IMG/VR virus record: IMGVR_UViG_3300017991_000002 | Coordinates: 62,001 to 126,000 of that record | Reading direction: 5' to 3' (one strand) | DNA length: 64,000 bases | Part shown: positions 1 to 64,000 of the stretch, piece after piece | How positions within the stretch are numbered: position 1 is the stretch's first letter | Layout: each line of letters opens with the position of its first letter | Notes under the pieces: model-generated | What the model saw: the letters and a program-made list of their open reading frames with translations, nothing else | Database searches by the model: none | Told to the model about the DNA's origin: nothing | Translations under genes and position numbers: made by a program

Positions 1-141
1 CGTGTCAGGATCCGCACCGACGGGTGCGTTGACCCGGAAACGATCCTTGCGATCTGCCCTGAGGACGAGCAATTCAAGAAATGGGTAAACAAGAATCGTC
101 CGGAGGAAGGTATGTTCTTTAGTACCCACCTATGTGGTTAA
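1..141 (+). CDS. 3' end of hypothetical protein (partial)
   Basis: Frame 1 is open from the window edge to TAA at 139-141, followed by a hairpin. Confidence 0.55.
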   Translation, partial: RVRIRTDGCVDPETILAICPEDEQFKKWVNKNRPEEGMFFSTHLCG

Positions 142-151
142 CAGTACTATC

Positions 152-172
152 AGGCCCACTGTCTGTGGGCCT
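152..172 (+). terminator. Hairpin, probable terminator
   Basis: AGGCCCAC-TGTCT-GTGGGCCT, with a T-rich tract slightly downstream. Confidence 0.5.
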
Positions 173-232
173 CGCAATAATCATTTATTTTTCTTTATTT
201 GAATCACTGTTCTCTACGGAAGGAGGTACTCC

Positions 233-841
233 ATGGCCTTCAAGTTCGACATTATCTTGAAGCCAAAGAAGAGAGGTAACTGGCGTCCTGAAGTTATTAT
301 TACTCTGGAAATCCTGGCTCCGGCATTTCCACACAGGCCTTACGTACCACGATTACACATAGTCTCAATAAATATGAAGGACTTTATTGAGAAAGGGATA
401 AGGCCTGAAGAGGCAGAATGGTTTTGGCCTGTTACACACGAAAAGCCCTTCAAAATAATTTCACGAGATAAGTGGTTCCTTGATCTCAGCGACCTTGCAA
501 GGGATTCTTCTGATAATCTGAAGGAGGATTGCACCCATGCTTTTCATGATAGTCCAAAGAGGGGCGTGGAGGCTGCTTATCCCTTAACGGGAGGAGACAT
601 AGGTCCCGGTGGATTTCTTGAGGTAAACTATAGACACGATCTACATTTATTTCTGCCGTGGAGGCCGGGAATCAGGCCGGACTATTCAGACTATATGGCC
701 AGGTTTGAAAATGCAGGTCGCTGGTTTGCTGAAAGATTAAAGGACGGCGAAGATAGCGGACAAAACGATGAGATGATTATCTCTGTAACCTCTGCGAGAA
801 AAAAGTCGAGGGAGCAGGGTGTCAGGAAATTACGCTTTTGA
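233..841 (+). CDS. Hypothetical protein with C-terminal RKLRF tag
   Basis: AGGAGGT RBS; 202 aa; ends GVRKLRF*. Confidence 0.8.
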   Translation: MAFKFDIILKPKKRGNWRPEVIITLEILAPAFPHRPYVPRLHIVSINMKDFIEKGIRPEEAEWFWPVTHEKPFKIISRDKWFLDLSDLARDSSDNLKEDCTHAFHDSPKRGVEAAYPLTGGDIGPGGFLEVNYRHDLHLFLPWRPGIRPDYSDYMARFENAGRWFAERLKDGEDSGQNDEMIISVTSARKKSREQGVRKLRF

Positions 842-854
842 ATCTTTGATTACA

Positions 855-1336
855 GGGGGTGAAAATTGCGGCATAAGGATACTATAGCCGAAGCTGGCTC
901 GCCCGCGACCGATCCCTTTCAGAAGAAAGGGCAAATCGGGGAGTTGCACCATAAGGTGCGCCTGCGGAGGAGGAACCGAGAGGATTCTACGGTGGGGCAA
1001 GCGCCGGCCATGCCTGACCAGAGGTCCTATCGCACATTCTTGGGGATGCCTCGGGTGACTCGACAGAAAATAGAATCGAGGCCCAACTTATAAGAGGATT
1101 ATAATAGGATGAACGAAAAAGGAGACCGTGTTCAGTGTGCGAGCTTTATTATCATACTTGGGGATTCCATAGGCTAAGAAGCAGGGATTGATCCTACTCT
1201 TAGAGGATTCCGTTTCAATCTCGGTGGAGCTCAGGGTGGCCACCTTTAAAAACCCCTTGAGGTGGCGGGTGTGGTGAGGAAAGGACTAACCCATAACGGA
1301 GTGTGCAGATGCTGCTCTTACAAAAGGGGTTTTTTA
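855..1336 (+). ncRNA. Candidate large structured ncRNA (unclassified; ends and strand approximate)
   Basis: Intergenic, with many nested and long-range complementary segments (see findings). Confidence 0.55.
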
Positions 1337-1404
1337 TTTCCGCACAAATATAGTGGTCATTATGGCCACTTGAAATATACCCAACCTTTTCAGAAAGGAT
1401 TCAA

Positions 1405-1569
1405 GTGAGAAAGAATCAACGCTGTCCGGGGTGTGGTCGTCGGTACAAAAAATCCCACGACGATCGAGAAAAGAAGTATACGAAGGAATGCTTGTCTTAC
1501 AAGGAATACAAGGCAGCAGCTGCAAAAATTCGAGAAGCAAGAAATATAACCACCAAATCATCTTCGTAG
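1405..1569 (+). CDS. 54-aa basic protein with CxxC (weakly SEC-C-like)
   Basis: GAAAGGA RBS, GTG start, RKNQRCPGCGRRYKKSH; stop overlaps the RBS of the protease gene. Confidence 0.55.
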   Translation: MRKNQRCPGCGRRYKKSHDDREKKYTKECLSYKEYKAAAAKIREARNITTKSSS

Positions 1570-1579
1570 GAGGTGTCAC

Positions 1580-4027
1580 TTGAAGAAGAAGTTCAAAGAA
1601 GTACCCGTCGAATTACTCAGAAAAGTTTGTCCGACCGATATCATGAAATTCAAGACCACCGATGATATCGAACCGTCGTCCAATATCCTTGGCCAAAAAC
1701 GTGCCGTCGATGCTTTAAATATGGGCATTGAGATGAAAGGGAAGGGATTCAATATATTTATCACCGGCGCGCCAGGGACCGGAAGAAGGGAGATGGTTAA
1801 ATCATTTCTCGGGGGCTTGGAGGAGCAGAAGAAGGAGTTTCACGATATATGCTACGTGAACAACTTCCAGAATGAAGACATGCCTACCTTGCTTGCCCTG
1901 CCTAAGGGGCATGGTGTTGAATTGAAGATGGATATGGAGAACCTGACGGAAACAGTTATCCGGAGCACTCCCTCGATTCTTGAAAGTGATGAATACAGGG
2001 AAGCAAGGAAGAAGCTAACGGACGAGTACCAGGAAAAGGAGCAGGAGGTCTTCAAGGAGTTTGAGGAGGTATTAAGCGAGCATGGATTTGGCCTGATTCA
2101 AATTGCCAATCATGACGTGTCAAATGTGCGTCCAGAAATTGCTCCACTTATCCAAGACCGTCCCGTTCCATTGAGAATGCTTGAAGATCAGAAGAAGGAT
2201 GGGATAATCACCAAGGAGAAATTTGATAAGATCAAGAAGACTTATGATGAGCTGAAAATAGAGATGGAAAAGGCGTTCCGTAAATCCCGGGATATTGGTC
2301 GAGAGTTGAAGAAGAAGCTGTCCAATCTGAATGATGACCATATCGGCCCCATGATTGAGGATCAGGTCACTGATCTGTGCTCTAAGTATAAAAGCGAGAA
2401 AGTGGCCGATTATTTACAAGCTGCCAAGAACCATATGGTCTCCAATATCGACCGATTGCAGCCAAAAAACACCGGGGAGCCCCCAAAGAATGAAGCGGAG
2501 GCACAAGGCAGGATGATGGACATGATATTCGGCAGCCAGCGTGATCCGTTGCTGCCTTATAAAGTAAATGTTATCGTGGACAACTCTGATCGCTTGGATG
2601 ACCCTATCGTCTTCGAAAATTTCCCTTCCTATAAAAATCTGTTTGGCTGTATCGAACGGGTCATTGATGCTCGAGGTGGGGCGGTCATTGACTTCATGAA
2701 AATCAAGGCTGGGTCCCTTCTTCGTGCAGACGGCGGTTATCTTATCGTTGATGCCCTGGATATGCTAATGGAATACGGTGTCTGGCAGACCTTAAAGCGA
2801 ATCATGAAGTCCGGAGAGATTGAAATACAGAACTTTGACCCATGGTCTTTTGGTGGGACCCTCCTGAAACCCGAACCGGTCAAGGTCAATGTTAAGATCA
2901 TCCTCATCGGGAGCAGTCACATATATCATCTCCTACACCACTTTGATGAAGACTTCCATAAGATTTTCAAGATTCGGGCTGATTTTGATTCTTCCGTCCA
3001 GCTGGAGAATGAAAGTATTGTCAAGTATGCTGAGCACATCAAGAAAGTCACTGCTGAGGAAGGGTTGCTTCCTTTCTCCAAAAGCGGAGTTGCTGCTATT
3101 GTCGAACAAGGGCTCCGAGAGGTGGGACATCGAAGGAAACTGAGCACCCGGTTCAGTGTGATCGATAACATCGTCCAAGAATCAAGCTACTGGGCGCAGA
3201 AGGATGGCAAAAAGACGGTGGACCATAAGTCGGTCGAGAAGGCACTTCAGGAGAAACGGATCCGGCTGAATATGGTAGAGGAGAAGATCCAGGAGATGAT
3301 TGAGGAAGGAGTACTCCTGATCGATACCGAGGAGCCCAAGATAGGGCAGGTTAACGGTCTTGCCGTATACCAGCTTGGTGACTACATGTTTGGGAAACCT
3401 TCCAGAATCACCGCTCAGTCGTCATTAGGGCGTGCTGGGATATTGAATATAGAAAGAGAGGCCGAGATGTCAGGAAAGATTCACAATAAAGGAGTCTTAA
3501 TCCTGTCCGGTTATTTGAAGGGGAAATATGCTCAAGAATTCCCCTTGAGTATGGAGGCCTCCATTGCCTTTGAACAGTCCTATGCTGGGGTGGAGGGTGA
3601 TAGTGCTTCGAGCACTGAGGCATTTGCCCTTCTTTCTTCCCTGTCGGGACTGCCTTTAAGGCAGGGAATCGCCGTCACCGGTTCGATGGATCAGCTCGGT
3701 CAGATCCAACCGATTGGCGGGGTGAATGACAAGATAGAGGGATTCTTTGATGTCTGCAAGGCACGGGGCCTTACTGGTGAGCATGGAGTTATTATTCCTC
3801 ATCAGAATGTTGAGGATCTTATGCTTCGTAAGGACGTCGTCCAAGCGGTTAAATCCAAGAAATTTCATATTTACCCCATTAAGACAGTGGATGAGGGAAT
3901 GGAAATTTTGACCGGTAAGACAATCCATCAGGTGAATAAGCTTGTCAAGGAACATCTTAAAAGGATGAATGACTTGATGATGGAGACGGGGAACGGGAAC
4001 GGCAATAACAAGAAGGGCAAGAAGTAA
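1580..4027 (+). CDS. lonC: LonC-type Lon-like serine protease (S16) with degenerate AAA+ module
   Basis: GDSASS catalytic Ser, IGGVNDKIEGFF Lys, YVNNF and GSLLRADGGYL motifs, coiled-coil insert; Walker A GTGRRE. Confidence 0.9.
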   Translation: MKKKFKEVPVELLRKVCPTDIMKFKTTDDIEPSSNILGQKRAVDALNMGIEMKGKGFNIFITGAPGTGRREMVKSFLGGLEEQKKEFHDICYVNNFQNEDMPTLLALPKGHGVELKMDMENLTETVIRSTPSILESDEYREARKKLTDEYQEKEQEVFKEFEEVLSEHGFGLIQIANHDVSNVRPEIAPLIQDRPVPLRMLEDQKKDGIITKEKFDKIKKTYDELKIEMEKAFRKSRDIGRELKKKLSNLNDDHIGPMIEDQVTDLCSKYKSEKVADYLQAAKNHMVSNIDRLQPKNTGEPPKNEAEAQGRMMDMIFGSQRDPLLPYKVNVIVDNSDRLDDPIVFENFPSYKNLFGCIERVIDARGGAVIDFMKIKAGSLLRADGGYLIVDALDMLMEYGVWQTLKRIMKSGEIEIQNFDPWSFGGTLLKPEPVKVNVKIILIGSSHIYHLLHHFDEDFHKIFKIRADFDSSVQLENESIVKYAEHIKKVTAEEGLLPFSKSGVAAIVEQGLREVGHRRKLSTRFSVIDNIVQESSYWAQKDGKKTVDHKSVEKALQEKRIRLNMVEEKIQEMIEEGVLLIDTEEPKIGQVNGLAVYQLGDYMFGKPSRITAQSSLGRAGILNIEREAEMSGKIHNKGVLILSGYLKGKYAQEFPLSMEASIAFEQSYAGVEGDSASSTEAFALLSSLSGLPLRQGIAVTGSMDQLGQIQPIGGVNDKIEGFFDVCKARGLTGEHGVIIPHQNVEDLMLRKDVVQAVKSKKFHIYPIKTVDEGMEILTGKTIHQVNKLVKEHLKRMNDLMMETGNGNGNNKKGKK

Positions 4028-4040
4028 CCGGACACTACCA

Positions 4041-4075
4041 GGACATTATCCGGACATTTTGTCCGGTTAGTGTCC
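4041..4075 (+). terminator. Long hairpin after lonC
   Basis: GGACATTA-T-CCGGACA-TTT-TGTCCGG-T-TAGTGTCC. Confidence 0.5.
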
Positions 4076-4095
4076 TATTTAGGGGGACTATAATC

Positions 4096-4257
4096 ATGGG
4101 TATTTTAGTGTCACTTGTTCTTTTTGTTTTTATTTGGTGGATCCTCTGTAAGGTATTTACACCGGGATTCTTTACTTCCTTTATCAGGAGGAGAGCGCCT
4201 GATATCCCGGAAGCAGAGCGTAAACGCAAGCTAAAGATTCGGGAGGACAAGCAATGA
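4096..4257 (+). CDS. 53-aa single-TM protein with RKLKI tag
   Basis: MGILVSLVLFVFIWWILCK...ERKRKLKIREDKQ*; ATGA-coupled to the next gene; below the ORF-track cutoff. Confidence 0.75.
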   Translation: MGILVSLVLFVFIWWILCKVFTPGFFTSFIRRRAPDIPEAERKRKLKIREDKQ

Positions 4258-4643
4258 TCTGGTCAATCATATTGGGCACCTTCTTTGGGATATTTTTTGG
4301 TATATTCTACTTTCTCAACCCTCTTCCCGGGGAGAGTGATGTTCGGGATGGCCGCTATCGGGACATAGATAGTGTGGCAAAGATTCTCGGTACCTTGTTC
4401 TGGGAAGTTGGTGAGGATAATGAGATGAGGGCATACGTGCAGGTACATGAGGAAGCCGCTAGGATCGTAGAAGGCTGGAATGAACGTATTCTGTCCATGC
4501 GAGAGACCGAGTCCCGCCAGCCTTCTAGTGACCAAGAGAATGGCCTGAGGGAGGTACATATTGACATGGAGGAGGAAGAGGTGGAAACTAAACCTCTTAT
4601 AAGGAAGAGAAAACTCAGGATTGAGGGGAGGGGGAAATCATGA
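4254..4643 (+). CDS. N-terminal TM protein with RKLRI tag
   Basis: Hydrophobic N-terminus; ends RKRKLRIEGRGKS*. Confidence 0.8.
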   Translation: MIWSIILGTFFGIFFGIFYFLNPLPGESDVRDGRYRDIDSVAKILGTLFWEVGEDNEMRAYVQVHEEAARIVEGWNERILSMRETESRQPSSDQENGLREVHIDMEEEEVETKPLIRKRKLRIEGRGKS

Positions 4644-4999
4644 GGACTGTTTTATGGTTATTATTCTTTGGGGCTTCGTTTTATCTCTCCCTTCTTAGCG
4701 TGGTCACTAGAGATACTGCTAAGGGAAGGGGATTGGAGGGTGAGGATTATCATGTATTTATGGACATGAGGATTAAAAGGTCCCCAATTATCTGGTTCCT
4801 TCTCGCTGCGTCCGCTATTCCCTTAATATTCTTGCTGATATACGGTGTTTTTACTTTCCAGTGGCAGGCATTTGTACTGATCCTTATGGCCTCGTTGAGC
4901 CACAACCTAAGGAAGAGGGTTAACATATCCTACTGTATCGATCAGCTGATTAACTGTGTATGCTTAGGAGTTCTGTGGACATGGGTAATGAAGATATAA
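4640..4999 (+). CDS. Multi-pass membrane protein
   Basis: 3-4 hydrophobic segments; ATGA overlap. Confidence 0.75.
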   Translation: MRTVLWLLFFGASFYLSLLSVVTRDTAKGRGLEGEDYHVFMDMRIKRSPIIWFLLAASAIPLIFLLIYGVFTFQWQAFVLILMASLSHNLRKRVNISYCIDQLINCVCLGVLWTWVMKI

Positions 5000-5220
5000 A
5001 GCAGGTGAAGGGATATCACCTTTTATCAAGATCCGCGGTGATCCCCCTGGTTAATAGGGTTACCGGTGAGGAATATGTGATAAATAATGATCACATGTTC
5101 GGAATTTTACGACAGTTCGAGTTCCTGGTTCATGATGGAGAACTTATTCCTTTTAGCGAAGGTGTTTTGGAGACTCCCCAGCCTTTAAAATCAAAAAGAA
5201 AACTCAGAATTAATCCGTAG
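4981..5220 (+). CDS. Hypothetical protein with RKLRI tag
   Basis: AGGAG upstream of ATG 4981; ends SKRKLRINP*. Confidence 0.7.
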   Translation: MGNEDIKQVKGYHLLSRSAVIPLVNRVTGEEYVINNDHMFGILRQFEFLVHDGELIPFSEGVLETPQPLKSKRKLRINP

Positions 5221-5308
5221 CAGCTACCTGCCTTGCAAACGTGCACTTGCTGTTGCTTGGCAAATCTTGGTAGGTAAGGGAGGTGAGAAGTAGCCAGAAA
5301 GGAGTTGC

Positions 5309-5581
5309 ATGGATTTAAAAGAGTTTCAAGACCGTCTCGCTGAGGCCGGTTTGACTATCCAAGACTTAGAGAGTTTTTGCTTGGTAATGTATAGCCCTTT
5401 TGGCAAGAAGAGCAAAAACCCTATACCAACCTTAAGGGCTATTTTCAAGTTCCTGAACATTAGTATTCAAGTTCACTTTAAACGCTATGATGAAGAAATG
5501 GAGCCGGGACTGAACGTCCGAATGAAAAACTATGGTGATAATCTTCATGTATGGCTTAACTTTAAGGAGGAAGATAATTGA
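5309..5581 (+). CDS. Hypothetical protein
   Basis: AAGGAG RBS, 90 aa. Confidence 0.75.
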   Translation: MDLKEFQDRLAEAGLTIQDLESFCLVMYSPFGKKSKNPIPTLRAIFKFLNISIQVHFKRYDEEMEPGLNVRMKNYGDNLHVWLNFKEEDN

Positions 5582-5946
5582 GCAGAGAAGATGATTTGGC
5601 CGGAGTCTTAAAAGATATCCTTGATGCATTTTGGGATATGTCTCCCTTAGAGTATGTTCAATCAAGGGGGCACCCATGTATGAGCGATAAGATAGGAGAA
5701 GAAGTATTGAACCGCGCTCGAGAGCTCGTTAAAGGGAGCAAAACCACAGACGCAGTCAAGATTCTCCATAATCGTTACATTGGAGATGACGAAGAGCGAA
5801 AGAAGTCCCTGGAAAAGGAGCGGGTGATTAATAAGATTGCGGTTGAACTTGATCACATCCGCATGGATGGAATGTGTATTCCAAGAGATGCTAAGTCAAG
5901 AAGAAGAGAGGAGGATTTATGTTTGTTGTTGGTATCTTATTCTTAG
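5578..5946 (+). CDS. Hypothetical protein
   Basis: AGGAGG RBS, TTGA overlap. Confidence 0.7.
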   Translation: MSREDDLAGVLKDILDAFWDMSPLEYVQSRGHPCMSDKIGEEVLNRARELVKGSKTTDAVKILHNRYIGDDEERKKSLEKERVINKIAVELDHIRMDGMCIPRDAKSRRREEDLCLLLVSYS

Positions 5947-6242
5947 TTGGAGGATCCCTTGGAGCCGTTATTAACTTTAGCCATAAAGCATCACGGCAGT
6001 GGGTGGCGTGGGGAATACTATTCTCCATTTTTGCCTTGTTGGGAGCTTGGATGATGTTCTTGGACTGCTTGGCCCAACCTATCAATGTTATCTCCAAAAT
6101 GGTGGTTACAGATACACTGCCTCCTCCCCTGGAGGTGACATTTGATAGGCCGGTTACCGTTATTGTATCAAGAAGTATTTACCCCTGGTGGAAAGTAACC
6201 GATGACCCAATTTACTCCTATCATGTTGTCCTGAGGAGGTGA
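5919..6242 (+). CDS. Two-TM membrane protein
   Basis: GGAGG RBS; two hydrophobic helices. Confidence 0.75.
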   Translation: MFVVGILFLVGGSLGAVINFSHKASRQWVAWGILFSIFALLGAWMMFLDCLAQPINVISKMVVTDTLPPPLEVTFDRPVTVIVSRSIYPWWKVTDDPIYSYHVVLRR

Positions 6243-6246
6243 TCTT

Positions 6247-6594
6247 GTGAAGAGCAAGGAGATCAGGTCTATTTTTGATGAGGTGAGTAAAGATATATCA
6301 GTGATAGAGGACATAAGGAACGATACAAAAAGATTATTGACAAGCCTCGGTTTTTCAGTCCACAAGGACATCTGCATAATTGCCTCCCGTAACGGGGGTA
6401 TACAGATTGACTTCAGACTTGGCACCATGTCCTGTAACGGTAAGTTTGTAAAGACCCATGAGGATGTTGAGGAAGCTGTTGATATGCTCATAGAGGCTCT
6501 GGCGGAGAGAAGGAAGATCGTTGCCCACTCCAGAGAGAACCATGGGGTAATGAGATCGTTCTTGACGGTTTTTAATAATAGACGTATGAGTTAA
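6247..6594 (+). CDS. Hypothetical protein
   Basis: GGAGGT RBS, GTG start. Confidence 0.75.
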   Translation: MKSKEIRSIFDEVSKDISVIEDIRNDTKRLLTSLGFSVHKDICIIASRNGGIQIDFRLGTMSCNGKFVKTHEDVEEAVDMLIEALAERRKIVAHSRENHGVMRSFLTVFNNRRMS

Positions 6595-6671
6595 TAGCCC
6601 TTTTGAGAGTTTCGGCTATACAGAAACTCCAAGCAGGAAAAGCCTGCCGAGCAAAAACTTCAAAAAAGTTT

Positions 6672-6732
6672 TTGCTTTCCCGGTTGGGCTTTTCCTCTAT
6701 AATAATGAATTACCCCCCAAAAAAGGTAATTC
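6672..6732 (+). promoter_or_regulatory. Promoter-like element plus ATTACC/GGTAAT inverted repeat (copy 1)
   Basis: TTGCTT-N20-TATAAT then GAATTACC-N10-GGTAATTC; related copy at 32649-32710. Confidence 0.55.
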
Positions 6733-6742
6733 TGGAGTATAG

Positions 6743-6777
6743 AAGCCCATCCGGACACGTTCCGGGTGGGCTTTTTT
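6743..6777 (+). terminator. Intrinsic terminator
   Basis: AAGCCCATCCGGA-CACGT-TCCGGGTGGGCTT + T run. Confidence 0.8.
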
Positions 6778-6801
6778 GTTTATTTTTCCAGGGAGAGAAA
6801 A

Positions 6802-7329
6802 ATGGAATATTTAATAGATACGTTTTCTTTTGGGACCTTTGTAAACAGTCGTGGAGAAATGAGAGACGTGATGAGTTATATAACCGCGAGCAATTCGATC
6901 CCTAGAGATCAAGGTCTAGAGTTTCATAATCTAGATCATAATGGAGTAGTATGGTCTTTGGCAGGGCAACGAGGACCGATATTCTACTTCCAGGAATGGG
7001 ACGGTCTTAACAGTATATTTGTTACCACTGAAGGTCGTTCATTTCACGCTGATCCGTCGAGGCTGGGATGGGATATAGCCTGTGTAATTAAAGGACTACT
7101 GGCGGAAAATAGGAGGACACTTTTGGTCTTGACTCCTGTCAATAACAATGAGTATCCGGTAGGGTTTGCCATATGCAGAGTTTATGTGGTTCGTGCAAAT
7201 TTGATATGGGCTGTCCTAAATAAAAACAGGACTACTGCTGTTCCTATTGGTGAATGGATAGCCGAAACCGATACTGATGTCGGAAAGAGCCCCCCCTTGA
7301 AGGGTCGCAGAAGGTTGAGGATTGTATGA
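6802..7329 (+). CDS. Hypothetical protein with RRLRI tag
   Basis: GGGAG RBS; ends GRRRLRIV*. Confidence 0.8.
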   Translation: MEYLIDTFSFGTFVNSRGEMRDVMSYITASNSIPRDQGLEFHNLDHNGVVWSLAGQRGPIFYFQEWDGLNSIFVTTEGRSFHADPSRLGWDIACVIKGLLAENRRTLLVLTPVNNNEYPVGFAICRVYVVRANLIWAVLNKNRTTAVPIGEWIAETDTDVGKSPPLKGRRRLRIV

Positions 7330-7595
7330 GATTATATATGAGCAAAGAAGGGGTAACGGAAGCCATAAGAGTAATGGGAGAATTAATTGATCTTCTCGAT
7401 GCCCCCGGTATCATGGCCGATTTCCAATCGCGACAAATGGTCAGGGCAATACGAGGACATTTCAGAACTATTGCCGGACATTTTAATAAACACGGACAGA
7501 TAACATTTATTGATTTGGAGATGAAGCTTAAGACACCGGAAGACTTACAACAATATAGGAGAAGATTGAGACTGGAGGATGACAATGGCATATAA
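7326..7595 (+). CDS. Hypothetical protein with RRLRL tag
   Basis: ATGA overlap; ends RRRLRLEDDNGI*. Confidence 0.75.
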   Translation: MRLYMSKEGVTEAIRVMGELIDLLDAPGIMADFQSRQMVRAIRGHFRTIAGHFNKHGQITFIDLEMKLKTPEDLQQYRRRLRLEDDNGI

Positions 7596-8094
7596 ATTAT
7601 ACCTACCTCATCCGGTATCGTTTAGGACATCGCTCACTAATTCTTCTTACCTCAGTAGAAAATTCCGCGGTTTGTTGAGGAATATTATTGGTACCATAGA
7701 GCTGGATAGGGGACGTCTTGTTGATACAGGTGGGGGAACAGTAGCATTTCTAAGGTCGGTCAATCCAGATACACATTACACAATTCATCTTAGTGGATGG
7801 CATCCTATCCCTGAAACCGTAATCAGAAACTTTGGAGTTATCTTTTCCTCCTTGATAGAAATAGACTCAGTTGTCCTTTTTACAGCCTGTAACTTTCCAC
7901 AAGGATCCGAGAAAATCGGCTACAGGGTTATGAGGGGAGATATTCGGCGTCTATATTTTCCGGCCTGTATAAAACTGGAAAACGGGGTCTATGTTCGGAT
8001 TGACTCCGACTTTGCCGTAAAACACCTCGGCCGGGATGAAGGGAAGAGGAGAGGTAAAGTAACGACAAGAAGATTGAGAGTAGGAGGTCGGTAA
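7585..8094 (+). CDS. Hypothetical protein (paralog of 8094-8552) with RRLRV tag
   Basis: Shares EKIGY...FPACI.L.NG with the next gene. Confidence 0.8.
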   Translation: MAYKLYLPHPVSFRTSLTNSSYLSRKFRGLLRNIIGTIELDRGRLVDTGGGTVAFLRSVNPDTHYTIHLSGWHPIPETVIRNFGVIFSSLIEIDSVVLFTACNFPQGSEKIGYRVMRGDIRRLYFPACIKLENGVYVRIDSDFAVKHLGRDEGKRRGKVTTRRLRVGGR

Positions 8095-8552
8095 TGGAGC
8101 ATGAGAAGGAATTCTTACCCCATAATATACAGATCAAGACATCTATTAACAGCACTCCCTATTTTAGAAGGAGGCTCCGTGACTTGTTGTTCCGTCTTCC
8201 TGGAGACGATTCATACTCAACAGACAAACCACTGGGAGAAATAGCAAACGTGCATTTTCATCCCCCAACAGCCATTATTTATTGGTATTCCTCAATACCT
8301 CGTTCATTATTCAAAGGGTTTGCTCTCGTTTTCTGTGAGATTATAAAGAAGGGGGAGTTGGCTTACTTTGTCTCGCACGACTTTGAGAAGATCGGATATG
8401 CCATTTGGCGAGGGGGAATCCACGAAGTAATTTTTCCGGCATGTATCAGACTTGCAAATGGGACTATTATGCCTGCCTCAGAATTTGACTTTATAAGGAA
8501 CGCTAAGATAGAAAAGGTACCTTCAGTAAGAAGGTTAAGGATTCCAAAATGA
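8094..8552 (+). CDS. Hypothetical protein (paralog of 7585-8094) with RRLRI tag
   Basis: TAATG overlap; ends SVRRLRIPK*. Confidence 0.8.
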   Translation: MEHEKEFLPHNIQIKTSINSTPYFRRRLRDLLFRLPGDDSYSTDKPLGEIANVHFHPPTAIIYWYSSIPRSLFKGFALVFCEIIKKGELAYFVSHDFEKIGYAIWRGGIHEVIFPACIRLANGTIMPASEFDFIRNAKIEKVPSVRRLRIPK

Positions 8553-8851
8553 GTGGCTGGGTAGAAGACCTCATCATGGGCCCCAGCCAATGTTACTTCT
8601 TCGTTGTTTTTAAGGACACGCGGTATTGCCTGTACCTTAGATGGCGGGACAGGAACCCGTGGAAGGGGTATATTATCAAGGATGTTCAATGGGTAGGGAC
8701 GATAACAGGAGGTAAGATGTCTGATGATCTCCTAAAGCAAAGAGGACTCTACTTTAGACAGGAAGAACACAAAAAGGCGCAATCGGCCATGATGCTTGCC
8801 TGGAATGATTATGTGAAAGGAAAGGTAAATATTTCCTTTGGGAGGAACTGA
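8549..8851 (+). CDS. Hypothetical protein
   Basis: Coupled ORF; YLRWR..PW motif. Confidence 0.75.
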   Translation: MSGWVEDLIMGPSQCYFFVVFKDTRYCLYLRWRDRNPWKGYIIKDVQWVGTITGGKMSDDLLKQRGLYFRQEEHKKAQSAMMLAWNDYVKGKVNISFGRN

Positions 8852-9138
8852 TGTCAAAACGATATATAGAGGATACAAAAATGAATAACGAATTTGATGA
8901 CCCAAGAATTGTTTCATTGGTACGAGGGATAGAAAGAGTAAAATACGAGGCCGAAAGTGCCCAGTGTCTAGAGGTTGTTGTTGTCCTTAATACTCTCCTG
9001 GGCGCCCTCCTCTGCGGCAGGTTGGTGGACCTGACAAAACTCTGTCAGGAGTTTGCTGGGGAGATAAGAGAAGAGCTTGCCAGCAAAAGACCAAAAAGAA
9101 AGATTCGAGTCAATGAAGATACCACATCGACCAGATAA
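8851..9138 (+). CDS. Hypothetical protein with RKIRV tag
   Basis: TGATG overlap; ends KRKIRVNEDTTSTR*. Confidence 0.7.
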   Translation: MSKRYIEDTKMNNEFDDPRIVSLVRGIERVKYEAESAQCLEVVVVLNTLLGALLCGRLVDLTKLCQEFAGEIREELASKRPKRKIRVNEDTTSTR

Positions 9139-9367
9139 TATTGGTCCTTTCAAGGTAAGAAAGAGTAAGAAATATACAAGAAAGTGGAGAATCTGTTATG
9201 GTTCACTTACTGTATTGGACAGGATAAATTTTAAGCGGGATGCTGCCCGAGAAGCTTACAACATAAACAAGCCGTGGAGGGACGCCATAACTAGGCTGAA
9301 TATAACAGATGGAGTTATTCCAACCTTCAGGAGACTTAAAGTGAGGGCGGAAGAAGGAGAAGAATAA
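9113..9367 (+). CDS. Hypothetical protein with RRLKV tag
   Basis: Ends FRRLKVRAEEGEE*; start uncertain. Confidence 0.7.
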   Translation: MKIPHRPDNIGPFKVRKSKKYTRKWRICYGSLTVLDRINFKRDAAREAYNINKPWRDAITRLNITDGVIPTFRRLKVRAEEGEE

Positions 9368-9673
9368 ATGATATCACCGCACATGTTAGGGAGATATGAG
9401 TTCCACAGTCAGTCAACTGATAGCCATAAATTTTATCATGTATACTTTGACCACATGACAGGAACATATACATGCGAACATGGTCGATGTGGAAGAACTT
9501 CTATGAAGATCATGAGAGGTATTCCCGAGGAGAAGGCCCTCAAAAAGATAGTGGAGAAGATTAATAAAGGATATGAGAAAGTGACCGATCGCGGTTATAC
9601 CATAGAAGTCAATCGGGGTTCATCCCCTCCAACCCATAAAGTGAGAAAGCTTACTGTTCAGGAAAAGGGATAA
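9368..9673 (+). CDS. WGR-like domain protein with RKLTV tag
   Basis: SHKFY...HGRCG...EKINKGY pattern typical of WGR domains. Confidence 0.7.
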   Translation: MISPHMLGRYEFHSQSTDSHKFYHVYFDHMTGTYTCEHGRCGRTSMKIMRGIPEEKALKKIVEKINKGYEKVTDRGYTIEVNRGSSPPTHKVRKLTVQEKG

Positions 9674-9939
9674 TGCTATTTACTAACCGGATGGTCAGAG
9701 ACATGCTAAGGGACATAAACTGTATACCTGATCAGGGGCTTGTCGACATGGTAAGAGATGATCTGAACAGAGATCAGATATATAACGAAATCGCCAGAGC
9801 TCATACTAACTACGGCCGTATGCTTTATATCGATTTTTTAAGGGTTCTTGAGGAGAAAGTAGATATAGCTCTGAGAGCTTTAACTATTGAAAAGGCACGT
9901 TTGGGGGAGCCTATAAGGAGGTTGCGTATACATGAATAA
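9673..9939 (+). CDS. Hypothetical protein with RRLRI tag
   Basis: TAATG overlap; ends PIRRLRIHE*. Confidence 0.75.
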   Translation: MLFTNRMVRDMLRDINCIPDQGLVDMVRDDLNRDQIYNEIARAHTNYGRMLYIDFLRVLEEKVDIALRALTIEKARLGEPIRRLRIHE

Positions 9940-10132
9940 TAAAGGAATTATTGAGCTGCAACATAGTATCGAGTCAATCCTGTCTGACCCACAGATAATT
10001 CCTGTTTTTGATTTTCCTATAGAGGAGACTTACTCTTCCCTAATAGAGAGGCATCGGATACCGGAGGACATGTTAGTCAAACCAAAAAGGATATACTCTG
10101 TCAGAAAATTGAGGTTACCGTGCGTATCCTAA
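9932..10132 (+). CDS. Hypothetical protein with RKLRL tag
   Basis: Ends SVRKLRLPCVS*. Confidence 0.7.
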   Translation: MNNKGIIELQHSIESILSDPQIIPVFDFPIEETYSSLIERHRIPEDMLVKPKRIYSVRKLRLPCVS

Positions 10133-10536
10133 AGGTTGGGAAGAAGCCAAGAGCCAAGCGTCTGGAGATGCCTCGGCTTATTGATTGGGACAACCCAGAA
10201 ACTCAGAGAATAATTAGGGCGGCCAGGTGTTATGTTCGTAGAGATAGAGGTTTGGAGTACCCCAGCGGAACCAGATTATGGAGGGGAAGACAGGGAGGTA
10301 TATGGTTACCTTCTAATGGGGAGTGGCAGGAATGTTGCAATCATATAAAGCCTCCGATACCTAACTACCCATTTACACACTACAGACATTGTAAAACTAT
10401 AAAGCATATAATTCATCTTTATAAGGTTGATTATAAGGCTACAAAGGAGTTTATAAACCTGATAGTAAAGGGGGTGATACCTATGGAGGACAGTAAGATA
10501 GGGAAGCATAAACGGGTCTTAAGGATACGAACTTAA
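10120..10536 (+). CDS. Basic Cys/His protein with RVLRI tag
   Basis: W.P...E.QECC..I.PP....PF....HC.T.KH motif; ends KRVLRIRT*. Confidence 0.75.
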   Translation: MRILKVGKKPRAKRLEMPRLIDWDNPETQRIIRAARCYVRRDRGLEYPSGTRLWRGRQGGIWLPSNGEWQECCNHIKPPIPNYPFTHYRHCKTIKHIIHLYKVDYKATKEFINLIVKGVIPMEDSKIGKHKRVLRIRT

Positions 10537-10548
10537 AAAGGAGTAAGT

Positions 10549-10725
10549 ATGGTGACAGAATCTATGGAATATGAGTGCCTGGAGGATGCTCTACGATATG
10601 CTTTCGACGACTGCTTGGAGTTAAGGGAGAAGATAAAAGGAAAGAAGAAAAAGCGGGTCGGTAAGCTCGATAATAAGTTAAAGCGGTCTAGAAAGGGCCG
10701 AGAGAGGAGAGTAAGGAACAAATAG
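10549..10725 (+). CDS. 58-aa protein with acidic N-half and very basic C-half
   Basis: AAGGAG RBS; ...KIKGKKKKRVGKLDNKLKRSRKGRERRVRNK*. Confidence 0.6.
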   Translation: MVTESMEYECLEDALRYAFDDCLELREKIKGKKKKRVGKLDNKLKRSRKGRERRVRNK

Positions 10726-10786
10726 ATCGGATAAATCCGCTCCACATATTGATAAGTGGAGACATTATGTCTGGGAAAGGAGGCCT

Positions 10787-11053
10787 ATGCTTAGGTTTTT
10801 TACTCTGCTTATGCATAAACACAGATGGCGTCGGATCGCTTTCTTTTTTGCGCCGCCTTCTGGGGAGCTGTTTCGACGATCCCTGGACGGTCCTACCAGG
10901 GAGAGGGCGACATACGGTATAACGACCATTGTCTGGGAATGTGATATTTGCGGAAAGTCTAAAAAGATGGAAGTTCTCGGCGAGGTTGTTGATCGGCCCC
11001 CTGTCGAGCAAAGGACGGAAAAGTACTCTAGGAGGCTTAGCATCCAAAGGTAG
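10787..11053 (+). CDS. Zn-ribbon-like protein with RRLSI tag
   Basis: AGGAGG RBS; HKHRW...CDICG; ends SRRLSIQR*. Confidence 0.75.
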   Translation: MLRFFTLLMHKHRWRRIAFFFAPPSGELFRRSLDGPTRERATYGITTIVWECDICGKSKKMEVLGEVVDRPPVEQRTEKYSRRLSIQR

Positions 11054-11064
11054 AAAGGAGATAC

Positions 11065-11274
11065 GTGTTTATCCTAACATTTGAACCAGGGGCTGTGGCT
11101 ATAAAGCCATGGAAACCGGGACAGCCACTAAAAGGAGATAGATTAGTGGCTACTATACCAGAATTAGGTGAATTGCTATGGGATCTTGAGATTGCTGAGG
11201 ACATGATCAATGATGCCGTAGAAAGATTGGAGAGCAGTGAGCAGTCTATCACTCTTCCAGTCAAGACACATTAA
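11065..11274 (+). CDS. Hypothetical protein
   Basis: AAGGAG RBS, GTG start. Confidence 0.7.
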   Translation: MFILTFEPGAVAIKPWKPGQPLKGDRLVATIPELGELLWDLEIAEDMINDAVERLESSEQSITLPVKTH

Positions 11275-11319
11275 AGAAGTTTTACCCAACCACAAACCCG
11301 TATTACAGGAGGTGTAACT

Positions 11320-12063
11320 ATGGGTATCTTTCAATTGAACCATCGTCAAGAGTTGAACACTTTACAAGTACCATCCGCAACCGCAACGTATCAGCCAATC
11401 CCCCATCGGGATGCTTTGGAGATTGTGGAGGACCAGTTCAAGAGAAGCGGTTTTTCCATTCAAAAGGAGTCAATTAGTATTGGGCAGGAGGGTCTCGTCA
11501 TGGCAGCCAAGTGGCAGTTGGAGCCTGAAGGGTTTGAAGCGATGCCGTCGCATTCGCCTATTGCTGTTGTCCTGAACGGTAATACGCGGAAGCACACCCT
11601 CAGAGTTGGTTTTGGGCTGAATTGCATGGTTTGTACCAACGGCATGTTCATTTCTGAGAAGTCAATCAAGAGAAAACACACCAAGAATATCTATCTTGAC
11701 ATCCCGGACATGGTCTATGATATGATCCAAAGCTCGGAGAATTGGTACTCGAAGTTTATGGGATTTCTGGAGGAGTTGAAGGATTTTGAACCAAGACGAG
11801 AGTACGTCAATGATATGTTGGTTCGATCAATGGAGGCAGGAGTCATCGCTTCCTCTCACATCAGAAAAGTCCTGAACATCTTCAGCGATCCAACTTATGA
11901 AGAGTATGGTAATGACACGTTGTATACTCTCCACAACGCTTATACCGAGGTTCTTCGTGACACCTCGACGGATATGGAAATTCCGCGGAAAACGATCAAA
12001 CTGAACGAAATGATCGATGGGATCAGGAACAATTTTCGATCTCGTAAACTCAGAATTCAGTAG
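11320..12063 (+). CDS. DUF932-like protein with RKLRI tag
   Basis: TYQPIPH, VCTNG, KRKHT, LHNAYTE motifs; ends RSRKLRIQ*. Confidence 0.75.
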   Translation: MGIFQLNHRQELNTLQVPSATATYQPIPHRDALEIVEDQFKRSGFSIQKESISIGQEGLVMAAKWQLEPEGFEAMPSHSPIAVVLNGNTRKHTLRVGFGLNCMVCTNGMFISEKSIKRKHTKNIYLDIPDMVYDMIQSSENWYSKFMGFLEELKDFEPRREYVNDMLVRSMEAGVIASSHIRKVLNIFSDPTYEEYGNDTLYTLHNAYTEVLRDTSTDMEIPRKTIKLNEMIDGIRNNFRSRKLRIQ

Positions 12064-12073
12064 GAGGTGCAGT

Positions 12074-12550
12074 ATGACAAGAAAAGTCAGAGTCAACAAC
12101 AACCACAATATTGTTCACCAGATTACCTTACAGAATGTAGAGAATCTACGGAAGATGGAGGAAAAAATCAAGAGTGAGTTGAAAGAGGTGGTCGAGAAAA
12201 GAAAGGAAGCTGAGGACGAGGTTCTTGATAAGATCAAGAGACGGTTCTCGGTCGAACCGGGTGAACTGTCCGCCAAGATCGAAGAGAAAACGAAACGAAA
12301 CTCGGTCAGCTGGAAGACAGAATTCGTCTCCTTTGTTGGGAAACAGATCCACAGTAGACTGAGACGGAGCACCGATATACTCGAAAAGCTGATAGAAATC
12401 TGCGGTTCCCAGAAGAAAGCGAAATCCATCCTCAAGAAATTTTCCAATAACGAGGATGCTGCTTTTATTCATGCCGCGGGAGAGGCGGAAGCAAAGAAAA
12501 TCTCCGACAGCCAGCCTGAGGAGATCCAGGAAATATTAGTTATCGAATAG
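12074..12550 (+). CDS. Coiled-coil hypothetical protein with N-terminal RKVRV
   Basis: AGGAGGT RBS; starts MTRKVRV. Confidence 0.8.
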   Translation: MTRKVRVNNNHNIVHQITLQNVENLRKMEEKIKSELKEVVEKRKEAEDEVLDKIKRRFSVEPGELSAKIEEKTKRNSVSWKTEFVSFVGKQIHSRLRRSTDILEKLIEICGSQKKAKSILKKFSNNEDAAFIHAAGEAEAKKISDSQPEEIQEILVIE

Positions 12551-12559
12551 TTTACCAGC

Positions 12560-12586
12560 AGGGGCCCTTTTTGGGCCCCTCCTTTT
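12560..12586 (+). terminator. Intrinsic terminator
   Basis: AGGGGCCC-TTTTT-GGGCCCCT-CCTTTT. Confidence 0.7.
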
Positions 12587-12596
12587 GGAGATTATT

Positions 12597-13019
12597 ATGG
12601 GCACCTTTAAGATTGGTAAAGCTTCCATAGCTTCCCTTGCATTCCGGCAGTTGGAGCTCATGGACAACGATTTTCAATATGCCAAGTATTGTCTGTCCTC
12701 TACCCTGCCTCCTCTGTTAGAATTCTTTACTGATCTCCCAAGTGAGGAGATCGCTGAAGTCAATACGAAATTAATAAAACGAACAGACGGGGGTTGGAAT
12801 ATTATAGTCAGGGCGTTGACGGAAGTGAACAGGGATTGTACTAATAGTGCGTTGAAAACTCTTCCAGACCATGCAATAGTTCAGTTCAGAGACGGGGGTT
12901 TCGAAATAACATTCAAGTTCCCGGGACCGAAAATGTTCAGATCCAGGGTATGGGAAGGTTTAGTAGCGCCAGATACCAGAAAGCCTGTTAGGAAGTTAAA
13001 CATCAATAAGGAGGAGTAG
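12597..13019 (+). CDS. Hypothetical protein with RKLNI tag
   Basis: GGAG RBS; ends PVRKLNINKEE*. Confidence 0.75.
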   Translation: MGTFKIGKASIASLAFRQLELMDNDFQYAKYCLSSTLPPLLEFFTDLPSEEIAEVNTKLIKRTDGGWNIIVRALTEVNRDCTNSALKTLPDHAIVQFRDGGFEITFKFPGPKMFRSRVWEGLVAPDTRKPVRKLNINKEE

Positions 13020-13021
13020 CT

Positions 13022-13927
13022 ATGTCACATTTCACAGTTCTCGTTATCGGCGGCGACCCAGACGGGCTCTTAGAGCCTTATTGGGAGCTTGATTTGAGTG
13101 CCGAGGAGATGATTAATGATCCGAGGGCAGAGTTCAAAATTGAGGTTATTAACACCCCCTCCACAGGTGTTATACCTCCCCCCGGTTCTCGATTTAATTA
13201 TCCTCATGATGTAGAGACAGTGGATGAGTTGTTTGCCAAATTCAAATCCGAGCATCCGGACAGGGCTGATCAATACGGAGACATTCGTCAGTGGCTGGAC
13301 GTTTGGCACGGCTTTACCTACAGCGAGGAGCACAATGCATGGGGGTATTGGAGCAATCCCTATGCTAAATGGGACTGGTACCAAATCGGCGGCAGATGGG
13401 CAGGACTCCTTGTCCTGAAACCAGGAAAGAAGGGTCATAGGGGAGAGGAAAGTTGGACCTGGGACGGAGAGGGTCCTTACAAACCAGACGATAATAGGGC
13501 CAGAGTAGATCAGGCATTGTTTGATGACATTGACTGGGACTTTATGGACACCCCTACGGAGAAGGAACTCAAAAACATGGAATCGATATGGTACCATAAT
13601 GTCGAAAATCCGCTGACCAATGAACAGCTGCAGAGTGTGTCGGAGGAGGAAAGACGTGAGATACTGCAGTTTAGGTCTTTTTACAACCGTCAATACTTTG
13701 TTGATCGGTACGGCACCCTCGAGAAGTATATTGAGGCCGAAGGTAAGTTTTCGACCTACGCTGTTCTGGATGCCGCGGGGTGGCATAGTCCCGGTGATAT
13801 GGGGTGGTTTGGTATGTCTACAGAGTCTCATGAGGATTCAGTACTATGGTCTTTAAAATTTAGAGAGAACTTTTTAACAAACGTGGATCCGACAGAATTG
13901 ATCACTGTCGTTGATTGCCACATTTAA
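13022..13927 (+). CDS. Conserved phage protein (NP.AKWDWY.IGGRW family)
   Basis: MSHFTVLV start, G.MGWFG, terminal VDCHI. Confidence 0.85.
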   Translation: MSHFTVLVIGGDPDGLLEPYWELDLSAEEMINDPRAEFKIEVINTPSTGVIPPPGSRFNYPHDVETVDELFAKFKSEHPDRADQYGDIRQWLDVWHGFTYSEEHNAWGYWSNPYAKWDWYQIGGRWAGLLVLKPGKKGHRGEESWTWDGEGPYKPDDNRARVDQALFDDIDWDFMDTPTEKELKNMESIWYHNVENPLTNEQLQSVSEEERREILQFRSFYNRQYFVDRYGTLEKYIEAEGKFSTYAVLDAAGWHSPGDMGWFGMSTESHEDSVLWSLKFRENFLTNVDPTELITVVDCHI

Positions 13928-13941
13928 CAAAGGAGGTTTTT

Positions 13942-14628
13942 ATGGGAACAAGAGGAGCTTATGGATTCAGAATCAATGGTAAGGACAAAATCACTTACAA
14001 CCATTATGATTCCTATCCCAGTTATCTCGGTTCGAGTATTTTGGGGTTTATTGAAGAGACTCCTATCGAGGATATGAAGAGTATAGCAGAGAAGATAACC
14101 CTTATCATAAATCAAGATGCTGCCCCATCCGAGCAAGATATTTCCAGATACAAGGACTTCATGGATCTTGAAGTCAGTAAACAAAGTGAGAAAGATTGGT
14201 ATTGTCTTCTTCGTAAGGCACAGGGTAATCTCAACATCTACAAGAACCCTTCGTTCCTTCATATGATTGACAACCATGATTTCCTTCTGGACAGTCTGTT
14301 TTGTGAGTGGGCATATATTATTAATCTTGACGAGAAGGCCCTCGAGATTTATACCGGGTTCAATAAGAACAGACACGCGAAAGGCAGGTATGCAAGTGGT
14401 AAAGATCCCCAAAGCGATAAAGATTACTACGGTGTGGCCCTTGTTGTCAGCATACCGTTAAGTGCCCTGAAGGAGGATAAAGAGGGAGCGGTAAAGATAG
14501 TCAGGTGCTCAGATTTCTCTCAGATACCTTATGGTAAGGAGACTAAGAAAGAGATCATTGAAATGCTGGGAGCGTCGGACAGCCCTGAAAAATCGAAAAG
14601 GGTTCTTAAAGTCCAGGAGTCTGTGTAA
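13942..14628 (+). CDS. Conserved phage protein (MGTR...HYDSYP family) with RVLKV tag
   Basis: DSLFCEWAYIINLD motif; ends KRVLKVQESV*. Confidence 0.85.
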   Translation: MGTRGAYGFRINGKDKITYNHYDSYPSYLGSSILGFIEETPIEDMKSIAEKITLIINQDAAPSEQDISRYKDFMDLEVSKQSEKDWYCLLRKAQGNLNIYKNPSFLHMIDNHDFLLDSLFCEWAYIINLDEKALEIYTGFNKNRHAKGRYASGKDPQSDKDYYGVALVVSIPLSALKEDKEGAVKIVRCSDFSQIPYGKETKKEIIEMLGASDSPEKSKRVLKVQESV

Positions 14629-14975
14629 TGGGATTGGATAACTTTTGGGAGCTTCCTGACGGAAGTGAACCGCCTGACCTTAACCCACCACTAAATTTAT
14701 GTGGGGGCATGTTCTCCGGACATGGAGGAGGCTCGTTTCGTGGTAAGGTTTATAACGGCCTCATTGAGGAGATAACAGGGGTGTCACTTTACCAGGATAA
14801 GATTGACAATGATACCATAATCGAGATGGCCCTTGCACTCTCTGAGGTAGATCCTGGTTCCGAGGTCATTAGGAGGCACTCAGGATGGGATACTGCAGAG
14901 GATGAATTTAAAGACCTTGTGAGGATGTTTATGACCTATGCTGAAATGGGGGCTGTTTTGAGAGGATGGTGGTAG
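14628..14975 (+). CDS. Conserved phage protein (MGLD...SFRGKVY...GWW)
   Basis: TAATG overlap; motif pattern. Confidence 0.8.
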   Translation: MGLDNFWELPDGSEPPDLNPPLNLCGGMFSGHGGGSFRGKVYNGLIEEITGVSLYQDKIDNDTIIEMALALSEVDPGSEVIRRHSGWDTAEDEFKDLVRMFMTYAEMGAVLRGWW

Positions 14976-14976
14976 T

Positions 14977-15144
14977 TTGGAAAGGGTCGTCATTATTGTT
15001 AACGGGGGACTTGTAGAGTCCGTATTTTCAACAGCGAAAGAGATGGACGTTTATGTCGTCGATGTTGATCACATGATCGGGGATGAAAAGCCTGATGAGG
15101 TTATTGACCAAGAATACTACAGCTCGGGAGCGAAGAATGACTGA
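14977..15144 (+). CDS. 55-aa small acidic protein
   Basis: TTG start; RVVIIVNGGLVESVF...VVD; fills the gap between neighbours. Confidence 0.6.
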   Translation: MERVVIIVNGGLVESVFSTAKEMDVYVVDVDHMIGDEKPDEVIDQEYYSSGAKND

Positions 15145-15388
15145 ACCATTCTGCACCAAGTGCAGTAAAACCATGGATTGTTATAAGGTAGGCGCAGCAG
15201 TAGTTACAATGGCCAGAAACGAAGAAGGGGAAAAATTCCCTCTAACATTGCGGTGGGGGGACATTTATAAATGCCCCTCCTGCGGAAACGAAGTAATTAC
15301 AAACTTTGGAAGTTCAAATTCGAATGCGGCAGAGGTTGAAGCAAACGTTAAAAACTTATCTTCTTTTTTTGAGGAGGATGTCTCTTAA
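15137..15388 (+). CDS. Zn-ribbon protein
   Basis: CTKC...CPSC. Confidence 0.75.
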   Translation: MTEPFCTKCSKTMDCYKVGAAVVTMARNEEGEKFPLTLRWGDIYKCPSCGNEVITNFGSSNSNAAEVEANVKNLSSFFEEDVS

Positions 15389-15699
15389 TGACAGACATAC
15401 TTAAATGTCCTTTTTGCGGAAGCAGTCATCTTTACAGGATAGAGGCAGTGTGGGCCCTTGCACGAATAGAGCCAGTTGTTAACTCTGTATTCGAGCTAGA
15501 TTGGACGTACACAGGGGAAACTGATGTAATATGGGATTCTCAAGGGAGGAAACTTGTACCTGACGGCGTACCGGAATTCCAATGTGCTGAGTGTGCACTA
15601 GAATTTGACAGTAACCTTAAACCATCTCATTCTTCCGATAAATTAAAGAGGAATGAGAGAGTCAAGACAGGAAGAGTTCTAAGACTTAAAAAGGAGTAA
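15388..15699 (+). CDS. Zn-ribbon protein with RVLRL tag
   Basis: CPFC...CAEC; ends GRVLRLKKE*. Confidence 0.8.
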   Translation: MTDILKCPFCGSSHLYRIEAVWALARIEPVVNSVFELDWTYTGETDVIWDSQGRKLVPDGVPEFQCAECALEFDSNLKPSHSSDKLKRNERVKTGRVLRLKKE

Positions 15700-15702
15700 A
15701 CA

Positions 15703-16065
15703 ATGGACGATAAACTCGCCAAAGAAATATTCGACATTAAACCAGAATGGTTTAGGGATCGATGCTCTATCTCTGTCGGGGATGGATGGTTCAATATCCT
15801 GAGGATATTGGTTGGACATTTAAAAGATGTAGTCAAGGATCAGAAATTTTCTATAACCACTATCAAGGAGAAGTTCGGCGGTCTGCGGTTTTATGTATCG
15901 GCCGTTGAGGGGGAAAGGGAATTTGACAAGGTAAATTGCCTTATAATGTTTGCCGAGAGTATGAGCTTTGTTACTTGCGAATACTGTGGACGCCCTGGAA
16001 AACCAAGGAGTGGGTCATGGGTCAAAACACTGTGCGACGACTGCCTGGAGAAGAAGAGGCCATAA
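15703..16065 (+). CDS. Conserved phage Zn-binding protein (KEKFGGLRFY family)
   Basis: GDGW, KEKFGGLRFY, TCEYCG.PG, W..TLCDDC. Confidence 0.85.
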   Translation: MDDKLAKEIFDIKPEWFRDRCSISVGDGWFNILRILVGHLKDVVKDQKFSITTIKEKFGGLRFYVSAVEGEREFDKVNCLIMFAESMSFVTCEYCGRPGKPRSGSWVKTLCDDCLEKKRP

Positions 16066-16688
16066 ACGATTCAATAAGTAATGTAAAGGGACACCTTGAA
16101 CCTCTTGCTCTTTTTAGCCTTAAGGAATTGGGCAGAGATTTGGTTTCCTATTTCAACCGTATAAGTGTTACCGGAACCTCACTGGAAGTGGTTGGGATAC
16201 GGCTATTCAGAACACATGGCTATGTAGCTCTTAAATGTACCCTGGAGAACGGGTACAAGGAGACTCGCCTACTCCAGATAACCATAAAAAAGAGGGTAGC
16301 GTCTTATGTGTGTCATGTATTTGAAGAGGGATACTTTAATCATTTTGATTGCCCAGATAGTATATTAAGCCTGCTGTCCCCGCCTGATACGGAAGTGATC
16401 GGGGAGTGGAGGGAGAACTGCAGAGAGAGGAACATGAGGTATGATGAAGCAAGGAGAGCGTGGAGAAGGTTAAAACCTGGTGACATTATCGAGGTTCATG
16501 GTTATAGATACATGCTGATAAGCAAAAGGGGCCAGATATGGTCGCAGGAAGTAGACTGGGACGCCCCATTTCGCTGTGCATTCATCAGGCCCCACTGTAA
16601 ACTCCACAAGACCGAAGTTGTCGGTAAAAGATCCATTTGTCCCCTTGTGAAGCAGCAATTTGGCCTAAGGACAATACCTAGGAGATGA
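16062..16688 (+). CDS. Hypothetical protein (start uncertain, possibly ATA)
   Basis: DCP.SIL.LLSP......EWRE.CR motif. Confidence 0.65.
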   Translation: MNDSISNVKGHLEPLALFSLKELGRDLVSYFNRISVTGTSLEVVGIRLFRTHGYVALKCTLENGYKETRLLQITIKKRVASYVCHVFEEGYFNHFDCPDSILSLLSPPDTEVIGEWRENCRERNMRYDEARRAWRRLKPGDIIEVHGYRYMLISKRGQIWSQEVDWDAPFRCAFIRPHCKLHKTEVVGKRSICPLVKQQFGLRTIPRR

Positions 16689-17053
16689 GCATGAAAATAG
16701 GAAGGAGTTTAAGCGCCTGTGTTGCAGACATTGCTGAGGGAAAAGTTGATATAAACGACGTTGAATATATTGAAGCAGGAACGAAGGCTAAGTCCGATGA
16801 AGATTGGGAGTATGTATTCAAGTTTTATGCGAGAACGATGTGGAGAAAAGATCCGGACAAGTGCCGCGAGATTGCACAAAGTCTCATAAAAGAGCATAAG
16901 GTAATTCAAACAAGACTCATGAGACTGCCTGCCAAACCATTCCCCACATGGAGACCCGCCACCAGGACAGTGTTTATTTCAAAGAGGGAAATGTCGAGTA
17001 GTCCAATTACTCGGACCAAGAGAATAATTAAACTAGGAAAGGAGACTCCATGA
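16685..17053 (+). CDS. Conserved phage protein with RIIKL tag
   Basis: IG.SLS.CV.DI..GKV; ends KRIIKLGKETP*. Confidence 0.8.
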   Translation: MSMKIGRSLSACVADIAEGKVDINDVEYIEAGTKAKSDEDWEYVFKFYARTMWRKDPDKCREIAQSLIKEHKVIQTRLMRLPAKPFPTWRPATRTVFISKREMSSSPITRTKRIIKLGKETP

Positions 17054-17514
17054 GTAACAAAAAACTCTATGTGATTATGATCTGGGGGGATGTTGAGCCC
17101 AAGGTATTTGGACCTTATAATACTGCCCACGAGCGTGACCGGAAGGCACTTGCTCTAAAGGAAGAGCACGGTGACAATAACGGCATTTTTAGGGCGGAGG
17201 TTGGGGACTATCTATTGTCCGTTCGGGCTTATCCCCATCATTTTTTTAACCCCGAAGATACTCAGTGTAGGATATGCGGCAATATGCATACCCCGAAGGG
17301 AGAAGAGCTATGTCGACGGTGCAATATTCTGAGCCAGAGTATAGAACACAATCCAGAGGTAGCAATTAAAATATTGGAGAGTATCCCAGAATCTGGAATA
17401 GCCGATATGAAGGAAGCGTGTCAGGCCGTTATCGATCGGTGGGAGGAAGGTGACCTTGCCGAGGCTGCCAGACAATGCCAAGATGCTCTCAATAGATTGA
17501 ACCTGAAGGAGTAA
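17050..17514 (+). CDS. Hypothetical protein with CxxC pairs
   Basis: GDVEP.V.GPY; CRIC/CRRC. Confidence 0.75.
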   Translation: MSNKKLYVIMIWGDVEPKVFGPYNTAHERDRKALALKEEHGDNNGIFRAEVGDYLLSVRAYPHHFFNPEDTQCRICGNMHTPKGEELCRRCNILSQSIEHNPEVAIKILESIPESGIADMKEACQAVIDRWEEGDLAEAARQCQDALNRLNLKE

Positions 17515-17516
17515 AA

Positions 17517-17858
17517 ATGCCTTCTTTACTTATGGACATTGTATGGGAATGCTGGAATGAGGAGAGCAGCTGTAAATCTTGCCCCTGCAAGGATCACTGT
17601 AAAGATGGGAGGGTTTTTTATGAGGAATGCGACATAGAGTTTTACTACGAGGAAGAGAACAAGGGTAGTTGGCACGAGGAATCTCATGGCTCACATGTTG
17701 ACATTTCGTCTGTCTACTACAGGGGAGAAGATATTTTCACCACACTCCCGTCTTCACTCCTCGATGACCTAACCGAGGAAGTTTTAACTGCGTATGAAAA
17801 TCAATGCGCCGATAATTATATGCAGGAGCGGTATGAAGCCTACCTCGAAAGAGATTAG
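17517..17858 (+). CDS. Acidic Cys-rich hypothetical protein
   Basis: AAGGAG RBS. Confidence 0.75.
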   Translation: MPSLLMDIVWECWNEESSCKSCPCKDHCKDGRVFYEECDIEFYYEEENKGSWHEESHGSHVDISSVYYRGEDIFTTLPSSLLDDLTEEVLTAYENQCADNYMQERYEAYLERD

Positions 17859-17950
17859 GAAATATGTGAGTTATTATGCATACCGCAATATGAGTATTTT
17901 GTTCACACAACAACGTCGGGGGACTATACCCGACAAAAAGGAGGAGTAAC

Positions 17951-18373
17951 ATGAATCTCTGGGCATGGACATTCAACGTAAAACAAGAGATGGTAGAGAC
18001 TAATGAGAAGAAAGAAAATGGGAAACCGAGGTTTAAGTCCGCTTATAAGCTTAATCAAGTGTTCCCCAAAGTTATTCAAGGAGGCAGGATCAAGAAGGAA
18101 TGGAGCGGGGGAGAAGTTGGAAAAGGGAAGCTTTACAGGAATGTGGAGTTTACAGACAACGAGCACAAAAGAAGAACGGCCAGAGCTTTTGAGGAGGCAA
18201 ACAGGGAGATAAATCGTCTTCTTAATGATGGGAGGAATCTTATGGGTGTCGTCGTTTGTGAGAAGGACGGCAAATACGGCATCTCCGTATGTTCAGCATA
18301 CGAAGATAAGTTCAAGCTTCCCAGGGGGATTGATATCGCGAGGGGGAGAGTGGTCAAGGCATTGAACACATAA
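17951..18373 (+). CDS. Hypothetical protein
   Basis: GGAGGAG RBS; G.SVCS..DKF....G..IA.GR. Confidence 0.8.
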   Translation: MNLWAWTFNVKQEMVETNEKKENGKPRFKSAYKLNQVFPKVIQGGRIKKEWSGGEVGKGKLYRNVEFTDNEHKRRTARAFEEANREINRLLNDGRNLMGVVVCEKDGKYGISVCSAYEDKFKLPRGIDIARGRVVKALNT

Positions 18374-18386
18374 TTCCGTAATAAGG

Positions 18387-18426
18387 CAGGGAGGATCCGT
18401 CGTCTTCTTAGCACGGATCCTCCCTG
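18387..18426. repeat. Perfect 14-bp inverted repeat
   Basis: CAGGGAGGATCCGT-N12-ACGGATCCTCCCTG; no U tract. Confidence 0.85.
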
Positions 18427-18463
18427 GGGGAGATACAGAGTAACTCTTTCGGTAGGTAAGACT

Positions 18464-18604
18464 ATGGAAGGATGGATTATTGTTAATGTTGAATTTGACG
18501 AAGTGTACGATCCCGAGATTTATAGATCGTACGAGGAGGCCAAGTCATCAGAATATGCTGACTTGGATAATGCCATGATTATTAAGATAGGCACATTTAA
18601 CTAG
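18464..18604 (+). CDS. 46-aa acidic protein
   Basis: MEGWIIVNVEFDEVYDPE...; fills the gap. Confidence 0.5.
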   Translation: MEGWIIVNVEFDEVYDPEIYRSYEEAKSSEYADLDNAMIIKIGTFN

Positions 18605-18618
18605 GGAGGAGGTTCTAT

Positions 18619-19065
18619 ATGACTTCAGTAAGATCTTATGCCGTCCTTGGGGTAAGGATTGATAAAGAGAAGCTTTATAAGAGGGTAAGAATCAGGGGAT
18701 GTCAAGAGTGCGATGATGAGGGGGGAATCTCTCCCAAGAATGAGATGTGCCCAGATGAGGAGTCAAGCAAGAACTTCACTTACTGTCCTGTATGTGGCCA
18801 TGCCCCATTTTGTGATGAGTTGATTCCCATAGAAGGATTTGATCCATGGGATTTAACGCTTCATAGAGAGGAGCTAATATCCTCCCATGAGGACTTCTAC
18901 TATGGAGTATGGTCACAGGACTCATGGGATGGCCGTGACTGTGCAAACTTCACAGGGTTGATGGATCCGGCAGCGGCAATGGAAGAGATTAAAAACTTCC
19001 TCGAGCCTCTAGGGTTATGGAACCCCGACGAGTTCGGGATATGGGGTATACTGGACGCATCATGA
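18619..19065 (+). CDS. Hypothetical protein with Zn-finger insert
   Basis: GGAGG RBS; CQEC, CPVCG. Confidence 0.75.
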   Translation: MTSVRSYAVLGVRIDKEKLYKRVRIRGCQECDDEGGISPKNEMCPDEESSKNFTYCPVCGHAPFCDELIPIEGFDPWDLTLHREELISSHEDFYYGVWSQDSWDGRDCANFTGLMDPAAAMEEIKNFLEPLGLWNPDEFGIWGILDAS

Positions 19066-19238
19066 AAGCAAAAAGGTGGTATTTGAAGTGGCCGTTGGAT
19101 GCCTATGCACTCGGCCCAAAAGAGTTCGAAAAACCTGTAAGTGAGAAGGAGGTCAGGGATTTTGCCCGGAGATGGGAGGGAGTCAAGCGTCTTCCTCAAG
19201 GGTTTCATTGTTGGCCTGCTTCAGAGAAAGGAAATTGA
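19062..19238 (+). CDS. Small hypothetical protein
   Basis: ATGA overlap; V.RLP.GF.CW. Confidence 0.65.
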   Translation: MKAKRWYLKWPLDAYALGPKEFEKPVSEKEVRDFARRWEGVKRLPQGFHCWPASEKGN

Positions 19239-19239
19239 A

Positions 19240-19554
19240 ATGGATAATTTATGGGACTTCTATCATGGGGAAATTCCAGGGTACGTTGTTTCTGCTGATG
19301 AGGAATCTTTCACCTTAAATATACGAGGGGTTCTCGATGAACGGATAGAACTTGTGGTTACTGTGAACGATGTTGCGGAGTACTTCGCTACACAGGCTCG
19401 ATCGATGTCGGGAATGAGATCACTGGCTGGTCACTACGGAGATTGGAGGCAAATAGATCAACTGGCACAGGAAGTATTATCATGGTTCAAATTTGTGAAT
19501 ATAGAGGGAATGAGAAAAGCGTCTTTGTCTCTTGGATTGATCCCAAAGTTCTAG
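19240..19554 (+). CDS. Hypothetical protein
   Basis: AAGGA RBS. Confidence 0.7.
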   Translation: MDNLWDFYHGEIPGYVVSADEESFTLNIRGVLDERIELVVTVNDVAEYFATQARSMSGMRSLAGHYGDWRQIDQLAQEVLSWFKFVNIEGMRKASLSLGLIPKF

Positions 19555-19566
19555 GAGGGTAAGAAT

Positions 19567-19947
19567 ATGCTAATAATAAAACCATTGGATGATATTCACG
19601 GTCCCGAGTCAGAGAACACTATTCAAGATCTTTATAGGTTGTACAATTGCGTAAAGGTCAATCTTCCAGAGGATGAATCAAAGTGGGTCTCTGGTAATGG
19701 CGAGGGTGTATGGGCTGCTCCTTGCTCTGAGGAGGACTCTCAAAAATGTCGGGATGATAACAGCTACCATGAAGATGCTTTTGTCAGATTAATGAATCAG
19801 CCCCTTTTTCACCCACTTATCTGGGGAGATAAAATCAGGGTACAGACACGAGGTGATAAAAGACCTGTCGCCTATTTGGAGGAGATGTCCGAGGAAGACA
19901 TGAAGGGATACATTAACAGGCTCCTTGCAGAGGATGAAAAAGAGTAA
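19567..19947 (+). CDS. Hypothetical protein
   Basis: GGAGG RBS; GNGEGVW motif. Confidence 0.75.
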   Translation: MLIIKPLDDIHGPESENTIQDLYRLYNCVKVNLPEDESKWVSGNGEGVWAAPCSEEDSQKCRDDNSYHEDAFVRLMNQPLFHPLIWGDKIRVQTRGDKRPVAYLEEMSEEDMKGYINRLLAEDEKE

Positions 19948-20262
19948 ATGGACGAAAGGATGCAACATATTCAGAATATGGCGGAAAGGCGTGGGTCTGC
20001 AATCGTGTGTAAACTGAACCTCGAGGATTCCTCCCGTAACCGCTCGCAGCTCACGGTTCGTGTAGATTCAACAGGTTGGTTATCTTATCAGTTAGGAAAC
20101 GGGTCCCTGAGCAACCTGCAATGCAGTGGATTCGGCCCAGAAAGATTTGATAGACATGATACGGTTAATGAACTTGCTAAGACCATAAAATTCTGGGTTA
20201 GGGGAGGCACAAGAAAGGTGCTGGCAGTTATCACTGGAAAGGAGATGTATGATGCCGGCTGA
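19948..20262 (+). CDS. Hypothetical protein
   Basis: Abuts the upstream stop. Confidence 0.7.
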   Translation: MDERMQHIQNMAERRGSAIVCKLNLEDSSRNRSQLTVRVDSTGWLSYQLGNGSLSNLQCSGFGPERFDRHDTVNELAKTIKFWVRGGTRKVLAVITGKEMYDAG

Positions 20263-20566
20263 AATGAAATCAGAAGTAACATTCGAAGTTGACGCAAGAT
20301 CTCTGGCCAAAGCATTTTGTGATATGGGTTCCAACGAACAGGCCGAGTTCTTTTCCCATGTCCGATTCTTCAGTTCGCAGTGGGAGGACGGTACTTGGGT
20401 TCATCAGGCACATTGGATCTGTGAGGACTTGAGTGAGGATGGGAGATACATTCTTAGGGCATTTCTCGCTTACCTCTCACCGGGAGAGAAAGCACCGAAT
20501 CCTCCTAAAAATGTGAGAAAATCTGTCGGATCAACAGCAACCAGGAAACTTACCGTTAAAAAGTAA
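20249..20566 (+). CDS. Hypothetical protein with RKLTV tag
   Basis: LA.AFC.M...EQA.FF; ends ATRKLTVKK*. Confidence 0.8.
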   Translation: MMPAEMKSEVTFEVDARSLAKAFCDMGSNEQAEFFSHVRFFSSQWEDGTWVHQAHWICEDLSEDGRYILRAFLAYLSPGEKAPNPPKNVRKSVGSTATRKLTVKK

Positions 20567-20574
20567 GGAGATGT

Positions 20575-20901
20575 ATGATGGCTTATGAAAATCAGATCAA
20601 GTGTAATCGGTGTGGGAAGTCTATACTTCCCATGCCGGAGGACGCCTCTCCAGAAGAGTTGTTATGCGATGGCTGTTATGAGTCAGAGCAGGTAAAAGCT
20701 GCATATGAGAATAGTGAATGTCCTGATTGTGGCGAGGCAATACCTGTCCATGTAAAAGAGGGTGAAGCCTGTAGGAACTGTGGCCATGTGTTTTGGAGTG
20801 ACCACACAAAAGAGAATAGCGATTATTGCCCAAAATGCGGTTGCCATTGGATTACTCACAATGACGACGGAAGCTGCGTCGATAATAAGGAGGCGGAATG
20901 A
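20575..20901 (+). CDS. Multi-Zn-finger protein
   Basis: Five CxxC pairs. Confidence 0.8.
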   Translation: MMAYENQIKCNRCGKSILPMPEDASPEELLCDGCYESEQVKAAYENSECPDCGEAIPVHVKEGEACRNCGHVFWSDHTKENSDYCPKCGCHWITHNDDGSCVDNKEAE

Positions 20902-21095
20902 GCAAACGTCTGGTTACAACCATACCCGTGGGTAACTTGAGGTACCTTCGGGAGAAGCTAGGGGAGAGAGCTTTTCAGGACGCTGTCCAGCAGGTGGTGC
21001 ACAGGGTAGGGGCCGAACTGAGAGAAGAGCTTTTATCTCATGCGGACAACTATTCAAATGAGTGGTATCATATTCGGATTGAGCCGGGCCGATGA
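20898..21095 (+). CDS. Hypothetical protein
   Basis: AGGAGG RBS, ATGA overlap. Confidence 0.65.
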   Translation: MSKRLVTTIPVGNLRYLREKLGERAFQDAVQQVVHRVGAELREELLSHADNYSNEWYHIRIEPGR

Positions 21096-21212
21096 TGGAG
21101 ATTATTGCGATAAGTGCGGTCTTGGTCCAGAAAACCATAAACCAGATGGGGCATGCGATGATGATTGGGCCAAGCACCCTAACCCTGCAGGTCCTGGTTA
21201 CATAGAGGATGT

Positions 21213-21767
21213 ATGAGAGAAATAACTGATTATCTTGACTCCCTTGTAGAGGAGTGGATAGAGAAAGTAAAACCACTGATAGTTACGAGAGCCTCAGACA
21301 CAGCCAGCTTCGTAGAGTATTGGTGGATTAAACGATCTGAGCTACACGAAGACAGAGTATCTCAATGGAGCAATATAACAAAGGGTACCGAGTATACAGC
21401 TGAAATGTTTTACAATGCCGAGTCTTGGGAGGAGGCGGCCCATGTATGTCTTGCAGCGGGCTTTTCGTCGTTTGAGACTAAACCTGAGCACGCCTGGTGC
21501 GGTGATCTTGTTCGACTGGCCGATGATATGGTTATTGCAATAAATGACAGGTATCCGCACATCGGCTGGCCCTGGGCGTGTAGAAATCATATTCCGGAAA
21601 GGCTTGAATGCATAGCACCGAAGGAGGACTTTGGTGTGTACAGTTTATTCGAAAGGATAATGGCGGAGCAGATCATCACGTTTGCTTTATGGGTCCCGCT
21701 TTGTATGTGTGATGACAGCCCGCCCCTGCTTACCCCGAAACTCAGTGTGGTTGGAGGTAAGCTATGA
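21213..21767 (+). CDS. Hypothetical protein
   Basis: GAGG RBS, 184 aa. Confidence 0.75.
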   Translation: MREITDYLDSLVEEWIEKVKPLIVTRASDTASFVEYWWIKRSELHEDRVSQWSNITKGTEYTAEMFYNAESWEEAAHVCLAAGFSSFETKPEHAWCGDLVRLADDMVIAINDRYPHIGWPWACRNHIPERLECIAPKEDFGVYSLFERIMAEQIITFALWVPLCMCDDSPPLLTPKLSVVGGKL

Positions 21768-22009
21768 GGTTCTACAAAACCGTAATCATGATGGAGGTGC
21801 TGTCAGACTCTGATGGCCCCTCCGTCCCAGACATGGAGCTCATAGATCTTGCCGAGCAGGTAGTTCATGGTGACATGAGTGCTAAGTGGGATGTGACTCA
21901 GCACTATGAGATTAATCGTGAGCAGTTTATTAAAGAGTGCGAGCTACAAGGAACGTACCCGGGGTTCTTCCTCGGAGATGATTATGAAGATGAGGAGGAT
22001 GATGATTAA
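21764..22009 (+). CDS. Acidic conserved phage protein
   Basis: FYKTV...EVLS...QG..PGFF. Confidence 0.75.
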   Translation: MRFYKTVIMMEVLSDSDGPSVPDMELIDLAEQVVHGDMSAKWDVTQHYEINREQFIKECELQGTYPGFFLGDDYEDEEDDD

Positions 22010-22160
22010 ACGCATATTGTACTTCCTGAGACGAATAGATCTCTACTTCACGGGGGGTTGGGAGCTTTGTGGTAACTGTAAACGCTTCAGTCCCTCTCGT
22101 TATCTATGGTGCCCTTATTGCGGGGGCGACGAGAGGAGGTATCGAGATTATGGCGGATAG
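22002..22160 (+). CDS. Small Zn-ribbon protein
   Basis: CGNC...CPYCG. Confidence 0.6.
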   Translation: MIKRILYFLRRIDLYFTGGWELCGNCKRFSPSRYLWCPYCGGDERRYRDYGG

Positions 22161-22506
22161 AGTATTTCTTCCACCGAATTACATAAAAGCGCCTGACTTA
22201 CATCCACTGGATACGTATATGGAGAGGTATGAGGAGTATCGGAGGGCTATACAGGCTTTTTGTGAGGAGCAAGGTAAAGGGTCATTTCGAGGCCGGGAGA
22301 TAAGGTTTCCCGTAGCTGATGGGTACGCATGCTATTTTATATTTAGCCTTAGGCCAGTGGTCTTGATAAAGGATGATAGTGGGGACGGCTGGGACTATGC
22401 CCACATCGATGACTTGAAAGTCAGTACCCTCAAAGAGGAGGCTGAAAGACTCGAAAAACTTAACAAGCTGTTTGCAGGCAACAAGAAGGAGGAGGACGAT
22501 GCGTAA
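22150..22506 (+). CDS. Conserved phage protein
   Basis: G.EIRFPVADGYA.Y motif. Confidence 0.8.
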   Translation: MADRVFLPPNYIKAPDLHPLDTYMERYEEYRRAIQAFCEEQGKGSFRGREIRFPVADGYACYFIFSLRPVVLIKDDSGDGWDYAHIDDLKVSTLKEEAERLEKLNKLFAGNKKEEDDA

Positions 22507-22663
22507 ATATTTATGCTGGTTACTCGGGCACAGTTATATCTGCCTGTTCCGGTACCATTGGGGCACGGGCAACGTGCCGGACGGACGTCCGATGGGAAGT
22601 GAAGTATCGTGCTGGATGTGTCAGCACTGCGGCAAACAAAGGACGGAGCAGTATGATGGATAA
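22499..22663 (+). CDS. Small Cys/His protein (C.L.GH...C..CG)
   Basis: AGGAGG RBS; LCWLLGHSY...CQHCG. Confidence 0.65.
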   Translation: MRKYLCWLLGHSYICLFRYHWGTGNVPDGRPMGSEVSCWMCQHCGKQRTEQYDG

Positions 22664-23012
22664 CTACACACCCGGACCTTGGGACTGGAACATAGATGAG
22701 AGAGGATCGCTTACTCAGCAACGGTATAATCGTTACCATACTTTGTATGCTCGAGGGGGAGTAAAAGTTCTTCACCATTGGGATCAGTATTGTGATGATT
22801 CCGGCTTAGAATTATCCGACGAGGATGCTAAGTTAATTGAATCTGCTCCGGATCTTTTGGAGGCTTGTGAGAGTCTTCTTGACGCAGCCTCGGCCACAAC
22901 GGCAGGAGATACAGATTATTCTGCCTGGCACCGATGCACGGCTGCCGATATTGGGGGCATTCTCAATAAGGTTAGAATAGCCATAAAAAAGGCAAAGGGG
23001 GAGTTAATATGA
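22653..23012 (+). CDS. TPGPW...APDLL family protein, copy 1
   Basis: YTPGPW; DAKLIESAPDLLEAC; AIKKAKGE. Confidence 0.8.
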   Translation: MMDNYTPGPWDWNIDERGSLTQQRYNRYHTLYARGGVKVLHHWDQYCDDSGLELSDEDAKLIESAPDLLEACESLLDAASATTAGDTDYSAWHRCTAADIGGILNKVRIAIKKAKGELI

Positions 23013-23329
23013 AGGGAACTCACACACCTGGCCCGTGGTCAAGCCACCCAAATTGTAAGGAAGGTAAGGGAACCGCATCGTGGTCGATAATATCTGATGA
23101 TTCCTTTGCCACTATAGCAATTGTTTACAAAGAAAGTATCCCCTCCCAGCAAGAATCGAACGCTAAACTACTCGCAGCAGCCCCGGAATTGCTGTCTGCT
23201 CTGGACTATCTTTTATTACACACTGTGGATGATAACCTCAAACACGGGATCGGATTAACCGAAAATGAGGAAGAGGCCAGACAACGAGCGCTTGATGCAA
23301 TCGCAAAAGCGAAGGGAGAGGAAGCATGA
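23009..23329 (+). CDS. TPGPW...APELL family protein, copy 2
   Basis: HTPGPW; NAKLLAAAPELL; AIAKAKGE. Confidence 0.8.
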   Translation: MKGTHTPGPWSSHPNCKEGKGTASWSIISDDSFATIAIVYKESIPSQQESNAKLLAAAPELLSALDYLLLHTVDDNLKHGIGLTENEEEARQRALDAIAKAKGEEA

Positions 23330-23634
23330 GACGTGAAATTAAAGAAGTAATCAAAGAGTTTGAGGAGGTTCAGGAAAGTCTCAGGGACTTTGGAGCAGGA
23401 GATACGGAGCCCGATTGGGTATTCCATAACGTGATTCGATGCGCCGTTCAAGGGAAGGACTTTCCGGCAAACGAACCTGAGTATTGGGAGTTGTTTGAGA
23501 CCGAAGAGGGGTGGACAGAGGCTGCTCGGATGATGACAACAGCGGCCGAGAAGGTTTATAATTTCGTCCGCGAGGAGGCTAAGATAGCAGACATTGAATA
23601 TCTTCGGAGCTATTGCTGGCGTGTGGACTTTTGA
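23326..23634 (+). CDS. Hypothetical protein
   Basis: FGAGDTEP motif; ATGA overlap. Confidence 0.75.
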   Translation: MRREIKEVIKEFEEVQESLRDFGAGDTEPDWVFHNVIRCAVQGKDFPANEPEYWELFETEEGWTEAARMMTTAAEKVYNFVREEAKIADIEYLRSYCWRVDF

Positions 23635-24067
23635 GAGTAACACTGAGAAGACTGCGATTACGAGGCGGGCGCCTAGTGCGCCTGCCCGTCAGCTTAATAA
23701 GATGGGTCTCTTGAAGGGGAAAATGCTTGATTATGGATGCGGGAAGGGATTTGATGCTGAGTTCTATGGCATGGATAAGTATGATTGCTATTTTGAGCCA
23801 GAAAAGCCTGATGAGGCATATGACACAATAATTGCGGTCTATGTTTTAAATACCATATTCCCTGAAGAGGTAGAAACTATCGTCCGAGATATTCAAGGGT
23901 TTCTCAAGGATGAGGGAATTGCTTACCTGGCAGTCAGGCGTGATATTAAGCGTGAAGGATTTACCCAACGTAGGACATACCAGTGGACTGTCGTGCTAAA
24001 CTTGCCTGTCGTTTATGAGAATACCCGATTCTGCATTTACCAGCTAAGGAAAGGAGATATTTTATGA
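23594..24067 (+). CDS. Class I SAM-dependent methyltransferase-like protein (start uncertain)
   Basis: LDYGCGKGFD, YD, YVLN motifs. Confidence 0.75.
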   Translation: MNIFGAIAGVWTFESNTEKTAITRRAPSAPARQLNKMGLLKGKMLDYGCGKGFDAEFYGMDKYDCYFEPEKPDEAYDTIIAVYVLNTIFPEEVETIVRDIQGFLKDEGIAYLAVRRDIKREGFTQRRTYQWTVVLNLPVVYENTRFCIYQLRKGDIL

Positions 24068-24103
24068 GCTTTACAAAAGAAAGAGCAGTTCAGGAGGAAA
24101 ACC

Positions 24104-24286
24104 ATGTTTCTTAACTTCTATCAGTGTTCCGAATGTGCTCACGAGTGGTATGATGTATATGAGCACACATGTGACGATCGATGTCCATTATGTAATACGT
24201 CGAATTCTCCTTACAAGAGTGAAGATATTCTTAAGGCCGCCAGAACGCTAGATGGCCACCACAGAAGGAAGGGATCCAATGTCTGA
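24104..24286 (+). CDS. Small Zn-ribbon protein
   Basis: AGGAGG RBS; CSEC..EW...CDDRCPLC. Confidence 0.7.
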   Translation: MFLNFYQCSECAHEWYDVYEHTCDDRCPLCNTSNSPYKSEDILKAARTLDGHHRRKGSNV

Positions 24287-24539
24287 GGATTTTTTCGAGG
24301 TAGAACAGCCGGATTTGAGGAGGTATAATGGAGAATGTGAAGTAACATTCCCTGTAAGCTATACCTATAATGGGGGTATAATCATAGATGGTAAGTGGTA
24401 TAAAGGGTTCAGGGTTCCTTACCCTAAATTGCGGGAAGGTTTCACATTGAAGACCCTGGGGGTCGGATTAGACCTCAATCAAAAGCCTCCTCGGGCTACT
24501 ATGCTGCTTACAAAAGCAGGGAAGGAAGATAAGAAATGA
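24279..24539 (+). CDS. Hypothetical protein
   Basis: Coupled ORF. Confidence 0.7.
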   Translation: MSEDFFEVEQPDLRRYNGECEVTFPVSYTYNGGIIIDGKWYKGFRVPYPKLREGFTLKTLGVGLDLNQKPPRATMLLTKAGKEDKK

Positions 24540-24955
24540 CCAACAACGAAGAAAGGCTGATCAAAGTATTAAAGAGTTTCATCAACGTAACTGGAAATGA
24601 TGAAGGAGAGATCCTGGAGTACGTAAGACAGGAGGCGATAGGATTAATTAGAGACCTTCAAAGGGAGGAAAGATATAAGACCACACCTCCCCCCTGGTCC
24701 GTAGAACTCAATTACTTTCCCAGCGAGGAGGATAAGGCCCCTGTATTCCGTATATTTACTGAGGCACCAGGGTCATCCGGACGGGAGCAACTCCCCGATG
24801 AGGTGGACGGCAATCGTTTTCTGATAGAAGCCGCTCCTGACTTATATGATGTATGCATGAGAGCATGGAACTTTATCCATGACCACGTCCCGGGAGAGAG
24901 CGAGAAAATCAGGAGCCAGATTAATGTGGCCATGAACAAGGCAGAAGGAAAATAG
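24536..24955 (+). CDS. TPGPW-like family protein, copy 3
   Basis: TTPPPW; NRFLIEAAPDLY; AMNKAEG. Confidence 0.75.
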   Translation: MTNNEERLIKVLKSFINVTGNDEGEILEYVRQEAIGLIRDLQREERYKTTPPPWSVELNYFPSEEDKAPVFRIFTEAPGSSGREQLPDEVDGNRFLIEAAPDLYDVCMRAWNFIHDHVPGESEKIRSQINVAMNKAEGK

Positions 24956-24972
24956 ATACAGGAGGATTGATT

Positions 24973-25506
24973 ATGCCTTATATTTGGACCGAGCCAGAAC
25001 TATTCCTCGAACATCGAGGAGTTAAAGTATGGCATTGTTATGAGGACGATAATGTATCTGAGCATTGGTTTACTACAGACCCAGCCGTTGGGTTGGATAG
25101 TGATGACAGAGATAAGTACACCTTTGATGCCAGAGATTTACCATTGATAATCGGTATGACCAAGGGAGATTATGACCTCCGGATACGGTGCGCCATTGAT
25201 AATGAGGGTTTGAAGCTGCCAGAAAGTCAAAGTTACCATAAATGCAGCAGTAATCCGAATTCGCAACTGGCTACTGAGATCAGTCGGTTGGTTTACTTTA
25301 AGCAGAAGGCAATAAGCAATGGATCGGGGAATGAATACAAGGTTGCCTGGTGCGGACTTTCCGGGGAATACATTGTTCAAGTGCTGTCAATAGAAGGAGG
25401 AGAGGAGGAGTGGCTTTGCCTTCATAAGGTTGACGGTGAATCGTCTGATCCAGAACGTTACTTCGAGAAGACCGGTAAGAGTTACAAGGAGGATTTTGAT
25501 GGATGA
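24973..25506 (+). CDS. Hypothetical protein
   Basis: MPY.W.EPELFLEH.GV.V.H.Y.DD; FD.R.LP. Confidence 0.8.
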   Translation: MPYIWTEPELFLEHRGVKVWHCYEDDNVSEHWFTTDPAVGLDSDDRDKYTFDARDLPLIIGMTKGDYDLRIRCAIDNEGLKLPESQSYHKCSSNPNSQLATEISRLVYFKQKAISNGSGNEYKVAWCGLSGEYIVQVLSIEGGEEEWLCLHKVDGESSDPERYFEKTGKSYKEDFDG

Positions 25507-25693
25507 TATAATTACAAAGGAATTGAAAAAGGAAAGTATCGATTTCCTTAAAGGTGTGAAGTATGGTATCTGGATGTTTGCTTGGTGGAAGGACGGTGAG
25601 CAATTTGTGGGGTCTGGGTCAACCAGGTTAAGGGACATTACGGAAGAAATTGATAGACTGATCGAACATAAGCGGAAAAATGTTTCCGAATAA
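25499..25693 (+). CDS. Small conserved phage protein
   Basis: FAWWKDG.Q.VG. Confidence 0.7.
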   Translation: MDDIITKELKKESIDFLKGVKYGIWMFAWWKDGEQFVGSGSTRLRDITEEIDRLIEHKRKNVSE

Positions 25694-25743
25694 CGATCGA
25701 TCTTTGTAATAATCAGCAACATTTATCCAAGAAAGGAAAAACA

Positions 25744-26139
25744 ATGAGTGGACCAGAAACCCCGGCAGAAAAGTCATGGAGCTTACTCCATGGAATACAG
25801 ACAGATCTTACCTCTATTCTCGATGAGCTCAAAAGAAGCTCGTCGAATTCAATACAAAGTAAAGGCATGCTGAAACTCTCCTTACGGTATGTGATTAAGA
25901 CCATCCAGGAAATAAAGGATATCCTTTATCCCATGGAAGAAGAGAACAGTAGATTATTTGAGCTGGCGAATAGTGTGTCTGACTACCTCAGCCTTAGGAG
26001 GAACTGTATAGTGAATCAAGGGGCAGTGGGTGGACTAGAGCAGGCCGAAGTCGATAAAATTGATGACATGTTAGCATTGATTAAATCAATCAAGAACATG
26101 AAGGAGAAGAAAAATGATCTCTCTATTGATATTAACTAA
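25744..26139 (+). CDS. Helical hypothetical protein
   Basis: AAGGA RBS. Confidence 0.7.
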   Translation: MSGPETPAEKSWSLLHGIQTDLTSILDELKRSSSNSIQSKGMLKLSLRYVIKTIQEIKDILYPMEEENSRLFELANSVSDYLSLRRNCIVNQGAVGGLEQAEVDKIDDMLALIKSIKNMKEKKNDLSIDIN

Positions 26140-26280
26140 GCTAATCTGTTTGTTCTTGACTGTCTTGTTCGGAACTACAATAGTCGTCCGGCAAACCAAT
26201 AACAGTCCGGTAACTTCTTTTCACCTTATTCCGTGGTCTATCGGGGCCACGGGATTCATCTTTCTCCAATGGTTAATGTA

Positions 26281-26649
26281 ATGGAAGAGACTGAATTAAG
26301 GCAATTAGCTCTCGATATTGCTGATGGTAAGGTGTTTGGTTCTTGGAGTCTCTGGGGGACTCAACACCTTCTTCAGATAGTCTTTATGCCTTTGGCCTTC
26401 ATGTCGAGGGAAGATTTGGAGGCTATGACCGAGAAAAAGGTTGTTCACCTTTACGAATACCTCAGCGAGGCCGGTCCACGTTGTATAAATGGCTATCCGA
26501 TATTCACGTCTTTTCGAACGATAACGGAGAAGGAGTGGGAATGGCTCGTTCCGGTTATTGAAAAACTATTGAAGCATAAGGAAAGTTTCCTCAAGAAGAG
26601 TGCCCCCAAGAAACAGCGGGGGAAAAAGAAAGGAAAGAAGAATGCCTAA
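26281..26649 (+). CDS. Conserved phage protein (start uncertain)
   Basis: VFMPL, YEYLS.AGPR.INGYPIF.S. Confidence 0.75.
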   Translation: MEETELRQLALDIADGKVFGSWSLWGTQHLLQIVFMPLAFMSREDLEAMTEKKVVHLYEYLSEAGPRCINGYPIFTSFRTITEKEWEWLVPVIEKLLKHKESFLKKSAPKKQRGKKKGKKNA

Positions 26650-27314
26650 TTGGGTATACATCTATCTGACAGTGTCGGGGAAACCTGAGCACTTAAGTGA
26701 GTTCAAGAGGGCTGTTAGGTATACAGAGGAGGGGGGTAGAAATCCCCTTCAGTTTCCACAAGATACTCCCCTCTCCAGAAGAATTTAAAGGAGTCCTTGT
26801 GGGTGGGTGTACCATTGACGGAGAGAGTGTCAGGGTTTGGAGGGAGGAGATAGTTAATGGGGAGAAAAGAGCGGTCAAAATTCCGGACGAAACCTTGGAG
26901 GAGTGGAGAATAAAATACGGGGCAGACAACTGGTATGACTGGAACAATCAAAATTGGGGAACGAAGTGGGATGCCTGTGACCTCGAGTTTGAGGAATCTC
27001 CCACCGATGAGTTTGTGACCATCAGATTTAATACTGCGTGGTCGTTCCCGGAGCCTGTCTTTGATGAATTGTTCGAAATGTTTCCAGACCTTACGTTCGA
27101 GGGCGATATTGAAGAGGAAGGTGGTCTTTTTCACGGTTATATTACGGGTTGTGGTTATGAACTTATCGACGGGCCCAGTCCGACCCAGCAGGAGCGATGG
27201 GAGAGTGAAGAAGAGGAGTTGGAGATAGAGAGTTTCAATGAACTTTTTAATCCACCTGTTCCTGAGAAGGGGTCATCGAGAAAGATTAAAATCAATAAAG
27301 GAGGTGTATTGTGA
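26642..27314 (+). pseudogene. Api92/YubB (DUF1281)-like protein split by a frameshift at a G6 run; RKIKI tag
   Basis: MPNW... in one frame; F.F.KILP, WYDW...NWGTKWDA, FNTAWS.P in the +1 frame. Confidence 0.7.
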
Positions 27315-27592
27315 GATTTGTAGTTCCTGAAGATGAATGGGAAGATACCGGGGATGGAAGATTACTGGTGACAATATACATTAACGGCACTCCGATGCAT
27401 TTGGAAGCCATAGAGGTGGAAGTCAGTGAGCCTCCTGACGAATACCATCGTGGTGAGCAGATGGCCAAGGATCCTTTAATGGAATCCTATTTCGACGGCC
27501 TATTTGATGCTTGCGAACCGGATGGCTACTTTCATGAGACGGTTATAAGAGGCAGACGTTACGTCCTATTTGCCCAACCGTACAGTCAGTAG
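27311..27592 (+). CDS. Acidic hypothetical protein
   Basis: GGAGGT RBS, GTGA overlap; ING..MHLEAIEV. Confidence 0.75.
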   Translation: MRFVVPEDEWEDTGDGRLLVTIYINGTPMHLEAIEVEVSEPPDEYHRGEQMAKDPLMESYFDGLFDACEPDGYFHETVIRGRRYVLFAQPYSQ

Positions 27593-27601
27593 GAGACCAG
27601 G

Positions 27602-27904
27602 ATGGCATACACTGACATCTCATTTAAAGATGAATCGCCGAGAGCGATGGGGAGAAATGGAGATCGAGCGATAAGAGGTCTTTTTATAGAAGAAGGGGCC
27701 AGGAGGTTGAGGGTTTTTCCGGTAACAAAAAAACGGGGTATAATTATGAACTGTTATATAGATATCCCTACCGACAGGGATACCTTAACCCAACTATCTA
27801 ATATGCTCCTTCGACTCTTGAATGATCCTGCTATCGGGAAGGTAAAACGAAAAAACAAAGAGGGGAGCAGGAAACTTAATATGGAAAGGAGTCGAGGAGG
27901 GTAA
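27602..27904 (+). CDS. Hypothetical protein with RKLNM tag
   Basis: Ends GSRKLNMERSRGG*. Confidence 0.75.
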   Translation: MAYTDISFKDESPRAMGRNGDRAIRGLFIEEGARRLRVFPVTKKRGIIMNCYIDIPTDRDTLTQLSNMLLRLLNDPAIGKVKRKNKEGSRKLNMERSRGG

Positions 27905-27905
27905 T

Positions 27906-28484
27906 ATGCATACTAAGGCAAACGTCGTTTTGGTGGGGGAGATCGTAGCCCGTAAGTTTGGATCATATGTGGTAGCAGATGTGCGGGAAATATGGTTCCA
28001 TCAACGCCTTAATGGTAAACCTGAGACTACTTTACCTTTATTGGCGGTGTTTATTGAAGGGGTCAGGAAGCAGAACATTTCTGAAGACCCGGTAAGGGCA
28101 GCTGGCTGGTTGGTTCTCTTAGGAGCGGAGGCATTCGTAGAAGAGTTCAGACACTGGATGATTGGGAAGGGTGTGAAGGAGAGTTTTTCGGATAATTTCT
28201 CCACACAAGCAACTCTCTTTGAGCCTACAGTAGGCCAGCACGATGATATATCCTACAAGTATGTCATTAACCTTATAAGGGGTGATGTTCTCATATATAC
28301 CCCCTCTGTATGTGGACCTGATACGTTGATCGGTAAAATGACAGCTAAAGGCAAACTCAGGAGTATAAGGAAGACTGATAAGATACCAAAACAACCACAT
28401 CCCGGAGCCGCCTTACCGAATGGCTACCGTCATACATCGTTACAAGGCAAGAGAAAATTGAGCCTAAGAAGGGAGGATGGATGA
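27906..28484 (+). CDS. Divergent paralog of 28481-28978 with RKLSL tag
   Basis: Shared GWL.LLG.E, EPTVGQH.DI.YKY, PD.LIGKM. Confidence 0.8.
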   Translation: MHTKANVVLVGEIVARKFGSYVVADVREIWFHQRLNGKPETTLPLLAVFIEGVRKQNISEDPVRAAGWLVLLGAEAFVEEFRHWMIGKGVKESFSDNFSTQATLFEPTVGQHDDISYKYVINLIRGDVLIYTPSVCGPDTLIGKMTAKGKLRSIRKTDKIPKQPHPGAALPNGYRHTSLQGKRKLSLRREDG

Positions 28485-28978
28485 GCACCAGAGCAAATAT
28501 CGTAGTCAAGGACGAGTATGATACTTTATGGTTCTATCAGCACGGAGATGGATACCCTGAAGGAGTACTGCCAACGTTGTTCAAGTTTATGAACTGGGTC
28601 AAGAGCGGTAGAATCAGGGACAATGCCATTCAGTCTAGTGGGTGGTTGATCCTGCTGGGAGTAGAGTCTCTGATAGTGGACATGACACGATACAGGCCAG
28701 AAAAGACAAGGAGAAGAAATCCATTTGAACCCTGCAATGATTCTTTGTATGGGTGGAAGGCTGGGAGTATCGAGCCGACGGTTGGGCAGCATGGTGATAT
28801 TGACTATAAGTATATTGTTGATCTTGAAGAGAAAACAGTAATGGTTTACGAACCAGGGTGGGAAGGAGAACCTGATAAGCTCATAGGTAAAATGAACTCC
28901 AAGGGAAATATGACCAAGATCAAAGTGAGATCAGCAGAGCCGAAGACCTCAAGAGTAAGAAGGTTGAGGGTATCGTGA
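28481..28978 (+). CDS. MSTR...HxDGYP family protein with RRLRV tag
   Basis: FYQHGDGYPEG; ends RVRRLRVS*. Confidence 0.85.
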   Translation: MSTRANIVVKDEYDTLWFYQHGDGYPEGVLPTLFKFMNWVKSGRIRDNAIQSSGWLILLGVESLIVDMTRYRPEKTRRRNPFEPCNDSLYGWKAGSIEPTVGQHGDIDYKYIVDLEEKTVMVYEPGWEGEPDKLIGKMNSKGNMTKIKVRSAEPKTSRVRRLRVS

Positions 28979-29450
28979 TGGAAACTGACATCTACGGTAA
29001 GAAACGAAACAATAAGTCCGGTATAGCTCCAGCTGTTGCTCTTATCAATCCGAAGTATCCACACAATGTGGGGGCGGCCCTACGGGCTGCCTCCTGCTTT
29101 GGAGTAAAGCAGGTATGGTTTACTGGAGACCGTGTTTCTCTTGAGCCAAACGGTAAGAAGTACAGATTGCCAAGGGAGGAAAGGATGAGGGGCTATCAAG
29201 ATGTTGAACTTCGACAGTTCGAATACATCTTTGACGAATTCGAAGATGCAACTCCGGTAGCTGTAGAAATGAGGCCGAACTCAGAAAACTTGGTCTATTT
29301 TGAACATCCCGAAAATGCCTTGTATGTATTTGGTCCTGAGGATGGCAGCATTCCTCAGGTTATTTTGAGGCATTGTCAAACTTTCACCAGACGTCCTCCC
29401 AGCAAGATCTATTGGCCGGGGTGAGTCTGTTGATGTATAGGAGAGTTTAA
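28975..29450 (+). pseudogene. SpoU/TrmH-type RNA methyltransferase with frameshifted C-terminus
   Basis: NPKYPHNVGAALRAASCFG, HPENALYVFGPEDGSI; in-frame stop at 29424; final helix in the -1 frame to 29450. Confidence 0.65.
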
Positions 29451-29737
29451 TGAGTGAGAAAAGGTGGGAACCGGAAGTAGGTGAGCAAGCCATGGCCTAT
29501 TACGACGGAAAATTTGGAAGAGGAGTCCCCTGCGAGATACTCGAGGTCGAGGACGATAACCGGATTAAAGTCCGTCATAAAGACTGGGGTGAACCAGAGA
29601 GGGGTATGTTCGAGCATTGGGCAACAAGAGAGTCTCCGTTAAGATTTGGGGGTTACACTGATGACAAAGAAGGTCTTATGGCAAGGCTTTTTGGGTTTCC
29701 CGGAGACTGGTATGCTATCCTTAGGAAGGAGGAGTAA
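29450..29737 (+). CDS. Hypothetical protein
   Basis: AGGAG RBS. Confidence 0.7.
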   Translation: MSEKRWEPEVGEQAMAYYDGKFGRGVPCEILEVEDDNRIKVRHKDWGEPERGMFEHWATRESPLRFGGYTDDKEGLMARLFGFPGDWYAILRKEE

Positions 29738-29738
29738 T

Positions 29739-30104
29739 ATGACGAACGTAATTTCAATACCAACATATGAGGAGATGTTGTCTTCTCTCCCAGAAAAGTT
29801 TCGTACTGACAAGGTAAAAGAACAGCTGAAGAATGCCTATGATATAGAGAAGAAGTTCATTACCGAGGAGGCGGAGAGGCTCAAGAAGGATGGTAAGAGT
29901 GTTACTGCGATAATGCTCAAGTTCAGTAACTGTGGATCACAGTGGATTGCTGACTTTGAGGTGAGAGATAAGACCAGGGAGGTTAAGGATCAGTATAATT
30001 GGCATGGGCAGAACACGAGCCAGTGGACGTATGCTGGGTGCATATGCTTCAGTGAGACCTCTTTTGAATCCGGATCTGATTATATTATTAGCAGACATCA
30101 CTAG
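29739..30104 (+). CDS. Hypothetical protein
   Basis: AGGAGG RBS; YNWHGQNTSQW.YAG. Confidence 0.8.
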   Translation: MTNVISIPTYEEMLSSLPEKFRTDKVKEQLKNAYDIEKKFITEEAERLKKDGKSVTAIMLKFSNCGSQWIADFEVRDKTREVKDQYNWHGQNTSQWTYAGCICFSETSFESGSDYIISRHH

Positions 30105-30120
30105 GGAAGGAGTATAAAGA

Positions 30121-30642
30121 ATGAAACCTTACGAAGTAGAACCGGGGATGATTATAAAGGGCTATGGGTTTATAGTATCCTCTGGCAGCGTTTTTACTGT
30201 GATCGATGAGGATGCTGTGTTTCTCGGGCCCCGTAGAACAGTCGACTTAGACCAGAACGTTGATGAGTACGAAGAATTGTATCCGATCGGCTCGGATGAG
30301 CATCTGGAGGTTTTGGAAAAGATAAGACTTTCTATGATGCTGGAGTCCTTGGGAAGGAAGAAGTCTCTGGCTGTTTTGGATAAAGTGCTTAGCTCATATC
30401 AAAGAGCCCCCAAAACAGGTGAGAATGAAGGGCCGGATACAGTAGTCACCATCCAAGGAACTGTGGAGTGCGGTCGTTGTGGCGCAGAAGGTCAGTTTAC
30501 AGAATTCTGGCTTGACCTTAAAACGGATATAGGGAAAACAGGAGATGAGGAAAGAATTTGTTTTCTGTGTCCATTATGTCACACAGACTTTAATAAGTTT
30601 ATGGACGAAAAGATATCAGAGAAAGGGGACCAAGATGAGTAA
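30121..30642 (+). CDS. Hypothetical protein with C-terminal Zn ribbon
   Basis: CGRC...CPLC. Confidence 0.75.
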   Translation: MKPYEVEPGMIIKGYGFIVSSGSVFTVIDEDAVFLGPRRTVDLDQNVDEYEELYPIGSDEHLEVLEKIRLSMMLESLGRKKSLAVLDKVLSSYQRAPKTGENEGPDTVVTIQGTVECGRCGAEGQFTEFWLDLKTDIGKTGDEERICFLCPLCHTDFNKFMDEKISEKGDQDE

Positions 30643-31654
30643 AGAGAAGATTTATGTTGTTGATGGAATCAAAGGAACTATAGCACAACTATCAAGGCAT
30701 TTCGGTGTCGATCACCGTACCGTTTATTGGAGGATGAATTACAGATCGAAGAAAATGAGTATCGAGGAGGCACTCAAGACACCCACGGAAAAATCGAAAG
30801 GAGCTGGAAGGCCCTCAAAAAAGTTTCTGTATAAGGGTCAAATGTTGTCCGTCCCAGAAATAGCAAAATCCGAGGACATTCCTGTATCCAGACTATATTA
30901 CAGACTCAGGAGATATGATAACAATATGGAGAAGGCTTTGGGAGAAGGGGGAAGGAGGCAAAAGAAGGAACCTTTTCATCACAGCCAAACTTCATTTTAC
31001 GGAAGCTTATTTGATTTGACGACTGAAAGTTTTGAAAGTCTTGTCTACATCCTAAATAGCCATTTGAGGGATGAAGGTTCCATCAACCGTATCTTAAAGT
31101 CTCTTGATGTCTATGGTCTGGTTAAGGATGGCAATGTAAACAGGATAAATCCAAAAACCTCGAAGGTAATTCAGAAGATAATGACAGGGGACGCCCCCGA
31201 TGTGACTTTTTTCCCACAGATGAAAAAGTGGGCGCGAGCGGCCGAGTTTAAGCGGGAATTGGACCAGACTCCGAAAGTAGAATCCTCATCCATTGAAAGG
31301 CTATATGGTGAGGGTCCATACATCGCATTTATTGCTTCGGGGGAGAGATTGGTCAATCTGTGTAATGAGGAGTCGTACGATAGTATAGGGTTTGAGGATC
31401 CCTCGGAACTCGGACAGATTTTCGTTCGGAAGTTTAAGTCAGAGAAGGAGAAGATAGCGTACCTTAAAGGACTGCATGACGGGGAAGAATTGATGCCTAC
31501 TCATGTTATTTCGGAGGAGGTGTACAAGAAACTAACCCTCTGGAGACCCCTAGACGGGATCGCTCTTATGGTATCAGATGTCCATCGGAGTCTCCCTGAC
31601 GGGGAGGAAAGAGAAAAACTCGGTCGTGCTTTACAGTGGATAAAAGATATGTAA
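30635..31654 (+). CDS. Protein with two N-terminal small HTH repeats (putative DNA binding)
   Basis: G...TIAQLSR.FG....TVYWR...SIEEAL and a second similar unit. Confidence 0.7.
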   Translation: MSKEKIYVVDGIKGTIAQLSRHFGVDHRTVYWRMNYRSKKMSIEEALKTPTEKSKGAGRPSKKFLYKGQMLSVPEIAKSEDIPVSRLYYRLRRYDNNMEKALGEGGRRQKKEPFHHSQTSFYGSLFDLTTESFESLVYILNSHLRDEGSINRILKSLDVYGLVKDGNVNRINPKTSKVIQKIMTGDAPDVTFFPQMKKWARAAEFKRELDQTPKVESSSIERLYGEGPYIAFIASGERLVNLCNEESYDSIGFEDPSELGQIFVRKFKSEKEKIAYLKGLHDGEELMPTHVISEEVYKKLTLWRPLDGIALMVSDVHRSLPDGEEREKLGRALQWIKDM

Positions 31655-31746
31655 TATTAGTCACTTTTAACCTTAACAATGAAAGGAGGTTTAACGACCA
31701 GTAGAGAGAAAATAAACCGCAGCTGATTTCCGACGGAGGTGTATCT

Positions 31747-32379
31747 ATGGGGTATAAACCAGTAACCATTCTTTCTTCGAATACGAAGACTGTTGTGCCT
31801 AGCCTGAATCTACCGCGAACGAACTGTAATCCGACAAAGCTTTGTTGGCAGAGATGTTATGGAAAGCAAGGACATATGTCACTTCCTTGCTCACTACGAA
31901 AACAGACGTGGGTATCAAATTACCTTCTTGGAACTGACATTAGTCGTCTTATAAAAGAATGTAAGGCGTACTCATCCGTTCGACTGTGTGGAGGAGGAGA
32001 CTTCTTGGAGGAACACGTTCCAAATGTCCTGAGGCTTGCGGAAGAATGCCCTGATACATTATTATGGGGTTTCTCTCGTAAGCCGAATATCGTGCTTGGT
32101 CTCAATAATAAGCTGCCGAATTTGTACATGCAGCTTACTGTTGATTATACGACACCGCTAAGCATATGGAGCGATATCGATTGCGACATAGCTTATGGAC
32201 CAAGGATGCAATGGGATGATGTTCCTGAAGATGAAAGAATTAGAGTAGTATTTCCTTATCATTTCAGCGGCAAGGTAGTCAAGGGTGTGCCCCATCACCC
32301 CAAGGACTGCCAGGCTGTCTGGGATCATTCTCTTCATTGTGTGGATTGCAGACGATGCTATCCCGAAGCAAACCGATAG
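31747..32379 (+). CDS. GP88-like Cys-cluster protein
   Basis: N.K...SLNLP...C.PT..C...CY; VRL.GGGDF; C-terminal C..C..C. Confidence 0.7.
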   Translation: MGYKPVTILSSNTKTVVPSLNLPRTNCNPTKLCWQRCYGKQGHMSLPCSLRKQTWVSNYLLGTDISRLIKECKAYSSVRLCGGGDFLEEHVPNVLRLAEECPDTLLWGFSRKPNIVLGLNNKLPNLYMQLTVDYTTPLSIWSDIDCDIAYGPRMQWDDVPEDERIRVVFPYHFSGKVVKGVPHHPKDCQAVWDHSLHCVDCRRCYPEANR

Positions 32380-32388
32380 GTGATAGCT

Positions 32389-32571
32389 ATGAGCTGGCCG
32401 AAGATAATTGTCACTGCTGTGGAATGTCTTTTGTCCATAGGCAGGTGCTATGAAGCGGGCTCCAGGCTGTCTGAAGCTATACGGGAGAAGAGAATTAAGG
32501 ATGGCAACGAGAGAGTTGCTGACATGCTCTATGAGGAAGAATATGAGGAGGAAAAGGAGAGCAAGAAATAA
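32389..32571 (+). CDS. Small hypothetical protein
   Basis: AGGTGA RBS. Confidence 0.55.
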   Translation: MSWPKIIVTAVECLLSIGRCYEAGSRLSEAIREKRIKDGNERVADMLYEEEYEEEKESKK

Positions 32572-32578
32572 ATAAGAT

Positions 32579-32618
32579 GAAGGCATTCGGGCTTCGGTCC
32601 GGGTGCCTTCTCTTTTTT
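32579..32618 (+). terminator. Intrinsic terminator with cUUCGg loop
   Basis: GAAGGCATTCGGGC-TTCG-GTCCGGGTGCCTTC + T tract. Confidence 0.85.
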
Positions 32619-32648
32619 CGAAAAAAAAATGAAAATATGAAATACATT

Positions 32649-32710
32649 TTACTTATCACTCTCAAAACACTCTCTATATACAGATTACCCCCCAATTTTG
32701 AGGGGTAATC
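32649..32710 (+). promoter_or_regulatory. Promoter-like element plus ATTACC/GGTAAT inverted repeat (copy 2)
   Basis: TTACTT-N20-TATATA then GATTACCCC-N10-GGGGTAATC. Confidence 0.55.
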
Positions 32711-32741
32711 AAAAAAATTTTTTCTTTTTTCGATTTTTCAC

Positions 32742-32770
32742 TTGACATGATTATTTAGTTGCCCTAAATT
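32742..32770 (+). promoter_or_regulatory. sigma70-type promoter with overlapping palindrome
   Basis: TTGACA-N17-TAAATT; ATTTAG-N5-CTAAAT at 32753-32769. Confidence 0.7.
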
Positions 32771-32814
32771 ACTAAAAGATAGTCGTAAAACCTACTCACC
32801 TAAGGAGGAAAAAA

Positions 32815-33060
32815 GTGACGTCAAAAAGAGAGATCGATTTCAGTGCTACTGTGGCAAAACTCCGATGCCACCTTGACATCTCGCAAAGAAGATTGGCTGA
32901 GGGTCTTGGTGTCACAGAGGCCACAGTGTCCAATTGGGAACGAGGAAAGCACAAACCAAAAATGAGGCAGGCCTATAAAATCGAAAAACTTGTCAGCGAA
33001 TATGGCCTTCATATCGACTACCTTCCCGGTAAAGATAGAGCGGACAAGGTAAATCCCTGA
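32815..33060 (+). CDS. XRE/Cro-type HTH regulator
   Basis: LR..L.ISQ..LA..LGV...TVSNWERG...P. Confidence 0.9.
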   Translation: MTSKREIDFSATVAKLRCHLDISQRRLAEGLGVTEATVSNWERGKHKPKMRQAYKIEKLVSEYGLHIDYLPGKDRADKVNP

Positions 33061-33091
33061 AATCAATACCCAATAAATACGGAGGTGTAAT

Positions 33092-33676
33092 ATGGGAGAT
33101 TTCACTTCTTTTTTGGATAAGATGAGGCAATCCATCCGATGCATTATTCTTGGCAGCGGAGCTTTTATGAAAGGTCAGCATAATTTTGAAGACCTTATGC
33201 TTGAAGCCGAAAGCACTCTTTGGCTCGTTTATGATCGATATTCCGGAGATCGAAGTACCGAGCATCTGGAGAATATTGGTCGGACGGCGGTGAGGAATAA
33301 GATGATAAGCATCCAGCGTAAGGATATTGTAAGGGAAAGAAAGTTTTCTGAGATCCCGAGTAGGGGCTCGAAGGTCAGTGCCTCCCAGCATAGTGATATG
33401 TTCGTTTTAGAGCTAATAGCCAGGCTATCGAACAAGATGATGAAAAGGTCACCGTTCCACTGGGAAGTATTCAATGAGTTTATTAGGCCCTCCAAAGAGA
33501 TCTTTGAGTCCATGCAGAAATACAATGGGATGTTGATCCCTGATGATGATGCTCCGCTGCTGAGACCAGGGACACCTGTGTCCTTGATGGCGAAGAGATT
33601 TGGTGTATCCAAGTATATGATTATCAAAGTTATTAAGGACATAAGAAAAGACACCCTGGCTATCTGCAAGGACTGA
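33092..33676 (+). CDS. Sigma-factor-like protein
   Basis: Region-2-like FEDL..EA...LW....RY...AVRNKM; C-terminal HTH (MAKRFGVS). Confidence 0.6.
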   Translation: MGDFTSFLDKMRQSIRCIILGSGAFMKGQHNFEDLMLEAESTLWLVYDRYSGDRSTEHLENIGRTAVRNKMISIQRKDIVRERKFSEIPSRGSKVSASQHSDMFVLELIARLSNKMMKRSPFHWEVFNEFIRPSKEIFESMQKYNGMLIPDDDAPLLRPGTPVSLMAKRFGVSKYMIIKVIKDIRKDTLAICKD

Positions 33677-33690
33677 CCATAAAATTTATT

Positions 33691-33721
33691 TTCCTTTTTT
33701 GTTTGTGATGCGTATAAGTAT
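33691..33721 (+). promoter_or_regulatory. Putative phage promoter CGTATAAGTAT (copy 1)
   Basis: Intergenic; identical 11-mer at 55834-55844 with a similar T-rich upstream box. Confidence 0.6.
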
Positions 33722-33760
33722 AGTAGGAAGATAAATCACGATTTTTGGAAGGAGAACGTA

Positions 33761-34768
33761 ATGACGATAAAACCAGAAGATCCCATTGAAGAGCCTACTA
33801 AAGACAAGTTCAAGGGGTTTCTGTCCTCCGTAACTGCCGATGAGTATGAGGAACTTGAACAGATACTGGACGAGTATACATCTGGAGACAAAAAGACTGC
33901 TAAGAAGGAAGCTCTTGAGGTGATCGATTCCGAAGGGGGAAATACCGAGAAACTGTTTGGAGGAATGACCAGATTGTTCTCAAACAGTCCCAACTACATG
34001 ACCCATACAATGAAGAAGATAATAACATGGCATAAAGAGGTAAGCCCAGACAAAACCCCGGAGGCAAAGAAGGTTGTAAAGCGCAGGGCGAGGACTCCGA
34101 TAAAAGGAAAGAGTGAATCTGGTAAGGATAAAAGTACAGATAATTTGGAGAGGAAATTCGACAAGGCCTTCAAAGGTTCAAGAAAGGCAAGTAAAAATGA
34201 AGCTCAGGAAGAGGATGACCTTAGACCTCGAAAGGACGATAGCAAGGAAGAGGAGGCTACGGACGAGAAATTAACCAAACTGATGAAGGGGAAGGTGAAG
34301 AAGAGTGAGAGTGAGGATGATACTAAGGTTGACATTCTATCCTTCCACTACCTCAATGTGGAAATTTATGAAACGACCCCAGAGACTCACCCAGAATTTT
34401 TTCTCAGTTTCAAGGATCAACACATTTCCCGAAGGGTTATTGAGTCAAATAACAAACCAACAAATTCTTCATATTTCCCGGTAAAGAAGAATCGTCTGCT
34501 GTCAGACGTCATTCTTGAGCTCAGGGAACGTCCCCTATCATACTTGGATCTTATGATGTTGGTTGATCAAACAAAAACACCTCAAATTTTTCTTACAGCA
34601 AGAAGACTGTGGTGGAGCATTAAATACAACGAATTCTTACGATTCGGCCTCGGTAAAGAGGAGACGGTGAGAGGAGGAGAAACTTTCTTCAGGCTTTTGA
34701 GAATATGGAGCGACGATCCGATCTTTACGTTCGTCGTTGATGAGTGGAAGAAAAAACATGGGGGTTGA
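33761..34768 (+). CDS. Hypothetical protein with charged low-complexity middle
   Basis: AAGGAG RBS; 335 aa. Confidence 0.8.
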   Translation: MTIKPEDPIEEPTKDKFKGFLSSVTADEYEELEQILDEYTSGDKKTAKKEALEVIDSEGGNTEKLFGGMTRLFSNSPNYMTHTMKKIITWHKEVSPDKTPEAKKVVKRRARTPIKGKSESGKDKSTDNLERKFDKAFKGSRKASKNEAQEEDDLRPRKDDSKEEEATDEKLTKLMKGKVKKSESEDDTKVDILSFHYLNVEIYETTPETHPEFFLSFKDQHISRRVIESNNKPTNSSYFPVKKNRLLSDVILELRERPLSYLDLMMLVDQTKTPQIFLTARRLWWSIKYNEFLRFGLGKEETVRGGETFFRLLRIWSDDPIFTFVVDEWKKKHGG

Positions 34769-34770
34769 AA

Positions 34771-34980
34771 ATGAATAATGCAAAAGTTTTATTAGGAGCA
34801 GCCACGGTAGGGACGGCCCTACTTTTAGGTATCAGGGGGTGGACAGACCTGGTAGAGGGTGTAAGGGAAGATAGTGGTCAGGGTACCACAAACCCTACCC
34901 TGGAAGACATACTTGATGCATTTGAGAGACTAAGATCTAGTATTTCATTTTCCGGTGGAGAAGAAAGTCCAGTAGATTAG
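34771..34980 (+). CDS. Small protein with N-terminal hydrophobic segment
   Basis: VLLGAATVGTALLLGI. Confidence 0.65.
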   Translation: MNNAKVLLGAATVGTALLLGIRGWTDLVEGVREDSGQGTTNPTLEDILDAFERLRSSISFSGGEESPVD

Positions 34981-35038
34981 AGTGTGGGGTCAATTGGCCC
35001 TACCGTGATCACATCTCACCTGAAAGGAGAGGTTTTCA

Positions 35039-36592
35039 ATGACAGTATCGCTCTGTCTTGGGGATGCCTTCGCCCTCGCAAATGTCCCTAAGGAGGATGA
35101 AGAAGAGACGAAAAGAATTCTAAGGTTACATGATCCGAAATTGAAATATTCGAGGCCCTGGAATACTAACGTCTACCTGATATTCAAAAATAGCCATAAC
35201 AAGTTCAACTACAAATTCTATACAGGGCTTGTTCCTTGGGTTATCAGTAATCTATCCGAGAAGGGAATCAATACTGTTATTGAGAACGATGAGTCTCTTT
35301 TATTCAAGAAGGGACCCATCTTCACTCCTCCAGAGGATTATCTCAGGGGGATAGCTCTTCGGGATTTCCAAATTAATGCTATTCGGTCAGCAATTGCAGG
35401 ACAAAGGGGTATTCTTCAGCTTCCCGCGAGGTCGGGTAAGACCGAGATAGCCGCCGCCCTAATCAAGTATTATGATGTGCCCTCCGTTTTTGTTACCCAC
35501 ACAAGTAACCTTCGAGAACAGACTGCAAGAAGGTTTGTTTCCAGAGGATTAAGAGAGGTGGGTACAATAGGCGGCGGAGAGGACAATCCCCAGAGAACAA
35601 CGGTAGCTATGGTTCAAACAATCTCAAAAAGAATCCTTGAGGAAGATGATAGGATACTCAAAATTCTATCCGAAGCTAAGCTGCTCATCTTTGATGAAGT
35701 TCATCACCTTCAGGCAGATACGTGGTCACTTGTCGGAGAGGTATGTCAAGCCCCGCATCGTTTTGGTCTTTCAGCCACCCCTTTCCTCTATAAAAAGAGG
35801 GAGGAAAATTTCGGGGACTTAGCATTGACCGGACTTACCGGAAAAGTGGTATCAAGAATATCACCCAGTGTCCTTATTAAAAGAGGTTTTCTGGCTATAC
35901 CTAAGATATATACAATTGCCATACAAAATCCAAGAGTGTTTGTTCCTCCCAAGATGCAGGAGAAGAGAGTATGGAATCATGTATACAAAAAAGGTATTGT
36001 CGAAAATAGTGAAAGGAATGGGATATTTCTGGACACTGCAGAGAAAATGTATAATGCTGGTATGAAAGTTCTAATGCTTGTCTCCAGGAAAAATCATGGT
36101 CGAGACTTACTGAAGAGTTTAGTAGACAGGATCGGATGTGATGACTGCATATTTACCATGGGACAGAGAACTATCATCAGACACACTCCATTCGGTGTAA
36201 AAACCGAAACATGGCCATTCGAGCTTGTCAGGAATTTTCTCGAAGATAGAAGTTCATGTGTTGTTATTGGGACACAGATAATGGATGAAGGAGTTGACCT
36301 TCCCAGTCTAGATGCCGTCCTTATTCTATCTGCTATGAGATCCTTCCGACTGACCATCCAACGTGCTACCAGGTCAATGACTGCTGAAGAAGGAAAAAGG
36401 TCGGCGTGGATAGTGGACTCAGAGGATCTCACCCATTACATGCTGAAGCACCAATCAAAGAAGAGATTGGATATTTTAAGACTTGAATATCCCGATGCGG
36501 AAATAATAACCGGAGAGGACCTTCTCTTTTCAGACATAGAAAGAGAGGCCGAAATAAGAAAGGGGAGAGGAAACGACAATGCCATCGGGTAG
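35039..36592 (+). CDS. uvsW: SF2 DExH helicase, UvsW-like
   Basis: LRDFQ, PARSGKT, DEVHH, GLSATP, EGVDLP. Confidence 0.85.
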   Translation: MTVSLCLGDAFALANVPKEDEEETKRILRLHDPKLKYSRPWNTNVYLIFKNSHNKFNYKFYTGLVPWVISNLSEKGINTVIENDESLLFKKGPIFTPPEDYLRGIALRDFQINAIRSAIAGQRGILQLPARSGKTEIAAALIKYYDVPSVFVTHTSNLREQTARRFVSRGLREVGTIGGGEDNPQRTTVAMVQTISKRILEEDDRILKILSEAKLLIFDEVHHLQADTWSLVGEVCQAPHRFGLSATPFLYKKREENFGDLALTGLTGKVVSRISPSVLIKRGFLAIPKIYTIAIQNPRVFVPPKMQEKRVWNHVYKKGIVENSERNGIFLDTAEKMYNAGMKVLMLVSRKNHGRDLLKSLVDRIGCDDCIFTMGQRTIIRHTPFGVKTETWPFELVRNFLEDRSSCVVIGTQIMDEGVDLPSLDAVLILSAMRSFRLTIQRATRSMTAEEGKRSAWIVDSEDLTHYMLKHQSKKRLDILRLEYPDAEIITGEDLLFSDIEREAEIRKGRGNDNAIG

Positions 36593-37928
36593 ATCTGGCC
36601 TAATGAAGTACAAATCGAACGATGAATATCAAGTGAAAGTACTGGCCCTTATGGTAAGGGACCCAAAATTCATCGAAATTTATTATGACGTCTTAAATCC
36701 TGATTATTTCACAGTCGACACGTTGGGAATTCTTGGCAGGCTTATTATGGGCTATTATGACAAGTATAAGATAGCCCCTACAAGAACAAGCCTGGAAGAT
36801 ATGGTCGATGAGTACAATTACAAGAAACGAGTTATTCCGGAGGATAGAGAACGACTATTGAATATGGTCGAGTATATCTTTCGATGTGACACGAGCGAAG
36901 AGTCCTATATTAAGGACAAAGTGGTTTCATTCGGAAGAACTGTTGCCTTGAAGCATGCGCTGAGCGAAGTTATTGATCTTGTAGAGGACCCAGACGAGGA
37001 CAATTACAACAATGTTAAGGACATCATTGATCATGCCCTTATGGTCGGGACTCCCATGAGGTCGGATAGATTTGACTTCAATGCCTTCATCAGGGATCCT
37101 CATGATTATATGTCACGATTAAGAGAATTCGATCCGTCGTACAGGGTTGCTCTTCCTTGGACAAAACTCAACAATGATCTGGAGGGAGGCTTAGGAGCAG
37201 GACAACTAGGTGTTATTATGGGAGGACCTGGTATGGGTAAATCGATTTTTCTGTTAAACATTGCGCATGCTGCGGTAGAGTCCCAGGGACTCCCAACATA
37301 TTATTTTGCGATCGGTGACTTGAAACCCCATGATATCTCGATAAGATATCTCTGTAAACTATTTAACATGACATATACAGACATCGTAAAAAATCCTGAC
37401 CCGAGAACTCTTCAGGAAAAGATAGACTTCCATAGTCGACGTCACCGACCGTTGGAGATTGTGTATTTTGCTCCAAGTACCGTAACAGTAAGTACGCTAA
37501 AGTCGTATATAACAAAGACCATATCCATAGACAACGACATGAGACCGGGACTTATAATTGTCGACTATGCAGATAATCTTCTTCCTACCAGATACGAAGG
37601 ACAGGGAACTTATCTGGAGATGGGATCTGTTTATGAGAAGCTTATTGAGATGGGGAACTCATTTGATTGCCCCCTATGGACTGCCTCTCAACCACGGCGA
37701 TGGGGGCTCACGGAAGAAGTTTTGGATGTGGAAAATGTTGGGGACAGCTGGAAGAAGATACAGCATGCTGATGCAGTTATCACAATAAACCAGAGCCGGG
37801 TTGAAAGGGATAAGGATCCTCCTGTACTCCGGTTGTATAGTGCGAAAACTCGAAGAGGTGTATCGAAGAAGTCTATTCAATACACTACTGACTTTTCAAG
37901 AATGAATATAACGGAAATATCTGTATAA
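36579..37928 (+). CDS. dnaB: DnaB-like replicative helicase
   Basis: GGPGMGKS, IIVDYAD, WTASQ, KTR. Confidence 0.9.
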   Translation: MPSGRSGLMKYKSNDEYQVKVLALMVRDPKFIEIYYDVLNPDYFTVDTLGILGRLIMGYYDKYKIAPTRTSLEDMVDEYNYKKRVIPEDRERLLNMVEYIFRCDTSEESYIKDKVVSFGRTVALKHALSEVIDLVEDPDEDNYNNVKDIIDHALMVGTPMRSDRFDFNAFIRDPHDYMSRLREFDPSYRVALPWTKLNNDLEGGLGAGQLGVIMGGPGMGKSIFLLNIAHAAVESQGLPTYYFAIGDLKPHDISIRYLCKLFNMTYTDIVKNPDPRTLQEKIDFHSRRHRPLEIVYFAPSTVTVSTLKSYITKTISIDNDMRPGLIIVDYADNLLPTRYEGQGTYLEMGSVYEKLIEMGNSFDCPLWTASQPRRWGLTEEVLDVENVGDSWKKIQHADAVITINQSRVERDKDPPVLRLYSAKTRRGVSKKSIQYTTDFSRMNITEISV

Positions 37929-37937
37929 GGACAATCA

Positions 37938-38906
37938 ATGGCAGACAGCATACCCACAGGCAAAGGAAATGAGGTAAGGTATAATTGCCCCTTCTGTAAA
38001 GAGAATACAGGAAGGGAGGATACAAAATATCATCTCTACTTCGACCCAGATAGGTTGTACCGAGGGGTCATCGGTCAGTTTGTCTGCTACCGCTGTGGGG
38101 AGAGGGGAAGTTGGCGAAGGCTGAGAACAGCACTTGATATCTCCGAAAGTAGTAGAAATGGCATAGATTCCAGGTTAACAAGGTTCCGATGGGGAGAAGT
38201 TAAAAATGATGAAGACTCCGGGAAAAGCACTATCATTGACCCCCCGGGTATCCCCATAACAAAAGGATCCCCCGCTGAAGATTACTTAATCAAAAGAGGG
38301 TTTTCAACTGGGCACATTAAGATGTATAAGCTGCTGGAAGGGGTAGGGAGTATGAGTGGTAGGGTAATAATACCAGCATATAAGGAGGATAAAATAGTAT
38401 TCTGGCAGGCCAGATCGGTCAAGGACAGTATTAAGCCGAAATACATATCCCCTCCTTCCTCCAGCAAGGGTGACACTATTTTCAATATAGAGAGAGCATC
38501 GGAATTTAAGAGGATGCACATTAAGGAAGGTCCGCTCAATGCTATCATGGGAGGACTCGATTGTGTTGCTCTTTTCGGAAAGGAAATATCCCCGGGGCAG
38601 TTATCTTCCTTGATCAAGAGCGGCGTAAAAGAATTTGTTATATGTTTGGATGATGATGCATTTAAGTGGTCGCTCAGATTAGCACAGAAAATAAAGAATA
38701 AAGACTCTAATCTGAAAGTATTCGTATACATCCCGCCAATGGGAAAGGACACCGTCGATGTAGGATTCAGGGAATTTCGTAGACTGGTTAAGGATCGGAC
38801 TGTTGATGTTAATACCTTATGCGGGGAGGAGACGGCGAGAATGACATTCCAGGAACTGATGAGAAAGGATATGATGGATGAGAAAGCTGAACTTACCCAA
38901 GGTTGA
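37938..38906 (+). CDS. DNA primase
   Basis: CPFC...H...CYRC Zn finger, EG, TOPRIM CLDDD. Confidence 0.85.
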   Translation: MADSIPTGKGNEVRYNCPFCKENTGREDTKYHLYFDPDRLYRGVIGQFVCYRCGERGSWRRLRTALDISESSRNGIDSRLTRFRWGEVKNDEDSGKSTIIDPPGIPITKGSPAEDYLIKRGFSTGHIKMYKLLEGVGSMSGRVIIPAYKEDKIVFWQARSVKDSIKPKYISPPSSSKGDTIFNIERASEFKRMHIKEGPLNAIMGGLDCVALFGKEISPGQLSSLIKSGVKEFVICLDDDAFKWSLRLAQKIKNKDSNLKVFVYIPPMGKDTVDVGFREFRRLVKDRTVDVNTLCGEETARMTFQELMRKDMMDEKAELTQG

Positions 38907-41754
38907 TGATGTACCTACTAGGGAATTGGGTATTCTGTTTGACCATCGTTGTGATATATGTGATCTTTGTCACTGGGCCACTAATGTAAAGATTAAACCC
39001 AGATACGGGGGCAAAAGGGTAAAGATTTTGATGATCGGGGAAGCCCCCGGGCCTCAAGAAGATCAAAAGGGAACCGCTTTTATTGGACCCTCCGGGATCA
39101 CAATAGATACATGTGTTCATGATGCAGGTGTCCCTTCTTCCCACGTAGGATTTACAAACGTCGTTCGATGCATACCTTGGAAGGATCCTTCCCTGAGAAT
39201 GGGGATAAGACAGCCTTCGCAAGAGGAGGTATATAACTGTGGAGCAGCTTATCTGTTTCGGGAAATAGGTCATGTCAAGCCAGATATTATAGTGACATTG
39301 GGGGTACCATCCGCAAAGTTCCTCTTGGGAGATCGTTTAGTCGGATCCTTGGGAAGAATTAGGGGAAGGATATTTGATGTCAGTATTTATGGAAATACCT
39401 ATCCTGTTATCCCGACGTATCATCCGGCCTCTGTCTTAAGGGGACAAGTCCAAAACAGGCAGGATATTATTCGAGACATAAGAAGAGCCTGGAAGATTGC
39501 TACCGGGGAAAAGTACTATTACTCTCCGACCACTCATATAATCAATGACACATATAAGGCAATAGAGCTCCTTCACGACATATGTGATATGAAGGAGAGC
39601 GGGTCAATAGAATACTGTTCATATGATATAGAAAGCACTGGCTTCGACCCCTGGAGTAATGAGATACTCGGTTTCTCTGTGAGTCATGATCCGAAGGTTG
39701 GATATTTCATACCACTTTACCATACGGAGTCTGATGTGGATGTGGACAAACTGATGCCTGCTTTTAAGAGATTTTCCTCAACGGTCCCGATTGTGGCCCA
39801 TAATGCAAAATTTGATTTCCTATGGACCTTTATACGACTGGGAGTTGAGCTGGACATAGAATTGGATACGTTCCTTATATCATCTCTTACCTACGGGGAA
39901 ACGAGGCGTCATAAGTTGGAAGAGCTGGCTCAGGATCTTCTTGATTTTAATGACTATGACACCTCTTTGCATAAATATGTGGAGACCCTCCCCGCCTCAA
40001 AAAGGCATTTTGGAAATGTTCCCTTAGAACTGTTGGGAACCTACGGGGCAATGGATGCGATTGCTACAAGATGCCTGGCTCCTATAATGAAAGAGAACAT
40101 AAAGACTCATGGTCTCGAGTATCCGTGGAATCTCTTACTGGAATCCATCTATGTTTTTTCGGAGATAGAATTAAACGGGTGGGCCGTTGACAGGGATAAA
40201 TTGGAGGAGTTGAAAAAGCTTTATCCTGAAAGGGTTATGGTTTATTTTAAGAAACTATTAAGATCAGAGGGGGCCAAGAATTTCCTTAGACAGCAGGAAG
40301 AGGACAAAAAACTTGCTCCCTTGCTTCACAGACTTGATGATATTGATAGCTTTGATGAGGGGGAGATGAAGGTCATATATAAAAAGTGCAATCCTATGTC
40401 CCACAAGCAGATGAGAACTATTATGTATGATTATTATAAGGCCCCTGTCCTGGAGAAAGAGAAATCAAAGAAAACGGAGGAGCCCAGCACTAACGAAAAA
40501 AGCATATTGAACGCCATTAAATACTTTAAATCGGAAGACGGGAATGAAGATGCTCACGAATTTCACCAGAACCTATGGGTCTGCAGGAAGATAAATAAGT
40601 CTATCTCTGCATATATCAAGGGTATCCCAAAGCACTTAAGAGAAGGGCAAGAAGAGGACATAATAAATTTCGTCTATAATCTCAGCGGAACAGTAACTGG
40701 AAGGTTCTCCACTAGAACATATGCTATACACACAACACCAAGGAAATCTGACATAAAGAGGCTGTTTCGGTCATTTTGGCATGATAGAGGAGGTCTTATA
40801 ATAGATGGAGATTACTCTCAATGGGAGATGAGAATCTTCGCTCTCGAGTCCGAAGAGACCGGCATGATTGAGGCATTCAAGAGGGGTTACGATATCTACC
40901 GCTACATAGGGTCAATAATATATGAAAAAGGAATGGAAGATATAACCGATGAAGAACGGCAGATCTCAAAGAAGATAGCCCTTGGGCTTATATACGGGTT
41001 GGGTATAGAATCCATAGCAGAACAATGTTTCATTCCTGTATACCAAGCGGAGGATGTCCTTTCGCGATTCTTTACGAAGTTCCCAGGGGCAAAGAACTAT
41101 ACGACCAGAATACACCGTAGAATGAAAACCGACGGATTTGTGAGAACCAGGCTGGGAAGGATACGGCACTTTCCAATGGCGATGGGAGACAGGGATGTCC
41201 CGAAATGGAAAATGCATAAGATGGAAAGAGAGGCCCAGAACTTTCCCATACAGAGTGTCGCCAGTGATCTTACATTAACGGGCTTGTTGTCATTTTTTGT
41301 GAGGCTCCGCAAAGGTGGGTTCAAGTCTCGTATATTAGGATTTGTGCATGACGGTATCCCGGCTGATGTATACCCGGGTGAGTTGTTTCCGATGATGCAT
41401 CAATTCAAAAAGGCGATGAATGACGATCTTACAGAAATGTATGAGTGGTTAACGATCCCTGTAAAATCAGATTTTAAATTAGGGAAAACGTGGGGAAGTA
41501 CCCTAGAAGTAAAGGATTGGAGAGATGGATATCTTAAATTGAAGGGAAAGAAGGAGTATTTTGAAGACCTGATCGATACACTGGGGAAAAATTATACATT
41601 TGAGTGGGAGATACTTGATGAATTTGAGGTCAAGGAGCAGGAATTTATCCTTGGGAAGGCTTATCAAGGATACAGTGAAGACAACGGTTATGTTGTTGCG
41701 GAGATAAGAGATGCCAAAACAATACAGGAAGTGCCATGGATAGATGTCAGATAA
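38878..41754 (+). CDS. polA: Family A DNA polymerase with N-terminal family-4 uracil-DNA glycosylase domain
   Basis: GEAPG, TNVVRC, YHPA; exonuclease DIES/HNAKFD; TVTGRFS, DYSQ, NFPIQS, VHD. Confidence 0.93.
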   Translation: MRKLNLPKVDDVPTRELGILFDHRCDICDLCHWATNVKIKPRYGGKRVKILMIGEAPGPQEDQKGTAFIGPSGITIDTCVHDAGVPSSHVGFTNVVRCIPWKDPSLRMGIRQPSQEEVYNCGAAYLFREIGHVKPDIIVTLGVPSAKFLLGDRLVGSLGRIRGRIFDVSIYGNTYPVIPTYHPASVLRGQVQNRQDIIRDIRRAWKIATGEKYYYSPTTHIINDTYKAIELLHDICDMKESGSIEYCSYDIESTGFDPWSNEILGFSVSHDPKVGYFIPLYHTESDVDVDKLMPAFKRFSSTVPIVAHNAKFDFLWTFIRLGVELDIELDTFLISSLTYGETRRHKLEELAQDLLDFNDYDTSLHKYVETLPASKRHFGNVPLELLGTYGAMDAIATRCLAPIMKENIKTHGLEYPWNLLLESIYVFSEIELNGWAVDRDKLEELKKLYPERVMVYFKKLLRSEGAKNFLRQQEEDKKLAPLLHRLDDIDSFDEGEMKVIYKKCNPMSHKQMRTIMYDYYKAPVLEKEKSKKTEEPSTNEKSILNAIKYFKSEDGNEDAHEFHQNLWVCRKINKSISAYIKGIPKHLREGQEEDIINFVYNLSGTVTGRFSTRTYAIHTTPRKSDIKRLFRSFWHDRGGLIIDGDYSQWEMRIFALESEETGMIEAFKRGYDIYRYIGSIIYEKGMEDITDEERQISKKIALGLIYGLGIESIAEQCFIPVYQAEDVLSRFFTKFPGAKNYTTRIHRRMKTDGFVRTRLGRIRHFPMAMGDRDVPKWKMHKMEREAQNFPIQSVASDLTLTGLLSFFVRLRKGGFKSRILGFVHDGIPADVYPGELFPMMHQFKKAMNDDLTEMYEWLTIPVKSDFKLGKTWGSTLEVKDWRDGYLKLKGKKEYFEDLIDTLGKNYTFEWEILDEFEVKEQEFILGKAYQGYSEDNGYVVAEIRDAKTIQEVPWIDVR

Positions 41755-42515
41755 TAGAATTGATAAAGACCACAAAGAACAAAATAGAGTGGGCTAAAAA
41801 GTTTCCATTTGATTGGCCGTTTTATCAGGACTATAGGATAGGTGATATTGTTTACATAGAAAGTAAAGTCGGTAAGTTAATTGATAAAGAGTTTAACTGT
41901 ATTGTTGTTAACCACTTTGATGGCGTAGAGCATTATTTCAGACCCGGCTCGATAATTCCTGAGGTTGAGGAGAGGATATTGATGGAGAGGCATGAGAAAA
42001 CAAAACAGGAAATGTCGGAGGAGTATGGAATATCGATAGGTCAGATAAATTATATACTCTATCACAGGCCGAGTAGTCGATTTCATGAGTGGTCCGATAA
42101 CGAAGATGAGATATTGCATAAATATAAAAACGAGAGTACCTACAGTCTTTCCACAATATTGAGTAGATGTCCGAGCGATGTGAAGAACAGGAGGAGAGAA
42201 TTGGGATTGATCAAATCCAATAAAAGCTGGAGTGATGTCGATGATGATGAATTCTTAAGGATGTATAAAGAACACAGTGCCAAGGAGCTTGCAAAGATAT
42301 ACAGGACGACAGAAGAATCAGTTCGATGGCACATTTCCGTTGCTCGGAGACGTGTAGGTAATTATGAGCCCAAATCAGTAAAACGGTTATGGACGAGAGA
42401 GGAGGTTGAATTCCTTAAGACGGAGATCCATAATATGTCCAAAAGGGACATTGCTGACGCTTTATCTCGGTCTTTCCATTCTATCAGGTCGAAACTACGA
42501 AGGATAGGAGAATGA
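41736..42515 (+). CDS. Tandem Myb-like HTH repeat protein
   Basis: Three W(S/T)..E...L...A..L.R...V..R repeats. Confidence 0.7.
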   Translation: MDRCQIIELIKTTKNKIEWAKKFPFDWPFYQDYRIGDIVYIESKVGKLIDKEFNCIVVNHFDGVEHYFRPGSIIPEVEERILMERHEKTKQEMSEEYGISIGQINYILYHRPSSRFHEWSDNEDEILHKYKNESTYSLSTILSRCPSDVKNRRRELGLIKSNKSWSDVDDDEFLRMYKEHSAKELAKIYRTTEESVRWHISVARRRVGNYEPKSVKRLWTREEVEFLKTEIHNMSKRDIADALSRSFHSIRSKLRRIGE

Positions 42516-43084
42516 GCAAATTCGAGGTCAATGAGATATGCTCTGTGTGTCGGGAAGAACTCGACGACTATGGAGATTGTCTGTGTACTAAAGGCAAGCC
42601 GGGAATGAGGGAGGCTGTAAAATGGCTGAAAACTTCAGATGCATTTGATGGCCATGAAGGATCCCGGGTAGCTGATCTGGTCAAGATGATTGATACTCCA
42701 GTTAAAAGACTGGATTCAAAAATATCCATCCAGCCTCAATTGGCTGCATCAGTGGCTGCCCTATACACCAAATACTTGAAGAGGGCCCTGTCCCTCGAAC
42801 TAGAGAAAGAGAGGTTGCATGCTAACTTATCCCTGGAAAAGAGAAAACGATACGATAGTGTCAAAGGAACATCTAGGGAGAAGCCTTGGAAGATTTTTGA
42901 GTATGAGATCAAAATTGATCCCAGATTCAATGATCTCCAGGATCGTCACATCAGGGCTGATATAGCTCAAACATTTTTAGGCGACTTAACGAGCACAATG
43001 AAATCAAGGGGCCATGACCTCCAAAAGATGTCTGACGATCGCCGTCAGAAGCTCAGAATAGACGCAGAATCAAGAGACTTATAG
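42512..43084 (+). CDS. UvsY-like recombination mediator (putative)
   Basis: Helical protein with I..DP.F..L; lies before SSB and RecA. Confidence 0.5.
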   Translation: MSKFEVNEICSVCREELDDYGDCLCTKGKPGMREAVKWLKTSDAFDGHEGSRVADLVKMIDTPVKRLDSKISIQPQLAASVAALYTKYLKRALSLELEKERLHANLSLEKRKRYDSVKGTSREKPWKIFEYEIKIDPRFNDLQDRHIRADIAQTFLGDLTSTMKSRGHDLQKMSDDRRQKLRIDAESRDL

Positions 43085-43102
43085 CCAAAAAGGAGACAAA
43101 CA

Positions 43103-44050
43103 ATGGTTAATATTAAGACTTCTCACAAAGCTGATTTGAGTATTTTGAAGAAGTTTGCCAAGGAGTACAAAGAGAGGCAGACTTACGATTCACGGAAAAA
43201 GAACAGCAAGGATATAGATTGGTATCAGTGGAAGGAAAAAAACAAGATCAGAATTCTTCCTCCTTGGTCAAGTTCGGGTGAGATTTTCAAGCTGATCCAA
43301 TATCACTATGGTCTTCCTCCCAGCAATAAGAGTCAACAGTGCCTCAGGCTGACATGGGATCGGCAATGTTACATCTGTACTGCTTTCGGTCGGATGTGGA
43401 CAAAGGACAGTAAGTACGATTTCAAGTGGCGGACGAAGGCATACGCCAACTGCATTGACAGAGACAACCTCGCCGCGGGGGTTCAGGTAGTTGCATTACC
43501 TATGTCGGTATTCAATTGGATTATCCAAATGGTTGATGACGAAGAAGTGGGCGATGTATCCGATGCGAATAAGGGATCAGATATTATGGTTCTTAAGGAA
43601 AAAACCGGTGATCAGCCCAAGGATGTGAAATATATCCCATCTCTGTGGGTGAGAGATTGTGTTCTTTCCAAGGACAAGGAGCAGGCTGAGGAGTGGCTCT
43701 CAAACCTATACGACCTGGATTCTATTTTCAGGTCCCCCAGAGAATCAACCTTCCAGGCCAACCTCGAGGCTGCAAATGCATTTCTCAATAAGTACGGTCT
43801 TCGCTCAATCGACCCCAATAATCTCAGCGAGGAAGACAAATATGTCTTGGAACTGGAGCTTCCTTCTGGCAATGGAGGAAAGAAGGACGAAGAAGAAGAG
43901 GAGGAAGAAGACGTCGAAAGAAAGGCTGCAGAATACCAAGACTCGGATCAACGATCTGAGTGCTTCGGAAATTATGACAAGGACAACGAGGAATGCTTAG
44001 TGTGTCCTGACAGCTCCGATTGCTATGACCAAACAAGCGGAGTAGGTTAA
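43103..44050 (+). CDS. gp32-like single-stranded DNA-binding protein
   Basis: IRILPP, HY, C...C.IC, G.DI, acidic tail. Confidence 0.75.
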   Translation: MVNIKTSHKADLSILKKFAKEYKERQTYDSRKKNSKDIDWYQWKEKNKIRILPPWSSSGEIFKLIQYHYGLPPSNKSQQCLRLTWDRQCYICTAFGRMWTKDSKYDFKWRTKAYANCIDRDNLAAGVQVVALPMSVFNWIIQMVDDEEVGDVSDANKGSDIMVLKEKTGDQPKDVKYIPSLWVRDCVLSKDKEQAEEWLSNLYDLDSIFRSPRESTFQANLEAANAFLNKYGLRSIDPNNLSEEDKYVLELELPSGNGGKKDEEEEEEEDVERKAAEYQDSDQRSECFGNYDKDNEECLVCPDSSDCYDQTSGVG

Positions 44051-44054
44051 AATC

Positions 44055-45080
44055 ATGTCGAGCAAGAAGGAAAAATTAACGGAGGCCCAGTCTGTAGCGA
44101 AGATGCTTAATTCTTCTCTCAAGACAAAAGCTTTTCATGGTGATCCGGCCCTTCTTCTCTCCAACGTAACAAGGTGGCTCCCTACGGGGGCCACCCTTGT
44201 TGACGAGGCTACCACGGGAGGTGTCCCCCAGGGAAGGGTTATAGAACTTTACGGCCCTCCGGATGTCGGTAAAAGCACACTAGGTCAGGCTATTATAAAG
44301 AGAGCAATAGACCTTGATTGGCTACCATTCTACATTGATAAAGAAAATGCCCTAGACAGAAAGCGGGCGGTTAACATCGGATTGGATATGTCAAAAATTG
44401 TCTTCATGGTTCCATCCACAATAGAGGAAGTGTTTACTCTTATTTGCGGATCCGTTGAGAAGGTTAGGGTCGGGAAGATAACAAAACCAATTATTTTCGT
44501 ATGGGATACCCTTGCCAGAACTATGACAGATGAACAAAAGCAAGGCAAAAGAAAACTCGGCTCTTTGGCCAGAGCAGTTCGCTCCAGTATAGCTGAACTC
44601 GGCGATACTTTACCGGAGGGACATGCTTCGTTGCTTATACTGAATCATAGAGTAGCGAAAAATATCAGTTCCGGCAGGTCTTCCTACGGGAGCCCGGGCG
44701 GAAGTGCTCTTTACCATGAAGCCTCGCTTCGGTTACGAATGGCCTATACTGCAGAGGGGAAGATTAAGGATGGTGACAGGATTGTTGGGAATATAGTCAA
44801 TTTGAAGGTAGAGGAGTCAAATCTTTGTGCCCCCTACAGAGAAGCTCCGGTATTTATCCGATTTAAAGAAGGATTGGACGATTTTGGAGCAAATGTATTT
44901 TTTATGAAGAAGATAAATGCCTTTGAGCAGAACGGGACTTGGTTCGTATGGAAACATAAGGACAAGGAATACAAGTTCCAAAATGATCAACAGTTCCTGA
45001 AACAAATGGGTGAGGATACTAAACTGATGGATGCCTTCAGGGAAGAAGTCAGGGGAAGGTATAGGGATATGTATGCATAG
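44055..45080 (+). CDS. recA: RecA/UvsX recombinase
   Basis: GGVPQGRVIELYGPPDVGKST, D.ENALD, PGG.AL. Confidence 0.9.
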   Translation: MSSKKEKLTEAQSVAKMLNSSLKTKAFHGDPALLLSNVTRWLPTGATLVDEATTGGVPQGRVIELYGPPDVGKSTLGQAIIKRAIDLDWLPFYIDKENALDRKRAVNIGLDMSKIVFMVPSTIEEVFTLICGSVEKVRVGKITKPIIFVWDTLARTMTDEQKQGKRKLGSLARAVRSSIAELGDTLPEGHASLLILNHRVAKNISSGRSSYGSPGGSALYHEASLRLRMAYTAEGKIKDGDRIVGNIVNLKVEESNLCAPYREAPVFIRFKEGLDDFGANVFFMKKINAFEQNGTWFVWKHKDKEYKFQNDQQFLKQMGEDTKLMDAFREEVRGRYRDMYA

Positions 45081-45555
45081 AGTCAAAAGGCTGGCTAATA
45101 GATTGGTCATTGACCTTAAACCCTTCTCAAAGAAAATAGAGATTGCCGGATCCATAAGAAGAAAAGCATCAAATCCCAGAGATATTGACATCCTTATCGT
45201 ACCCAGGGACAAGAATGGTATCCTTCAATATTTTAAAAGTATTGACAGGAAAGAAAAGGGAAAACTGCTTGGAGCTGGGGGTATGGCCCTTAACGCAGAA
45301 GTGGACGGCGTCGGTATAAATATCATCTTCACCTCCCAACCCGAATGGGCCCCCAGTCTTCTTCATTTTACAGGACCTAAAGGGGCCAATATCTGGAAGA
45401 AAAGGGTGGCGAAAGACAAGGGATATATTCTCAACAGACATGGATTATTTGATAAGAAGACGAAGAGAAGAATACCGACGCCGACGGAGTATTCTATCTA
45501 CAAGCATCTCGATATGACCTACAGGCCCCCAGAAATGAGAGGTAAGAAGAGATGA
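45073..45555 (+). CDS. Minimal family X DNA polymerase (palm and thumb)
   Basis: IAGSIRR...DIDIL, LLHFTG, LN.HGLF, Y.PPE.R. Confidence 0.85.
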   Translation: MHRVKRLANRLVIDLKPFSKKIEIAGSIRRKASNPRDIDILIVPRDKNGILQYFKSIDRKEKGKLLGAGGMALNAEVDGVGINIIFTSQPEWAPSLLHFTGPKGANIWKKRVAKDKGYILNRHGLFDKKTKRRIPTPTEYSIYKHLDMTYRPPEMRGKKR

Positions 45556-46508
45556 ATAACCTCATTCTGGTAGATGCAAATTATACACTGAAAAGGTGTA
45601 TGTATTCCAAAGATATCAAACCTACTATCAACCACAAGGAAATGAGGATAGGAGGGTCCATAGGATTCCTGTTGAATCTGTCTTCTACCCTAGAGAAGCT
45701 CTCTGCAAAATACTGTGTCCTTGTCTGGGACGGGGGAATTTCAAAGAGGAGACTTGAGAGGTTCCCTGGCTATAAAAGAACTCGATATTTACAGTCCCAA
45801 GATCAGGATTCGATGCTGTTCAGAGATGTTTTTAAGGAGCAAAAAGGTATCTTGAAGGAGATTGCTCTCAAATTGGGTGTGTCATGGATAGAGTTAAAGG
45901 GTCGGGAAGCAGACGATGTGATATACAAAATGATTGATACCTTTCCGGTAGGAGGTAGAACATTCGTTGCTTCGGAGGATAAGGATCTGTTTCAGTCCTG
46001 CATGAAAGGAGCAACTGTGTTTCGTCCATTTAAAAATGATATGATAACACCTAACAACTTTGAACGTTTAATGGGTATTCCCATCAATAAGTATATACTA
46101 TGGAGAGCTATTGTAGGAGAAAGGTCCAGAAACGATGTTGACGGAGTTCCTGGCATAGGAAGCGTTACGGCTACTGATCTACTTAAGAACGATAATGTTT
46201 CCGACTTCGCGAGCATGGCAGTACACTGTATACAAGAGGATGCCTCTAAAAAAGAGGAGGATATAATAAATTTTTTTGAGGTTATTTGCCGCAACATCTA
46301 CATATTGGATCTGGGGAAGGAGGAGTTTTCTGTCGAGGACGAGCTCGAGATGAGAGAGCAGGTAATGGAAACGACCACTACCTTTGACGAGAAAGATGTC
46401 CGGGATATACTAATCAGGAACGAGATGGAGTCACTATTGAGCAACTTTACTAAGTTTATCCGTCCTTTCCGTAAACTTGAATCGTTATGTTCCCAGACCT
46501 CTCCGTAG
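45552..46508 (+). CDS. 5'-3' exonuclease / flap endonuclease (T4 RNase H-like)
   Basis: LVDAN, VWDG, YK..R, EADD, SEDKD, GVPGIG. Confidence 0.88.
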   Translation: MNNLILVDANYTLKRCMYSKDIKPTINHKEMRIGGSIGFLLNLSSTLEKLSAKYCVLVWDGGISKRRLERFPGYKRTRYLQSQDQDSMLFRDVFKEQKGILKEIALKLGVSWIELKGREADDVIYKMIDTFPVGGRTFVASEDKDLFQSCMKGATVFRPFKNDMITPNNFERLMGIPINKYILWRAIVGERSRNDVDGVPGIGSVTATDLLKNDNVSDFASMAVHCIQEDASKKEEDIINFFEVICRNIYILDLGKEEFSVEDELEMREQVMETTTTFDEKDVRDILIRNEMESLLSNFTKFIRPFRKLESLCSQTSP

Positions 46509-46588
46509 AGATGGCTGTGCAGGAACTGGCAACCTGTACCTCCAGACTGATACGGAAGCAGGCTCTGGGAACTTTTTAGGGGTGATTT

Positions 46589-49513
46589 GTGAGAATATTA
46601 TTTTTCGGCGATGTTCATATCTCCAAGACGAATGAGTACAGCAAACCATTGCCAAACGGTTTGACCACGCTATTAAATGAGTGTAGGCTAAGCTTGGAAT
46701 GGGTTGCTGAAAAAGTATTGGAGAGTAAGGCTGATCTTGTGGTTAATCTGGGCGACTTGTTCGATAATCATGAGGCTATTGACGGGGCCAGTCTATTGGT
46801 GGGTTGGGAGGGCATGCAGAAGATATATAATGCATGTGAACAGGTGGGTTCATCAATCATATCAATAGTCGGTAATCATGAATGGGTTAAGGCCGGTGAG
46901 ATATATACCGTGCCTTTTCTCAAGAGATTTGGAAGGCTAATAACAGGTCCTGAGGTAGTTGATGGTATACTGTTTATCCCATATACAGACGATACTAAGG
47001 CAGTTAAGAGTATTATATTTGAATACTTGGACAGACGAACTGATAAAGACAGTCTGCCGCTCATAGCCTCTCATTTGGATGTTGTGGGTGGTATATGGAA
47101 TAATAAAAAGTCAGATAAGGGAGTTGACGTATCTGATATCGAAAACTGTTTTATGGTAAACGGACACTTCCATACTCCACAGGACATAGAGGATCGTGAT
47201 GGGACAATAATTAATGTTGGCTCATTGATCTATAAAAACTTCAAAGACCAATATGACCCCGAGGGGCCGGAGAGGGGAGTGCTGTTATTTGATTACGATG
47301 AGGATGAAATATCTTGGTCTCGATTAGGAAACCCTCACACTTCCATATTCTATTCTGTCTCCCTAAAAAATGAAGAGGAGATAGATAGCCGTATATTATC
47401 CGTCATCCCCAATGATAGAATGAACCTCAGGATAATGCCCACCGGTTTCACTTTCGATGAAAGTTTAATAAAGGAGAGATGGGTTAATAACTTAAAAGTG
47501 CTCCCGGGGGTTCAAACATCCGTAGAGAGGCATTCCTTTGACGCCGAGGCCGATCCTCGTGCTCTATGGGAACATTATATAAACACACTCGAAATTCCGC
47601 CTGATGTTGATAAGGATAAATGTATTGAATCCGGAAAAGACATCTTAAGCAGGGCCGAATCGCTTACTCCTGAGGTTAACTACGAGGATATCCTTATCAC
47701 TTCTTGGGAGGGTGAGAATTTTATAAGTATAGGGAAGGTGGAGGTAACAGTCCCGGAGGATAAGTCTGTTATTACTGTAGTAGGGGACAATCAGGACAGT
47801 ATTGCCATGGATAATAACGGATCAGGAAAATCTTCTCTATTCGAAATAGTCCCTTATGCTCTTTGGGGTAGGACTTTAAGAGGGCTTCTCATCGACGAGG
47901 TTGTACATACTGACTTTCCTCAGAAAGGATGTTATACCTCTGTAAAATTTTTAAAAGGCGAAAGACATTACGAGATCAAAAGAGCAAGAAAGTGGGGGGA
48001 GGATAGACAAAACATACTAGAGATTTATTGTGACGGGGAGAATATTACAGAGAGGGGTAAGGCGCAGAATCAGATAAATAAGTTGATCAATTTCTCCTTC
48101 GATGAATTCAAGCACTTGGTCTATTTGGGAGGGTCAGGTCATTTTACTGAATTAACAGACGATACAAAAAGGAAAGATTTACTGGAATCCATTATAGGAA
48201 CAGTTATCTACTCAGTGGCCGAGGATATTGCAAAACAAGATCTGGCGGAAGTTGAGGACACCGTGGCTCACCTCGAAGCCGATGTTGATGAAGTGAGTCA
48301 GGATATAATGAGGTATGAGACAAAAATTGATGATCTCCTCCATCTGAAAGAATTAACAGAACAGCAGGTTGAAGTTAAGACGAAGAAATGGAAAGATAGG
48401 ATAGAGGACTCAAAGGATGTTATTAATGAGACTGAGGAAAAGCTATCCAAGAAAGAGAAGTTTATTGATAAGCTGAGCTCGTCACTCGATAAGTGGAAGG
48501 AGAAGATAGAGACTTTGACGGACCAGGTGGAGGGGGTCCTAGATAGGCTATCTTATAGCCAGGCTGAAGTTGCCTCCAGAATAAAAGAAAAGACTGAGAA
48601 GGTCGATCTCCTCAAGAGAGGAATATGTCCAAAATGTGGTTCCAATATTCAAAAGAAAAAAGTTGAGTCAGAAGTTATGGTTATGGAAGATAAGATAACA
48701 GAGCTCAAGTATAACATTCAGGAATATGAGAGTAAATCTGATAAAATAAAGGAAAAGATTGATCTCGCCAAGCAGCAGTATGAATCGCTTCAGTCCAAGG
48801 TCCTGAACGAGAGCTCTGATCTTGTTTCCCTGAAAGGAGTAATAAGACAAGAAAAAAGAAACATTCATGATTACGAAGAGGAGATAGAATCTGCCAAAGA
48901 AGAAGCACAAGTTCTTGATCCTCAAATATCAGAAGCTAAAGAATCGTTAAAAGATACAAGAAAAAAGAAGACCCTTCTTGAGGATAGGCTCAATTCAAGA
49001 TATAAGATATTTGACGTCTCCAAATTTGTCTCCGATCATTTCCATGCCACGAAACTTCGATCATTTGTCATGGACTTTGCTCTTAACCTCGGTAATGCTT
49101 ATATTCAGGAGATGACAGAAACTTTCTCCAACGGTGATTTACAAGTAAGAATATCCCCGGAAAAGAGACAGAAGGATAAAGTGGTTTCGAAGTTCGATTT
49201 TGAGACAAACGCAAAAGCTCCCTCTTACAAGGGATGCTCTTTAGGGGAAAGAAACAGGATGGATCTCATGCTGGAGCTATCATTGTCGGCTCTCAGTAAG
49301 AAATATAGGAGTATTTTCAATATTCTCATTATTGATGAAGAAGGTGCCGGGCTGGACGATACGGGGATGGACAATTTTTCGAAAGTGCTATATAATCTTG
49401 ATAGGACAGTATTTTTGGTTTCACAACAGTCCAAGATGAAAACGTCATCAACGAAACGAATAGTGGCAACAAAATCAAACGGTATCACAAGCTACGAATT
49501 CGAGAACTTCTGA
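46589..49513 (+). CDS. Fused Mre11/SbcD nuclease - Rad50/SbcC ATPase (gp47-gp46)
   Basis: GDVH, GDLFD, GNHE, GHFH; NGSGKSS, CPKC hook, SLGE, IIDE in one ORF. Confidence 0.9.
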   Translation: MRILFFGDVHISKTNEYSKPLPNGLTTLLNECRLSLEWVAEKVLESKADLVVNLGDLFDNHEAIDGASLLVGWEGMQKIYNACEQVGSSIISIVGNHEWVKAGEIYTVPFLKRFGRLITGPEVVDGILFIPYTDDTKAVKSIIFEYLDRRTDKDSLPLIASHLDVVGGIWNNKKSDKGVDVSDIENCFMVNGHFHTPQDIEDRDGTIINVGSLIYKNFKDQYDPEGPERGVLLFDYDEDEISWSRLGNPHTSIFYSVSLKNEEEIDSRILSVIPNDRMNLRIMPTGFTFDESLIKERWVNNLKVLPGVQTSVERHSFDAEADPRALWEHYINTLEIPPDVDKDKCIESGKDILSRAESLTPEVNYEDILITSWEGENFISIGKVEVTVPEDKSVITVVGDNQDSIAMDNNGSGKSSLFEIVPYALWGRTLRGLLIDEVVHTDFPQKGCYTSVKFLKGERHYEIKRARKWGEDRQNILEIYCDGENITERGKAQNQINKLINFSFDEFKHLVYLGGSGHFTELTDDTKRKDLLESIIGTVIYSVAEDIAKQDLAEVEDTVAHLEADVDEVSQDIMRYETKIDDLLHLKELTEQQVEVKTKKWKDRIEDSKDVINETEEKLSKKEKFIDKLSSSLDKWKEKIETLTDQVEGVLDRLSYSQAEVASRIKEKTEKVDLLKRGICPKCGSNIQKKKVESEVMVMEDKITELKYNIQEYESKSDKIKEKIDLAKQQYESLQSKVLNESSDLVSLKGVIRQEKRNIHDYEEEIESAKEEAQVLDPQISEAKESLKDTRKKKTLLEDRLNSRYKIFDVSKFVSDHFHATKLRSFVMDFALNLGNAYIQEMTETFSNGDLQVRISPEKRQKDKVVSKFDFETNAKAPSYKGCSLGERNRMDLMLELSLSALSKKYRSIFNILIIDEEGAGLDDTGMDNFSKVLYNLDRTVFLVSQQSKMKTSSTKRIVATKSNGITSYEFENF

Positions 49514-49530
49514 AAGGGGAATGATATCAA

Positions 49531-50076
49531 ATGATATCAATGGGCATAGATCCAGGATTCTCCAATACTGGTTGGGTTATCTTGAAGAAGGAGAAGAAGA
49601 CCTATGAAACCATTGATTTTGGTTGCATTGTGACAAAACCCATTAAGAAGGTTCTGCGGCATGGGATAAGAATAACGGATGATGACTCCAGAAGAGCGAT
49701 GGAGATATCTGACCATTTAATAGGTCTTCTCCGAAAGAAAACCCCAGATGTTATAGGTATAGAAACATTTTCCCTTAGACCAAAAATGGGAAAGGCCTGG
49801 AAGACCGCGTTTGGGTATGCTATTGCTTTATGCTCTTCTAGAATCGTAAATACAACCGTTTTAACCTTCACCCCGTCAGATATAAAATCATTTACCGGGG
49901 ATAAGACAGCTTCCAAGAAGAAGGTCAGAGAGTCCGTTACTTCCCTCTATCTTCCAAAGTTTGATTGGAGCTCAGTCAAGGAGGCACATAAAGAGCATAT
50001 TGGTGATGCTTGTGCTTTATCCGTAATGGCCGCAGAGCAGTTTATGGAGTATCGTAGTAAATTAGGTATCAAATAG
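49531..50076 (+). CDS. ruvC: RuvC Holliday junction resolvase
   Basis: GIDPG..NTGW, IE, P..IK..TG...A.K, H..DA. Confidence 0.9.
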   Translation: MISMGIDPGFSNTGWVILKKEKKTYETIDFGCIVTKPIKKVLRHGIRITDDDSRRAMEISDHLIGLLRKKTPDVIGIETFSLRPKMGKAWKTAFGYAIALCSSRIVNTTVLTFTPSDIKSFTGDKTASKKKVRESVTSLYLPKFDWSSVKEAHKEHIGDACALSVMAAEQFMEYRSKLGIK

Positions 50077-50086
50077 AGCGATCTTT

Positions 50087-50806
50087 ATGGAAACACTAAG
50101 GCAGAAGGCTTTTAAGGATCTTTGTCAAGACTTGGCTCAAGATAGCTATCAACTATACTGCAATGATTCCAATCTCATAACGGCGGAGGATGTTGCCGAT
50201 TTAATAATCCCTATAGCAAAGATAATCCTCTTATCAACTTTCAGGGGAGTTCCAGAACACATATGGGATGACCTTATTTCAGAGGCTTATGTAAAAGTTT
50301 ATTATGCCATCAAGGACAAAAAGTGTGAACACGGCAGACCAATATTTCCCTACTTTTATAGTGTAATCAGGAATACATTTATAACTCATATAGACTCGTA
50401 CCTTCCCTTAGCAAAAAACACCATTCCAAAAGGATATGTCCCCCCCAAGAGCGGATACAGTATAAGAGCTGTTGAAACGCAAATGTTCTTGGAGAAACTA
50501 CCCGAAGTAATACGGGGCAGAGTTCTTAGGATGACAAGATTTACCGGGTTTGAATATGAAGCCTGCAAATACATATTAAACAGATTTCTTATGGACAAAA
50601 GAGTTGTTTACATTGTCCTGACAAACAGGTATTATATAGAAGAAGAGCACATACCGTTTTTTGTTGATTATGTGATTACGTTATACAGGATAGCATTATT
50701 CGGTATAAAAAAGAGATACTTGTGCACATCAGAACCGGATGAGTACACAACATGGGTCAATAAGGCCGCACGGAAGGGAGAGCGTGAAAGATCTGAAGAT
50801 AACTGA
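50087..50806 (+). CDS. Sigma-factor-like protein (possible late sigma)
   Basis: DDLISEAY.K...F.YF..VIRN.F region-2 pattern. Confidence 0.55.
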   Translation: METLRQKAFKDLCQDLAQDSYQLYCNDSNLITAEDVADLIIPIAKIILLSTFRGVPEHIWDDLISEAYVKVYYAIKDKKCEHGRPIFPYFYSVIRNTFITHIDSYLPLAKNTIPKGYVPPKSGYSIRAVETQMFLEKLPEVIRGRVLRMTRFTGFEYEACKYILNRFLMDKRVVYIVLTNRYYIEEEHIPFFVDYVITLYRIALFGIKKRYLCTSEPDEYTTWVNKAARKGERERSEDN

Positions 50807-51224
50807 TGTTGGAGAGATCAGGCGTAGGAAAGGTTTTAAAGACCTTCTCCTCTTCGCTTTAATAATCGATAACAAGTATACACTCCTGCCGGAAATTTAT
50901 AAGGTGTTCGGTAAGAAATACCTCCTCAAGTTCCTCGATGTATTCGGAGGATCCACCATATCTGTTCCCTCCCATGAAGACCTTTTGTACACTGTAAAGA
51001 ACGTTCAGATATATCTGGATGCAAAATTCCGTGTTGACGGCTATCCTACGTTCTCTGAGATAGCAAAAAAATATGGAATATCAAAGAAGGAAGCTTTGGA
51101 AATATATCACGAAATGGGAGAGGCTGTAAAAAAGAGCGGGATTCTTCTCGATGATAACTTTGATATTCCCCAAGGAGATGATGACATATGTCAAGGACTG
51201 GAAGAGATCCTCGAGAGTCAGTAA
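50784..51224 (+). CDS. Mor-like transcription activator
   Basis: FGG.TI.VP...IY...EIAKKYGIS. Confidence 0.6.
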   Translation: MKDLKITDVGEIRRRKGFKDLLLFALIIDNKYTLLPEIYKVFGKKYLLKFLDVFGGSTISVPSHEDLLYTVKNVQIYLDAKFRVDGYPTFSEIAKKYGISKKEALEIYHEMGEAVKKSGILLDDNFDIPQGDDDICQGLEEILESQ

Positions 51225-51712
51225 GAGAGTTTATGGAATCATTGGCAACAAGGTCCAATGTAACTCCTGCTGCACGACTGGTTTTGGACGAGGATCCGAA
51301 TTCGGAAAAGTTAAAATATGAAATAGCCAGACGAATCTATATGAGAGAAGGTATGAGAGGCTGGGGAAAGATAGCCGAGAGGGTAGATGTGATTATAGAC
51401 TTTTATTCCGACGATGATTCAGAACAGATAAGAGATATGAGTCATCGGGACAGGATCAGGCTGCTGCATGAACTCTTCGGACAATCACAAAATTTTCTCC
51501 GTAACCTTAATGAGGCTATACGGACGGATACCGAATCTACTGGAATGGAGAAAAACCAGAACATCATCAATATACTGGCCTTCAGTGACGACGGTTCAGC
51601 CCTAACATCTGAGGAAGCACACCTTCAAAGAAAATCAAGACAGCGTGTAAGGGGTTTCATATCTGATCTACTGCTGTCAGCCAAAGGAAATGATGACAAA
51701 CAATCAGACTAG
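51188..51712 (+). CDS. Hypothetical protein, possible small terminase
   Basis: Helical; directly upstream of terL. Confidence 0.4.
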   Translation: MSRTGRDPRESVREFMESLATRSNVTPAARLVLDEDPNSEKLKYEIARRIYMREGMRGWGKIAERVDVIIDFYSDDDSEQIRDMSHRDRIRLLHELFGQSQNFLRNLNEAIRTDTESTGMEKNQNIINILAFSDDGSALTSEEAHLQRKSRQRVRGFISDLLLSAKGNDDKQSD

Positions 51713-53795
51713 ACGGCTCAATATACCACTGCCACGATTTGATGACGAGGACATAGACCAAGAAATCTTTCTCGATGTTATCAGAGACTACGATATTAAC
51801 CTGTATGATAACTTCTTAGCAATGGATGAAGAAGAGCAGGAACAAGTAATTCAGATCGTATCAGACTTAATGACCCAAGGCAGCTCAGGCTCCTTGAAGA
51901 GCATATGGCAGCAAGATTTTATCAAGGTTCCTCCTACTCCCCAGGAATTTTTAGAGGATGAATATTTTGTCGGAAGAACGGCCAGATCACTCTATCCTGT
52001 GTGGAAAAAAGAACTCCTCTACGTCCTTGAGCCAAGAAATGACATAAGAGAGTGGATCATCTCGGGCTCGATAGGCAGTGGGAAGTCATTTGCGGCAACA
52101 TATGCCCAGGCCTATAAACTTGCTGTCTTATCCTGCCTTAGGAGCCCTCAGAAGTATTATGGCCTTGCTGAAGGAACTAGCCTGATTTTTTCGGTTTTTA
52201 ATCTGACTATAGACAAGACAGAGCTCACCCTCTACCAGGATCTTAAGAACCTTCTAAACTCATCCCCCTTCTTCAGAGAAACCTTCCCCCTGAAAACAGT
52301 ATATGGTTCAAAAGGGGAGGAGAAAGAGGTCCAGATGCCAAAAGGGGTTCATCTTATTCCCGGGTCTAAAGCAGTACATGCAATGAGTACCAACGTATTC
52401 TCCTGTATCCTGGACGAGATGAACTTTCGAGACTCTAAAAAGTCAGCGACCTATACTGAAAAGAGTGAAGCATTCAATCTATACACTCAGATACATCGAC
52501 GTATTGTCTCCAGGTTTATTACAGTCCCAGGTATCCTGGTTCTCATATCTTCTCGCCAAACAATCACCGATTTCCTCGAGGAGCATATAGAGAGGAATAG
52601 AACATCTCCTCATGTTCATATATCTGATTACGCCTTGTGGGAGACACTTCCTCCTCATAAATTTGAAATTTACCACAAGACTGGTAGAACTTTCTCCATG
52701 ATGATAGGGGATAGATCGAATAACAGGAATTCTCGGGTTTTAAAGGAGGACGAAGATCCTCCGGCCGATGCTACGATCAAAACCGGCATACCCATAGACC
52801 TATTGGAAGAGGCCATTAAGGATCCTAACGGATTTGCTCGTGATGTTGCCGGCGCTGCTACTTTCCCCTCCGAACCATTGATTTCGGACAGACAGCGTAT
52901 CGTTGCTTGTATTGATAATAGAAGACATCCGTTCGATTCAGAATCCATTGTCTTGAACTTTAAGTCCAATACAAAGGTACAAGATCATCTTATTGAAAGC
53001 ATGATAGTATGGGATACCGGAGATCGCGGGCTTCGTCCTATATTTCACCCGGAAAAGATACGTGTGATAGGATTGGATTTGAGCCTTACCGGGGATTCAA
53101 CCGGTATCGCAATGGGCTGCCCGGTAACAACGAAAGTGGTTCGAACCTTGCAAAGGAACCAAAAGACTGGTGAACTGGAATACAAGAAAATCCCCAGATG
53201 GATCATTCACTACGATTTTTTCCTGGAAATAAACCCTCCAGAATATGGTACGGGGGAGATTGATCTGGAGGGTATACAGGAGTTTGTGGTATATTTACGA
53301 GATAGTCTTCATTTTAATATTTGGAAAGTGAGCTGCGATGGTTATCAGTCCAGACATATGAGGCAAAATTTAATAAAGCGTAATTTTGATGCTGTTATCA
53401 CCTCGGTCGATGTTGACGACATAGCTTATATCGACTTAAAACAGGCTATTATAGAGGAAAGGGCATTATTTTATAATTATACTCCTTTTATGGAGATAGA
53501 ATACCTGCAACACTTTAAAAACGCAGGAAGGGTGGGATCCAAAAGAAAAGGACGGGTGGACCACTTAAAAAGTAAAAAGAAGGATGTATGTGACGCGGCA
53601 GCAGCGGTCGCTTTCCACTGCAATGCATACTCCCTGAGGGAACCGCTGGTTCCGACTGAGGATGATATTAAAAAACTTCAGACAGGAAGAGATAAAAGTA
53701 TCAAAGGGGAGAGAGTGTCTGATATGCTATATCATGACTATGTGAGTAAATCGTCGAAAGGTAGAAAGACGAGAAAAATTATCGGTATAAACTAA
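51690..53795 (+). CDS. terL: Terminase large subunit
   Basis: GSIGSGKS, ILDE, ISS; nuclease GLDLS...D, DGYQS, DH...KDVCDA. Confidence 0.9.
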   Translation: MMTNNQTRRLNIPLPRFDDEDIDQEIFLDVIRDYDINLYDNFLAMDEEEQEQVIQIVSDLMTQGSSGSLKSIWQQDFIKVPPTPQEFLEDEYFVGRTARSLYPVWKKELLYVLEPRNDIREWIISGSIGSGKSFAATYAQAYKLAVLSCLRSPQKYYGLAEGTSLIFSVFNLTIDKTELTLYQDLKNLLNSSPFFRETFPLKTVYGSKGEEKEVQMPKGVHLIPGSKAVHAMSTNVFSCILDEMNFRDSKKSATYTEKSEAFNLYTQIHRRIVSRFITVPGILVLISSRQTITDFLEEHIERNRTSPHVHISDYALWETLPPHKFEIYHKTGRTFSMMIGDRSNNRNSRVLKEDEDPPADATIKTGIPIDLLEEAIKDPNGFARDVAGAATFPSEPLISDRQRIVACIDNRRHPFDSESIVLNFKSNTKVQDHLIESMIVWDTGDRGLRPIFHPEKIRVIGLDLSLTGDSTGIAMGCPVTTKVVRTLQRNQKTGELEYKKIPRWIIHYDFFLEINPPEYGTGEIDLEGIQEFVVYLRDSLHFNIWKVSCDGYQSRHMRQNLIKRNFDAVITSVDVDDIAYIDLKQAIIEERALFYNYTPFMEIEYLQHFKNAGRVGSKRKGRVDHLKSKKKDVCDAAAAVAFHCNAYSLREPLVPTEDDIKKLQTGRDKSIKGERVSDMLYHDYVSKSSKGRKTRKIIGIN

Positions 53796-53806
53796 AGGAG
53801 TATACC

Positions 53807-55504
53807 ATGGCCAATACAAAGAAATGGTTGCACCTCCTCTCATCCGGAGAAGAATTGCCAGGTTCTCAAAGGAAGAAGAGTAGACGGCAGCCGAGTATCG
53901 ATCAGAATAATCTTGAGGAATGGCTAAAGTGGCTCCGGGGAGAGGTAGAGGTCTATACGGATCGTAAACGGAAGTATAAGGAATATGAACGTATGGACGA
54001 TAAGTCCTTGGAAATATCGTCTGCCTTAGGTATGTATGCCAGCGATGCAACAGCTATCGATTGGAACATGCATACGAACTTGTGGATTGAGGCAAGGGAT
54101 AGAAAGATAAAGGCTGAAGGAGAAGCTCTGTTCGATGCCCTGGATATGCCTAACATGATCTGGTCTATTGCAAGGAATCTTGCAAAGTATGGAGACGACT
54201 TCGAGCGTCCCATTTTTGCAAGAGACAAAAATTGTGATCCTGTAATAGGAGGAGGAACCAATGGCATCGTTCAAATACGATGGGCCAACCCAAAGTATAT
54301 AGAAAGAATAGAGGATGAGTATTCTAAGTTAAAAGGGTTCCTCGACTCCGATCCTTGGCATCATAAAGTGGTCAAAAAGATGGTTAAGACAGGTGCGCTC
54401 GATCAGAAATTTAATGACGCCCGTAATGTCTCAAAAAGAAGACCATGGGATCTTATTCACTTTAGGCTGGTCGGAAAAGGGAGAAACATGAAATATGGAG
54501 GTGCCATGATAGAAGATGTTAGGGCAGTCTGGAAATATTTAGACCTTATAACGGAAGTTATCATGGTCACTAGACTATCCAGAGGACCCTCCAGAAAAGT
54601 ATTTTATGTTGATATAGGAGATAGAACACCTGACGAGGAGGCATGGGACATCATCAAATTCTGGAAGCAAATGATGAATAAAGACCATTGGCTTAACCCT
54701 CAGACGGGTGAATTTCGTTCTATTCATGACCCTAAATCGCCAAGTGAGAACTTGTTCTGGCCGGTTCGTGGTCAGAAGTCAGCATCAAGGATCGAGGAAC
54801 TTCCCGGTCTTACTGATGTCAGAGAGATGGCTGATGTTGATCTTCTTTGGACAAGGCTATTTTCTGGGCTAAAAATACCTCCTGAGTATTTTGGGTACCG
54901 AATAGGCGGAGGAGGCCTGACTACACCGAATAATGCCAGAACGTTAACCCTTCAGGATATGAGATATGCCCGGACGATAAAAACTCTCCAAGTTGCAATC
55001 TTGAGAGGTATTCACAGGATGTTGGATATTCACTTCTCTCTTCTTGGATGGAGTGAGGATTCCTTTAAAGGTAAGTATAATGTTATGCTTTCTGCAGTCA
55101 GTACAGATGAAGAGTTTCAAAGAAGTGAACTCATTTCATCAAAGCTGTCCCAAGCATCTCAGTGGGCAGATCTGGTAGAGAGGCTTAACGCCAATAAGGA
55201 AGCCGTACTTAAACATGTTTTAACGAAGGTTCTTAACTTGACAAAGACAGAAGCTGAAGAGATATCTGAGCCTCCACCACCTCCCCCTCAAGAGCCTCAA
55301 CAGGGAATCCCCGGGCAGCCTCCAATGGGAGGATACCCCGAGAGTTCGGAAAATAAGGAGTTGAAGAAGTTGTTGGAATCTGTCGAGGACCCGGAAGCTT
55401 TAAGGGAATTGATTTCTGAGCTCTCTAGGGGTGATGATGATCTTGTGAGGACTTATGACAACGATCCATTACCTATCCAAAACCCAGACGACGAGGAGGA
55501 ATAA
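53807..55504 (+). CDS. Portal protein (T4 gp20-like)
   Basis: EISSAL..YA, R.SR.P.RKVFYVDIG, IEELPG, LF.GLKIP..Y, L..QD.R.AR. Confidence 0.9.
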   Translation: MANTKKWLHLLSSGEELPGSQRKKSRRQPSIDQNNLEEWLKWLRGEVEVYTDRKRKYKEYERMDDKSLEISSALGMYASDATAIDWNMHTNLWIEARDRKIKAEGEALFDALDMPNMIWSIARNLAKYGDDFERPIFARDKNCDPVIGGGTNGIVQIRWANPKYIERIEDEYSKLKGFLDSDPWHHKVVKKMVKTGALDQKFNDARNVSKRRPWDLIHFRLVGKGRNMKYGGAMIEDVRAVWKYLDLITEVIMVTRLSRGPSRKVFYVDIGDRTPDEEAWDIIKFWKQMMNKDHWLNPQTGEFRSIHDPKSPSENLFWPVRGQKSASRIEELPGLTDVREMADVDLLWTRLFSGLKIPPEYFGYRIGGGGLTTPNNARTLTLQDMRYARTIKTLQVAILRGIHRMLDIHFSLLGWSEDSFKGKYNVMLSAVSTDEEFQRSELISSKLSQASQWADLVERLNANKEAVLKHVLTKVLNLTKTEAEEISEPPPPPPQEPQQGIPGQPPMGGYPESSENKELKKLLESVEDPEALRELISELSRGDDDLVRTYDNDPLPIQNPDDEEE

Positions 55505-55506
55505 CT

Positions 55507-55797
55507 GTGAACATGAACGGTATTAAGAGTAATACAGCCAAGAATCTGGGAATGAAGAGAGGCGAAGTCAGCAGGGTATTGGACGAGGCTGTTGCCGTAA
55601 TAATGGAGGCACTTATAGACTCTGATATCGTTCACCTTGACCCTTTGGGATCTTTTGAGTTGAGGTCGAGGAGTATGGTTATCAGCGATGGGAATGACAG
55701 TCCCAACGGAGATCTCGAATTTTCTCCCCAGAAAAACACCCTTAAATTCCTCATCAAAGAAAATCTCAACATGATTCAATTGGAAGAATTTGAGTAA
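55507..55797 (+). CDS. HU/IHF-like protein with acidic arm
   Basis: A...G....EV..VL.....I.EAL....V.L..LG.F..R...LKF. Confidence 0.65.
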   Translation: MNMNGIKSNTAKNLGMKRGEVSRVLDEAVAVIMEALIDSDIVHLDPLGSFELRSRSMVISDGNDSPNGDLEFSPQKNTLKFLIKENLNMIQLEEFE

Positions 55798-55812
55798 AAA
55801 AGCATTTTCTTT

Positions 55813-55844
55813 TTACTTTTCCCTTCTCAGAAACGTATAAGTAT
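55813..55844 (+). promoter_or_regulatory. Putative phage promoter CGTATAAGTAT (copy 2)
   Basis: TTACTT-N17-TATAAG; intergenic. Confidence 0.6.
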
Positions 55845-55877
55845 TATAGGGATCGAAATATCGAAAGGAGAAGATGC

Positions 55878-56783
55878 ATGGAGAGTTTTGATGAAGTAAA
55901 GAAAGAGATCAGGGAAAAAGAAGGGGATATTATCACTGTTGAATTTGGTCCTTACTCAATGCTGCCAAGCGGAAGCTTTGGTGATACAGAAGGGTTCTTT
56001 ACCCTAACCCCTACCCAGGAGGGACTGGGTATTTTAGCGAAGGCATGTAAAATACCCTCTTCTTATCTCAGGAACCTTCCTCCGGACCTTCAAGCTGAGA
56101 ATATCAACTACGGAGTCTATGCTCACTCTGTCCGGGAGAAATACAATCTTGTGGTTAAGGACCACAATCTCGTAGGACTGACCAAAAAAGATACAGAAAT
56201 AACCACAAATAAGGAGCTTGTGGAGACTCTCGAGAGTTCTCTCCTCTCTCTAGGTCTGGACAATCCAGAAGTCATAAACAGAGAGATAGGGACTTCCAGA
56301 TCCATGTACATAGTTAAACTGACCGGAACGGAGGTGGGAGTAGGTATTGCCTTGGAGATATTTCCCATGACAAGCAATCCGACCTTAATGATTCCATGTA
56401 TAATAGAGAAAAAGACTGGAATCATCTCGCTGCATCCTTCTGCAGGTAACATGGAAGGGTCATGCAAAGAGCCCATCATGAAAAACTTTATTCTGACAAG
56501 GGTTATCGACCAGAGCAAAATGCTAATAGAAGGCTTTGATAGGATGAAAACCACAGGTATAGATAATAAATTCGGCAGTCTAGAAGGTGCCTTGTCCTCT
56601 CTCAAAGTGGGAAAGTCCCTCAGTAAGTTTATAATGAAGAAATCTCTGAATGGCCTGCTGCTCACCGTGTACGATCTATACTTGTTTCTTCAGAGAGGCG
56701 ATAACTCCGAAAGTCTGCTGTCCAGGAAAACTACAAACACTATATGCGGAAAAATTATATCGAGGATGACAGGAAATGCCTAA
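55878..56783 (+). CDS. Hypothetical protein, distantly DUF932-like
   Basis: LA....IP..YL..LP..L.A.NIN. Confidence 0.65.
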   Translation: MESFDEVKKEIREKEGDIITVEFGPYSMLPSGSFGDTEGFFTLTPTQEGLGILAKACKIPSSYLRNLPPDLQAENINYGVYAHSVREKYNLVVKDHNLVGLTKKDTEITTNKELVETLESSLLSLGLDNPEVINREIGTSRSMYIVKLTGTEVGVGIALEIFPMTSNPTLMIPCIIEKKTGIISLHPSAGNMEGSCKEPIMKNFILTRVIDQSKMLIEGFDRMKTTGIDNKFGSLEGALSSLKVGKSLSKFIMKKSLNGLLLTVYDLYLFLQRGDNSESLLSRKTTNTICGKIISRMTGNA

Positions 56784-56967
56784 AAAGAAAGGAGGAACAG
56801 TAAACAACAGTAAACCAAAACGGGTTGACATAGAAGATATCATACGCTCTATATCAATCAAAATGAAGGACTCTTCCAATAGGGATGATGAGGAGGGAGG
56901 AGTTGATCCCACTCCTATCAGATATGTCAGGATCAGGAAGAATCCTAAGAAAGAGGAGAAAAAGTGA
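56776..56967 (+). CDS. Small charged protein
   Basis: Overlaps both neighbours; IRYVRI near the C-terminus. Confidence 0.6.
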   Translation: MPKKKGGTVNNSKPKRVDIEDIIRSISIKMKDSSNRDDEEGGVDPTPIRYVRIRKNPKKEEKK

Positions 56968-59900
56968 AGAAAAAAATTATTTTTATTATTTTGATCACTA
57001 TGTTTTTTATACAGTACTCACAAAGCGAGGTACTGTATAAAGGGGACAAATCAGAATGTATGACCAAGGACGGTTTTCAGCTTCAGATCCCAATTATGCC
57101 TATTAGGTCCTCAAATTCTGATATGACCACTACCGGTATTATTGATCTTCCCATATGGGGTGGATATTTCCAGATGGCTGTTGACGAAGTGAGTGGAGAT
57201 GTTTGGCTTCTATATCACGAAGGAGGAGAGTATACAGAGTCTCCTGTATCTCTATTCAACTGTCATACCATGGAGAGAATAGCCGTACCTGATGCAAAGG
57301 TTAAATGGGGCCTGCTTAGGAGTGGGATTGCTGCCAGAGACGGAATTATCCACGTTGCCTGGTCTCCGGATAACCAGCACATCATGTATCGATCCTTTAA
57401 TACGGTATCAAGGACATGGACGGGACAGGAACAGATTTACCAAGACCAGGAATATCCCTCTGTCCCTGACGCTGATACGGGTAACTGCTCCCTTGCAGTG
57501 TCAAGCAATGGAACGGTTATGTGCGTCTTTGCATCAGACTTCAAGATGCAGAGCAGATTCAAATCCCCTGGACAGGGGTGGTCAGGGATTCAAGAAGTTG
57601 CCCCTTATCACACAAATGAGCCTCGGTGCCCAAGCGTCCAATCAAACGGAAATGGGTTTACGGTCTCTTATACAGCCGTATTTCATGCGGACAGGGGATC
57701 AGTGGCGACTTCCTATTGGAACGGAAATTGGAGTAGGGATCCTTATTACTGTAACGACGTTGGTTCCTCATGGCCGGACTCTGCCTCATGCTTTGTAGAT
57801 CCAAATGGTAACAATTACACTGCATGGATATTATGGGAGGGGTCCACTCAAAAGTATTCACGAATAGGATTTGGTCAAAAGGTAAATGGACAATGGAGTC
57901 AGAATACATGGAGCATTGTCTCTGTCGGGGGAGATATTGAGCATCCCCCAATGACTCCTGTTGCGGTTGATGCCGAGGGGAATATCGTTGCTGGATACTT
58001 TAACTTTGTCTCTTCAGACAAAAGAACCTTCTTAAAGATCAAGGAAAAGGGAAAGGATTGGGTTACTCTCCAGAAGGGTGAAGACAGCCATATTGCTGTC
58101 ACTTATAACCCAACCAACAAATATTTCTATTCAGTTTATATAAACGGAACCTTGAAGCTCGAAACCTTCAGTTTTGAGTCTCAGGTGGAACCAACCCCTA
58201 CCCCCACCCCGTCAACACCTGAAGACAACATTCCGCTATGGGATGTCTTTGAGGTAGAACTTTATACCTCTAAAAACTATGGCAATCCTTTTACCGATGA
58301 GACATTATTTGGATGGTTTGCCGAACCGGGAACGTCCCTCCCTTCAAATGAGTGTAATGGGGACTGCCATGCAGTTGAGGGAGTATATGATGGGATAGAA
58401 AACGGCAAGCATAAATTCTTGCTAAGATTCAGACCGGATATTAAAGGTGAGTGGACTTATGCAACATTCTCTGCCACTGGAAATACGGATCTGAGAATTG
58501 CAAATAAGAAGTTGACAGTAGTAGAGCCTAGAGAAAACAATCATGGTCCTATGCATCGAGATGGGAAATATATCTGGCATGCCGATGGCACAGCCCATCA
58601 ACACTTGGGTGGGACGTCATTCGGTCTCCTGTGGAGGGGTCCGTATCTTCAGTATCTCCAAAAGAACATAGACCAGGGAGTAACCTATTTCCGAATCGGC
58701 CTCCTGATAGCATGGGGAGAAGGGTGTTCTAGCCAAGGCGGATGGGAAGGATGCTGCGGCGATGGCTATAGGAATGGATGCTGGCTGGGACTCTCTCCCT
58801 TCGAAACGTGGTTCTTCCCCCCTACTCAAAATATTGATTGGGCACGGATGAATATTGGTCTATTTCAGAAGCTGGATGAGGTTATGAACTATCTCCTAGA
58901 GAGGGGATGCTATGCAGAACTCCTCATTTATGATGCATCGATCAATTACTGTCTACGGGAATATGGATCTGAGTACGGGTACGTGAAGGATGATGGAAGA
59001 CAGACTCACTATCTCAAATATTTGGCTAAGAGGTATAAGGCATATCCACATTTCTGGTATGAGCTTGGTAATGAGATCCGTCACTCTACTCCAATAACCC
59101 AAATGGCTCCCTCCCAGGAATGGGTGATTTGGGTTTTCAATACATTAAGCTCAATTGATCCTGAGAGACTTCTTGCTTATGAGGCCCCTGGTGCATCAGC
59201 TTATGGAGACCCCCAATGGGACTGGAATCCTTCATTTCACTACGATTGGTTCCATACTATTGAACAAGGCTCACATAAAGTAATCTTGGAGCAGTTTGCT
59301 GATATTATCAATATCCATACTGCTCGAGGGTATGAATGGTGGTCTGCCGGGCCTATGCAGATGGAGTACCTATCTGATACCTTCGGCAAGCCAGTCAACA
59401 ACGATGAACCTCATCGAAAAGGATACTATGGCATCCCGTGCGAGGACTGGCAGATACGGAGATCAGCCTGGAGGACAGCCTTCGTAGGAAATGCATACTA
59501 CACAATACACGGGGTTTCCCTTGGAGATTTCTGCAGGGCCTGCCTCGAAGACTCCGATCTGGGTGCTGGTATGTCAAATCACTTTACGAAGTTCTGGGAT
59601 AAGATAGGAACTTACAACTTCGAACGAGATAATAGCCTGATCGAAGGGTCTGGAAGTGCCCGTCGGTGTATGCATCGAGACAGCATTTATGTCTATTACG
59701 AAGAAGATGGATTCGGTTGGGTTCGATTAAAGACCCACCATAATAAGACATATGAGATGTATGTAATGGACACATCGACAGGTGAGGTTATTGAAGAGAA
59801 AATAAAAGACAGTCAGAACCCTACTGTGTTTATTGGCGACTTTAAACGTGACTATGCGGCCTTTCTTAGACCGTATACTCCTCCCACTCCAACACCAACT

Positions 59901-60083
59901 CCTACCCCGAAGCCTACACCAACCCCAGGCAACGGAGGTGGTCCGGGATGTGGATGTGCCCATTTCGCCTTTGCAAGTGAAGGGGAGTGGACAGTAGCGG
60001 ATGAGGCTATGGAGATAGGTCCCACCTTTTTGACGATAATCGTCCTGGTAATCGTTACTGGTTACTTAAGACGATACCTTTAA
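56964..60083 (+). CDS. Secreted, C-terminally membrane-anchored protein: beta-propeller + DUF5060 + DUF4038-like glycoside hydrolase
   Basis: Signal peptide; PT linkers; WDVFE..NPF.D..YDG..RF.P...G.W.Y; LGNE, NDEP; GGGPGCGC, TM, RR. Confidence 0.8.
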   Translation: MKKKIIFIILITMFFIQYSQSEVLYKGDKSECMTKDGFQLQIPIMPIRSSNSDMTTTGIIDLPIWGGYFQMAVDEVSGDVWLLYHEGGEYTESPVSLFNCHTMERIAVPDAKVKWGLLRSGIAARDGIIHVAWSPDNQHIMYRSFNTVSRTWTGQEQIYQDQEYPSVPDADTGNCSLAVSSNGTVMCVFASDFKMQSRFKSPGQGWSGIQEVAPYHTNEPRCPSVQSNGNGFTVSYTAVFHADRGSVATSYWNGNWSRDPYYCNDVGSSWPDSASCFVDPNGNNYTAWILWEGSTQKYSRIGFGQKVNGQWSQNTWSIVSVGGDIEHPPMTPVAVDAEGNIVAGYFNFVSSDKRTFLKIKEKGKDWVTLQKGEDSHIAVTYNPTNKYFYSVYINGTLKLETFSFESQVEPTPTPTPSTPEDNIPLWDVFEVELYTSKNYGNPFTDETLFGWFAEPGTSLPSNECNGDCHAVEGVYDGIENGKHKFLLRFRPDIKGEWTYATFSATGNTDLRIANKKLTVVEPRENNHGPMHRDGKYIWHADGTAHQHLGGTSFGLLWRGPYLQYLQKNIDQGVTYFRIGLLIAWGEGCSSQGGWEGCCGDGYRNGCWLGLSPFETWFFPPTQNIDWARMNIGLFQKLDEVMNYLLERGCYAELLIYDASINYCLREYGSEYGYVKDDGRQTHYLKYLAKRYKAYPHFWYELGNEIRHSTPITQMAPSQEWVIWVFNTLSSIDPERLLAYEAPGASAYGDPQWDWNPSFHYDWFHTIEQGSHKVILEQFADIINIHTARGYEWWSAGPMQMEYLSDTFGKPVNNDEPHRKGYYGIPCEDWQIRRSAWRTAFVGNAYYTIHGVSLGDFCRACLEDSDLGAGMSNHFTKFWDKIGTYNFERDNSLIEGSGSARRCMHRDSIYVYYEEDGFGWVRLKTHHNKTYEMYVMDTSTGEVIEEKIKDSQNPTVFIGDFKRDYAAFLRPYTPPTPTPTPTPKPTPTPGNGGGPGCGCAHFAFASEGEWTVADEAMEIGPTFLTIIVLVIVTGYLRRYL

Positions 60084-60103
60084 CCCTAACAGGAGGTACC
60101 TGT

Positions 60104-60433
60104 ATGTACTACAGTATTGTAAAGGCCGAAAACGCTGTTGATTTGGCCAAAACCCTCAGCAGTGAGGTTCAGGAAGGTAGATACCCTCACGGAAATATTT
60201 TCTGTGTTAAGGGTATCCTTTATCATGCTACGGCTATACCAAATGGTAAGAAGCCGAGAATCGTTCCAAATAAGATTGTCTATGCCGCGGTTGGAGGAAG
60301 CATTGACGACTTAATGGACAACGTCAACATGCTTAACGAGCAGGAGGGCTATACGGCATTGAACGACATTTTCTGGTGGGATTCGGGGAGTATCTTTATT
60401 CAGCTCATGGTTCTACCGGGATTTAGCCGATAG
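60104..60433 (+). CDS. Tandem DUF1737-like small protein
   Basis: Two L...V/L......EG.P/Y units. Confidence 0.6.
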   Translation: MYYSIVKAENAVDLAKTLSSEVQEGRYPHGNIFCVKGILYHATAIPNGKKPRIVPNKIVYAAVGGSIDDLMDNVNMLNEQEGYTALNDIFWWDSGSIFIQLMVLPGFSR

Positions 60434-60449
60434 GTACTCTTGGAAGGCA

Positions 60450-60647
60450 TTGTCAAAAACAACGATGAGCGAAGACATTCTCACAGATAAGAGCCCGAGG
60501 GAAGAACTGCAGGAGATTAGGGACCATGTAAAGGAATGCCCTATTGGATGGTTTAGGGGCAGGATAATGAGACACCTGAATATCTCCGACGAAGAAGTTA
60601 TTGTGTGGCTCCAGAAACTTTTCTTTATCACAGGTAATGAGGGCTAA
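60450..60647 (+). CDS. Small hypothetical protein
   Basis: ORF fills the gap. Confidence 0.5.
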   Translation: MSKTTMSEDILTDKSPREELQEIRDHVKECPIGWFRGRIMRHLNISDEEVIVWLQKLFFITGNEG

Positions 60648-60656
60648 CCTCGGTTT

Positions 60657-60785
60657 AGGGACGGCGACGTGGTGGGAACACGTCCGATGACCGCATGTAG
60701 GCGTTGCACGGTGGCGGGACTGGCAGAAATCCTAGAAGCCTTGGAAAACCGAAACACGTAGGAGGTTCGATTCCTCCCGTCTCTG
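60657..60785 (+). ncRNA. tRNA-like RNA (acceptor, D-like and T arms; no canonical anticodon arm)
   Basis: AGGGACG/CGTCTCT acceptor, GACGTG/CACGTC stem, GGAGG-TTCGATT-CCTCC T arm. Confidence 0.6.
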
Positions 60786-60802
60786 GACCGTTCTTTTGCT
60801 TC

Positions 60803-61042
60803 ATGAGAAAGACCGATAATTTGCGGAACTTTAGTCGATCTGTTATAAAGCACATTACCTCTGGAATGATTACCGTAGATCGTGATACTTACGATAACAG
60901 GATGAAAGAATGTGACTATTGTATAGAACGTATGGGGTCTCGCTGCAGAGCCTGTGGATGCTTTGTTAAGATAAAGGCAAGATGGTTGGAGCAGAGATGT
61001 CCTTTAAATAGGTGGGAAACATACAAAGGAGAGGATTCATGA
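60803..61042 (+). CDS. Cys-rich small protein (C..C...C..CGCF..K.....CP..RW)
   Basis: Conserved Cys pattern. Confidence 0.7.
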   Translation: MRKTDNLRNFSRSVIKHITSGMITVDRDTYDNRMKECDYCIERMGSRCRACGCFVKIKARWLEQRCPLNRWETYKGEDS

Positions 61043-61329
61043 ACATTGGCGAGTTTAAAGAAAGAATAAAAGATATTCCGGATGATTGGGAATTCACGAA
61101 TTCGTTTTACTATGTCATAGATGAAGAGGCCGGCGTGATGGTTATTGTTCACAGACCTTTTGTGGGTGTCCTAGTGGATCAAGCAGAGAATCAGATTGCA
61201 TTTGTCTCCGGGGAAGATTTGGAGGCAACCGATAAGGCATGTCACGAAGTTATCCCTTTAACTGAAAACTTTAAGATCTCCGAACTGGATCCTTTGGATG
61301 AGGAGGACGAGGATGATAACGGGGATTGA
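61039..61329 (+). CDS. Acidic hypothetical protein
   Basis: GGAGAGG RBS, ATGA overlap. Confidence 0.75.
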   Translation: MNIGEFKERIKDIPDDWEFTNSFYYVIDEEAGVMVIVHRPFVGVLVDQAENQIAFVSGEDLEATDKACHEVIPLTENFKISELDPLDEEDEDDNGD

Positions 61330-61561
61330 GTTTGTTGCAGATGACATCGGTGATGACCCTACTGTCTTGTCCGGAAAACTTATGATCAAGTATGAAATTC
61401 CTGTAATAAAGTTTGAGTGCGTGATTACTTCCAATGGAGTGGAGTTTAAAGATGTCGTCACCAATAAACCAAGAAGGCTGTACAGGAAATTAAGATTGCC
61501 GGTTTATAAAAATGCCAGTATGCCCACTTATAGTGGACATATTGGCACAGAAATAAACTGA
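61313..61561 (+). CDS. Hypothetical protein with sub-terminal RKLRL
   Basis: AGGAGG RBS. Confidence 0.65.
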   Translation: MITGIEFVADDIGDDPTVLSGKLMIKYEIPVIKFECVITSNGVEFKDVVTNKPRRLYRKLRLPVYKNASMPTYSGHIGTEIN

Positions 61562-61626
61562 TTATTGACAATATAACTTACAACCCACAACAAAACTATG
61601 GGATACAGGAGATAAGGTCAAGTAAG

Positions 61627-61917
61627 ATGAAGGACGGTACTATAGACAGCATAAAGGTGGATGGGAAGAGGAGGAAACTTGCAACACCATTGTCTGTTAA
61701 TATCATTCCTGACGATACTGTGGGGTTTATTGCTGTGTGTGAGGATCTGATCCTTTTCGGGACAGGGAGAACTAAGATACAGGCTATAAAGGATCTTCGA
61801 TCAATAGTCTCTCATTTCTACGAGTATTACAGGGACATTGAGGAGGATAAGTTAATAGGTCAGGCAATTCTTCAAAAACGATACTATGAAAATTTATTGG
61901 AGGAGGATAATGATTAG
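61627..61917 (+). CDS. HicB-like fold protein
   Basis: FIAVCEDL.LFGTG.T..QAI.DL. Confidence 0.55.
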   Translation: MKDGTIDSIKVDGKRRKLATPLSVNIIPDDTVGFIAVCEDLILFGTGRTKIQAIKDLRSIVSHFYEYYRDIEEDKLIGQAILQKRYYENLLEEDND

Positions 61918-62251
61918 AGAAAAATTGTATCTTGAGTGTTCCTGTTCGAGTGATGAACATACACTGAGGTTTACTTTATGGAGGTCAGAGTTCGACGATA
62001 CACAGGAGGTGGAGATATTTGCTCACGTTTTCCTTAATGATCGGCCTCTTCTTGGAAGAATAAAAAATGCCATAAAATATATCTTCGGGTATAAGTGCCG
62101 GTATGGTCATTGGGACGAATTTATCACAAATGATCCCGAGGAGGTAAAAAGATTACGGGATATGTGCAATAAGTTTCTTGAGCTAAGTGATGAAACACTT
62201 CCCAAGGAACTGAACAAAAATAGAAAAATAAGACTTGGAGGAGAAGAATGA
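61910..62251 (+). CDS. Conserved phage protein with RKIRL tag
   Basis: C.C...EH; RIK.A.KYIFGYK.RYG.WDE; ends NRKIRLGGEE*. Confidence 0.8.
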   Translation: MIREKLYLECSCSSDEHTLRFTLWRSEFDDTQEVEIFAHVFLNDRPLLGRIKNAIKYIFGYKCRYGHWDEFITNDPEEVKRLRDMCNKFLELSDETLPKELNKNRKIRLGGEE

Positions 62252-62709
62252 GGAAGAAGACAATAACAACCAAATACCACAAGATTACCAGAGAGTGGTG
62301 GTTTGATGTAGTTCCCCTCACGAAAGTGGGAGGGTTTATGGACTATTGTTTGGAGGCTATTTCTGATATCTACCCCCTCCCTGATGAGAAGATTGTTGTC
62401 GAAATAGGGTTTAAAGAAGGGAATTATGTCGAGAATGGAGGCTACATGATAAAAATAGCCAATAATTTTGGAGAGAAGCTATCCTCATACTCATGCTTTG
62501 CAGCAGCAGTGAGAATGGGCGATGCGTTCGAAGATGTATTTCCTCACGATTTTATTGACAGCCTTATTCATAAGATACAGAAAGATATGAGATCTGAAGG
62601 GATCAGGGGATGGCTGAGGGAGTTCTTCTGGTTCAGTTCACATTGGTTTCGGTCGGCTCCTTTGAATAGGGGATCAAAGAAGAGGTTGAAAAGGAAGTCA
62701 AAGTTATGA
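62248..62709 (+). CDS. Hypothetical protein
   Basis: ATGA overlap, GGAGG RBS. Confidence 0.7.
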   Translation: MRKKTITTKYHKITREWWFDVVPLTKVGGFMDYCLEAISDIYPLPDEKIVVEIGFKEGNYVENGGYMIKIANNFGEKLSSYSCFAAAVRMGDAFEDVFPHDFIDSLIHKIQKDMRSEGIRGWLREFFWFSSHWFRSAPLNRGSKKRLKRKSKL

Positions 62710-63110
62710 GGTTCCTAAAGGCGGTATTGAAGAGACTGACTCTGACGATTCCTGTAAGAAGATTATTTTTGAGGTCGATAAGAAGGGATCATCGGGTTAA
62801 GATGTTTGTCGTATCCAGAAGAGACATCCCTCAACACTATCGAACAGTTTGCTACCTTCATGCGGTGTCCCTAATGACCTCCCGCCTGAAGTACACAAAA
62901 CGATGTGCTCGATGGGATCCTGATGTCAATATTATCGTTCCTTTGCTTACTGATGATCATCACAGCCTTCGGGAACTGCAGCATTACTTGAAAGGTACCC
63001 TTGGCTGGTCAGTTGCCTCCTGGGAAACTCCGTATGGCGTCGGCGCCTTCGCCTTTATCGCTGGAGATGAAGAGGCTATAACAATAATCGATAATCTTAC
63101 AATTGCCTGA
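62706..63110 (+). CDS. Divergent Pth2 (peptidyl-tRNA hydrolase II)-like protein
   Basis: KMFVV.R.DI.......HA...W...IV.L...L..L pattern. Confidence 0.45.
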   Translation: MRFLKAVLKRLTLTIPVRRLFLRSIRRDHRVKMFVVSRRDIPQHYRTVCYLHAVSLMTSRLKYTKRCARWDPDVNIIVPLLTDDHHSLRELQHYLKGTLGWSVASWETPYGVGAFAFIAGDEEAITIIDNLTIA

Positions 63111-63134
63111 ATGAGGGTATGAGAGGTTTATTTA

Positions 63135-63422
63135 ATGACCCAACCTATGTGGATAAAGGAAGCTGCTGCCTTAGCTATCAGCAGAGTACGATTTGAAGGG
63201 GCATACTTTAATGAAGGAACTGAAGAGGTGAGAAGAATTACAAAAGGCTTTGTCGAATCTTGGATTGTTCCTATTTTGAGGTCGATAAGAGATAGAGATA
63301 GTGAGACGGCCAGGTGTTATTTAGAGGGGGAGGAGAAGTACATCAATCATGGTATGGAAGACGGGAAGAATCAAAAGTCGTATTATGAAAGTCCCCGTAT
63401 TATATCATCCACCCCTTTGTAG
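63135..63422 (+). CDS. Hypothetical protein
   Basis: GAGGT RBS; V.SWI.P.L. Confidence 0.7.
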   Translation: MTQPMWIKEAAALAISRVRFEGAYFNEGTEEVRRITKGFVESWIVPILRSIRDRDSETARCYLEGEEKYINHGMEDGKNQKSYYESPRIISSTPL

Positions 63423-63428
63423 TATAAC

Positions 63429-63491
63429 AAAAAACGGAGCCCTTGGAAGGCCAGTAGTTTCAACCCTATCCGCCTTCTGGGGGCTTTTTTT
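63429..63491. terminator. Probable bidirectional terminator between convergent genes
   Basis: A tract, AGCCCTTGGAAGGC...GCCTTCTGGGGGCT, T tract. Confidence 0.6.
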
Positions 63492-64000
63492 ATGCCTTCT
63501 GGGTAAGCTTGGAGAATATCGGATACCAGTTATGCTGCTCAACAAGACCATACTTGAGGTGCCATAGCATACACTGAACGTTTCTCAGGTTTATGTATCC
63601 CTTCATCTTCGTCCAACGACTTGGAATAACCAGGGTTGGCAAACACCTGAACAGGATTCCTTGTCTGTCTTCAACCAACTGATGATGGAAGTGGCCCGTG
63701 TGCCATTCGTGAAACTGAGTTTGGGCCCAAGCCTCCTTCATTTCGTTTGTCATGAGGCTATACAGGCGTTCCTTCTTTTCCTGGTCCCCGTGGCAGAAAC
63801 CGATGAGATTATTACCAAAATGATAATACTTCCTCATCATGGGTCTGTTTTCCACGGTAACATTATCATCGCTTCTGTACCAACAATGAAGCGCATCCCC
63901 GAGGTGGAACATTCTGTCCGGTGCGTGGTTGTCGAGAACTACAATGACCTTTACGGGGCCCAATTGACGGCACATGTCTATTATCTTAACCCACATCTCC
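63490..64000 (-). CDS. Metallophosphoesterase-like phage protein (5' part outside the window)
   Basis: DNH, HGD, HTGHFHH, W....GY. Confidence 0.75.
   Translation of the reverse strand, partial: EMWVKIIDMCRQLGPVKVIVVLDNHAPDRMFHLGDALHCWYRSDDNVTVENRPMMRKYYHFGNNLIGFCHGDQEKKERLYSLMTNEMKEAWAQTQFHEWHTGHFHHQLVEDRQGILFRCLPTLVIPSRWTKMKGYINLRNVQCMLWHLKYGLVEQHNWYPIFSKLTQKA

Follow-up and report, generated by a model that had tools for sequence, protein, structure and literature searches.

Short peptides that address proteins to a common destination have been described in phages and in related protein shells, although in the cases known to us each label involves only a handful of proteins. The internal proteins of T-even phages are diverse, fast-evolving small defense proteins, several of them anti-restriction proteins, which share only a capsid-targeting sequence (PMC3012670). 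The capsid-targeting sequence of T4 is N-terminal, about 10 residues long, and removed by the prohead protease at an (L/I)-x-E site. Cargo of the HK97-fold encapsulin shells (Family 1) carries short C-terminal targeting peptides, the one motif quoted being a TVGSL-type sequence (PMC8346489); these peptides sit on a flexible linker, and the cargo genes are adjacent to the shell gene. Other C-terminal signals lead to proteases: the disordered C-terminal region of the host adaptor SspB ends in a short segment binding the N domain of ClpX (PMC9963277), whereas the C-motif-2 ClpX degron of MuA ends the protein with basic and then hydrophobic residues, ...NRRKKAI (PMC12723719). The SspB segment has an L-R-V core. 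Eukaryotic docking motifs of the R-x-L (cyclin) or R-V-x-F (PP1) type also combine basic and hydrophobic residues in an alternating pattern and bind a groove in extended form.

Against this background, at least 57 small, mostly unrelated proteins of one uncultured 205-kb phage end in the same five-residue peptide, R-K/R-L-R/K-I/V/L, which looks like a protein-level address label for one common partner. Literature searches for the peptide strings and for a shared C-terminal motif on phage proteins found no prior description, and none on this scale for any phage. Roughly one in five small proteins of the phage carries the label, which provides a functional grouping for about 57 proteins of unknown function, a single peptide with which to fish out the receptor, and possibly a portable tag for loading or routing proteins in phage engineering.

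The C-terminal tag and its carriers

The window analyzed comprises 64,000 nucleotides (positions 62,001 to 126,000 of the IMG/VR record IMGVR_UViG_3300017991_000002). The original prediction listed 26 genes in it ending in R-[RKVI]-[LI]-x-[IVLFM], and this observation is real: every one of the 26 exists and has its pentapeptide 0–8 residues from the stop. All of them lie on the + strand. The series begins with 233..841 (202 aa; tag RKLRF at 824-838, 0 aa from the stop), 4096..4257 (53 aa; RKLKI at 4225-4239), 4254..4643 (129 aa; RKLRI at 4608-4622), and 4960..5220 (86 aa, or 79 from ATG 4981; RKLRI at 5197-5211). It continues with 6766..7329 (187 aa; RRLRI at 7309-7323), 7326..7595 (89 aa; RRLRL at 7560-7574), the paralogs 7579..8094 (171 aa; RRLRV at 8068-8082) and 8094..8552 (152 aa; RRLRI at 8529-8543), 8851..9138 (95 aa; RKIRV at 9097-9111), 9077..9367 (96 aa; RRLKV at 9329-9343), 9368..9673 (101 aa; RKLTV at 9644-9658), 9673..9939 (88 aa; RRLRI at 9916-9930), 9932..10132 (66 aa; RKLRL at 10103-10117), 10120..10536 (138 aa; RVLRI at 10513-10527), 10787..11053 (88 aa; RRLSI at 11030-11044), 11320..12063 (247 aa, DUF932 family; RKLRI at 12043-12057), and 12585..13019 (144 aa; RKLNI at 12990-13004). 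The claim that 13 of 17 consecutive genes at 6.8–13.0 kb carry the tag holds with the ORFs listed.

Further downstream, the tag was found in 13915..14628 (237 aa; RVLKV at 14599-14613), 15388..15699 (103 aa; RVLRL at 15673-15687), 16685..17053 (122 aa; RIIKL at 17021-17035, the weakest match), 20249..20566 (105 aa; RKLTV at 20543-20557), 26697..27314 (205 aa; RKIKI at 27279-27293), 27602..27904 (100 aa; RKLNM at 27869-27883, with an internal RRLRV 62 aa from the end), the paralogs 27906..28484 (192 aa; RKLSL at 28452-28466) and 28481..28978 (165 aa; RRLRV at 28958-28972), and 61886..62251 (121 aa; RKIRL at 62222-62236), the only strict carrier in the right half of the window. A possible variant carrier, 42512..43084 (+, 190 aa), has the tail RRQKLRI 7 aa from the stop, with Q in place of the first R. 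The start originally given as 26642 is out of frame with its ORF, although the tag is the same, and the starts 4981, 6802, 7585, 9113, 12597, 13942, and 61910 are internal ATGs of ORFs whose first possible start lies upstream in the same frame, which does not affect the tag.

Walking the genome (about 187 of 205 kb) brought the number of carriers to 57, situated on both strands, all of them C-terminally tagged and 53–332 aa long, with a median near 120 aa. Framing the tag as one of early proteins inside one 62-kb stretch is therefore too narrow. Carriers outside that framing include truncated paralogs of the capsid protein and of the prohead protease, as well as a Lar-like restriction-alleviation protein. 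At the same time, no replication, packaging, or tail protein in the roughly 187 kb read has the tag, and the idea that the canonical capsid protein and prohead protease are tagged was rejected on inspection of both.

The carriers represent about 24 unrelated families. All-against-all BLASTP of the 26 carriers with the tails removed found the two paralog pairs and nothing else, and the PHROGs hits went to four different families. The statement that the carriers have different folds is thus supported only in the sense of unrelated sequences: DUF932 alone was confirmed by Pfam, and the WGR-like and Api92-like labels were not reproduced. Most carriers are ORFans, so very deep homology cannot be excluded by BLASTP alone. 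Still, descent of all carriers from one fast-evolving paralogous family retaining only its C-terminus seems very unlikely, since DUF932, a Lar-like zinc ribbon, a Gp23-fold fragment, and a prohead-protease fragment are demonstrably different families and each carries the tag, homologs of DUF932 and of the capsid protein in other phages lack it, and the 30 nt upstream of the tags are unrelated to one another.

Selection of the tag at the protein level

Absence of enrichment over composition-matched tails had been named in advance as an outcome that would overturn the prediction; the opposite was observed. Of 100 greedy + strand ORFs, 23 carry the tail motif, whereas shuffles of the whole protein, the last 20 aa, and the last 13 aa expect 0.8, 1.1, and 1.6, respectively, with a maximum of 9 in 2000 shuffles. 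A weight matrix placed 26 of the 30 best hits among roughly 19,000 positions in tails, the top 18 all being tails. A regex-free k-mer scan of all C-terminal 14-mers recovered only pieces of the tag: RKL (36 observed vs. 1.7 expected, p about 1e-34), then KLR, R.L.I, R.L.V, and LRI.

The other outcome named beforehand as fatal, i.e., conservation explained by an overlapping ribosome-binding site (RBS) or another DNA sequence, was likewise ruled out as the cause of the tag itself. The tags are purine-rich (AGA/AGG Arg codons) and lie just upstream of the Shine–Dalgarno sequence of the next gene, and the RBS does explain the E/G/K-rich residues following the tag. However, the motif is frame-locked (26 in-frame vs. 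2 off-frame), the distance from the tag to the next start codon varies from 1 nt to more than 25 nt, and no DNA repeat cassette underlies it. As originally stated, the codons vary: Leu, Ile, and Val codons follow genome usage, all six Leu codons are used, and third codon positions are random, pairwise identity being 0.32 there against 0.69 at positions 1 and 2. A tagged gene that ends its transcription block and faces a convergent gene rules out translational coupling as the reason for the tag. An ssrA/tmRNA origin does not apply either, since every tag is encoded in its own ORF, with varied codons.

The comparison of homologs, also proposed earlier as a check, showed the tag to be specific to this lineage in the DUF932 carrier (11320..12063): its orthologs keep the tag, but none of 152 representative homologs and none of about 22 distant phage homologs has it. 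Overall, orthologs at 57–63% and 43% identity keep the tag while the neighboring residues drift; the ortholog of 13915..14628, at 43% identity, ends in RKLRL plus 13 more residues. The background in other phages is 5 of 1233 ORFs. Relatives of the tail sheath (50 loci) show background tag levels, but these loci are structural modules, which are also untagged in this phage, so the result says little. No DNA similarity to GenBank phages was found, and by protein, the closest cultured phages share only about 24–26% portal identity, so neither host nor family could be assigned. Single-protein scans of IMG/VR returned only the source contig, and two scans of the genome collection found nothing.

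The suggestion that a P/S/K-rich linker precedes the tag is partly right: in the 15 residues upstream, P is enriched 2.1-fold and K 2.0-fold, hydrophobic residues are depleted (0.21 vs. 0.30), and S is not enriched. The invariant and near-invariant residues of the tag fall at positions 1, 3, and 5, the pattern expected for one face of an extended strand. Binding as a beta strand is only an inference from this alternation; AlphaFold2 models the one tail tested, that of the DUF932 carrier, as a helix extension at lower confidence (pLDDT 73) on a core with pLDDT 94. Foldseek of this model against the PDB found nothing at E <= 0.001. The AlphaFold2 model of the Gp23-like paralog was poor (pLDDT 32), and PDB sequence searches for the Gp23-like protein, a 462-aa protein, and the short protease were empty or meaningless.

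Possible receptors of the tag

The interpretation offered originally is partly supported. Its core, a short linear motif selected at the protein level and added repeatedly to unrelated proteins so that one partner recognizes them, is well supported, while no particular partner is. The analysis itself demonstrates a genome-encoded pentapeptide, R-[K>R]-L-[R>K,N]-[I/L/V], selected at the protein level and added in this phage lineage, at the end of a proline- and lysine-rich, hydrophobic-poor linker, to the C-termini of at least 57 small accessory proteins of unrelated sequence. The simplest reading, held with high confidence, is a docking peptide addressing all carriers to one common receptor. 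What this receptor is, and hence any specific use of the tag, belongs to inference; Pfam and PHROGs searches revealed no peptide-binding domain family or receptor candidate among the untagged proteins of the window.

The use ranked first, albeit tentatively, is capsid loading. In this model, the tag would bind the inside of the assembling prohead (scaffold core or capsid protein), and the carriers would be packed into the head and delivered into the next cell together with the DNA as a pre-made set of host-takeover and anti-defense proteins; if so, the phage ships an unusually large protein arsenal with its DNA. As in the T-even internal proteins, a short peptide is the only similarity among otherwise unrelated small phage proteins, and, as in encapsulin cargo, a short C-terminal peptide (0–9 aa from the stop) follows a linker of the composition described above. 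A giant phage head can hold about 50 different proteins, including more than 40 MDa of ejection proteins (PMC7411985). The phage has a gp23-type capsid protein, of the same fold lineage as encapsulin shells, a T4-type portal, and a gp21/phrog_207-type prohead protease. With the tag removed, the carriers are slightly more basic than untagged neighbors (median pI 7.0 vs. 5.5, p = 0.04). The carriers are small and include truncated paralogs of the capsid protein and the prohead protease; the Lar-like carrier would gain from being present when the DNA enters, and no cytoplasmic replication enzyme or tail protein is tagged.

Several facts speak against capsid loading. The canonical prohead protease, which must enter the prohead, is untagged, and the tagged capsid-like and protease-like proteins are truncated paralogs, not the working head proteins. 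The known phage capsid-targeting peptides are N-terminal and cleaved by the prohead protease at a defined motif, whereas this tag is C-terminal and of unrelated sequence, and no recurring (L/I)-x-E or (S/A/G)-x-E site was seen next to it, although the tails were read by eye and not tested formally. The consensus is also unlike the TVGSL-type encapsulin motif, and the carriers are spread over at least 187 kb, far from the capsid gene. The phage is uncultured, there is no virion proteome, no timing data, and no identified receptor, and the presence of the carriers in the virion is untested. Carrier genes are interleaved with untagged genes in blocks that look like early or accessory regions by position and also hold LonC, AAA ATPases, an RNA ligase, and nucleases. 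Fifty-seven different cargo species would be without precedent.

A tether or degron for a protease or unfoldase is a possible but doubtful alternative, ranked only slightly lower. In this view, the tag docks the carriers onto an AAA+ machine, either a host ClpX-type one or the phage's own LonC-like protease working with its Cdc48-like or BCS1-like AAA ATPases, so that the carriers are removed on schedule or, as SspB-type adaptors, deliver whatever they have bound. To our knowledge, this would be the first phage-wide system of timed turnover or targeted degradation; no phage is known to us to mark dozens of its own proteins for turnover. The layout of a folded domain, a flexible P/K-rich linker, and a short basic and hydrophobic C-terminal peptide matches that of SspB, although SspB is a single host protein, and its L-R-V core resembles L-R-I/V here; binding to the zinc-binding N domain of ClpX was neither assayed nor modeled, and the ClpX of the unassigned host was not examined. 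The resemblance to the MuA-type degron leaves the matter undecided: the chemistry is similar, but only 1 of 52 tags ends the protein, most being followed by 1–6 residues and two in this genome by 12, and ClpXP-dependent degradation was not measured. In contrast to the MuA motif, which ends the protein, the tag tolerates 0–13 further residues and has a near-invariant Leu at position 3. Since the tag can lie up to 12–13 residues from the C-terminus, a free carboxylate is not part of the signal, in contrast to pore-recognized C-terminal degrons. The confinement of the tag to small accessory proteins and its absence from enzymes needed throughout infection agree with this view, whereas the well-folded state of at least one carrier (pLDDT 94) does not.

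The adjacent LonC, proposed originally as a candidate protease, was confirmed as an untagged LonC-like gene (1580..4027, +, 815 aa) lying among the tagged genes and keeping the Ser and Lys of the catalytic dyad, with two classic-clade AAA ATPases in the same blocks. It is of the cellular, ATP-independent type and about 50% identical to many bacterial LonCs; all its close homologs are cellular, and it is a cellular acquisition with no phage relatives, so its co-occurrence with the tag in phages, envisaged earlier as a check, could not be shown, and nothing links it to the tag. LonC is reported as ATP-independent (PMC13069640, PMC3391209), and no degron is mentioned in the LonC cryo-EM paper (PMC13069640).

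Localization to another hub, a phage-made or host structure that is neither the capsid interior nor a protease, e.g., a replication or assembly factory, the nucleoid, a chaperone, or the ribosome, seems less likely. The evidence for a single shared receptor applies here equally, and the lysine- and proline-rich linker with a strongly basic tag would suit an acidic surface or nucleic acid. On the other hand, no hallmark of a nucleus-forming jumbo phage was seen in the roughly 187 kb read (no multisubunit RNA polymerase, and sigma-like genes instead), and an invariant R and a near-invariant L argue for a specific pocket rather than generic charge. The resemblance to the eukaryotic motifs, drawn already in the original prediction, is an analogy only: the partners are eukaryotic, and no homolog was sought or found.

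A more speculative and improbable possibility, not excluded by the data, is that the carriers form a modular “bait and deliver” arsenal, a phage counterpart of adaptor-mediated targeted degradation. Each small domain would bind a different host protein, e.g., a defense sensor, and the common tail would plug the complex into one machine, a protease or unfoldase, that destroys or disables it; the tagged, truncated copies of the capsid protein and the prohead protease would then be decoys for host sensors recognizing those proteins.

As for the timing of expression, sigma-70-type sites are not enriched and T4-type late promoters are absent, but a phage-specific promoter-like element, which does not separate tagged from untagged genes, was found.

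Genomic context of the tagged genes

The window, a 64-kb stretch (about position 62,001 onwards in IMG/VR coordinates), belongs to a 205-kb viral contig, IMGVR_UViG_3300017991_000002. Independent assemblies of the same genome are circularly permuted (205,367 to 205,387 bp), suggesting that the genome is probably complete. No cultured phage is close to it: the search for DNA similarity returned no match, and the best identity of the portal protein was as low as 24-26%.

Almost all genes in the window reside on the + strand. The first 30 kb harbors about 65 small ORFs along with a LonC-like protease (1580-4027), followed by a replication module comprising two helicases and two fused replication or repair enzymes, i.e., a uracil-DNA-glycosylase-family domain joined to the 3'-5' exonuclease and family A polymerase (38878-41754) and an SbcD-like phosphoesterase joined to an SbcC-like ATPase in a single 974-aa protein (46589-49513). 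A terminase-like gene and a T4-type portal come next. Just after the portal region, a 1039-aa protein (56964-60083) displays DUF5060 and GH5 cellulase-family hits; it may represent a virion-associated glycan depolymerase.

A C-terminal signal operating at the protein level

The observation underlying the original prediction was confirmed: all 26 genes listed in it end in R-[RKVI]-[LI]-x-[IVLFM] within 8 residues of the stop, although one of the listed starts (26642) is out of frame, the actual ORF being 26697-27314. Comparison with shuffled tails had been proposed in advance as a trial of the motif, and the motif withstood it: of 100 greedy + strand ORFs, 23 carry the motif in the last 13 residues, whereas shuffling gave 0.8 (whole protein), 1.1 (last 20 residues) or 1.6 (last 13 residues) and never more than 9. 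These ORFs were called mechanically, but they agree with the gene calls supplied with the fetched loci. A weight matrix built on the tags placed 26 of its 30 best hits, out of about 19,000 positions, at C-termini, and the top 18 are all tails. The 100-aa carrier at 27602-27904 possesses, in addition to its C-terminal RKLNM, a second, internal copy of the motif (RRLRV, 62 residues from the end). A scan ignorant of the initial pattern, in which all 3-mers and gapped 3-mers of the C-terminal 14-mers were compared with protein bodies, recovered only pieces of this tag (RKL, 36 vs 1.7 expected, p about 1e-34; KLR, R.L.I, R.L.V, LRI) and no second tail motif.

Several lines of evidence indicate that the signal is read in the protein rather than in the DNA. 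Thus, translation of all frames yielded 26 in-frame tail matches and 2 off-frame ones. The codons for Leu, Ile and Val in the tags follow the genome-wide usage, and all six Leu codons occur. Pairwise identity between the tag DNAs is 0.69 at codon positions 1 and 2 but 0.32 at position 3, the 30 nt upstream are unrelated (0.29), and no direct-repeat family underlies the tags. A 22-nt unit (CAGGACATTATCCGGACATTTT and variants) does occur in the window as two overlapping or adjacent copies at each of two sites, 4028-4060 and 7442-7484, the first of which lies in the gap between the LonC gene and the first following tagged gene. An overlapping ribosome-binding site, specified beforehand as an explanation that would overturn the prediction, accounts only for the residues after the tag (G, K, E, S, R), which are those encoded by the next gene's Shine-Dalgarno and overlapping start, while the distance from the tag to the next start varies from 1 to more than 25 nt. 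Moreover, a tagged Lar-like gene is the last gene of its block and faces a convergent gene, so the tag is not a coupling device. A nucleic-acid artefact is therefore considered to be very unlikely.

Distribution of the tag among carriers and their homologs

The carriers are unrelated to one another, and the tag was added to them. With the tails removed, all-against-all BLASTP revealed two paralog pairs (7585/8094 and 27906/28481) and nothing else, and PHROGs hits fall in four different families; common descent of the carriers is accordingly regarded as very unlikely. The 247-aa carrier at 11320-12063 is a DUF932 protein, and its homologs served for the alignment that the original prediction had suggested as a test of lineage specificity. 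Its orthologs at 57-63% identity end in RKLNI, RKLNI and RRLRM, with R and L invariant and the residues just before them different. In contrast, two intermediate relatives (E about 1e-65), the other 150 representatives found by a full HMMER search and about 22 distant homologs in other phages all lack the tag. Many DUF932 homologs from other phages (proteins P0125-P0139 and loci L015-L047 of the retrieved set) end instead in a hydrophobic residue, one further residue, then L-N at the very C-terminus (e.g., ...SLN, ...ALN, ...DLN, ...VLN), which may be a different conserved C-terminal feature replaced in this lineage by the R-K-L-R-I tail. A second ortholog pair, at 43% identity, carries RVLKV and RKLRL in tails that otherwise do not align, and on the related contigs a gene with no counterpart in the window also ends in RKLNI. 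The background in unrelated or distantly related phage loci is 3 of 537 and 2 of 696 ORFs.

The system turned out to be much larger than initially noted. The genome was walked piece by piece, with about 187 of 205 kb read and about 18 kb left unread, and a hand count of the listings gave 57 carriers with the tag within 9 residues of the stop: 26 in the window, 5 to its right, and 26 on the opposite strand, in a leftward block of small genes that diverges from the window's block. In addition, two tags lie 12 residues from the end, and there is one RRQKLRI variant. An automated census found 52 carriers; in it, 0 of 26 proteins of 400 aa or more and 1 of 22 proteins of 250-400 aa are tagged. The consensus from those 52 is R (52), K34/R13/V3/I2, L49/I3, R35/K8/N6/T2/S1, I18/L14/V14/M5/F1, with the near-invariant classes at positions 1, 3 and 5. 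The 15 residues before the tag are 2-fold enriched in Pro and Lys and poor in hydrophobic residues. In a confident AlphaFold2 model of the DUF932 carrier (pLDDT 94), the tag ends a terminal helix extension of lower confidence (pLDDT 73).

The untagged proteins include all replication and recombination enzymes, the terminase and the portal, as well as the sheath, tape-measure-like, baseplate and adaptor proteins. The canonical 529-aa prohead protease (phrog_207, E = 1.7e-44) is untagged, as is the canonical gp23-type major capsid protein encoded just after it. The gene of the latter (2236-4976 of locus L057, a part of the same genome outside the window) is in at least three pieces, matching residues 2-75, 72-247 and 358-487 of a relative's capsid protein and separated by intervening sequence that holds a 340-aa ORF with HNH or homing-endonuclease hits, suggesting introns or an intein-like insertion in the capsid gene.

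The tagged proteins are mostly ORFans, along with DUF932 and a Lar-like restriction-alleviation protein. Two more carriers are truncated, diverged paralogs of head proteins, encoded on the minus strand in accessory-gene blocks far from the real head genes. One of them (10357-11355 of fetched locus L051) is a 332-aa Gp23-family protein, which lacks the N-terminal ~170 residues of its roughly 500-aa homologs and has gained a P/K-rich linker plus RKLKV. The other (5960-6463 of fetched locus L052) is a 167-aa paralog of the prohead protease, in which the conserved G-I-S-S-R-G reads G-F-S-I-C-G.

Possible roles of the tag

The interpretation offered in the original prediction, a short motif by which one partner recognizes all carriers, was supported in part. 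That the tag is a docking peptide for one shared receptor is well supported by the sequence analysis and is held with high confidence, whereas the identity of this receptor, and hence every use of the tag considered below, is a matter of inference. Complexes of the tag with candidate partners were not modeled, and the co-occurrence of the tag with a single partner gene, another comparison envisaged at the outset, was not assessed, since only a handful of short contigs represent tagged relatives. A hub other than the capsid interior or a protease is deemed unlikely. Peptide address labels as such are known; it is the sequence, the C-terminal position in a phage, the lineage-specific spread and the scale (at least 57 proteins) that were not found to be described in the literature accessible to the search.

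Capsid loading was ranked first, though only tentatively. The only established phage precedent for diverse small proteins sharing nothing but a short peptide is that of the T-even internal proteins and their capsid-targeting sequence (PMC3012670). HK97-fold encapsulin shells load their cargo through short C-terminal peptides (PMC8346489), and giant phage heads can hold about 50 protein species (PMC7411985). The carrier set fits this picture, being composed of small, somewhat basic proteins, including an anti-restriction-like protein and head-protein paralogs but excluding cytoplasmic enzymes and tail parts. Still, the canonical protease is untagged, no cleavage motif is visible, the carrier genes sit in early-looking blocks, and neither timing nor proteome data exist for this phage. 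As to potential regulatory elements, a conserved promoter-like element, a T-rich tract followed by CAGAAACGTATAAGTATAGTAG, was detected in nine copies: at 33708 and 55831 of the window and, in the fetched loci, at L111:3002, L055:3019 and 8674, L053:2121 and 9346, L009 about 6111 and L051 about 2994. All of them are on the gene strand, 10-40 nt upstream of start codons; none occurs in the tail or head operons, and T4-type TATAAATA late promoters are absent.

A tether or degron for a protease or unfoldase comes second, as a possibility that is likewise doubtful. The domain-linker-peptide layout matches that of SspB (PMC9963277), and the basic C-terminal degron of MuA is chemically similar (PMC12723719). 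Against this reading, the tag tolerates up to 12-13 trailing residues. The phage also encodes, among the carriers, a LonC-like protease with the Ser and Lys of its dyad intact and two classic AAA ATPases. However, LonC is reported as ATP-independent and no degron is described for it (PMC3391209, PMC13069640), and the phage copy is a cellular acquisition with no phage relatives. It is about 50% identical to LonCs of many bacterial phyla, and its two closest homologs sit in ordinary bacterial neighborhoods; its Walker A-like site reads GAPGTGRR, with Arg where Lys is canonical, which fits the ATP-independent LonC type. As for the ATPases, a Cdc48-like AAA ATPase in locus L009 (6598-9143, about 1-3.5 kb upstream of the window) appears to be split: ORF 6598-7761 matches the first half of the AAA domain and ORF 8610-9143 matches the second half, with an HNH endonuclease ORF (7819-8523) between them. 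A second classic-clade AAA ATPase (485 aa; 1083-2540 of locus L111), closest to mitochondrial BCS1-type chaperones among solved structures, lies inside the leftward tagged-gene block.

What the first reader, a model, noticed from the sequence alone, without database searches (positions are those of the whole stretch)
1580..4027. Phage-encoded LonC-type protease at the head of the tagged-gene cluster
SEEN: the Ser-Lys dyad is intact (GDSASS / GGVNDK), but Walker A reads GAPGTGRRE (no Lys) and Walker B reads YLIVDA (no Glu), with a long coiled-coil insert. KNOWN: this matches the ATP-independent LonC subfamily, which captures unfolded substrates with coiled-coil arms. INFERENCE: a LonC in a phage is unusual. 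The genes at 233, 4096 and 4254 that flank it carry the tag, so it is the most obvious candidate reader, for example for timed removal of early proteins. Proximity alone does not prove this.
Basis: partly seen in the sequence, partly recalled or inferred. Interest (0 to 1): 0.75.

Follow-up and report, generated by a model that had tools for sequence, protein, structure and literature searches.

The report
Bacterial-type LonC protease in jumbo phage
A 205-kb sediment phage carries an intact copy of a bacterial ATP-independent Lon-type protease (LonC), which is rare in phages, but only its position links it to the C-terminal 'R-K-L-R-I' tag found on a fifth of the phage's genes.

Summary
ORF 1580-4027 (+) encodes an 815-aa protein that meets every sequence and fold criterion of the LonC subfamily. 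These are an intact Ser675/Lys718 dyad, degenerate Walker A (GTGR) and Walker B (VDA), a helical-hairpin insert, and both LonC-specific protease-domain insertions. Its best solved match is MtaLonC. The motif degeneracy is a family trait, shared by its 119 closest listed homologues. The gene is a single capture from bacteria and remains a typical family member.

The tag is also real. A loose motif marks 66 of 334 genes, and the strict motif is 107-fold enriched at C-termini. It is conserved in orthologues of related phages.

The proposed link, LonC as tag reader, is not supported:
- Tagged genes fill three clusters on both strands, so adjacency is expected by chance (46-69%).
- An independently LonC-bearing jumbo phage has no tag.
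- Bacterial LonC loci have no tag.
- In the one tagged protein modelled, the tag sits on a flexible tail of a well-folded domain, which LonC enzymes cannot unfold.

Other candidate readers exist, including two phage AAA+ ATPases. The most likely role of LonC here is general ATP-independent protease and holdase activity. This is a new member of a known kind.

The parts
1580..4027 (+). lonC: 815-aa LonC-subfamily Lon-like protease (P0001)
   Evidence: ORF listing; Pfam AAA_32, LonB_AAA-LID, LonC_helical and Lon_C; MtaLonC at E 1e-89; Foldseek 8k8v TMq 0.71
1568..1573 (+). AGGAGG ribosome-binding site, 6 nt before the TTG start at 1580
   Evidence: sequence
1766..1792 (+). degenerate Walker A-like motif GAPGTGRRE (Arg69 in place of the P-loop Lys)
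   Evidence: G..GTGR is present in all 120 aligned sequences (phage copy plus its 119 closest homologues)
1910..2458 (+). LonC-type helical-hairpin extension (residues about 111-293) with a beta-hairpin at 170-191, inserted in the AAA-like alpha/beta domain
   Evidence: AF2 secondary structure; Pfam LonC_helical at 89-122; whole-length structural match to the MtaLonC cryo-EM structure
2738..2755 (+). degenerate Walker B-like motif YLIVDA (no catalytic Glu)
   Evidence: compare MtaLonC GYLILDA (PMC3391209)
3329..3919 (+). S16 Lon proteolytic domain (residues about 584-780)
   Evidence: Pfam Lon_C 584-775; alignment to MtaLonC
3596..3613 (+). GDSASS with catalytic Ser675 (codon 3602-3604)
   Evidence: invariant in alignment A1 and in 120 homologues
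3716..3733 (+). GGVNDK with catalytic Lys718 (codon 3731-3733)
   Evidence: invariant K718 in A1
3755..3778 (+). LonC-specific insertion 1, CKARGLTG, matching the consensus CX3GLX(G/E)
   Evidence: sequence; consensus from PMC3391209
3836..3850 (+). LonC-specific insertion 2, VVQAV, matching phi-X2-A-phi in helix alpha5
   Evidence: sequence; consensus from PMC3391209
233..841 (+). context only: first tagged gene of the + strand cluster (202 aa, ends ...GVRKLRF). Not shown to be functionally linked to lonC
4096..4643 (+). context only: two overlapping tagged genes just downstream (53 aa ending ...RKLKIREDKQ; 129 aa ending ...RKLRIEGRGKS). Not shown to be linked to lonC

Best explanation
The ORF is a genuine, probably active LonC: a ring-forming Lon-family serine protease. 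Its AAA-like module has lost the residues needed for ATP hydrolysis, and it carries helical-hairpin arms for catching substrates. A 205-kb jumbo phage from a sediment metagenome (123-bp direct terminal repeats) captured it once from a bacterium. The gene is kept under purifying selection as an ordinary member of the family. By inference from MtaLonC and TTC1975, it acts in the infected cell as an ATP-independent protease and holdase for unfolded, damaged or intrinsically disordered polypeptides. It would serve as an auxiliary proteostasis or recycling gene rather than a dedicated reader of the C-terminal R-[KR]-L-[RK]-[IVLM] tag. Shown here: identity, motifs, fold, bacterial origin, conservation, rarity in phages, and the lack of any tag association beyond position. 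Inferred: lack of ATPase activity, oligomeric ring, substrate class and physiological role.
For: - **Domains, motifs and fold:**
- **LonC-specific insertions:** both are present.
- **Not LonB:** TIGR00764 scores 165 bits against a cut-off of 516.
- **Homologues:** more than 2,400 proteins match, and the closest listed are about 46-53% identical.
- **Closest relatives are bacterial:** P0002, P0003 and P0004 lie among bacterial housekeeping genes such as Bat/MoxR, DXP reductoisomerase, PFK and ClpP.
- **Phylogeny:** in trees the phage copy is nested among bacterial LonC, sister to P0002 and P0004 with 99% local support. It is separate from the LonC of another jumbo phage.
- **Conservation:** 173 of 187 positions that are at least 95% conserved in bacterial homologues are kept, most of the 14 changes are conservative, and domain charges lie within the family range.
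- **Adjacency to tags is chance-level:**
- **LonC without tags:** phage G001 has 0 strict and 1 loose tag in 465 ORFs. About 0.8 Mb of bacterial LonC loci have 0 strict tags in 2,585 ORFs.
- **Tag position:** the one tagged protein modelled has a folded core with pLDDT above 90 and a tail with pLDDT 45-62.
- **Enzymology:** MtaLonC degrades only unfolded substrates and failed on the folded POP1-beta8 degron fusion (PMC3391209).
Against: No experiment exists on this clade, whose Walker A has Arg whereas MtaLonC keeps Lys. ATP-independence and substrate class are therefore extrapolated. Two rare features, a phage LonC and a proteome-wide tag, occur in one genome, which could reflect a link. The phage branch is long (0.87 against a median of 0.25), which allows some functional shift. 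A classical AAA+ gene lies 2.2 kb upstream in this phage and about 7.4 kb upstream of the LonC in phage G001, so LonC may not act alone. A general proteostasis role is a default assignment, not a demonstrated one.
Confidence: 0.6

Rival explanations
1. One reading: LonC itself recognises the C-terminal tag and removes tagged proteins. A variant that fits the enzymology better is that it only clips off their disordered tagged tails, acting as a tag eraser.
For: lonC lies inside a tagged cluster. Both features are rare yet coincide in one genome. Tags sit on Pro/Lys/Glu-rich tails, and the tail is low-confidence in the one protein modelled, so a protease without an unfoldase could reach it. The helical-hairpin arms of LonC take part in substrate recognition (PMC13069640).
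Against: Proximity is at chance level. Phage G001 has LonC without tags. Bacterial LonC loci have no tags. There is no phage-specific change in conserved positions or in charge. MtaLonC could not degrade a folded protein carrying a C-terminal degron. The MtaLonC cleavage site mapped in that paper has hydrophobic P1 and P3 residues, whereas the tag is strongly basic. No LonC was found for tag-bearing relatives (weak evidence). A papain-like protease at genome 132,660-133,460 is just as close to tagged genes.
Confidence: 0.12
2. LonC is the proteolytic half of a two-part machine. A phage classical AAA+ unfoldase would recognise and unfold substrates, possibly the tagged ones, and hand them to the ATPase-dead LonC chamber, much as PAN or Cdc48 feeds the 20S proteasome. 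The candidate is the Cdc48/PAN-like gene at genome 58,830-61,375, which is split after Walker B by an HNH-endonuclease ORF.
For: The split AAA+ gene has an intact Walker A (GLPGAGKS), Walker B (VWVDE), a pore-loop-like LVG and a second region of homology. It lies 2.2 kb upstream of lonC on the same strand. The independent LonC phage G001 also has its single PF00004 match about 7.4 kb upstream of its LonC, with ClpP 1.2 kb downstream. A 43%-identical homologue of the split AAA lies directly upstream of tagged genes in another metagenomic lineage, L137/L138.
Against: The two phage AAA+ proteins share only generic AAA similarity. I know of no precedent for an external unfoldase docking on LonC, whose entry face carries the helical-hairpin arms. 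Splicing of the AAA gene is unproven, and Rfam finds no intron there. Bacterial LonC loci show no conserved AAA partner.
Confidence: 0.08
3. The tag is a sorting or docking signal read by something other than LonC, so LonC is a bystander. Candidate readers are prohead or portal incorporation (as with encapsulin cargo peptides or the tail of the HK97 protease), a phage AAA+ translocase such as the membrane-anchored BCS1-like protein, and a host factor such as ClpX, whose MuA-type signal is RRKKAI.
For: Tagged proteins include short paralogues of the head-maturation protease (genome 49,742-50,296) and of the major capsid protein (134,738-135,736), together with a Lar-like anti-restriction protein. 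The large terminase ends in a conserved basic and hydrophobic GRKxRKIIGIN. A BCS1-like AAA+ with an N-terminal hydrophobic helix lies inside the - strand tagged cluster. The motif lies 0-9 residues from the C-terminus, which does not suggest recognition of a free carboxylate.
Against: No reader has been identified. No tagged gene lies in the structural block at 137-205 kb. The analogies to encapsulin, HK97 and MuA come from memory and were not tested here. Packaging 66 different cargo proteins would be unprecedented.
Confidence: 0.45
4. The phage lonC is a decaying or functionless passenger gene.
For: It is a single capture with no known phage relatives and sits on a long branch.
Against: The ORF is full length with a good ribosome-binding site. 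The catalytic dyad and 92.5% of family-invariant positions are intact.
Confidence: 0.05

Closest known systems
MtaLonC (Meiothermus taiwanensis) and TTC1975 (Thermus thermophilus), the LonC subfamily of MEROPS S16
   Same: It has the same domain order: a split AAA-like alpha/beta domain with a helical-hairpin extension, then a lid, then the S16 protease. It shares the Ser-Lys dyad, both LonC-specific protease-domain insertions, a Walker B without Glu, and the absence of both a LonA N-domain and a LonB transmembrane insert.
   Different: Foldseek reports about 23-26% identity over the whole length. Walker A reads GTGR (Arg) instead of SLGK. It belongs to a large, uncharacterised mesophilic clade found in Ignavibacteriota, Thermodesulfobacteriota, Acidobacteriota, WOR-3 and Aminicenantes. 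It is encoded by a phage.
Archaeal LonB (for example Thermococcus onnurineus, PDB 3K1J)
   Same: It shares the AAA_32 and LonB lid domains and the protease fold. It is the second-best structural and sequence match.
   Different: LonB has functional Walker motifs and a transmembrane insert. Here TIGR00764 scores far below its cut-off, at 165 against 516 bits, the insert is a soluble helical hairpin, and the Walker motifs are degenerate.
LonC of an unrelated jumbo phage (IMG/VR 3300009034 contigs, G001 and G002)
   Same: It is a phage-borne LonC of 41% identity with the same Pfam-type architecture. A classical AAA+ gene lies a few kb upstream.
   Different: It is an independent capture. That genome has no C-terminal tag and no T4-like portal match. 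It has a ClpP-like gene 1.2 kb downstream.
Degron-protease systems such as ssrA or MuA tags read by ClpXP, or sul20/beta20 degrons read by LonA (from general knowledge)
   Same: A short C-terminal peptide on many unrelated proteins would be a natural degradation signal.
   Different: Those proteases contain an ATP-driven unfoldase, and LonC does not. The tag here is internal to the tail by 0-9 residues. No tag-protease co-occurrence was found.

Membership tests
LonC subfamily of Lon (S16) proteases | C-terminal S16 protease domain with a Ser-Lys catalytic dyad | tested here: met
   Pfam Lon_C at E 5.9e-11. Ser675 and Lys718 are invariant in alignments and align to the MtaLonC dyad region.
LonC subfamily of Lon (S16) proteases | Degenerate AAA+ motifs: a non-canonical Walker A and a Walker B that lacks the catalytic Glu | tested here: met
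   GAPGTGRRE and YLIVDA. The same pattern occurs in all 119 closest listed homologues. MtaLonC reads GPPSLGKHE and GYLILDA (PMC3391209).
LonC subfamily of Lon (S16) proteases | [quoted passage not shown] | tested here: met
   C726-KAR-GL-T-G733 and V753-VQ-A-V757, checked against the consensus in PMC3391209.
LonC subfamily of Lon (S16) proteases | Type-specific helical-hairpin extension inserted in the AAA alpha/beta domain, with no LonA N-domain and no LonB transmembrane segment | tested here: met
   The AF2 model has long helices at 111-167 and 212-288 flanking a beta-hairpin at 170-191. Pfam LonC_helical matches. The whole-length match is to the MtaLonC cryo-EM structure 8k8v. The feature is described in PMC13069640.
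LonC subfamily of Lon (S16) proteases | No ATPase activity; ATP-independent degradation of unfolded substrates only | not testable with these tools
   This is inferred from the motifs and from MtaLonC/TTC1975 biochemistry. No member of the GTGR clade has been assayed, to my knowledge.
LonC subfamily of Lon (S16) proteases | Closed-ring oligomer (hexamer or heptamer) | not tested
   Only a monomer model was made.
Archaeal-type LonB (TIGR00764) | Score above the NCBIfam equivalog cut-off; functional Walker motifs; transmembrane insert | tested here: not met
   165.5 bits against a cut-off of 516.6. The Walker motifs are degenerate and the insert is a soluble helical hairpin.
Tag-directed (degron) proteolysis system with LonC as reader | The protease can unfold or otherwise process folded tagged substrates | tested here: not met
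   The AAA motifs are degenerate. The one tagged protein modelled has a well-folded core. MtaLonC failed on a folded degron fusion. Tail clipping remains possible.
Tag-directed (degron) proteolysis system with LonC as reader | Tag and protease co-occur across genomes | tested here: inconclusive
   LonC occurs without the tag in G001 and in bacterial loci. The tag occurs in relatives for which no LonC was found, but those relatives are only short contigs.
Tag-directed (degron) proteolysis system with LonC as reader | The tag is necessary and sufficient for LonC binding or cleavage | not testable with these tools
   This needs biochemistry or multimer modelling, and structure prediction accepts single chains only.
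Known anti-phage defence proteins (PADLOC) | Match to a defence-system protein model, such as the BrxL Lon-like protease | tested here: not met
   No PADLOC family matched LonC at E <= 0.001.

The most novel reading that the evidence does not exclude
The phage runs a private proteolysis code. About a fifth of its proteome carries a C-terminal R-K-L-R-I tag on a flexible tail. The captured LonC, alone as a tail-clipping eraser or fed by the intron-split Cdc48/PAN-like AAA+ encoded 2.2 kb upstream, reads that tag to time the removal or activation of these proteins.
Probability: 0.12. Interest if true: 0.85.

Novelty: new member of a known kind. Interest (0 to 1): 0.4.

Why it matters
LonC is a poorly understood, widespread bacterial protease and chaperone with no known physiological substrates. 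A phage that has captured one and keeps it intact offers a compact setting in which to ask what LonC does.

This report also removes a tempting but unsupported link. The striking proteome-wide C-terminal tag of this phage lineage is real and conserved, and its reader is unknown. LonC should be treated as only one of several candidates. The others are two phage AAA+ ATPases, the prohead or portal, and host ClpX-type factors.

Tried and rejected
- **Close relatives in IMG/VR.** I searched with LonC, the portal, a portal alignment and a DUF932 alignment. Only a 13.5-kb contig of a relative with 51% portal identity and unrelated phages turned up, so lonC presence could not be scored in relatives.
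- **INPHARED LonC hits.** The hits labelled 'Acinetobacter phage MD-2021a' are bacterial chromosome, carrying efp, rpmE, cstA and dacA. I rejected them as phage examples.
- **IMG/VR locus L004.** It matches 76% over 97 aa, but the match is an in-frame continuation of an upstream ORF at a contig end, it shares nothing else with G000, and it may be a chimaera.
- **Literature.** A string search for the tag found nothing relevant. Searches for phage LonC found none.
- **ExoX-like protein.** I tested whether the ExoX-like protein of relative L027 is an untagged orthologue of the tagged gene at 61886-62251. There was no alignment, so I dropped it.
- **Myxococcus phage Mx1.** It gives the best cultured-phage hit to a tagged protein, but there are no tags in 40 kb of its small-gene region.
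- **LonC arm charge.** I looked for acidic adaptation of the LonC arms to a basic tag and found none.
- **Low-coding stretch 841-1404.** There is no Rfam match, no tRNA or tmRNA, and the folding z-score is -1.55.
- **Promoters and terminators.** The sigma-70 promoter and terminator scan around lonC is at or below chance, so no timing inference is possible.
- **PADLOC.** LonC has no match.
Full report
**What the genome is.** The window is bases 62,001-126,000 of a 205,367-bp IMG/VR virus record with 123-bp direct terminal repeats. It was assembled from a sediment metagenome. The record is a phage. It has a T4-type portal, a PolA-UDG fusion, DnaB-like and ResIII helicases, an SbcCD-like nuclease and a large terminase. 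It also has a T4-type head protease and a Gp23-type capsid gene. Almost all coding in the window is on the + strand. The lineage is very sparsely sampled. In 5.8 billion proteins the portal has only two relatives, at 63% and 51% identity, on contigs of at most 13.5 kb. No cultured phage exceeds about 27% portal identity.

**The observation.** ORF 1580-4027 (+) starts at TTG with AGGAGG six bases upstream and encodes 815 aa. Pfam finds AAA_32, LonB_AAA-LID, LonC_helical and Lon_C. The best solved relative is MtaLonC/TTC1975 at E 1e-89, well ahead of archaeal LonB at 7e-36 and of LonA. The NCBIfam LonB model scores far below its cut-off.

- GAPGTGRRE at residues 63-71
- YLIVDA at residues 387-392
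- GDSASS with Ser675
- GGVNDK with Lys718

Liao et al. 2012 (PMC3391209) define LonC by two protease-domain insertions, CX3GLX(G/E) and phi-X2-A-phi. Both are present, as C726-KARGLT-G733 and V753-VQA-V757. An AlphaFold2 model (mean pLDDT 77.5) shows the type-specific helical-hairpin extension. It has long helices at 111-167 and 212-288 around a beta-hairpin at 170-191. Foldseek's best match is the full-length MtaLonC cryo-EM structure 8k8v, with TMq 0.71 and TMt 0.79.

**One refinement.** The Walker degeneracy is not a phage peculiarity. All 119 closest listed homologues read G..GTGR and L-[VI]-[LVF]-[ND]-A. This large clade differs from the Thermus/Meiothermus proteins, which keep the Walker A Lys, and to my knowledge it has not been assayed.

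**Origin.** More than 2,400 homologues were found, and the closest listed ones are about 46-53% identical. The closest, P0002, P0003 and P0004, sit among ordinary bacterial genes. Named genomes with the gene belong to Ignavibacteriota, Thermodesulfobacteriota, Acidobacteriota, Bacteroidota, WOR-3, Aminicenantes and others. In trees the phage protein is nested among the bacterial ones on a long branch. It is sister to P0002 and P0004 with 99% local support. It is not sister to the only other phage-borne LonC I found, on IMG/VR 3300009034 contigs G001 and G002. So this is a single horizontal capture. The donor is unresolved and host assignment from this gene is not possible.

The protein keeps 173 of 187 positions that are at least 95% conserved in bacterial homologues, and most of the 14 changes are conservative. 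Net charges of the arms and of every other domain lie inside the family range.

Phage LonC really is rare. INPHARED gives three tblastn hits. Two are mislabelled bacterial chromosome and the third is a partial match on an unannotated 22.5-kb fecal contig that I did not examine. A pattern-limited IMG/VR scan gives only G001/G002 and a doubtful contig-end fragment.

**The tag.** The motif is R-[KR]-L-[RK]-[IVLM], lies 0-9 residues from the C-terminus, and is often preceded by [FY]-x-[KR]. My gene call is heuristic and gives 334 genes.
- The strict motif occurs in the last 14 residues of 48 genes, against 8 internal hits in 59,713 positions. That is a 107-fold enrichment.
- A looser pattern marks 66 genes, or 20%.
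- Codons vary synonymously, so the constraint acts on the peptide.
- Controls give 0 strict hits in 1,876 six-frame ORFs from 519 kb of other phage DNA, and 0 in 2,585 ORFs from 798 kb of bacterial LonC loci. The same method gives 46 in G000.

Tagged proteins are 47-332 aa long and mostly unrelated to each other. The 20 residues before the motif are enriched in Pro, Lys and Glu. In the one tagged protein modelled, a confident folded core (residues 10-190, pLDDT above 90) is followed by a low-confidence tail that carries the motif.

The tag is conserved in orthologues from related metagenomic phages, while the surrounding residues diverge:
- DUF932 family: FRSRKLRIQ, FVRKLNIQF and HARRLRMV
- 237-aa family: SKRVLKVQESV, RRKLRLGD..., GRKLCLG... 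and FKRKITL...

More distant homologues end without any such tail. The tag is therefore a real, selected, lineage-specific add-on.

**Is LonC its reader?** Tagged genes occupy three clusters:

| Genome region | Strand | Tagged genes | All genes |
|---|---|---|---|
| 12-50 kb | - | 37 | 89 |
| 62-91 kb | + | 23 | 68 |
| 124-136 kb | + | 6 | 29 |

None lie in the replication or structural blocks. Within the three clusters, 46% of untagged genes have a tagged immediate neighbour and 69% have one within two genes. The position of LonC therefore carries no information. A papain-like protease at 132.7-133.5 kb is equally 'adjacent'.

The independent LonC phage G001 (241 kb) has 0 strict and 1 loose tag among 465 ORFs, and no comparable C-terminal enrichment. 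Bacterial LonC loci have none. No LonC above 53% identity exists in the protein database or in the JGI metagenome scan, although both hold contigs of the tag-bearing relatives. This is weak evidence, because those contigs are short.

The enzymology also argues against removal of whole proteins. MtaLonC degrades unfolded substrates only, and it failed on a stable protein carrying a C-terminal degron that LonA accepted. At most, LonC could clip the flexible tails.

**Other candidate readers.** The phage encodes two classical-clade AAA+ ATPases.
- One is a BCS1-like protein with an N-terminal hydrophobic helix. It lies inside the - strand tagged cluster.
- The other is a Cdc48/PAN/FtsH-like gene 2.2 kb upstream of lonC. 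It is split right after Walker B by an HNH-endonuclease ORF.
- A 43%-identical homologue of the split gene lies directly upstream of tagged genes in another metagenomic lineage.
- G001 has its only PF00004 match about 7.4 kb upstream of its LonC.

This is a post hoc lead for an unfoldase-plus-LonC pair, not evidence for one.

Tagged short paralogues of the head protease and of the capsid protein point instead to assembly or targeting. So does a conserved basic and hydrophobic C-terminus on the terminase.

**Verdict.** The finding is a genuine and rare phage-borne LonC: a new member of a known kind, probably doing what bacterial LonC does. The proposed role as tag reader is unsupported, and I put it at about 0.12 alone, or about 0.2 including an AAA+-assisted version. 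The tag itself is the remarkable feature of this genome, and its reader remains open.

**Caveats.**
- My gene calls and tag regular expressions are heuristic.
- G001's status as a phage rests on the IMG/VR and CheckV classification and on a weak terminase match.
- All functional statements about LonC are extrapolated from MtaLonC and TTC1975.

Noticed in passing
whole genome G000; in the window, 24 genes such as 233-841, 4096-4257, 4254-4643, 4960-5220, 6766-7329, ... 28481-28978 and 61886-62251: A proteome-wide C-terminal tag, R-[KR]-L-[RK]-[IVLM], lies on Pro/Lys/Glu-rich tails (flexible in the one protein modelled) of 66 of 334 genes. It is 107-fold enriched at C-termini, varies synonymously at the codon level, is absent from control phage and bacterial DNA, and is conserved in orthologues of related metagenomic phages. 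Its reader is unknown.
   Followed up: partly
G000:C1:58830-61375 (+), just upstream of the window (loci L012:18830-19990, L013:27-752, L013:812-1372): A classical AAA+ ATPase gene (Cdc48/PAN/FtsH-like) is interrupted right after Walker B (VWVDE | IEKALGG) by a 242-aa ORF with a weak HNH match (E 0.004, below the Pfam cut-off). It is probably an intron, though Rfam finds none. It lies 2.2 kb upstream of lonC. Its C-terminus, ...KRSLRYPSQTTNV, is tag-like.
   Followed up: partly
G000:C1:24320-25777 (-) (L011:4323-5777): A BCS1-like classical AAA+ ATPase with an N-terminal hydrophobic helix lies in the middle of the - strand tagged cluster. It could be a translocase or unfoldase for tagged proteins.
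   Followed up: partly
G000:C1:169647-172165 (-), outside the window (L023, L024): The major capsid (Gp23-type) gene is in pieces. One group I intron is detected at about 171,885-172,165 (Rfam RF00028, 64 bits), and a weaker match lies at about 170,228-170,433. A 340-aa TnsA-like endonuclease ORF (170,235-171,257) lies between the capsid pieces.
   Followed up: partly
G000:C1:49742-50296 (-) and 134738-135736 (+): There are tagged short paralogues of the head-maturation protease (184 aa; the real one, 529 aa, is at 172,416-174,005) and of the C-terminal half of the capsid protein (332 aa).
   Followed up: partly
window 51690-53795 (+): The large terminase ends in ...SKGRKTRKIIGIN, a basic and hydrophobic C-terminus. 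It is conserved in two relatives (GRKERKIIGIN and GRKYRRIIDVN...) and loosely resembles the tag.
   Followed up: no
window 841-1579: There is a low-coding, GC-rich stretch between the first tagged gene and lonC. It has no Rfam, tRNA or tmRNA match and a folding z-score of -1.55. A small zinc-ribbon-like ORF (1405-1569, containing CPGCGRRY) directly precedes lonC.
   Followed up: yes
L137:693-1904 and L138:14-1853 (JGI 3300032799 and 3300038692): Another metagenomic lineage has a homologue (43% identity) of the split AAA+ immediately followed by genes ending in tag-like motifs (...YYRMIRVAE and ...FKRKITLMEEEDGKPN).
   Followed up: partly
L002/L003 (IMG/VR 3300009034_000001 and _000002), locus 1700-14402: An unrelated 241-kb jumbo phage has its own LonC (41% identity). 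A classical AAA+ gene lies about 7.4 kb upstream and a ClpP-like gene 1.2 kb downstream. It has no C-terminal tag.
   Followed up: partly
L027:1314-4697 and 9438-12107 (JGI 3300017987): In the relative with 51% portal identity, the terminase carries an intein, and an 889-aa protein has a major-vault-protein shoulder domain (precomputed Pfam hits).
   Followed up: no
L004:about 4400-6020 (IMG/VR 3300025314_001004): An upstream ORF runs in frame, without a stop, into a Lon protease domain (76% identical to residues 621-717) at the end of the contig. It is either a fusion or an assembly chimaera.
   Followed up: no
INPHARED records CAKLQF020000018.1 and CAKLQH020000016.1: Contigs filed as 'Acinetobacter phage MD-2021a' carry efp, rpmE, cstA, ampG and dacA. 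They are bacterial chromosome, so their 'phage' LonC is spurious.
   Followed up: yes
G000:C1:132660-133460 (+): A papain-family (Peptidase_C1) cysteine protease gene lies inside the third tagged cluster.
   Followed up: no

Follow-up and report, generated by a model that had tools for sequence, protein, structure and literature searches.

What role does a short basic peptide play near the C-termini of two small, membrane-anchored proteins that are encoded directly downstream of a phage lonC gene, and is LonC the protein that it engages? The two genes belong to an uncultured, T4-like jumbo phage with a complete genome of ~205 kb: the source record is 205,367 bp long, has 123-bp direct terminal repeats and is rated complete, and the 64,000-nucleotide stretch analyzed here (the window) corresponds to its bases 62001-126000. 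The head module of this phage is of the T4 type (Portal_T4, Gp23 and Peptidase_S77), cultured phages are only distantly related to it (portal identity ≤26%), and the sequencing runs that contain the stretch are limited to a sediment metagenome DNA run, which is probably its source, with no RNA run among them.

A preliminary description of the locus had presented the first gene (ORF1) as encoding a transmembrane helix, a linker and RKRKLKI, and the second (ORF2) as encoding a transmembrane helix, a small domain, an acidic linker and RKRKLRI, and both accounts are confirmed. ORF1 reads M-GILVSLVLFVFIWWILCKVF-TPGFFTSFIRRRAPDIPEAE-RKRKLKI-REDKQ, such that the helix is followed by a 22-aa linker and then by the basic peptide, as is also evident from hydropathy; the layout of ORF2 is evident from its sequence and from a single-sequence AF2 model (pLDDT 60; Table 1). 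We take ORF1 to be a gene because its ATG is preceded by a Shine-Dalgarno-like GGGGG run (4082-4086) at a distance of 9 nt, its stop codon overlaps the ORF2 start codon as ATGA (an arrangement repeated between ORF2 and the next gene), and its frame has the best codon-usage score of the six, 0.10, which is the sole positive value, the antisense 71-aa ORF scoring -0.18. ORF1 starts 68 nt downstream of the lonC stop codon, and the hairpin within this gap, which has no T-run on its 3' side, was not called as a terminator in a terminator scan. ORF2 is an orphan: a search of 5.8 billion proteins returned ORF2 itself and no homologue, neither Pfam nor PHROG yielded a match, and no structural look-alike in the ESM Atlas rose above noise. 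Two untagged genes further downstream bring the number of membrane proteins clustered at 4096-6242 to four.

Table 1. Features of the lonC locus, the window and the surrounding genome; positions refer to the window unless given as genome positions, and "tag" denotes the basic C-terminal peptide.
Feature	Position	Strand	Details
Tagged ORF upstream of lonC	233-841	+	202 aa, ends RKLRF
LonC-type Lon-like protease	1580-4027	+	815 aa, untagged
Perfect 7-bp hairpin	4050-4066	+	CCGGACA-TTT-TGTCCGG, in the 68-nt gap after lonC; T-run absent 3'
ORF1	4096-4257	+	53 aa, bitopic membrane protein with tag
ORF1 transmembrane helix, residues 2-21	4099-4158	+	Kyte-Doolittle maximum 2.63 (19-residue window)
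ORF1 tag RKRKLKI	4219-4239	+	core R44-I48 at 4225-4239; 5 residues before stop
ORF2	4254-4643	+	129 aa, bitopic membrane protein with tag, orphan
ORF2 transmembrane helix, residues 2-21	4257-4316	+	Kyte-Doolittle 2.01; AF2 helix, pLDDT ~75
ORF2 helical hairpin, residues 38-87	4365-4514	+	AF2 helices 38-53 and 58-87, pLDDT 55-81, low confidence
ORF2 acidic disordered linker, residues 88-116	4515-4601	+	no secondary structure in AF2, pLDDT ~47-54; E/D-rich
ORF2 tag RKRKLRI	4602-4622	+	core R119-I123 at 4608-4622; 6 residues before stop
Multi-TM membrane protein	4640-4999	+	119 aa, untagged, ATGA-coupled to ORF2
Tagged soluble ORF	4960-5220	+	86 aa, ...KSKRKLRINP
2-TM protein	5919-6242	+	107 aa, untagged
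Run of nine tagged ORFs	6766-12063	+	6766-7329, 7326-7595, 7579-8094, 8094-8552, 8851-9138, 9077-9367, 9673-9939, 9932-10132, 11320-12063 (DUF932)
Tagged DUF1281_C protein	26697-27314	+	205 aa
Tagged ORF	28481-28978	+	165 aa, ...RVRRLRVS
Portal (Portal_T4)	53807-55504
Tagged ORF	61886-62251	+	121 aa, ...NRKIRLGGEE
Family-A DNA polymerase fused to UDG domain	within window
DnaB-like helicase and SF2 helicase	within window
SbcCD-like nuclease	within window
Terminase-like protein	within window
gp23-type major capsid gene	outside window
Prohead protease (Peptidase_S77)	outside window
T4-type RNA ligase	outside window
lonC block	1-12100		13 of 25 genes tagged (52%)
Minus-strand block	genome 12.3-52.1 kb	-	33 of 83 genes tagged, plus four RKLRM cases
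Rest of plus-strand block		+	7 of 90 genes tagged
Late structural block	genome 136.5-205 kb		0 of 65 genes tagged

The peptide is found well beyond these two proteins: genome-wide, 53 ORFs end in R-[KR]-[LI]-[RK]-[IVLF] no more than 12 residues from the stop codon, and 4 further ORFs end in RKLRM, bringing the total to ~57, or roughly 19% of genes. Within a greedy gene set, 35 genes are tagged, as compared with a mean of 0.19 (maximum 2) in 200 residue shuffles. Across the 53 ORFs the first position of the core is always R, followed by K (37) or R (16), L (49) or I (4), R (44) or K (9), and I (23), V (15), L (14) or F (1). Residues upstream of the core are E-rich at -12 to -9, with prolines at -7 to -5 and K or aromatic residues at -3 to -1, and those downstream are P, N, Q, G or K. 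The core itself constitutes the extreme C-terminus in three of the 53 carriers and is usually followed by 1-6 variable residues, two being the commonest number (16/53) and 12 the largest. When 52 carriers are aligned, mean column identity is 8%, and only M1 and the R of the tag are invariant, with the L being near-invariant.

Selection acts on the peptide, because the DNA information content at the tag is 3-periodic, the flanking nucleotides are not conserved, and synonymous codons vary to the extent that Leu is encoded by any of its six codons and Arg by CGN as well as AGR; on the strength of these same properties we rejected a DNA- or RNA-level element as the origin of the tag. Tag codons are nevertheless biased towards AGA-AAG-TTG-AGG, and the commonest spacing puts GAGG ~8 nt before the next start codon, such that the same bases may also act as the Shine-Dalgarno sequence of the following gene, which could account for the bias. 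In-frame C-terminal matches are confined to the coding strand of each block, and the minus strand of the window has none. The tag is a modular, peptide-level address appended to ~57 unrelated proteins. It is real, and the literature that we searched held no description of it, although the query combining LonC and phage was swamped by word-start matches.

Tagged genes are unevenly distributed over the genome (Table 1), with 33-37 of the tags residing on the minus-strand block, 10-50 kb from lonC, and with no tagged gene in the replication module (window 33.7-49.5 kb). The tagged blocks and the replication module have in common a conserved 45-nt promoter-like element, no full copy of which was found in the structural block, and no late-promoter motif could be defined.

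Most carriers are orphans that match no family, and those that can be recognized are of two kinds. The first resembles head proteins. A gp23/gp24-like capsid paralogue of 332 aa (Gp23 match, 3e-11 to 4e-10) shows 24% identity with the true capsid protein over the C-terminal half of the latter, the split gene for which was compared exon by exon with the exons not joined, and the paralogue bears its tag on an extension of ~40 aa past the end of the true capsid protein. Similarly, a 184-aa carrier is a short paralogue of the S77 prohead protease (match to phrog_207, head maturation protease, 8.6e-11) that aligns with the true protease, with which it has an SH dipeptide and a GFS/GIS stretch in common, and another carrier weakly matches an N-terminal segment of the capsid protein. 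The true prohead protease has 529 aa, an extension of ~340 aa and a whole-protein net charge of -59, and it ends in ...ARKVIKKHGWR rather than in the tag. The other identifiable carriers are Lar-like, DUF932, DUF1281_C and ExoX-like_C proteins, the carriers thus including proteins of an anti-restriction type. The ExoX-like_C family is matched by one tagged ORF, not mapped to a particular ORF, and the tagged ORF at 61886-62251 occupies the place where a relative with a 51% identical portal has an ExoX-like_C gene. A DUF932 homologue in a Salinibacter phage lacks the tag, which, along with the extension on the gp23-like carrier, indicates that the tag is modular.

When viral contigs were scanned with LonC, with ORF2 and with the portal, each singly, no relatives were obtained, and the tagged gp23-like protein is an orphan for which none were found; in none of the scans with these four proteins did we find a relative carrying the tag. 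Relatives of the portal number only two, both on contigs of ≤13.5 kb, and the one with readable DNA has no tags. A scan with a portal profile added only distant phages, in which the DNA pattern of the tag occurred at chance level.

Among the ~57 carriers, an N-terminal transmembrane helix is present in ORF1 and ORF2 only, a third carrier (8851-9138) having a weaker hydrophobic stretch that is internal. That these two are membrane-anchored tag carriers, as originally proposed, is borne out by hydropathy (2.63 over residues 1-27 of ORF1 and 2.01 over residues 1-24 of ORF2) and by the AF2 helix spanning residues 2-21 of ORF2. Genome-wide, ~14 small proteins have the look of being membrane-bound and 2-3 of these are tagged, a share close to the genome-wide 19%, such that membrane proteins are neither favoured nor avoided as carriers. 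Neither ORF1 nor ORF2 has a K or R before its helix. After the helix, ORF1 has K19 and RRR31-33, and ORF2 has a net acidic flank (3 K/R vs 5 D/E in residues 22-40) to which the tag adds 5 K/R, the tag contributing 5-6 K/R to each of the two tails. Because basic residues are absent before the helices and present, along with the tag, after them, the positive-inside rule predicts cytoplasmic tails (N-out/C-in), firmly for ORF1 and with moderate confidence for ORF2; extracytoplasmic tails, which would have overturned the original proposal, are not what is predicted. The N-termini were also considered as Sec signal peptides, a reading that we rejected: there is no basic n-region, the h-region is ~20 residues long and AxA is absent. 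The two anchored carriers impose one condition on any model, namely that the receptor of the tag must act on the cytoplasmic side, close to the inner membrane or at it; they are of value for this condition, and less so as a finding by themselves.

LonC, encoded next to the two genes, had been named as one candidate partner of the tag. By its Pfam matches (LonC_helical, AAA_32, LonB_AAA-LID and Lon_C; PF05362, PF13654, PF20436 and PF20437) and its alignment to MtaLonC (PDB 4FWD, E 1e-89), in which the catalytic Ser (GDSA) and Lys (NDK) align, the product is a bona fide LonC with an intact Ser-Lys dyad; at the Walker-A position it has GAPGTGRR. Its identity with >100 listed homologues is 46-53%, and these are bacterial wherever a source is named, and the best match lies among BatA-D/MoxR genes on a bacterial contig, indicating that the gene is probably a fairly recent bacterial import. 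The LonC studied so far has no ATPase or unfoldase activity and degrades unstructured chains only (PMC3391209), it also works as a chaperone (PMC13069640), and no substrate tag or tag recognition is known for LonC (PMC3391209, PMC13069640). A complex prediction for LonC and residues 88-129 of ORF2 scored 0.00, which has no bearing either way on binding. Because half of the genes in the block are tagged, the adjacency is not significant: two tagged neighbours of lonC are expected by chance about a quarter of the time, given that 13 of 25 genes carry the tag. Most tags are, moreover, 10-50 kb away on the other strand, which, with the apparent bacterial import of lonC and the limitation of LonC-type enzymes to unstructured chains, leaves the case for LonC as partner unsupported, and we infer that the position of the two carriers beside lonC is incidental.

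How, then, might the tag work? Our preference, which is tentative and held with low confidence, is that it is a docking peptide which, although C-terminal, can be likened to the capsid-targeting sequence of T4, and that the anchored carriers are membrane-bound clients or tethers. ORF1 and ORF2 would be single-pass inner-membrane proteins showing R-[KR]-[LI]-[RK]-[IVLM] on the cytoplasmic face, and the tag would dock carriers onto one common phage-encoded cytoplasmic receptor, a common receptor being implied by the presence of the tag on a fifth of the proteome. The receptor that we favour would be the prohead assembly core, with the tag as the C-terminal counterpart of the T4 capsid-targeting sequence, and with ORF1 and ORF2 as either membrane-resident clients or tethers that would hold the receptor at the membrane, the site of T4-type prohead nucleation. 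We lean towards the prohead core because paralogues of the capsid protein and the prohead protease are tagged and the head genes are T4-type, because the charge of -59 on the protease with its scaffold-like extension would complement a basic tag, and because the internal proteins of T-even phages are the closest precedent. C-terminal tails are the usual entry route of proteases and scaffolds into procapsids. T-even internal proteins are diverse defence proteins that have only the capsid-targeting sequence in common (PMC3012670), and the head of a jumbo phage can contain ~50 protein species (PMC7411985).

Membrane anchoring had earlier been advanced as an argument against a capsid-loading signal, but this argument is weak: only two of ~57 carriers are anchored, the tag occurs on the capsid and protease paralogues, and anchored carriers do not exclude a capsid role because T4 prohead assembly begins on the inner membrane (PMC9958956). 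Several observations nonetheless count against docking on the prohead core. The tag is found at the C-terminal end of its carriers, opposite to the N-terminal capsid-targeting sequence of T4, and gp21-type sites upstream of the tag are not enriched overall ([LIVM]-x-E occurs in the last 30 aa of 26/53 carriers vs ~23 expected, with a local 2-fold excess at -20 to -11). In addition, the promoter-like element ties the tagged blocks to the replication module and not to the structural block, carrier bodies are mostly acidic or neutral, unlike the T4 internal proteins, which are basic, and co-translationally inserted transmembrane proteins make awkward capsid cargo.

The main rival, which we consider unlikely, is that the tag is a degradation or remodelling signal, by which carriers are passed to a phage AAA+ machine and/or LonC, or to a host protease of the ClpX/FtsH type, and cleared at a set time. 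A C-terminal, basic-hydrophobic tag is reminiscent of the MuA-type ClpX signal, RRKKAI, and it comes after E/P/K-rich linkers that are probably disordered. The tagged blocks encode LonC, catalytically intact by sequence, as well as a classical-clade AAA ATPase of 485 aa with Bcs1 and p97 as its best PDB matches, and there is a second AAA gene, its product likewise of the classical clade, at genome 58830-59993; the cytoplasmic tail of a transmembrane protein is a normal handle for such proteases, and the carriers are accessory and anti-defence-like. However, the signal in the ssrA and MuA degrons is at the free C-terminus, where the core is located in only three of 53 carriers, two residues following it in 16. 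Furthermore, enzymes of the LonC type are without unfolding activity or known tag recognition (PMC3391209, PMC13069640), this LonC looks recently imported, and clearance offers no clear reason for tagging paralogues of the capsid protein and the prohead protease.

Slightly less likely again, the tag could dock to some other hub, be it the nucleoid, a chaperone of the host, or a condensate or compartment of phage origin, with ORF1 and ORF2 being small membrane-active effectors that carry it by chance. The invariant R and near-invariant L, the P, N, Q or G breakers after the core and the P before it give the look of a short linear motif for a defined pocket, and a transmembrane protein of 53 aa with a charged tail, such as ORF1, has the format of small membrane-active toxins and effectors. 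Yet no candidate hub was identified, and the untagged state of the DNA polymerase, both helicases and SbcCD speaks against an import signal for a replication compartment. On the same grounds, namely that the large replication enzymes examined are untagged, we rejected the tag as a signal for importing the replication machinery into a phage nucleus.

That ORF1 and ORF2 are instead dedicated tethers, whose sole job is to recruit a tag-binding partner (LonC or another) to the membrane, we regard as improbable. It would suit ORF1, which is just a transmembrane helix, a linker and the tag, as well as the predicted cytoplasmic location of both tails and the adjacent, translationally coupled arrangement of the two genes beside lonC. 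However, chance would be expected to produce that adjacency in a block with 52% of its genes tagged, some 55 soluble carriers would compete such that only a small share of the receptor could be recruited, the helical hairpin of ORF2 is superfluous for a tether, and nothing connects LonC to the tag. Finally, although the stretch is known from a DNA run only and the codon bias places GAGG before the next start codon, it is highly improbable that ORF1, and perhaps ORF2, is not expressed or that a DNA or RNA signal at the ends of genes gave rise to the motif as a by-product, given the 3-periodic information, unconserved flanks and varying synonymous codons, the genome-wide agreement of tag matches with gene orientation, and the Shine-Dalgarno-like run, ATGA overlap and codon score of ORF1.

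More broadly, the phage may practise proteome-wide, peptide-coded sorting, in which roughly one protein in five would be marked by the pentapeptide for one and the same phage-encoded receptor. This could be the prohead core or, alternatively, a AAA+ ring of the Bcs1/p97 type acting together with the ATPase-less LonC, and the anchored carriers would serve as membrane docking sites. We regard this as conceivable but doubtful. If true, this would be a new code for addressing proteins, portable between them, in a phage with no known ability to form a nucleus. As a targeting signal, an appendable five-residue address common to ~57 phage proteins would be both compact and portable. Should the tag load capsids, as in our preferred reading, the T4 capsid-targeting principle would extend to a C-terminal tag, implying that dozens of anti-defence proteins are injected with the DNA; should it be a degron, the phage would carry its own timed proteolysis system.

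Several known systems invite comparison with the one described here. MtaLonC of Meiothermus taiwanensis has the same domain set and Ser-Lys dyad as the phage enzyme, which differs in being phage-encoded, and no substrate tag is known for LonC (PMC3391209, PMC13069640). The ssrA and MuA degrons are, like the phage tag, short C-terminal peptides of basic and hydrophobic residues that can be appended to any protein; however, their signals are at the free C-terminus, whereas the phage core is usually followed by 1-6 variable residues. We know of no cognate unfoldase for the phage tag. In the HK97 protease, lambda C/Nu3 and the herpesvirus protease/scaffold, a C-terminal tail delivers the protease into the procapsid, to which the C-terminal tag on the short S77 protease paralogue bears a likeness, but those tails are present on one or two assembly proteins and the phage tag on a fifth of the proteome. 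T4 gp40 and the membrane-bound gp20 prohead initiator connect capsid assembly to the inner membrane at its cytoplasmic face (PMC9958956), and ORF1 and ORF2 would resemble them in this respect only, there being no sequence relation and any assembly role for the two being purely inferential. The T4 capsid-targeting sequence is an N-terminal peptide of ~10 residues that terminates in a cleavage site for gp21, whereas the tag is C-terminal, basic and situated 0-12 residues before the stop codon; the T-even carriers number three to a handful, as against ~57 here, of which two are membrane-anchored. As in this phage, the internal proteins of T4 and other T-even phages are many unrelated, small accessory or anti-defence proteins of hypervariable regions that have a short terminal peptide in common (PMC3012670), and we group the tag with such known terminal address peptides on phage accessory proteins.

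A promoter-like element, conserved and about 45 nt long (…TTTTCTTTTTTC.GTTCAGAAACGTATAAGTATAGTAG), occurs in nine copies and stands at the head of five runs of genes that carry the C-terminal tag R-[KR]-[LI]-[RK]-[IVLM]; it also heads the replication module, an operon with an AAA ATPase gene, and the genes that follow the portal. At five of the nine sites the element lies 28-48 nt upstream of a start codon, and at the other four it lies 77-421 nt upstream of the next called gene. No full copy of it was found in the late structural block.

Variants of the tag occur outside our first search pattern: four proteins carry a C-terminal RKLRM, and two RKLR[LV] cores are situated 20-22 residues before the stop. 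Two tagged ORFs of the window adjoin and look paralogous (…FPACIKLENG… versus …FPACIRLANG…), so some tags were inherited via tandem duplication. Three successive genes bordering the structural module are tagged; their products are the gp23-like paralogue, an orphan protein of 152 aa and a restriction-alleviation protein of the Lar-like kind.

Features of the phage genome, with coordinates in the window, on the whole record, and in stretches read outside the window (L-numbers)
Feature	Window	Genome	Stretch
Promoter-like element	33673-33730, 55796-55853	+58348, +127380, -23853, -36055, -41710, -45221, -52446	
RKLRM variants		13040, 19550, 32374, 34445	
RKLR[LV] cores	61484	50986	
Paralogous-looking tagged ORFs	7579-8094, 8094-8552		
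Tagged border trio		134738-136495	L006:8738-10492
First AAA ATPase (inside tagged minus-strand block)		24320-25777	L003:4320-5777
Second AAA ATPase		58830-59993	L004:18830-19993
Major capsid gene (minus strand)		169647-171834	L008:3647-5834
Long S77 protease		172416-174005	L008:6416-8005
Short S77 homologue		49742-50296	L004:9745-10296
DNA polymerase	38878-41754		
DUF5060/GH5 protein	56964-60083		

The two AAA ATPases belong to the classical clade and have unknown N-terminal domains of ~220-250 aa. The top PDB match of the first is the translocase Bcs1 (E 3e-21); in the second, the match to p97/Cdc48 stops at about residue 330, and this protein may be truncated.

Two homologues of the S77 prohead protease are encoded in the genome: a long one of 529 aa, which has a scaffold-like extension, a net charge of -59 over the whole protein and the C-terminal end …ARKVIKKHGWR, and a short one of 184 aa, which is RKLRI-tagged. 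The gp23-type major capsid gene, which lies outside the window, is split into an N-terminal and a C-terminal half by a 340-aa ORF (net charge +16) that may represent an intron or a homing-endonuclease insertion. Stop codons are present between the two halves, which were kept separate in the analysis rather than joined.

Within the window, the family-A DNA polymerase bears a domain of the uracil-DNA-glycosylase superfamily at its N-terminus. A protein of 1039 aa, which combines DUF5060 and GH5 cellulase-like domains with a hydrophobic C-terminal helix, may be a depolymerase; in a relative with a 51%-identical portal, the protein at the corresponding position has a match to MVP_shoulder.
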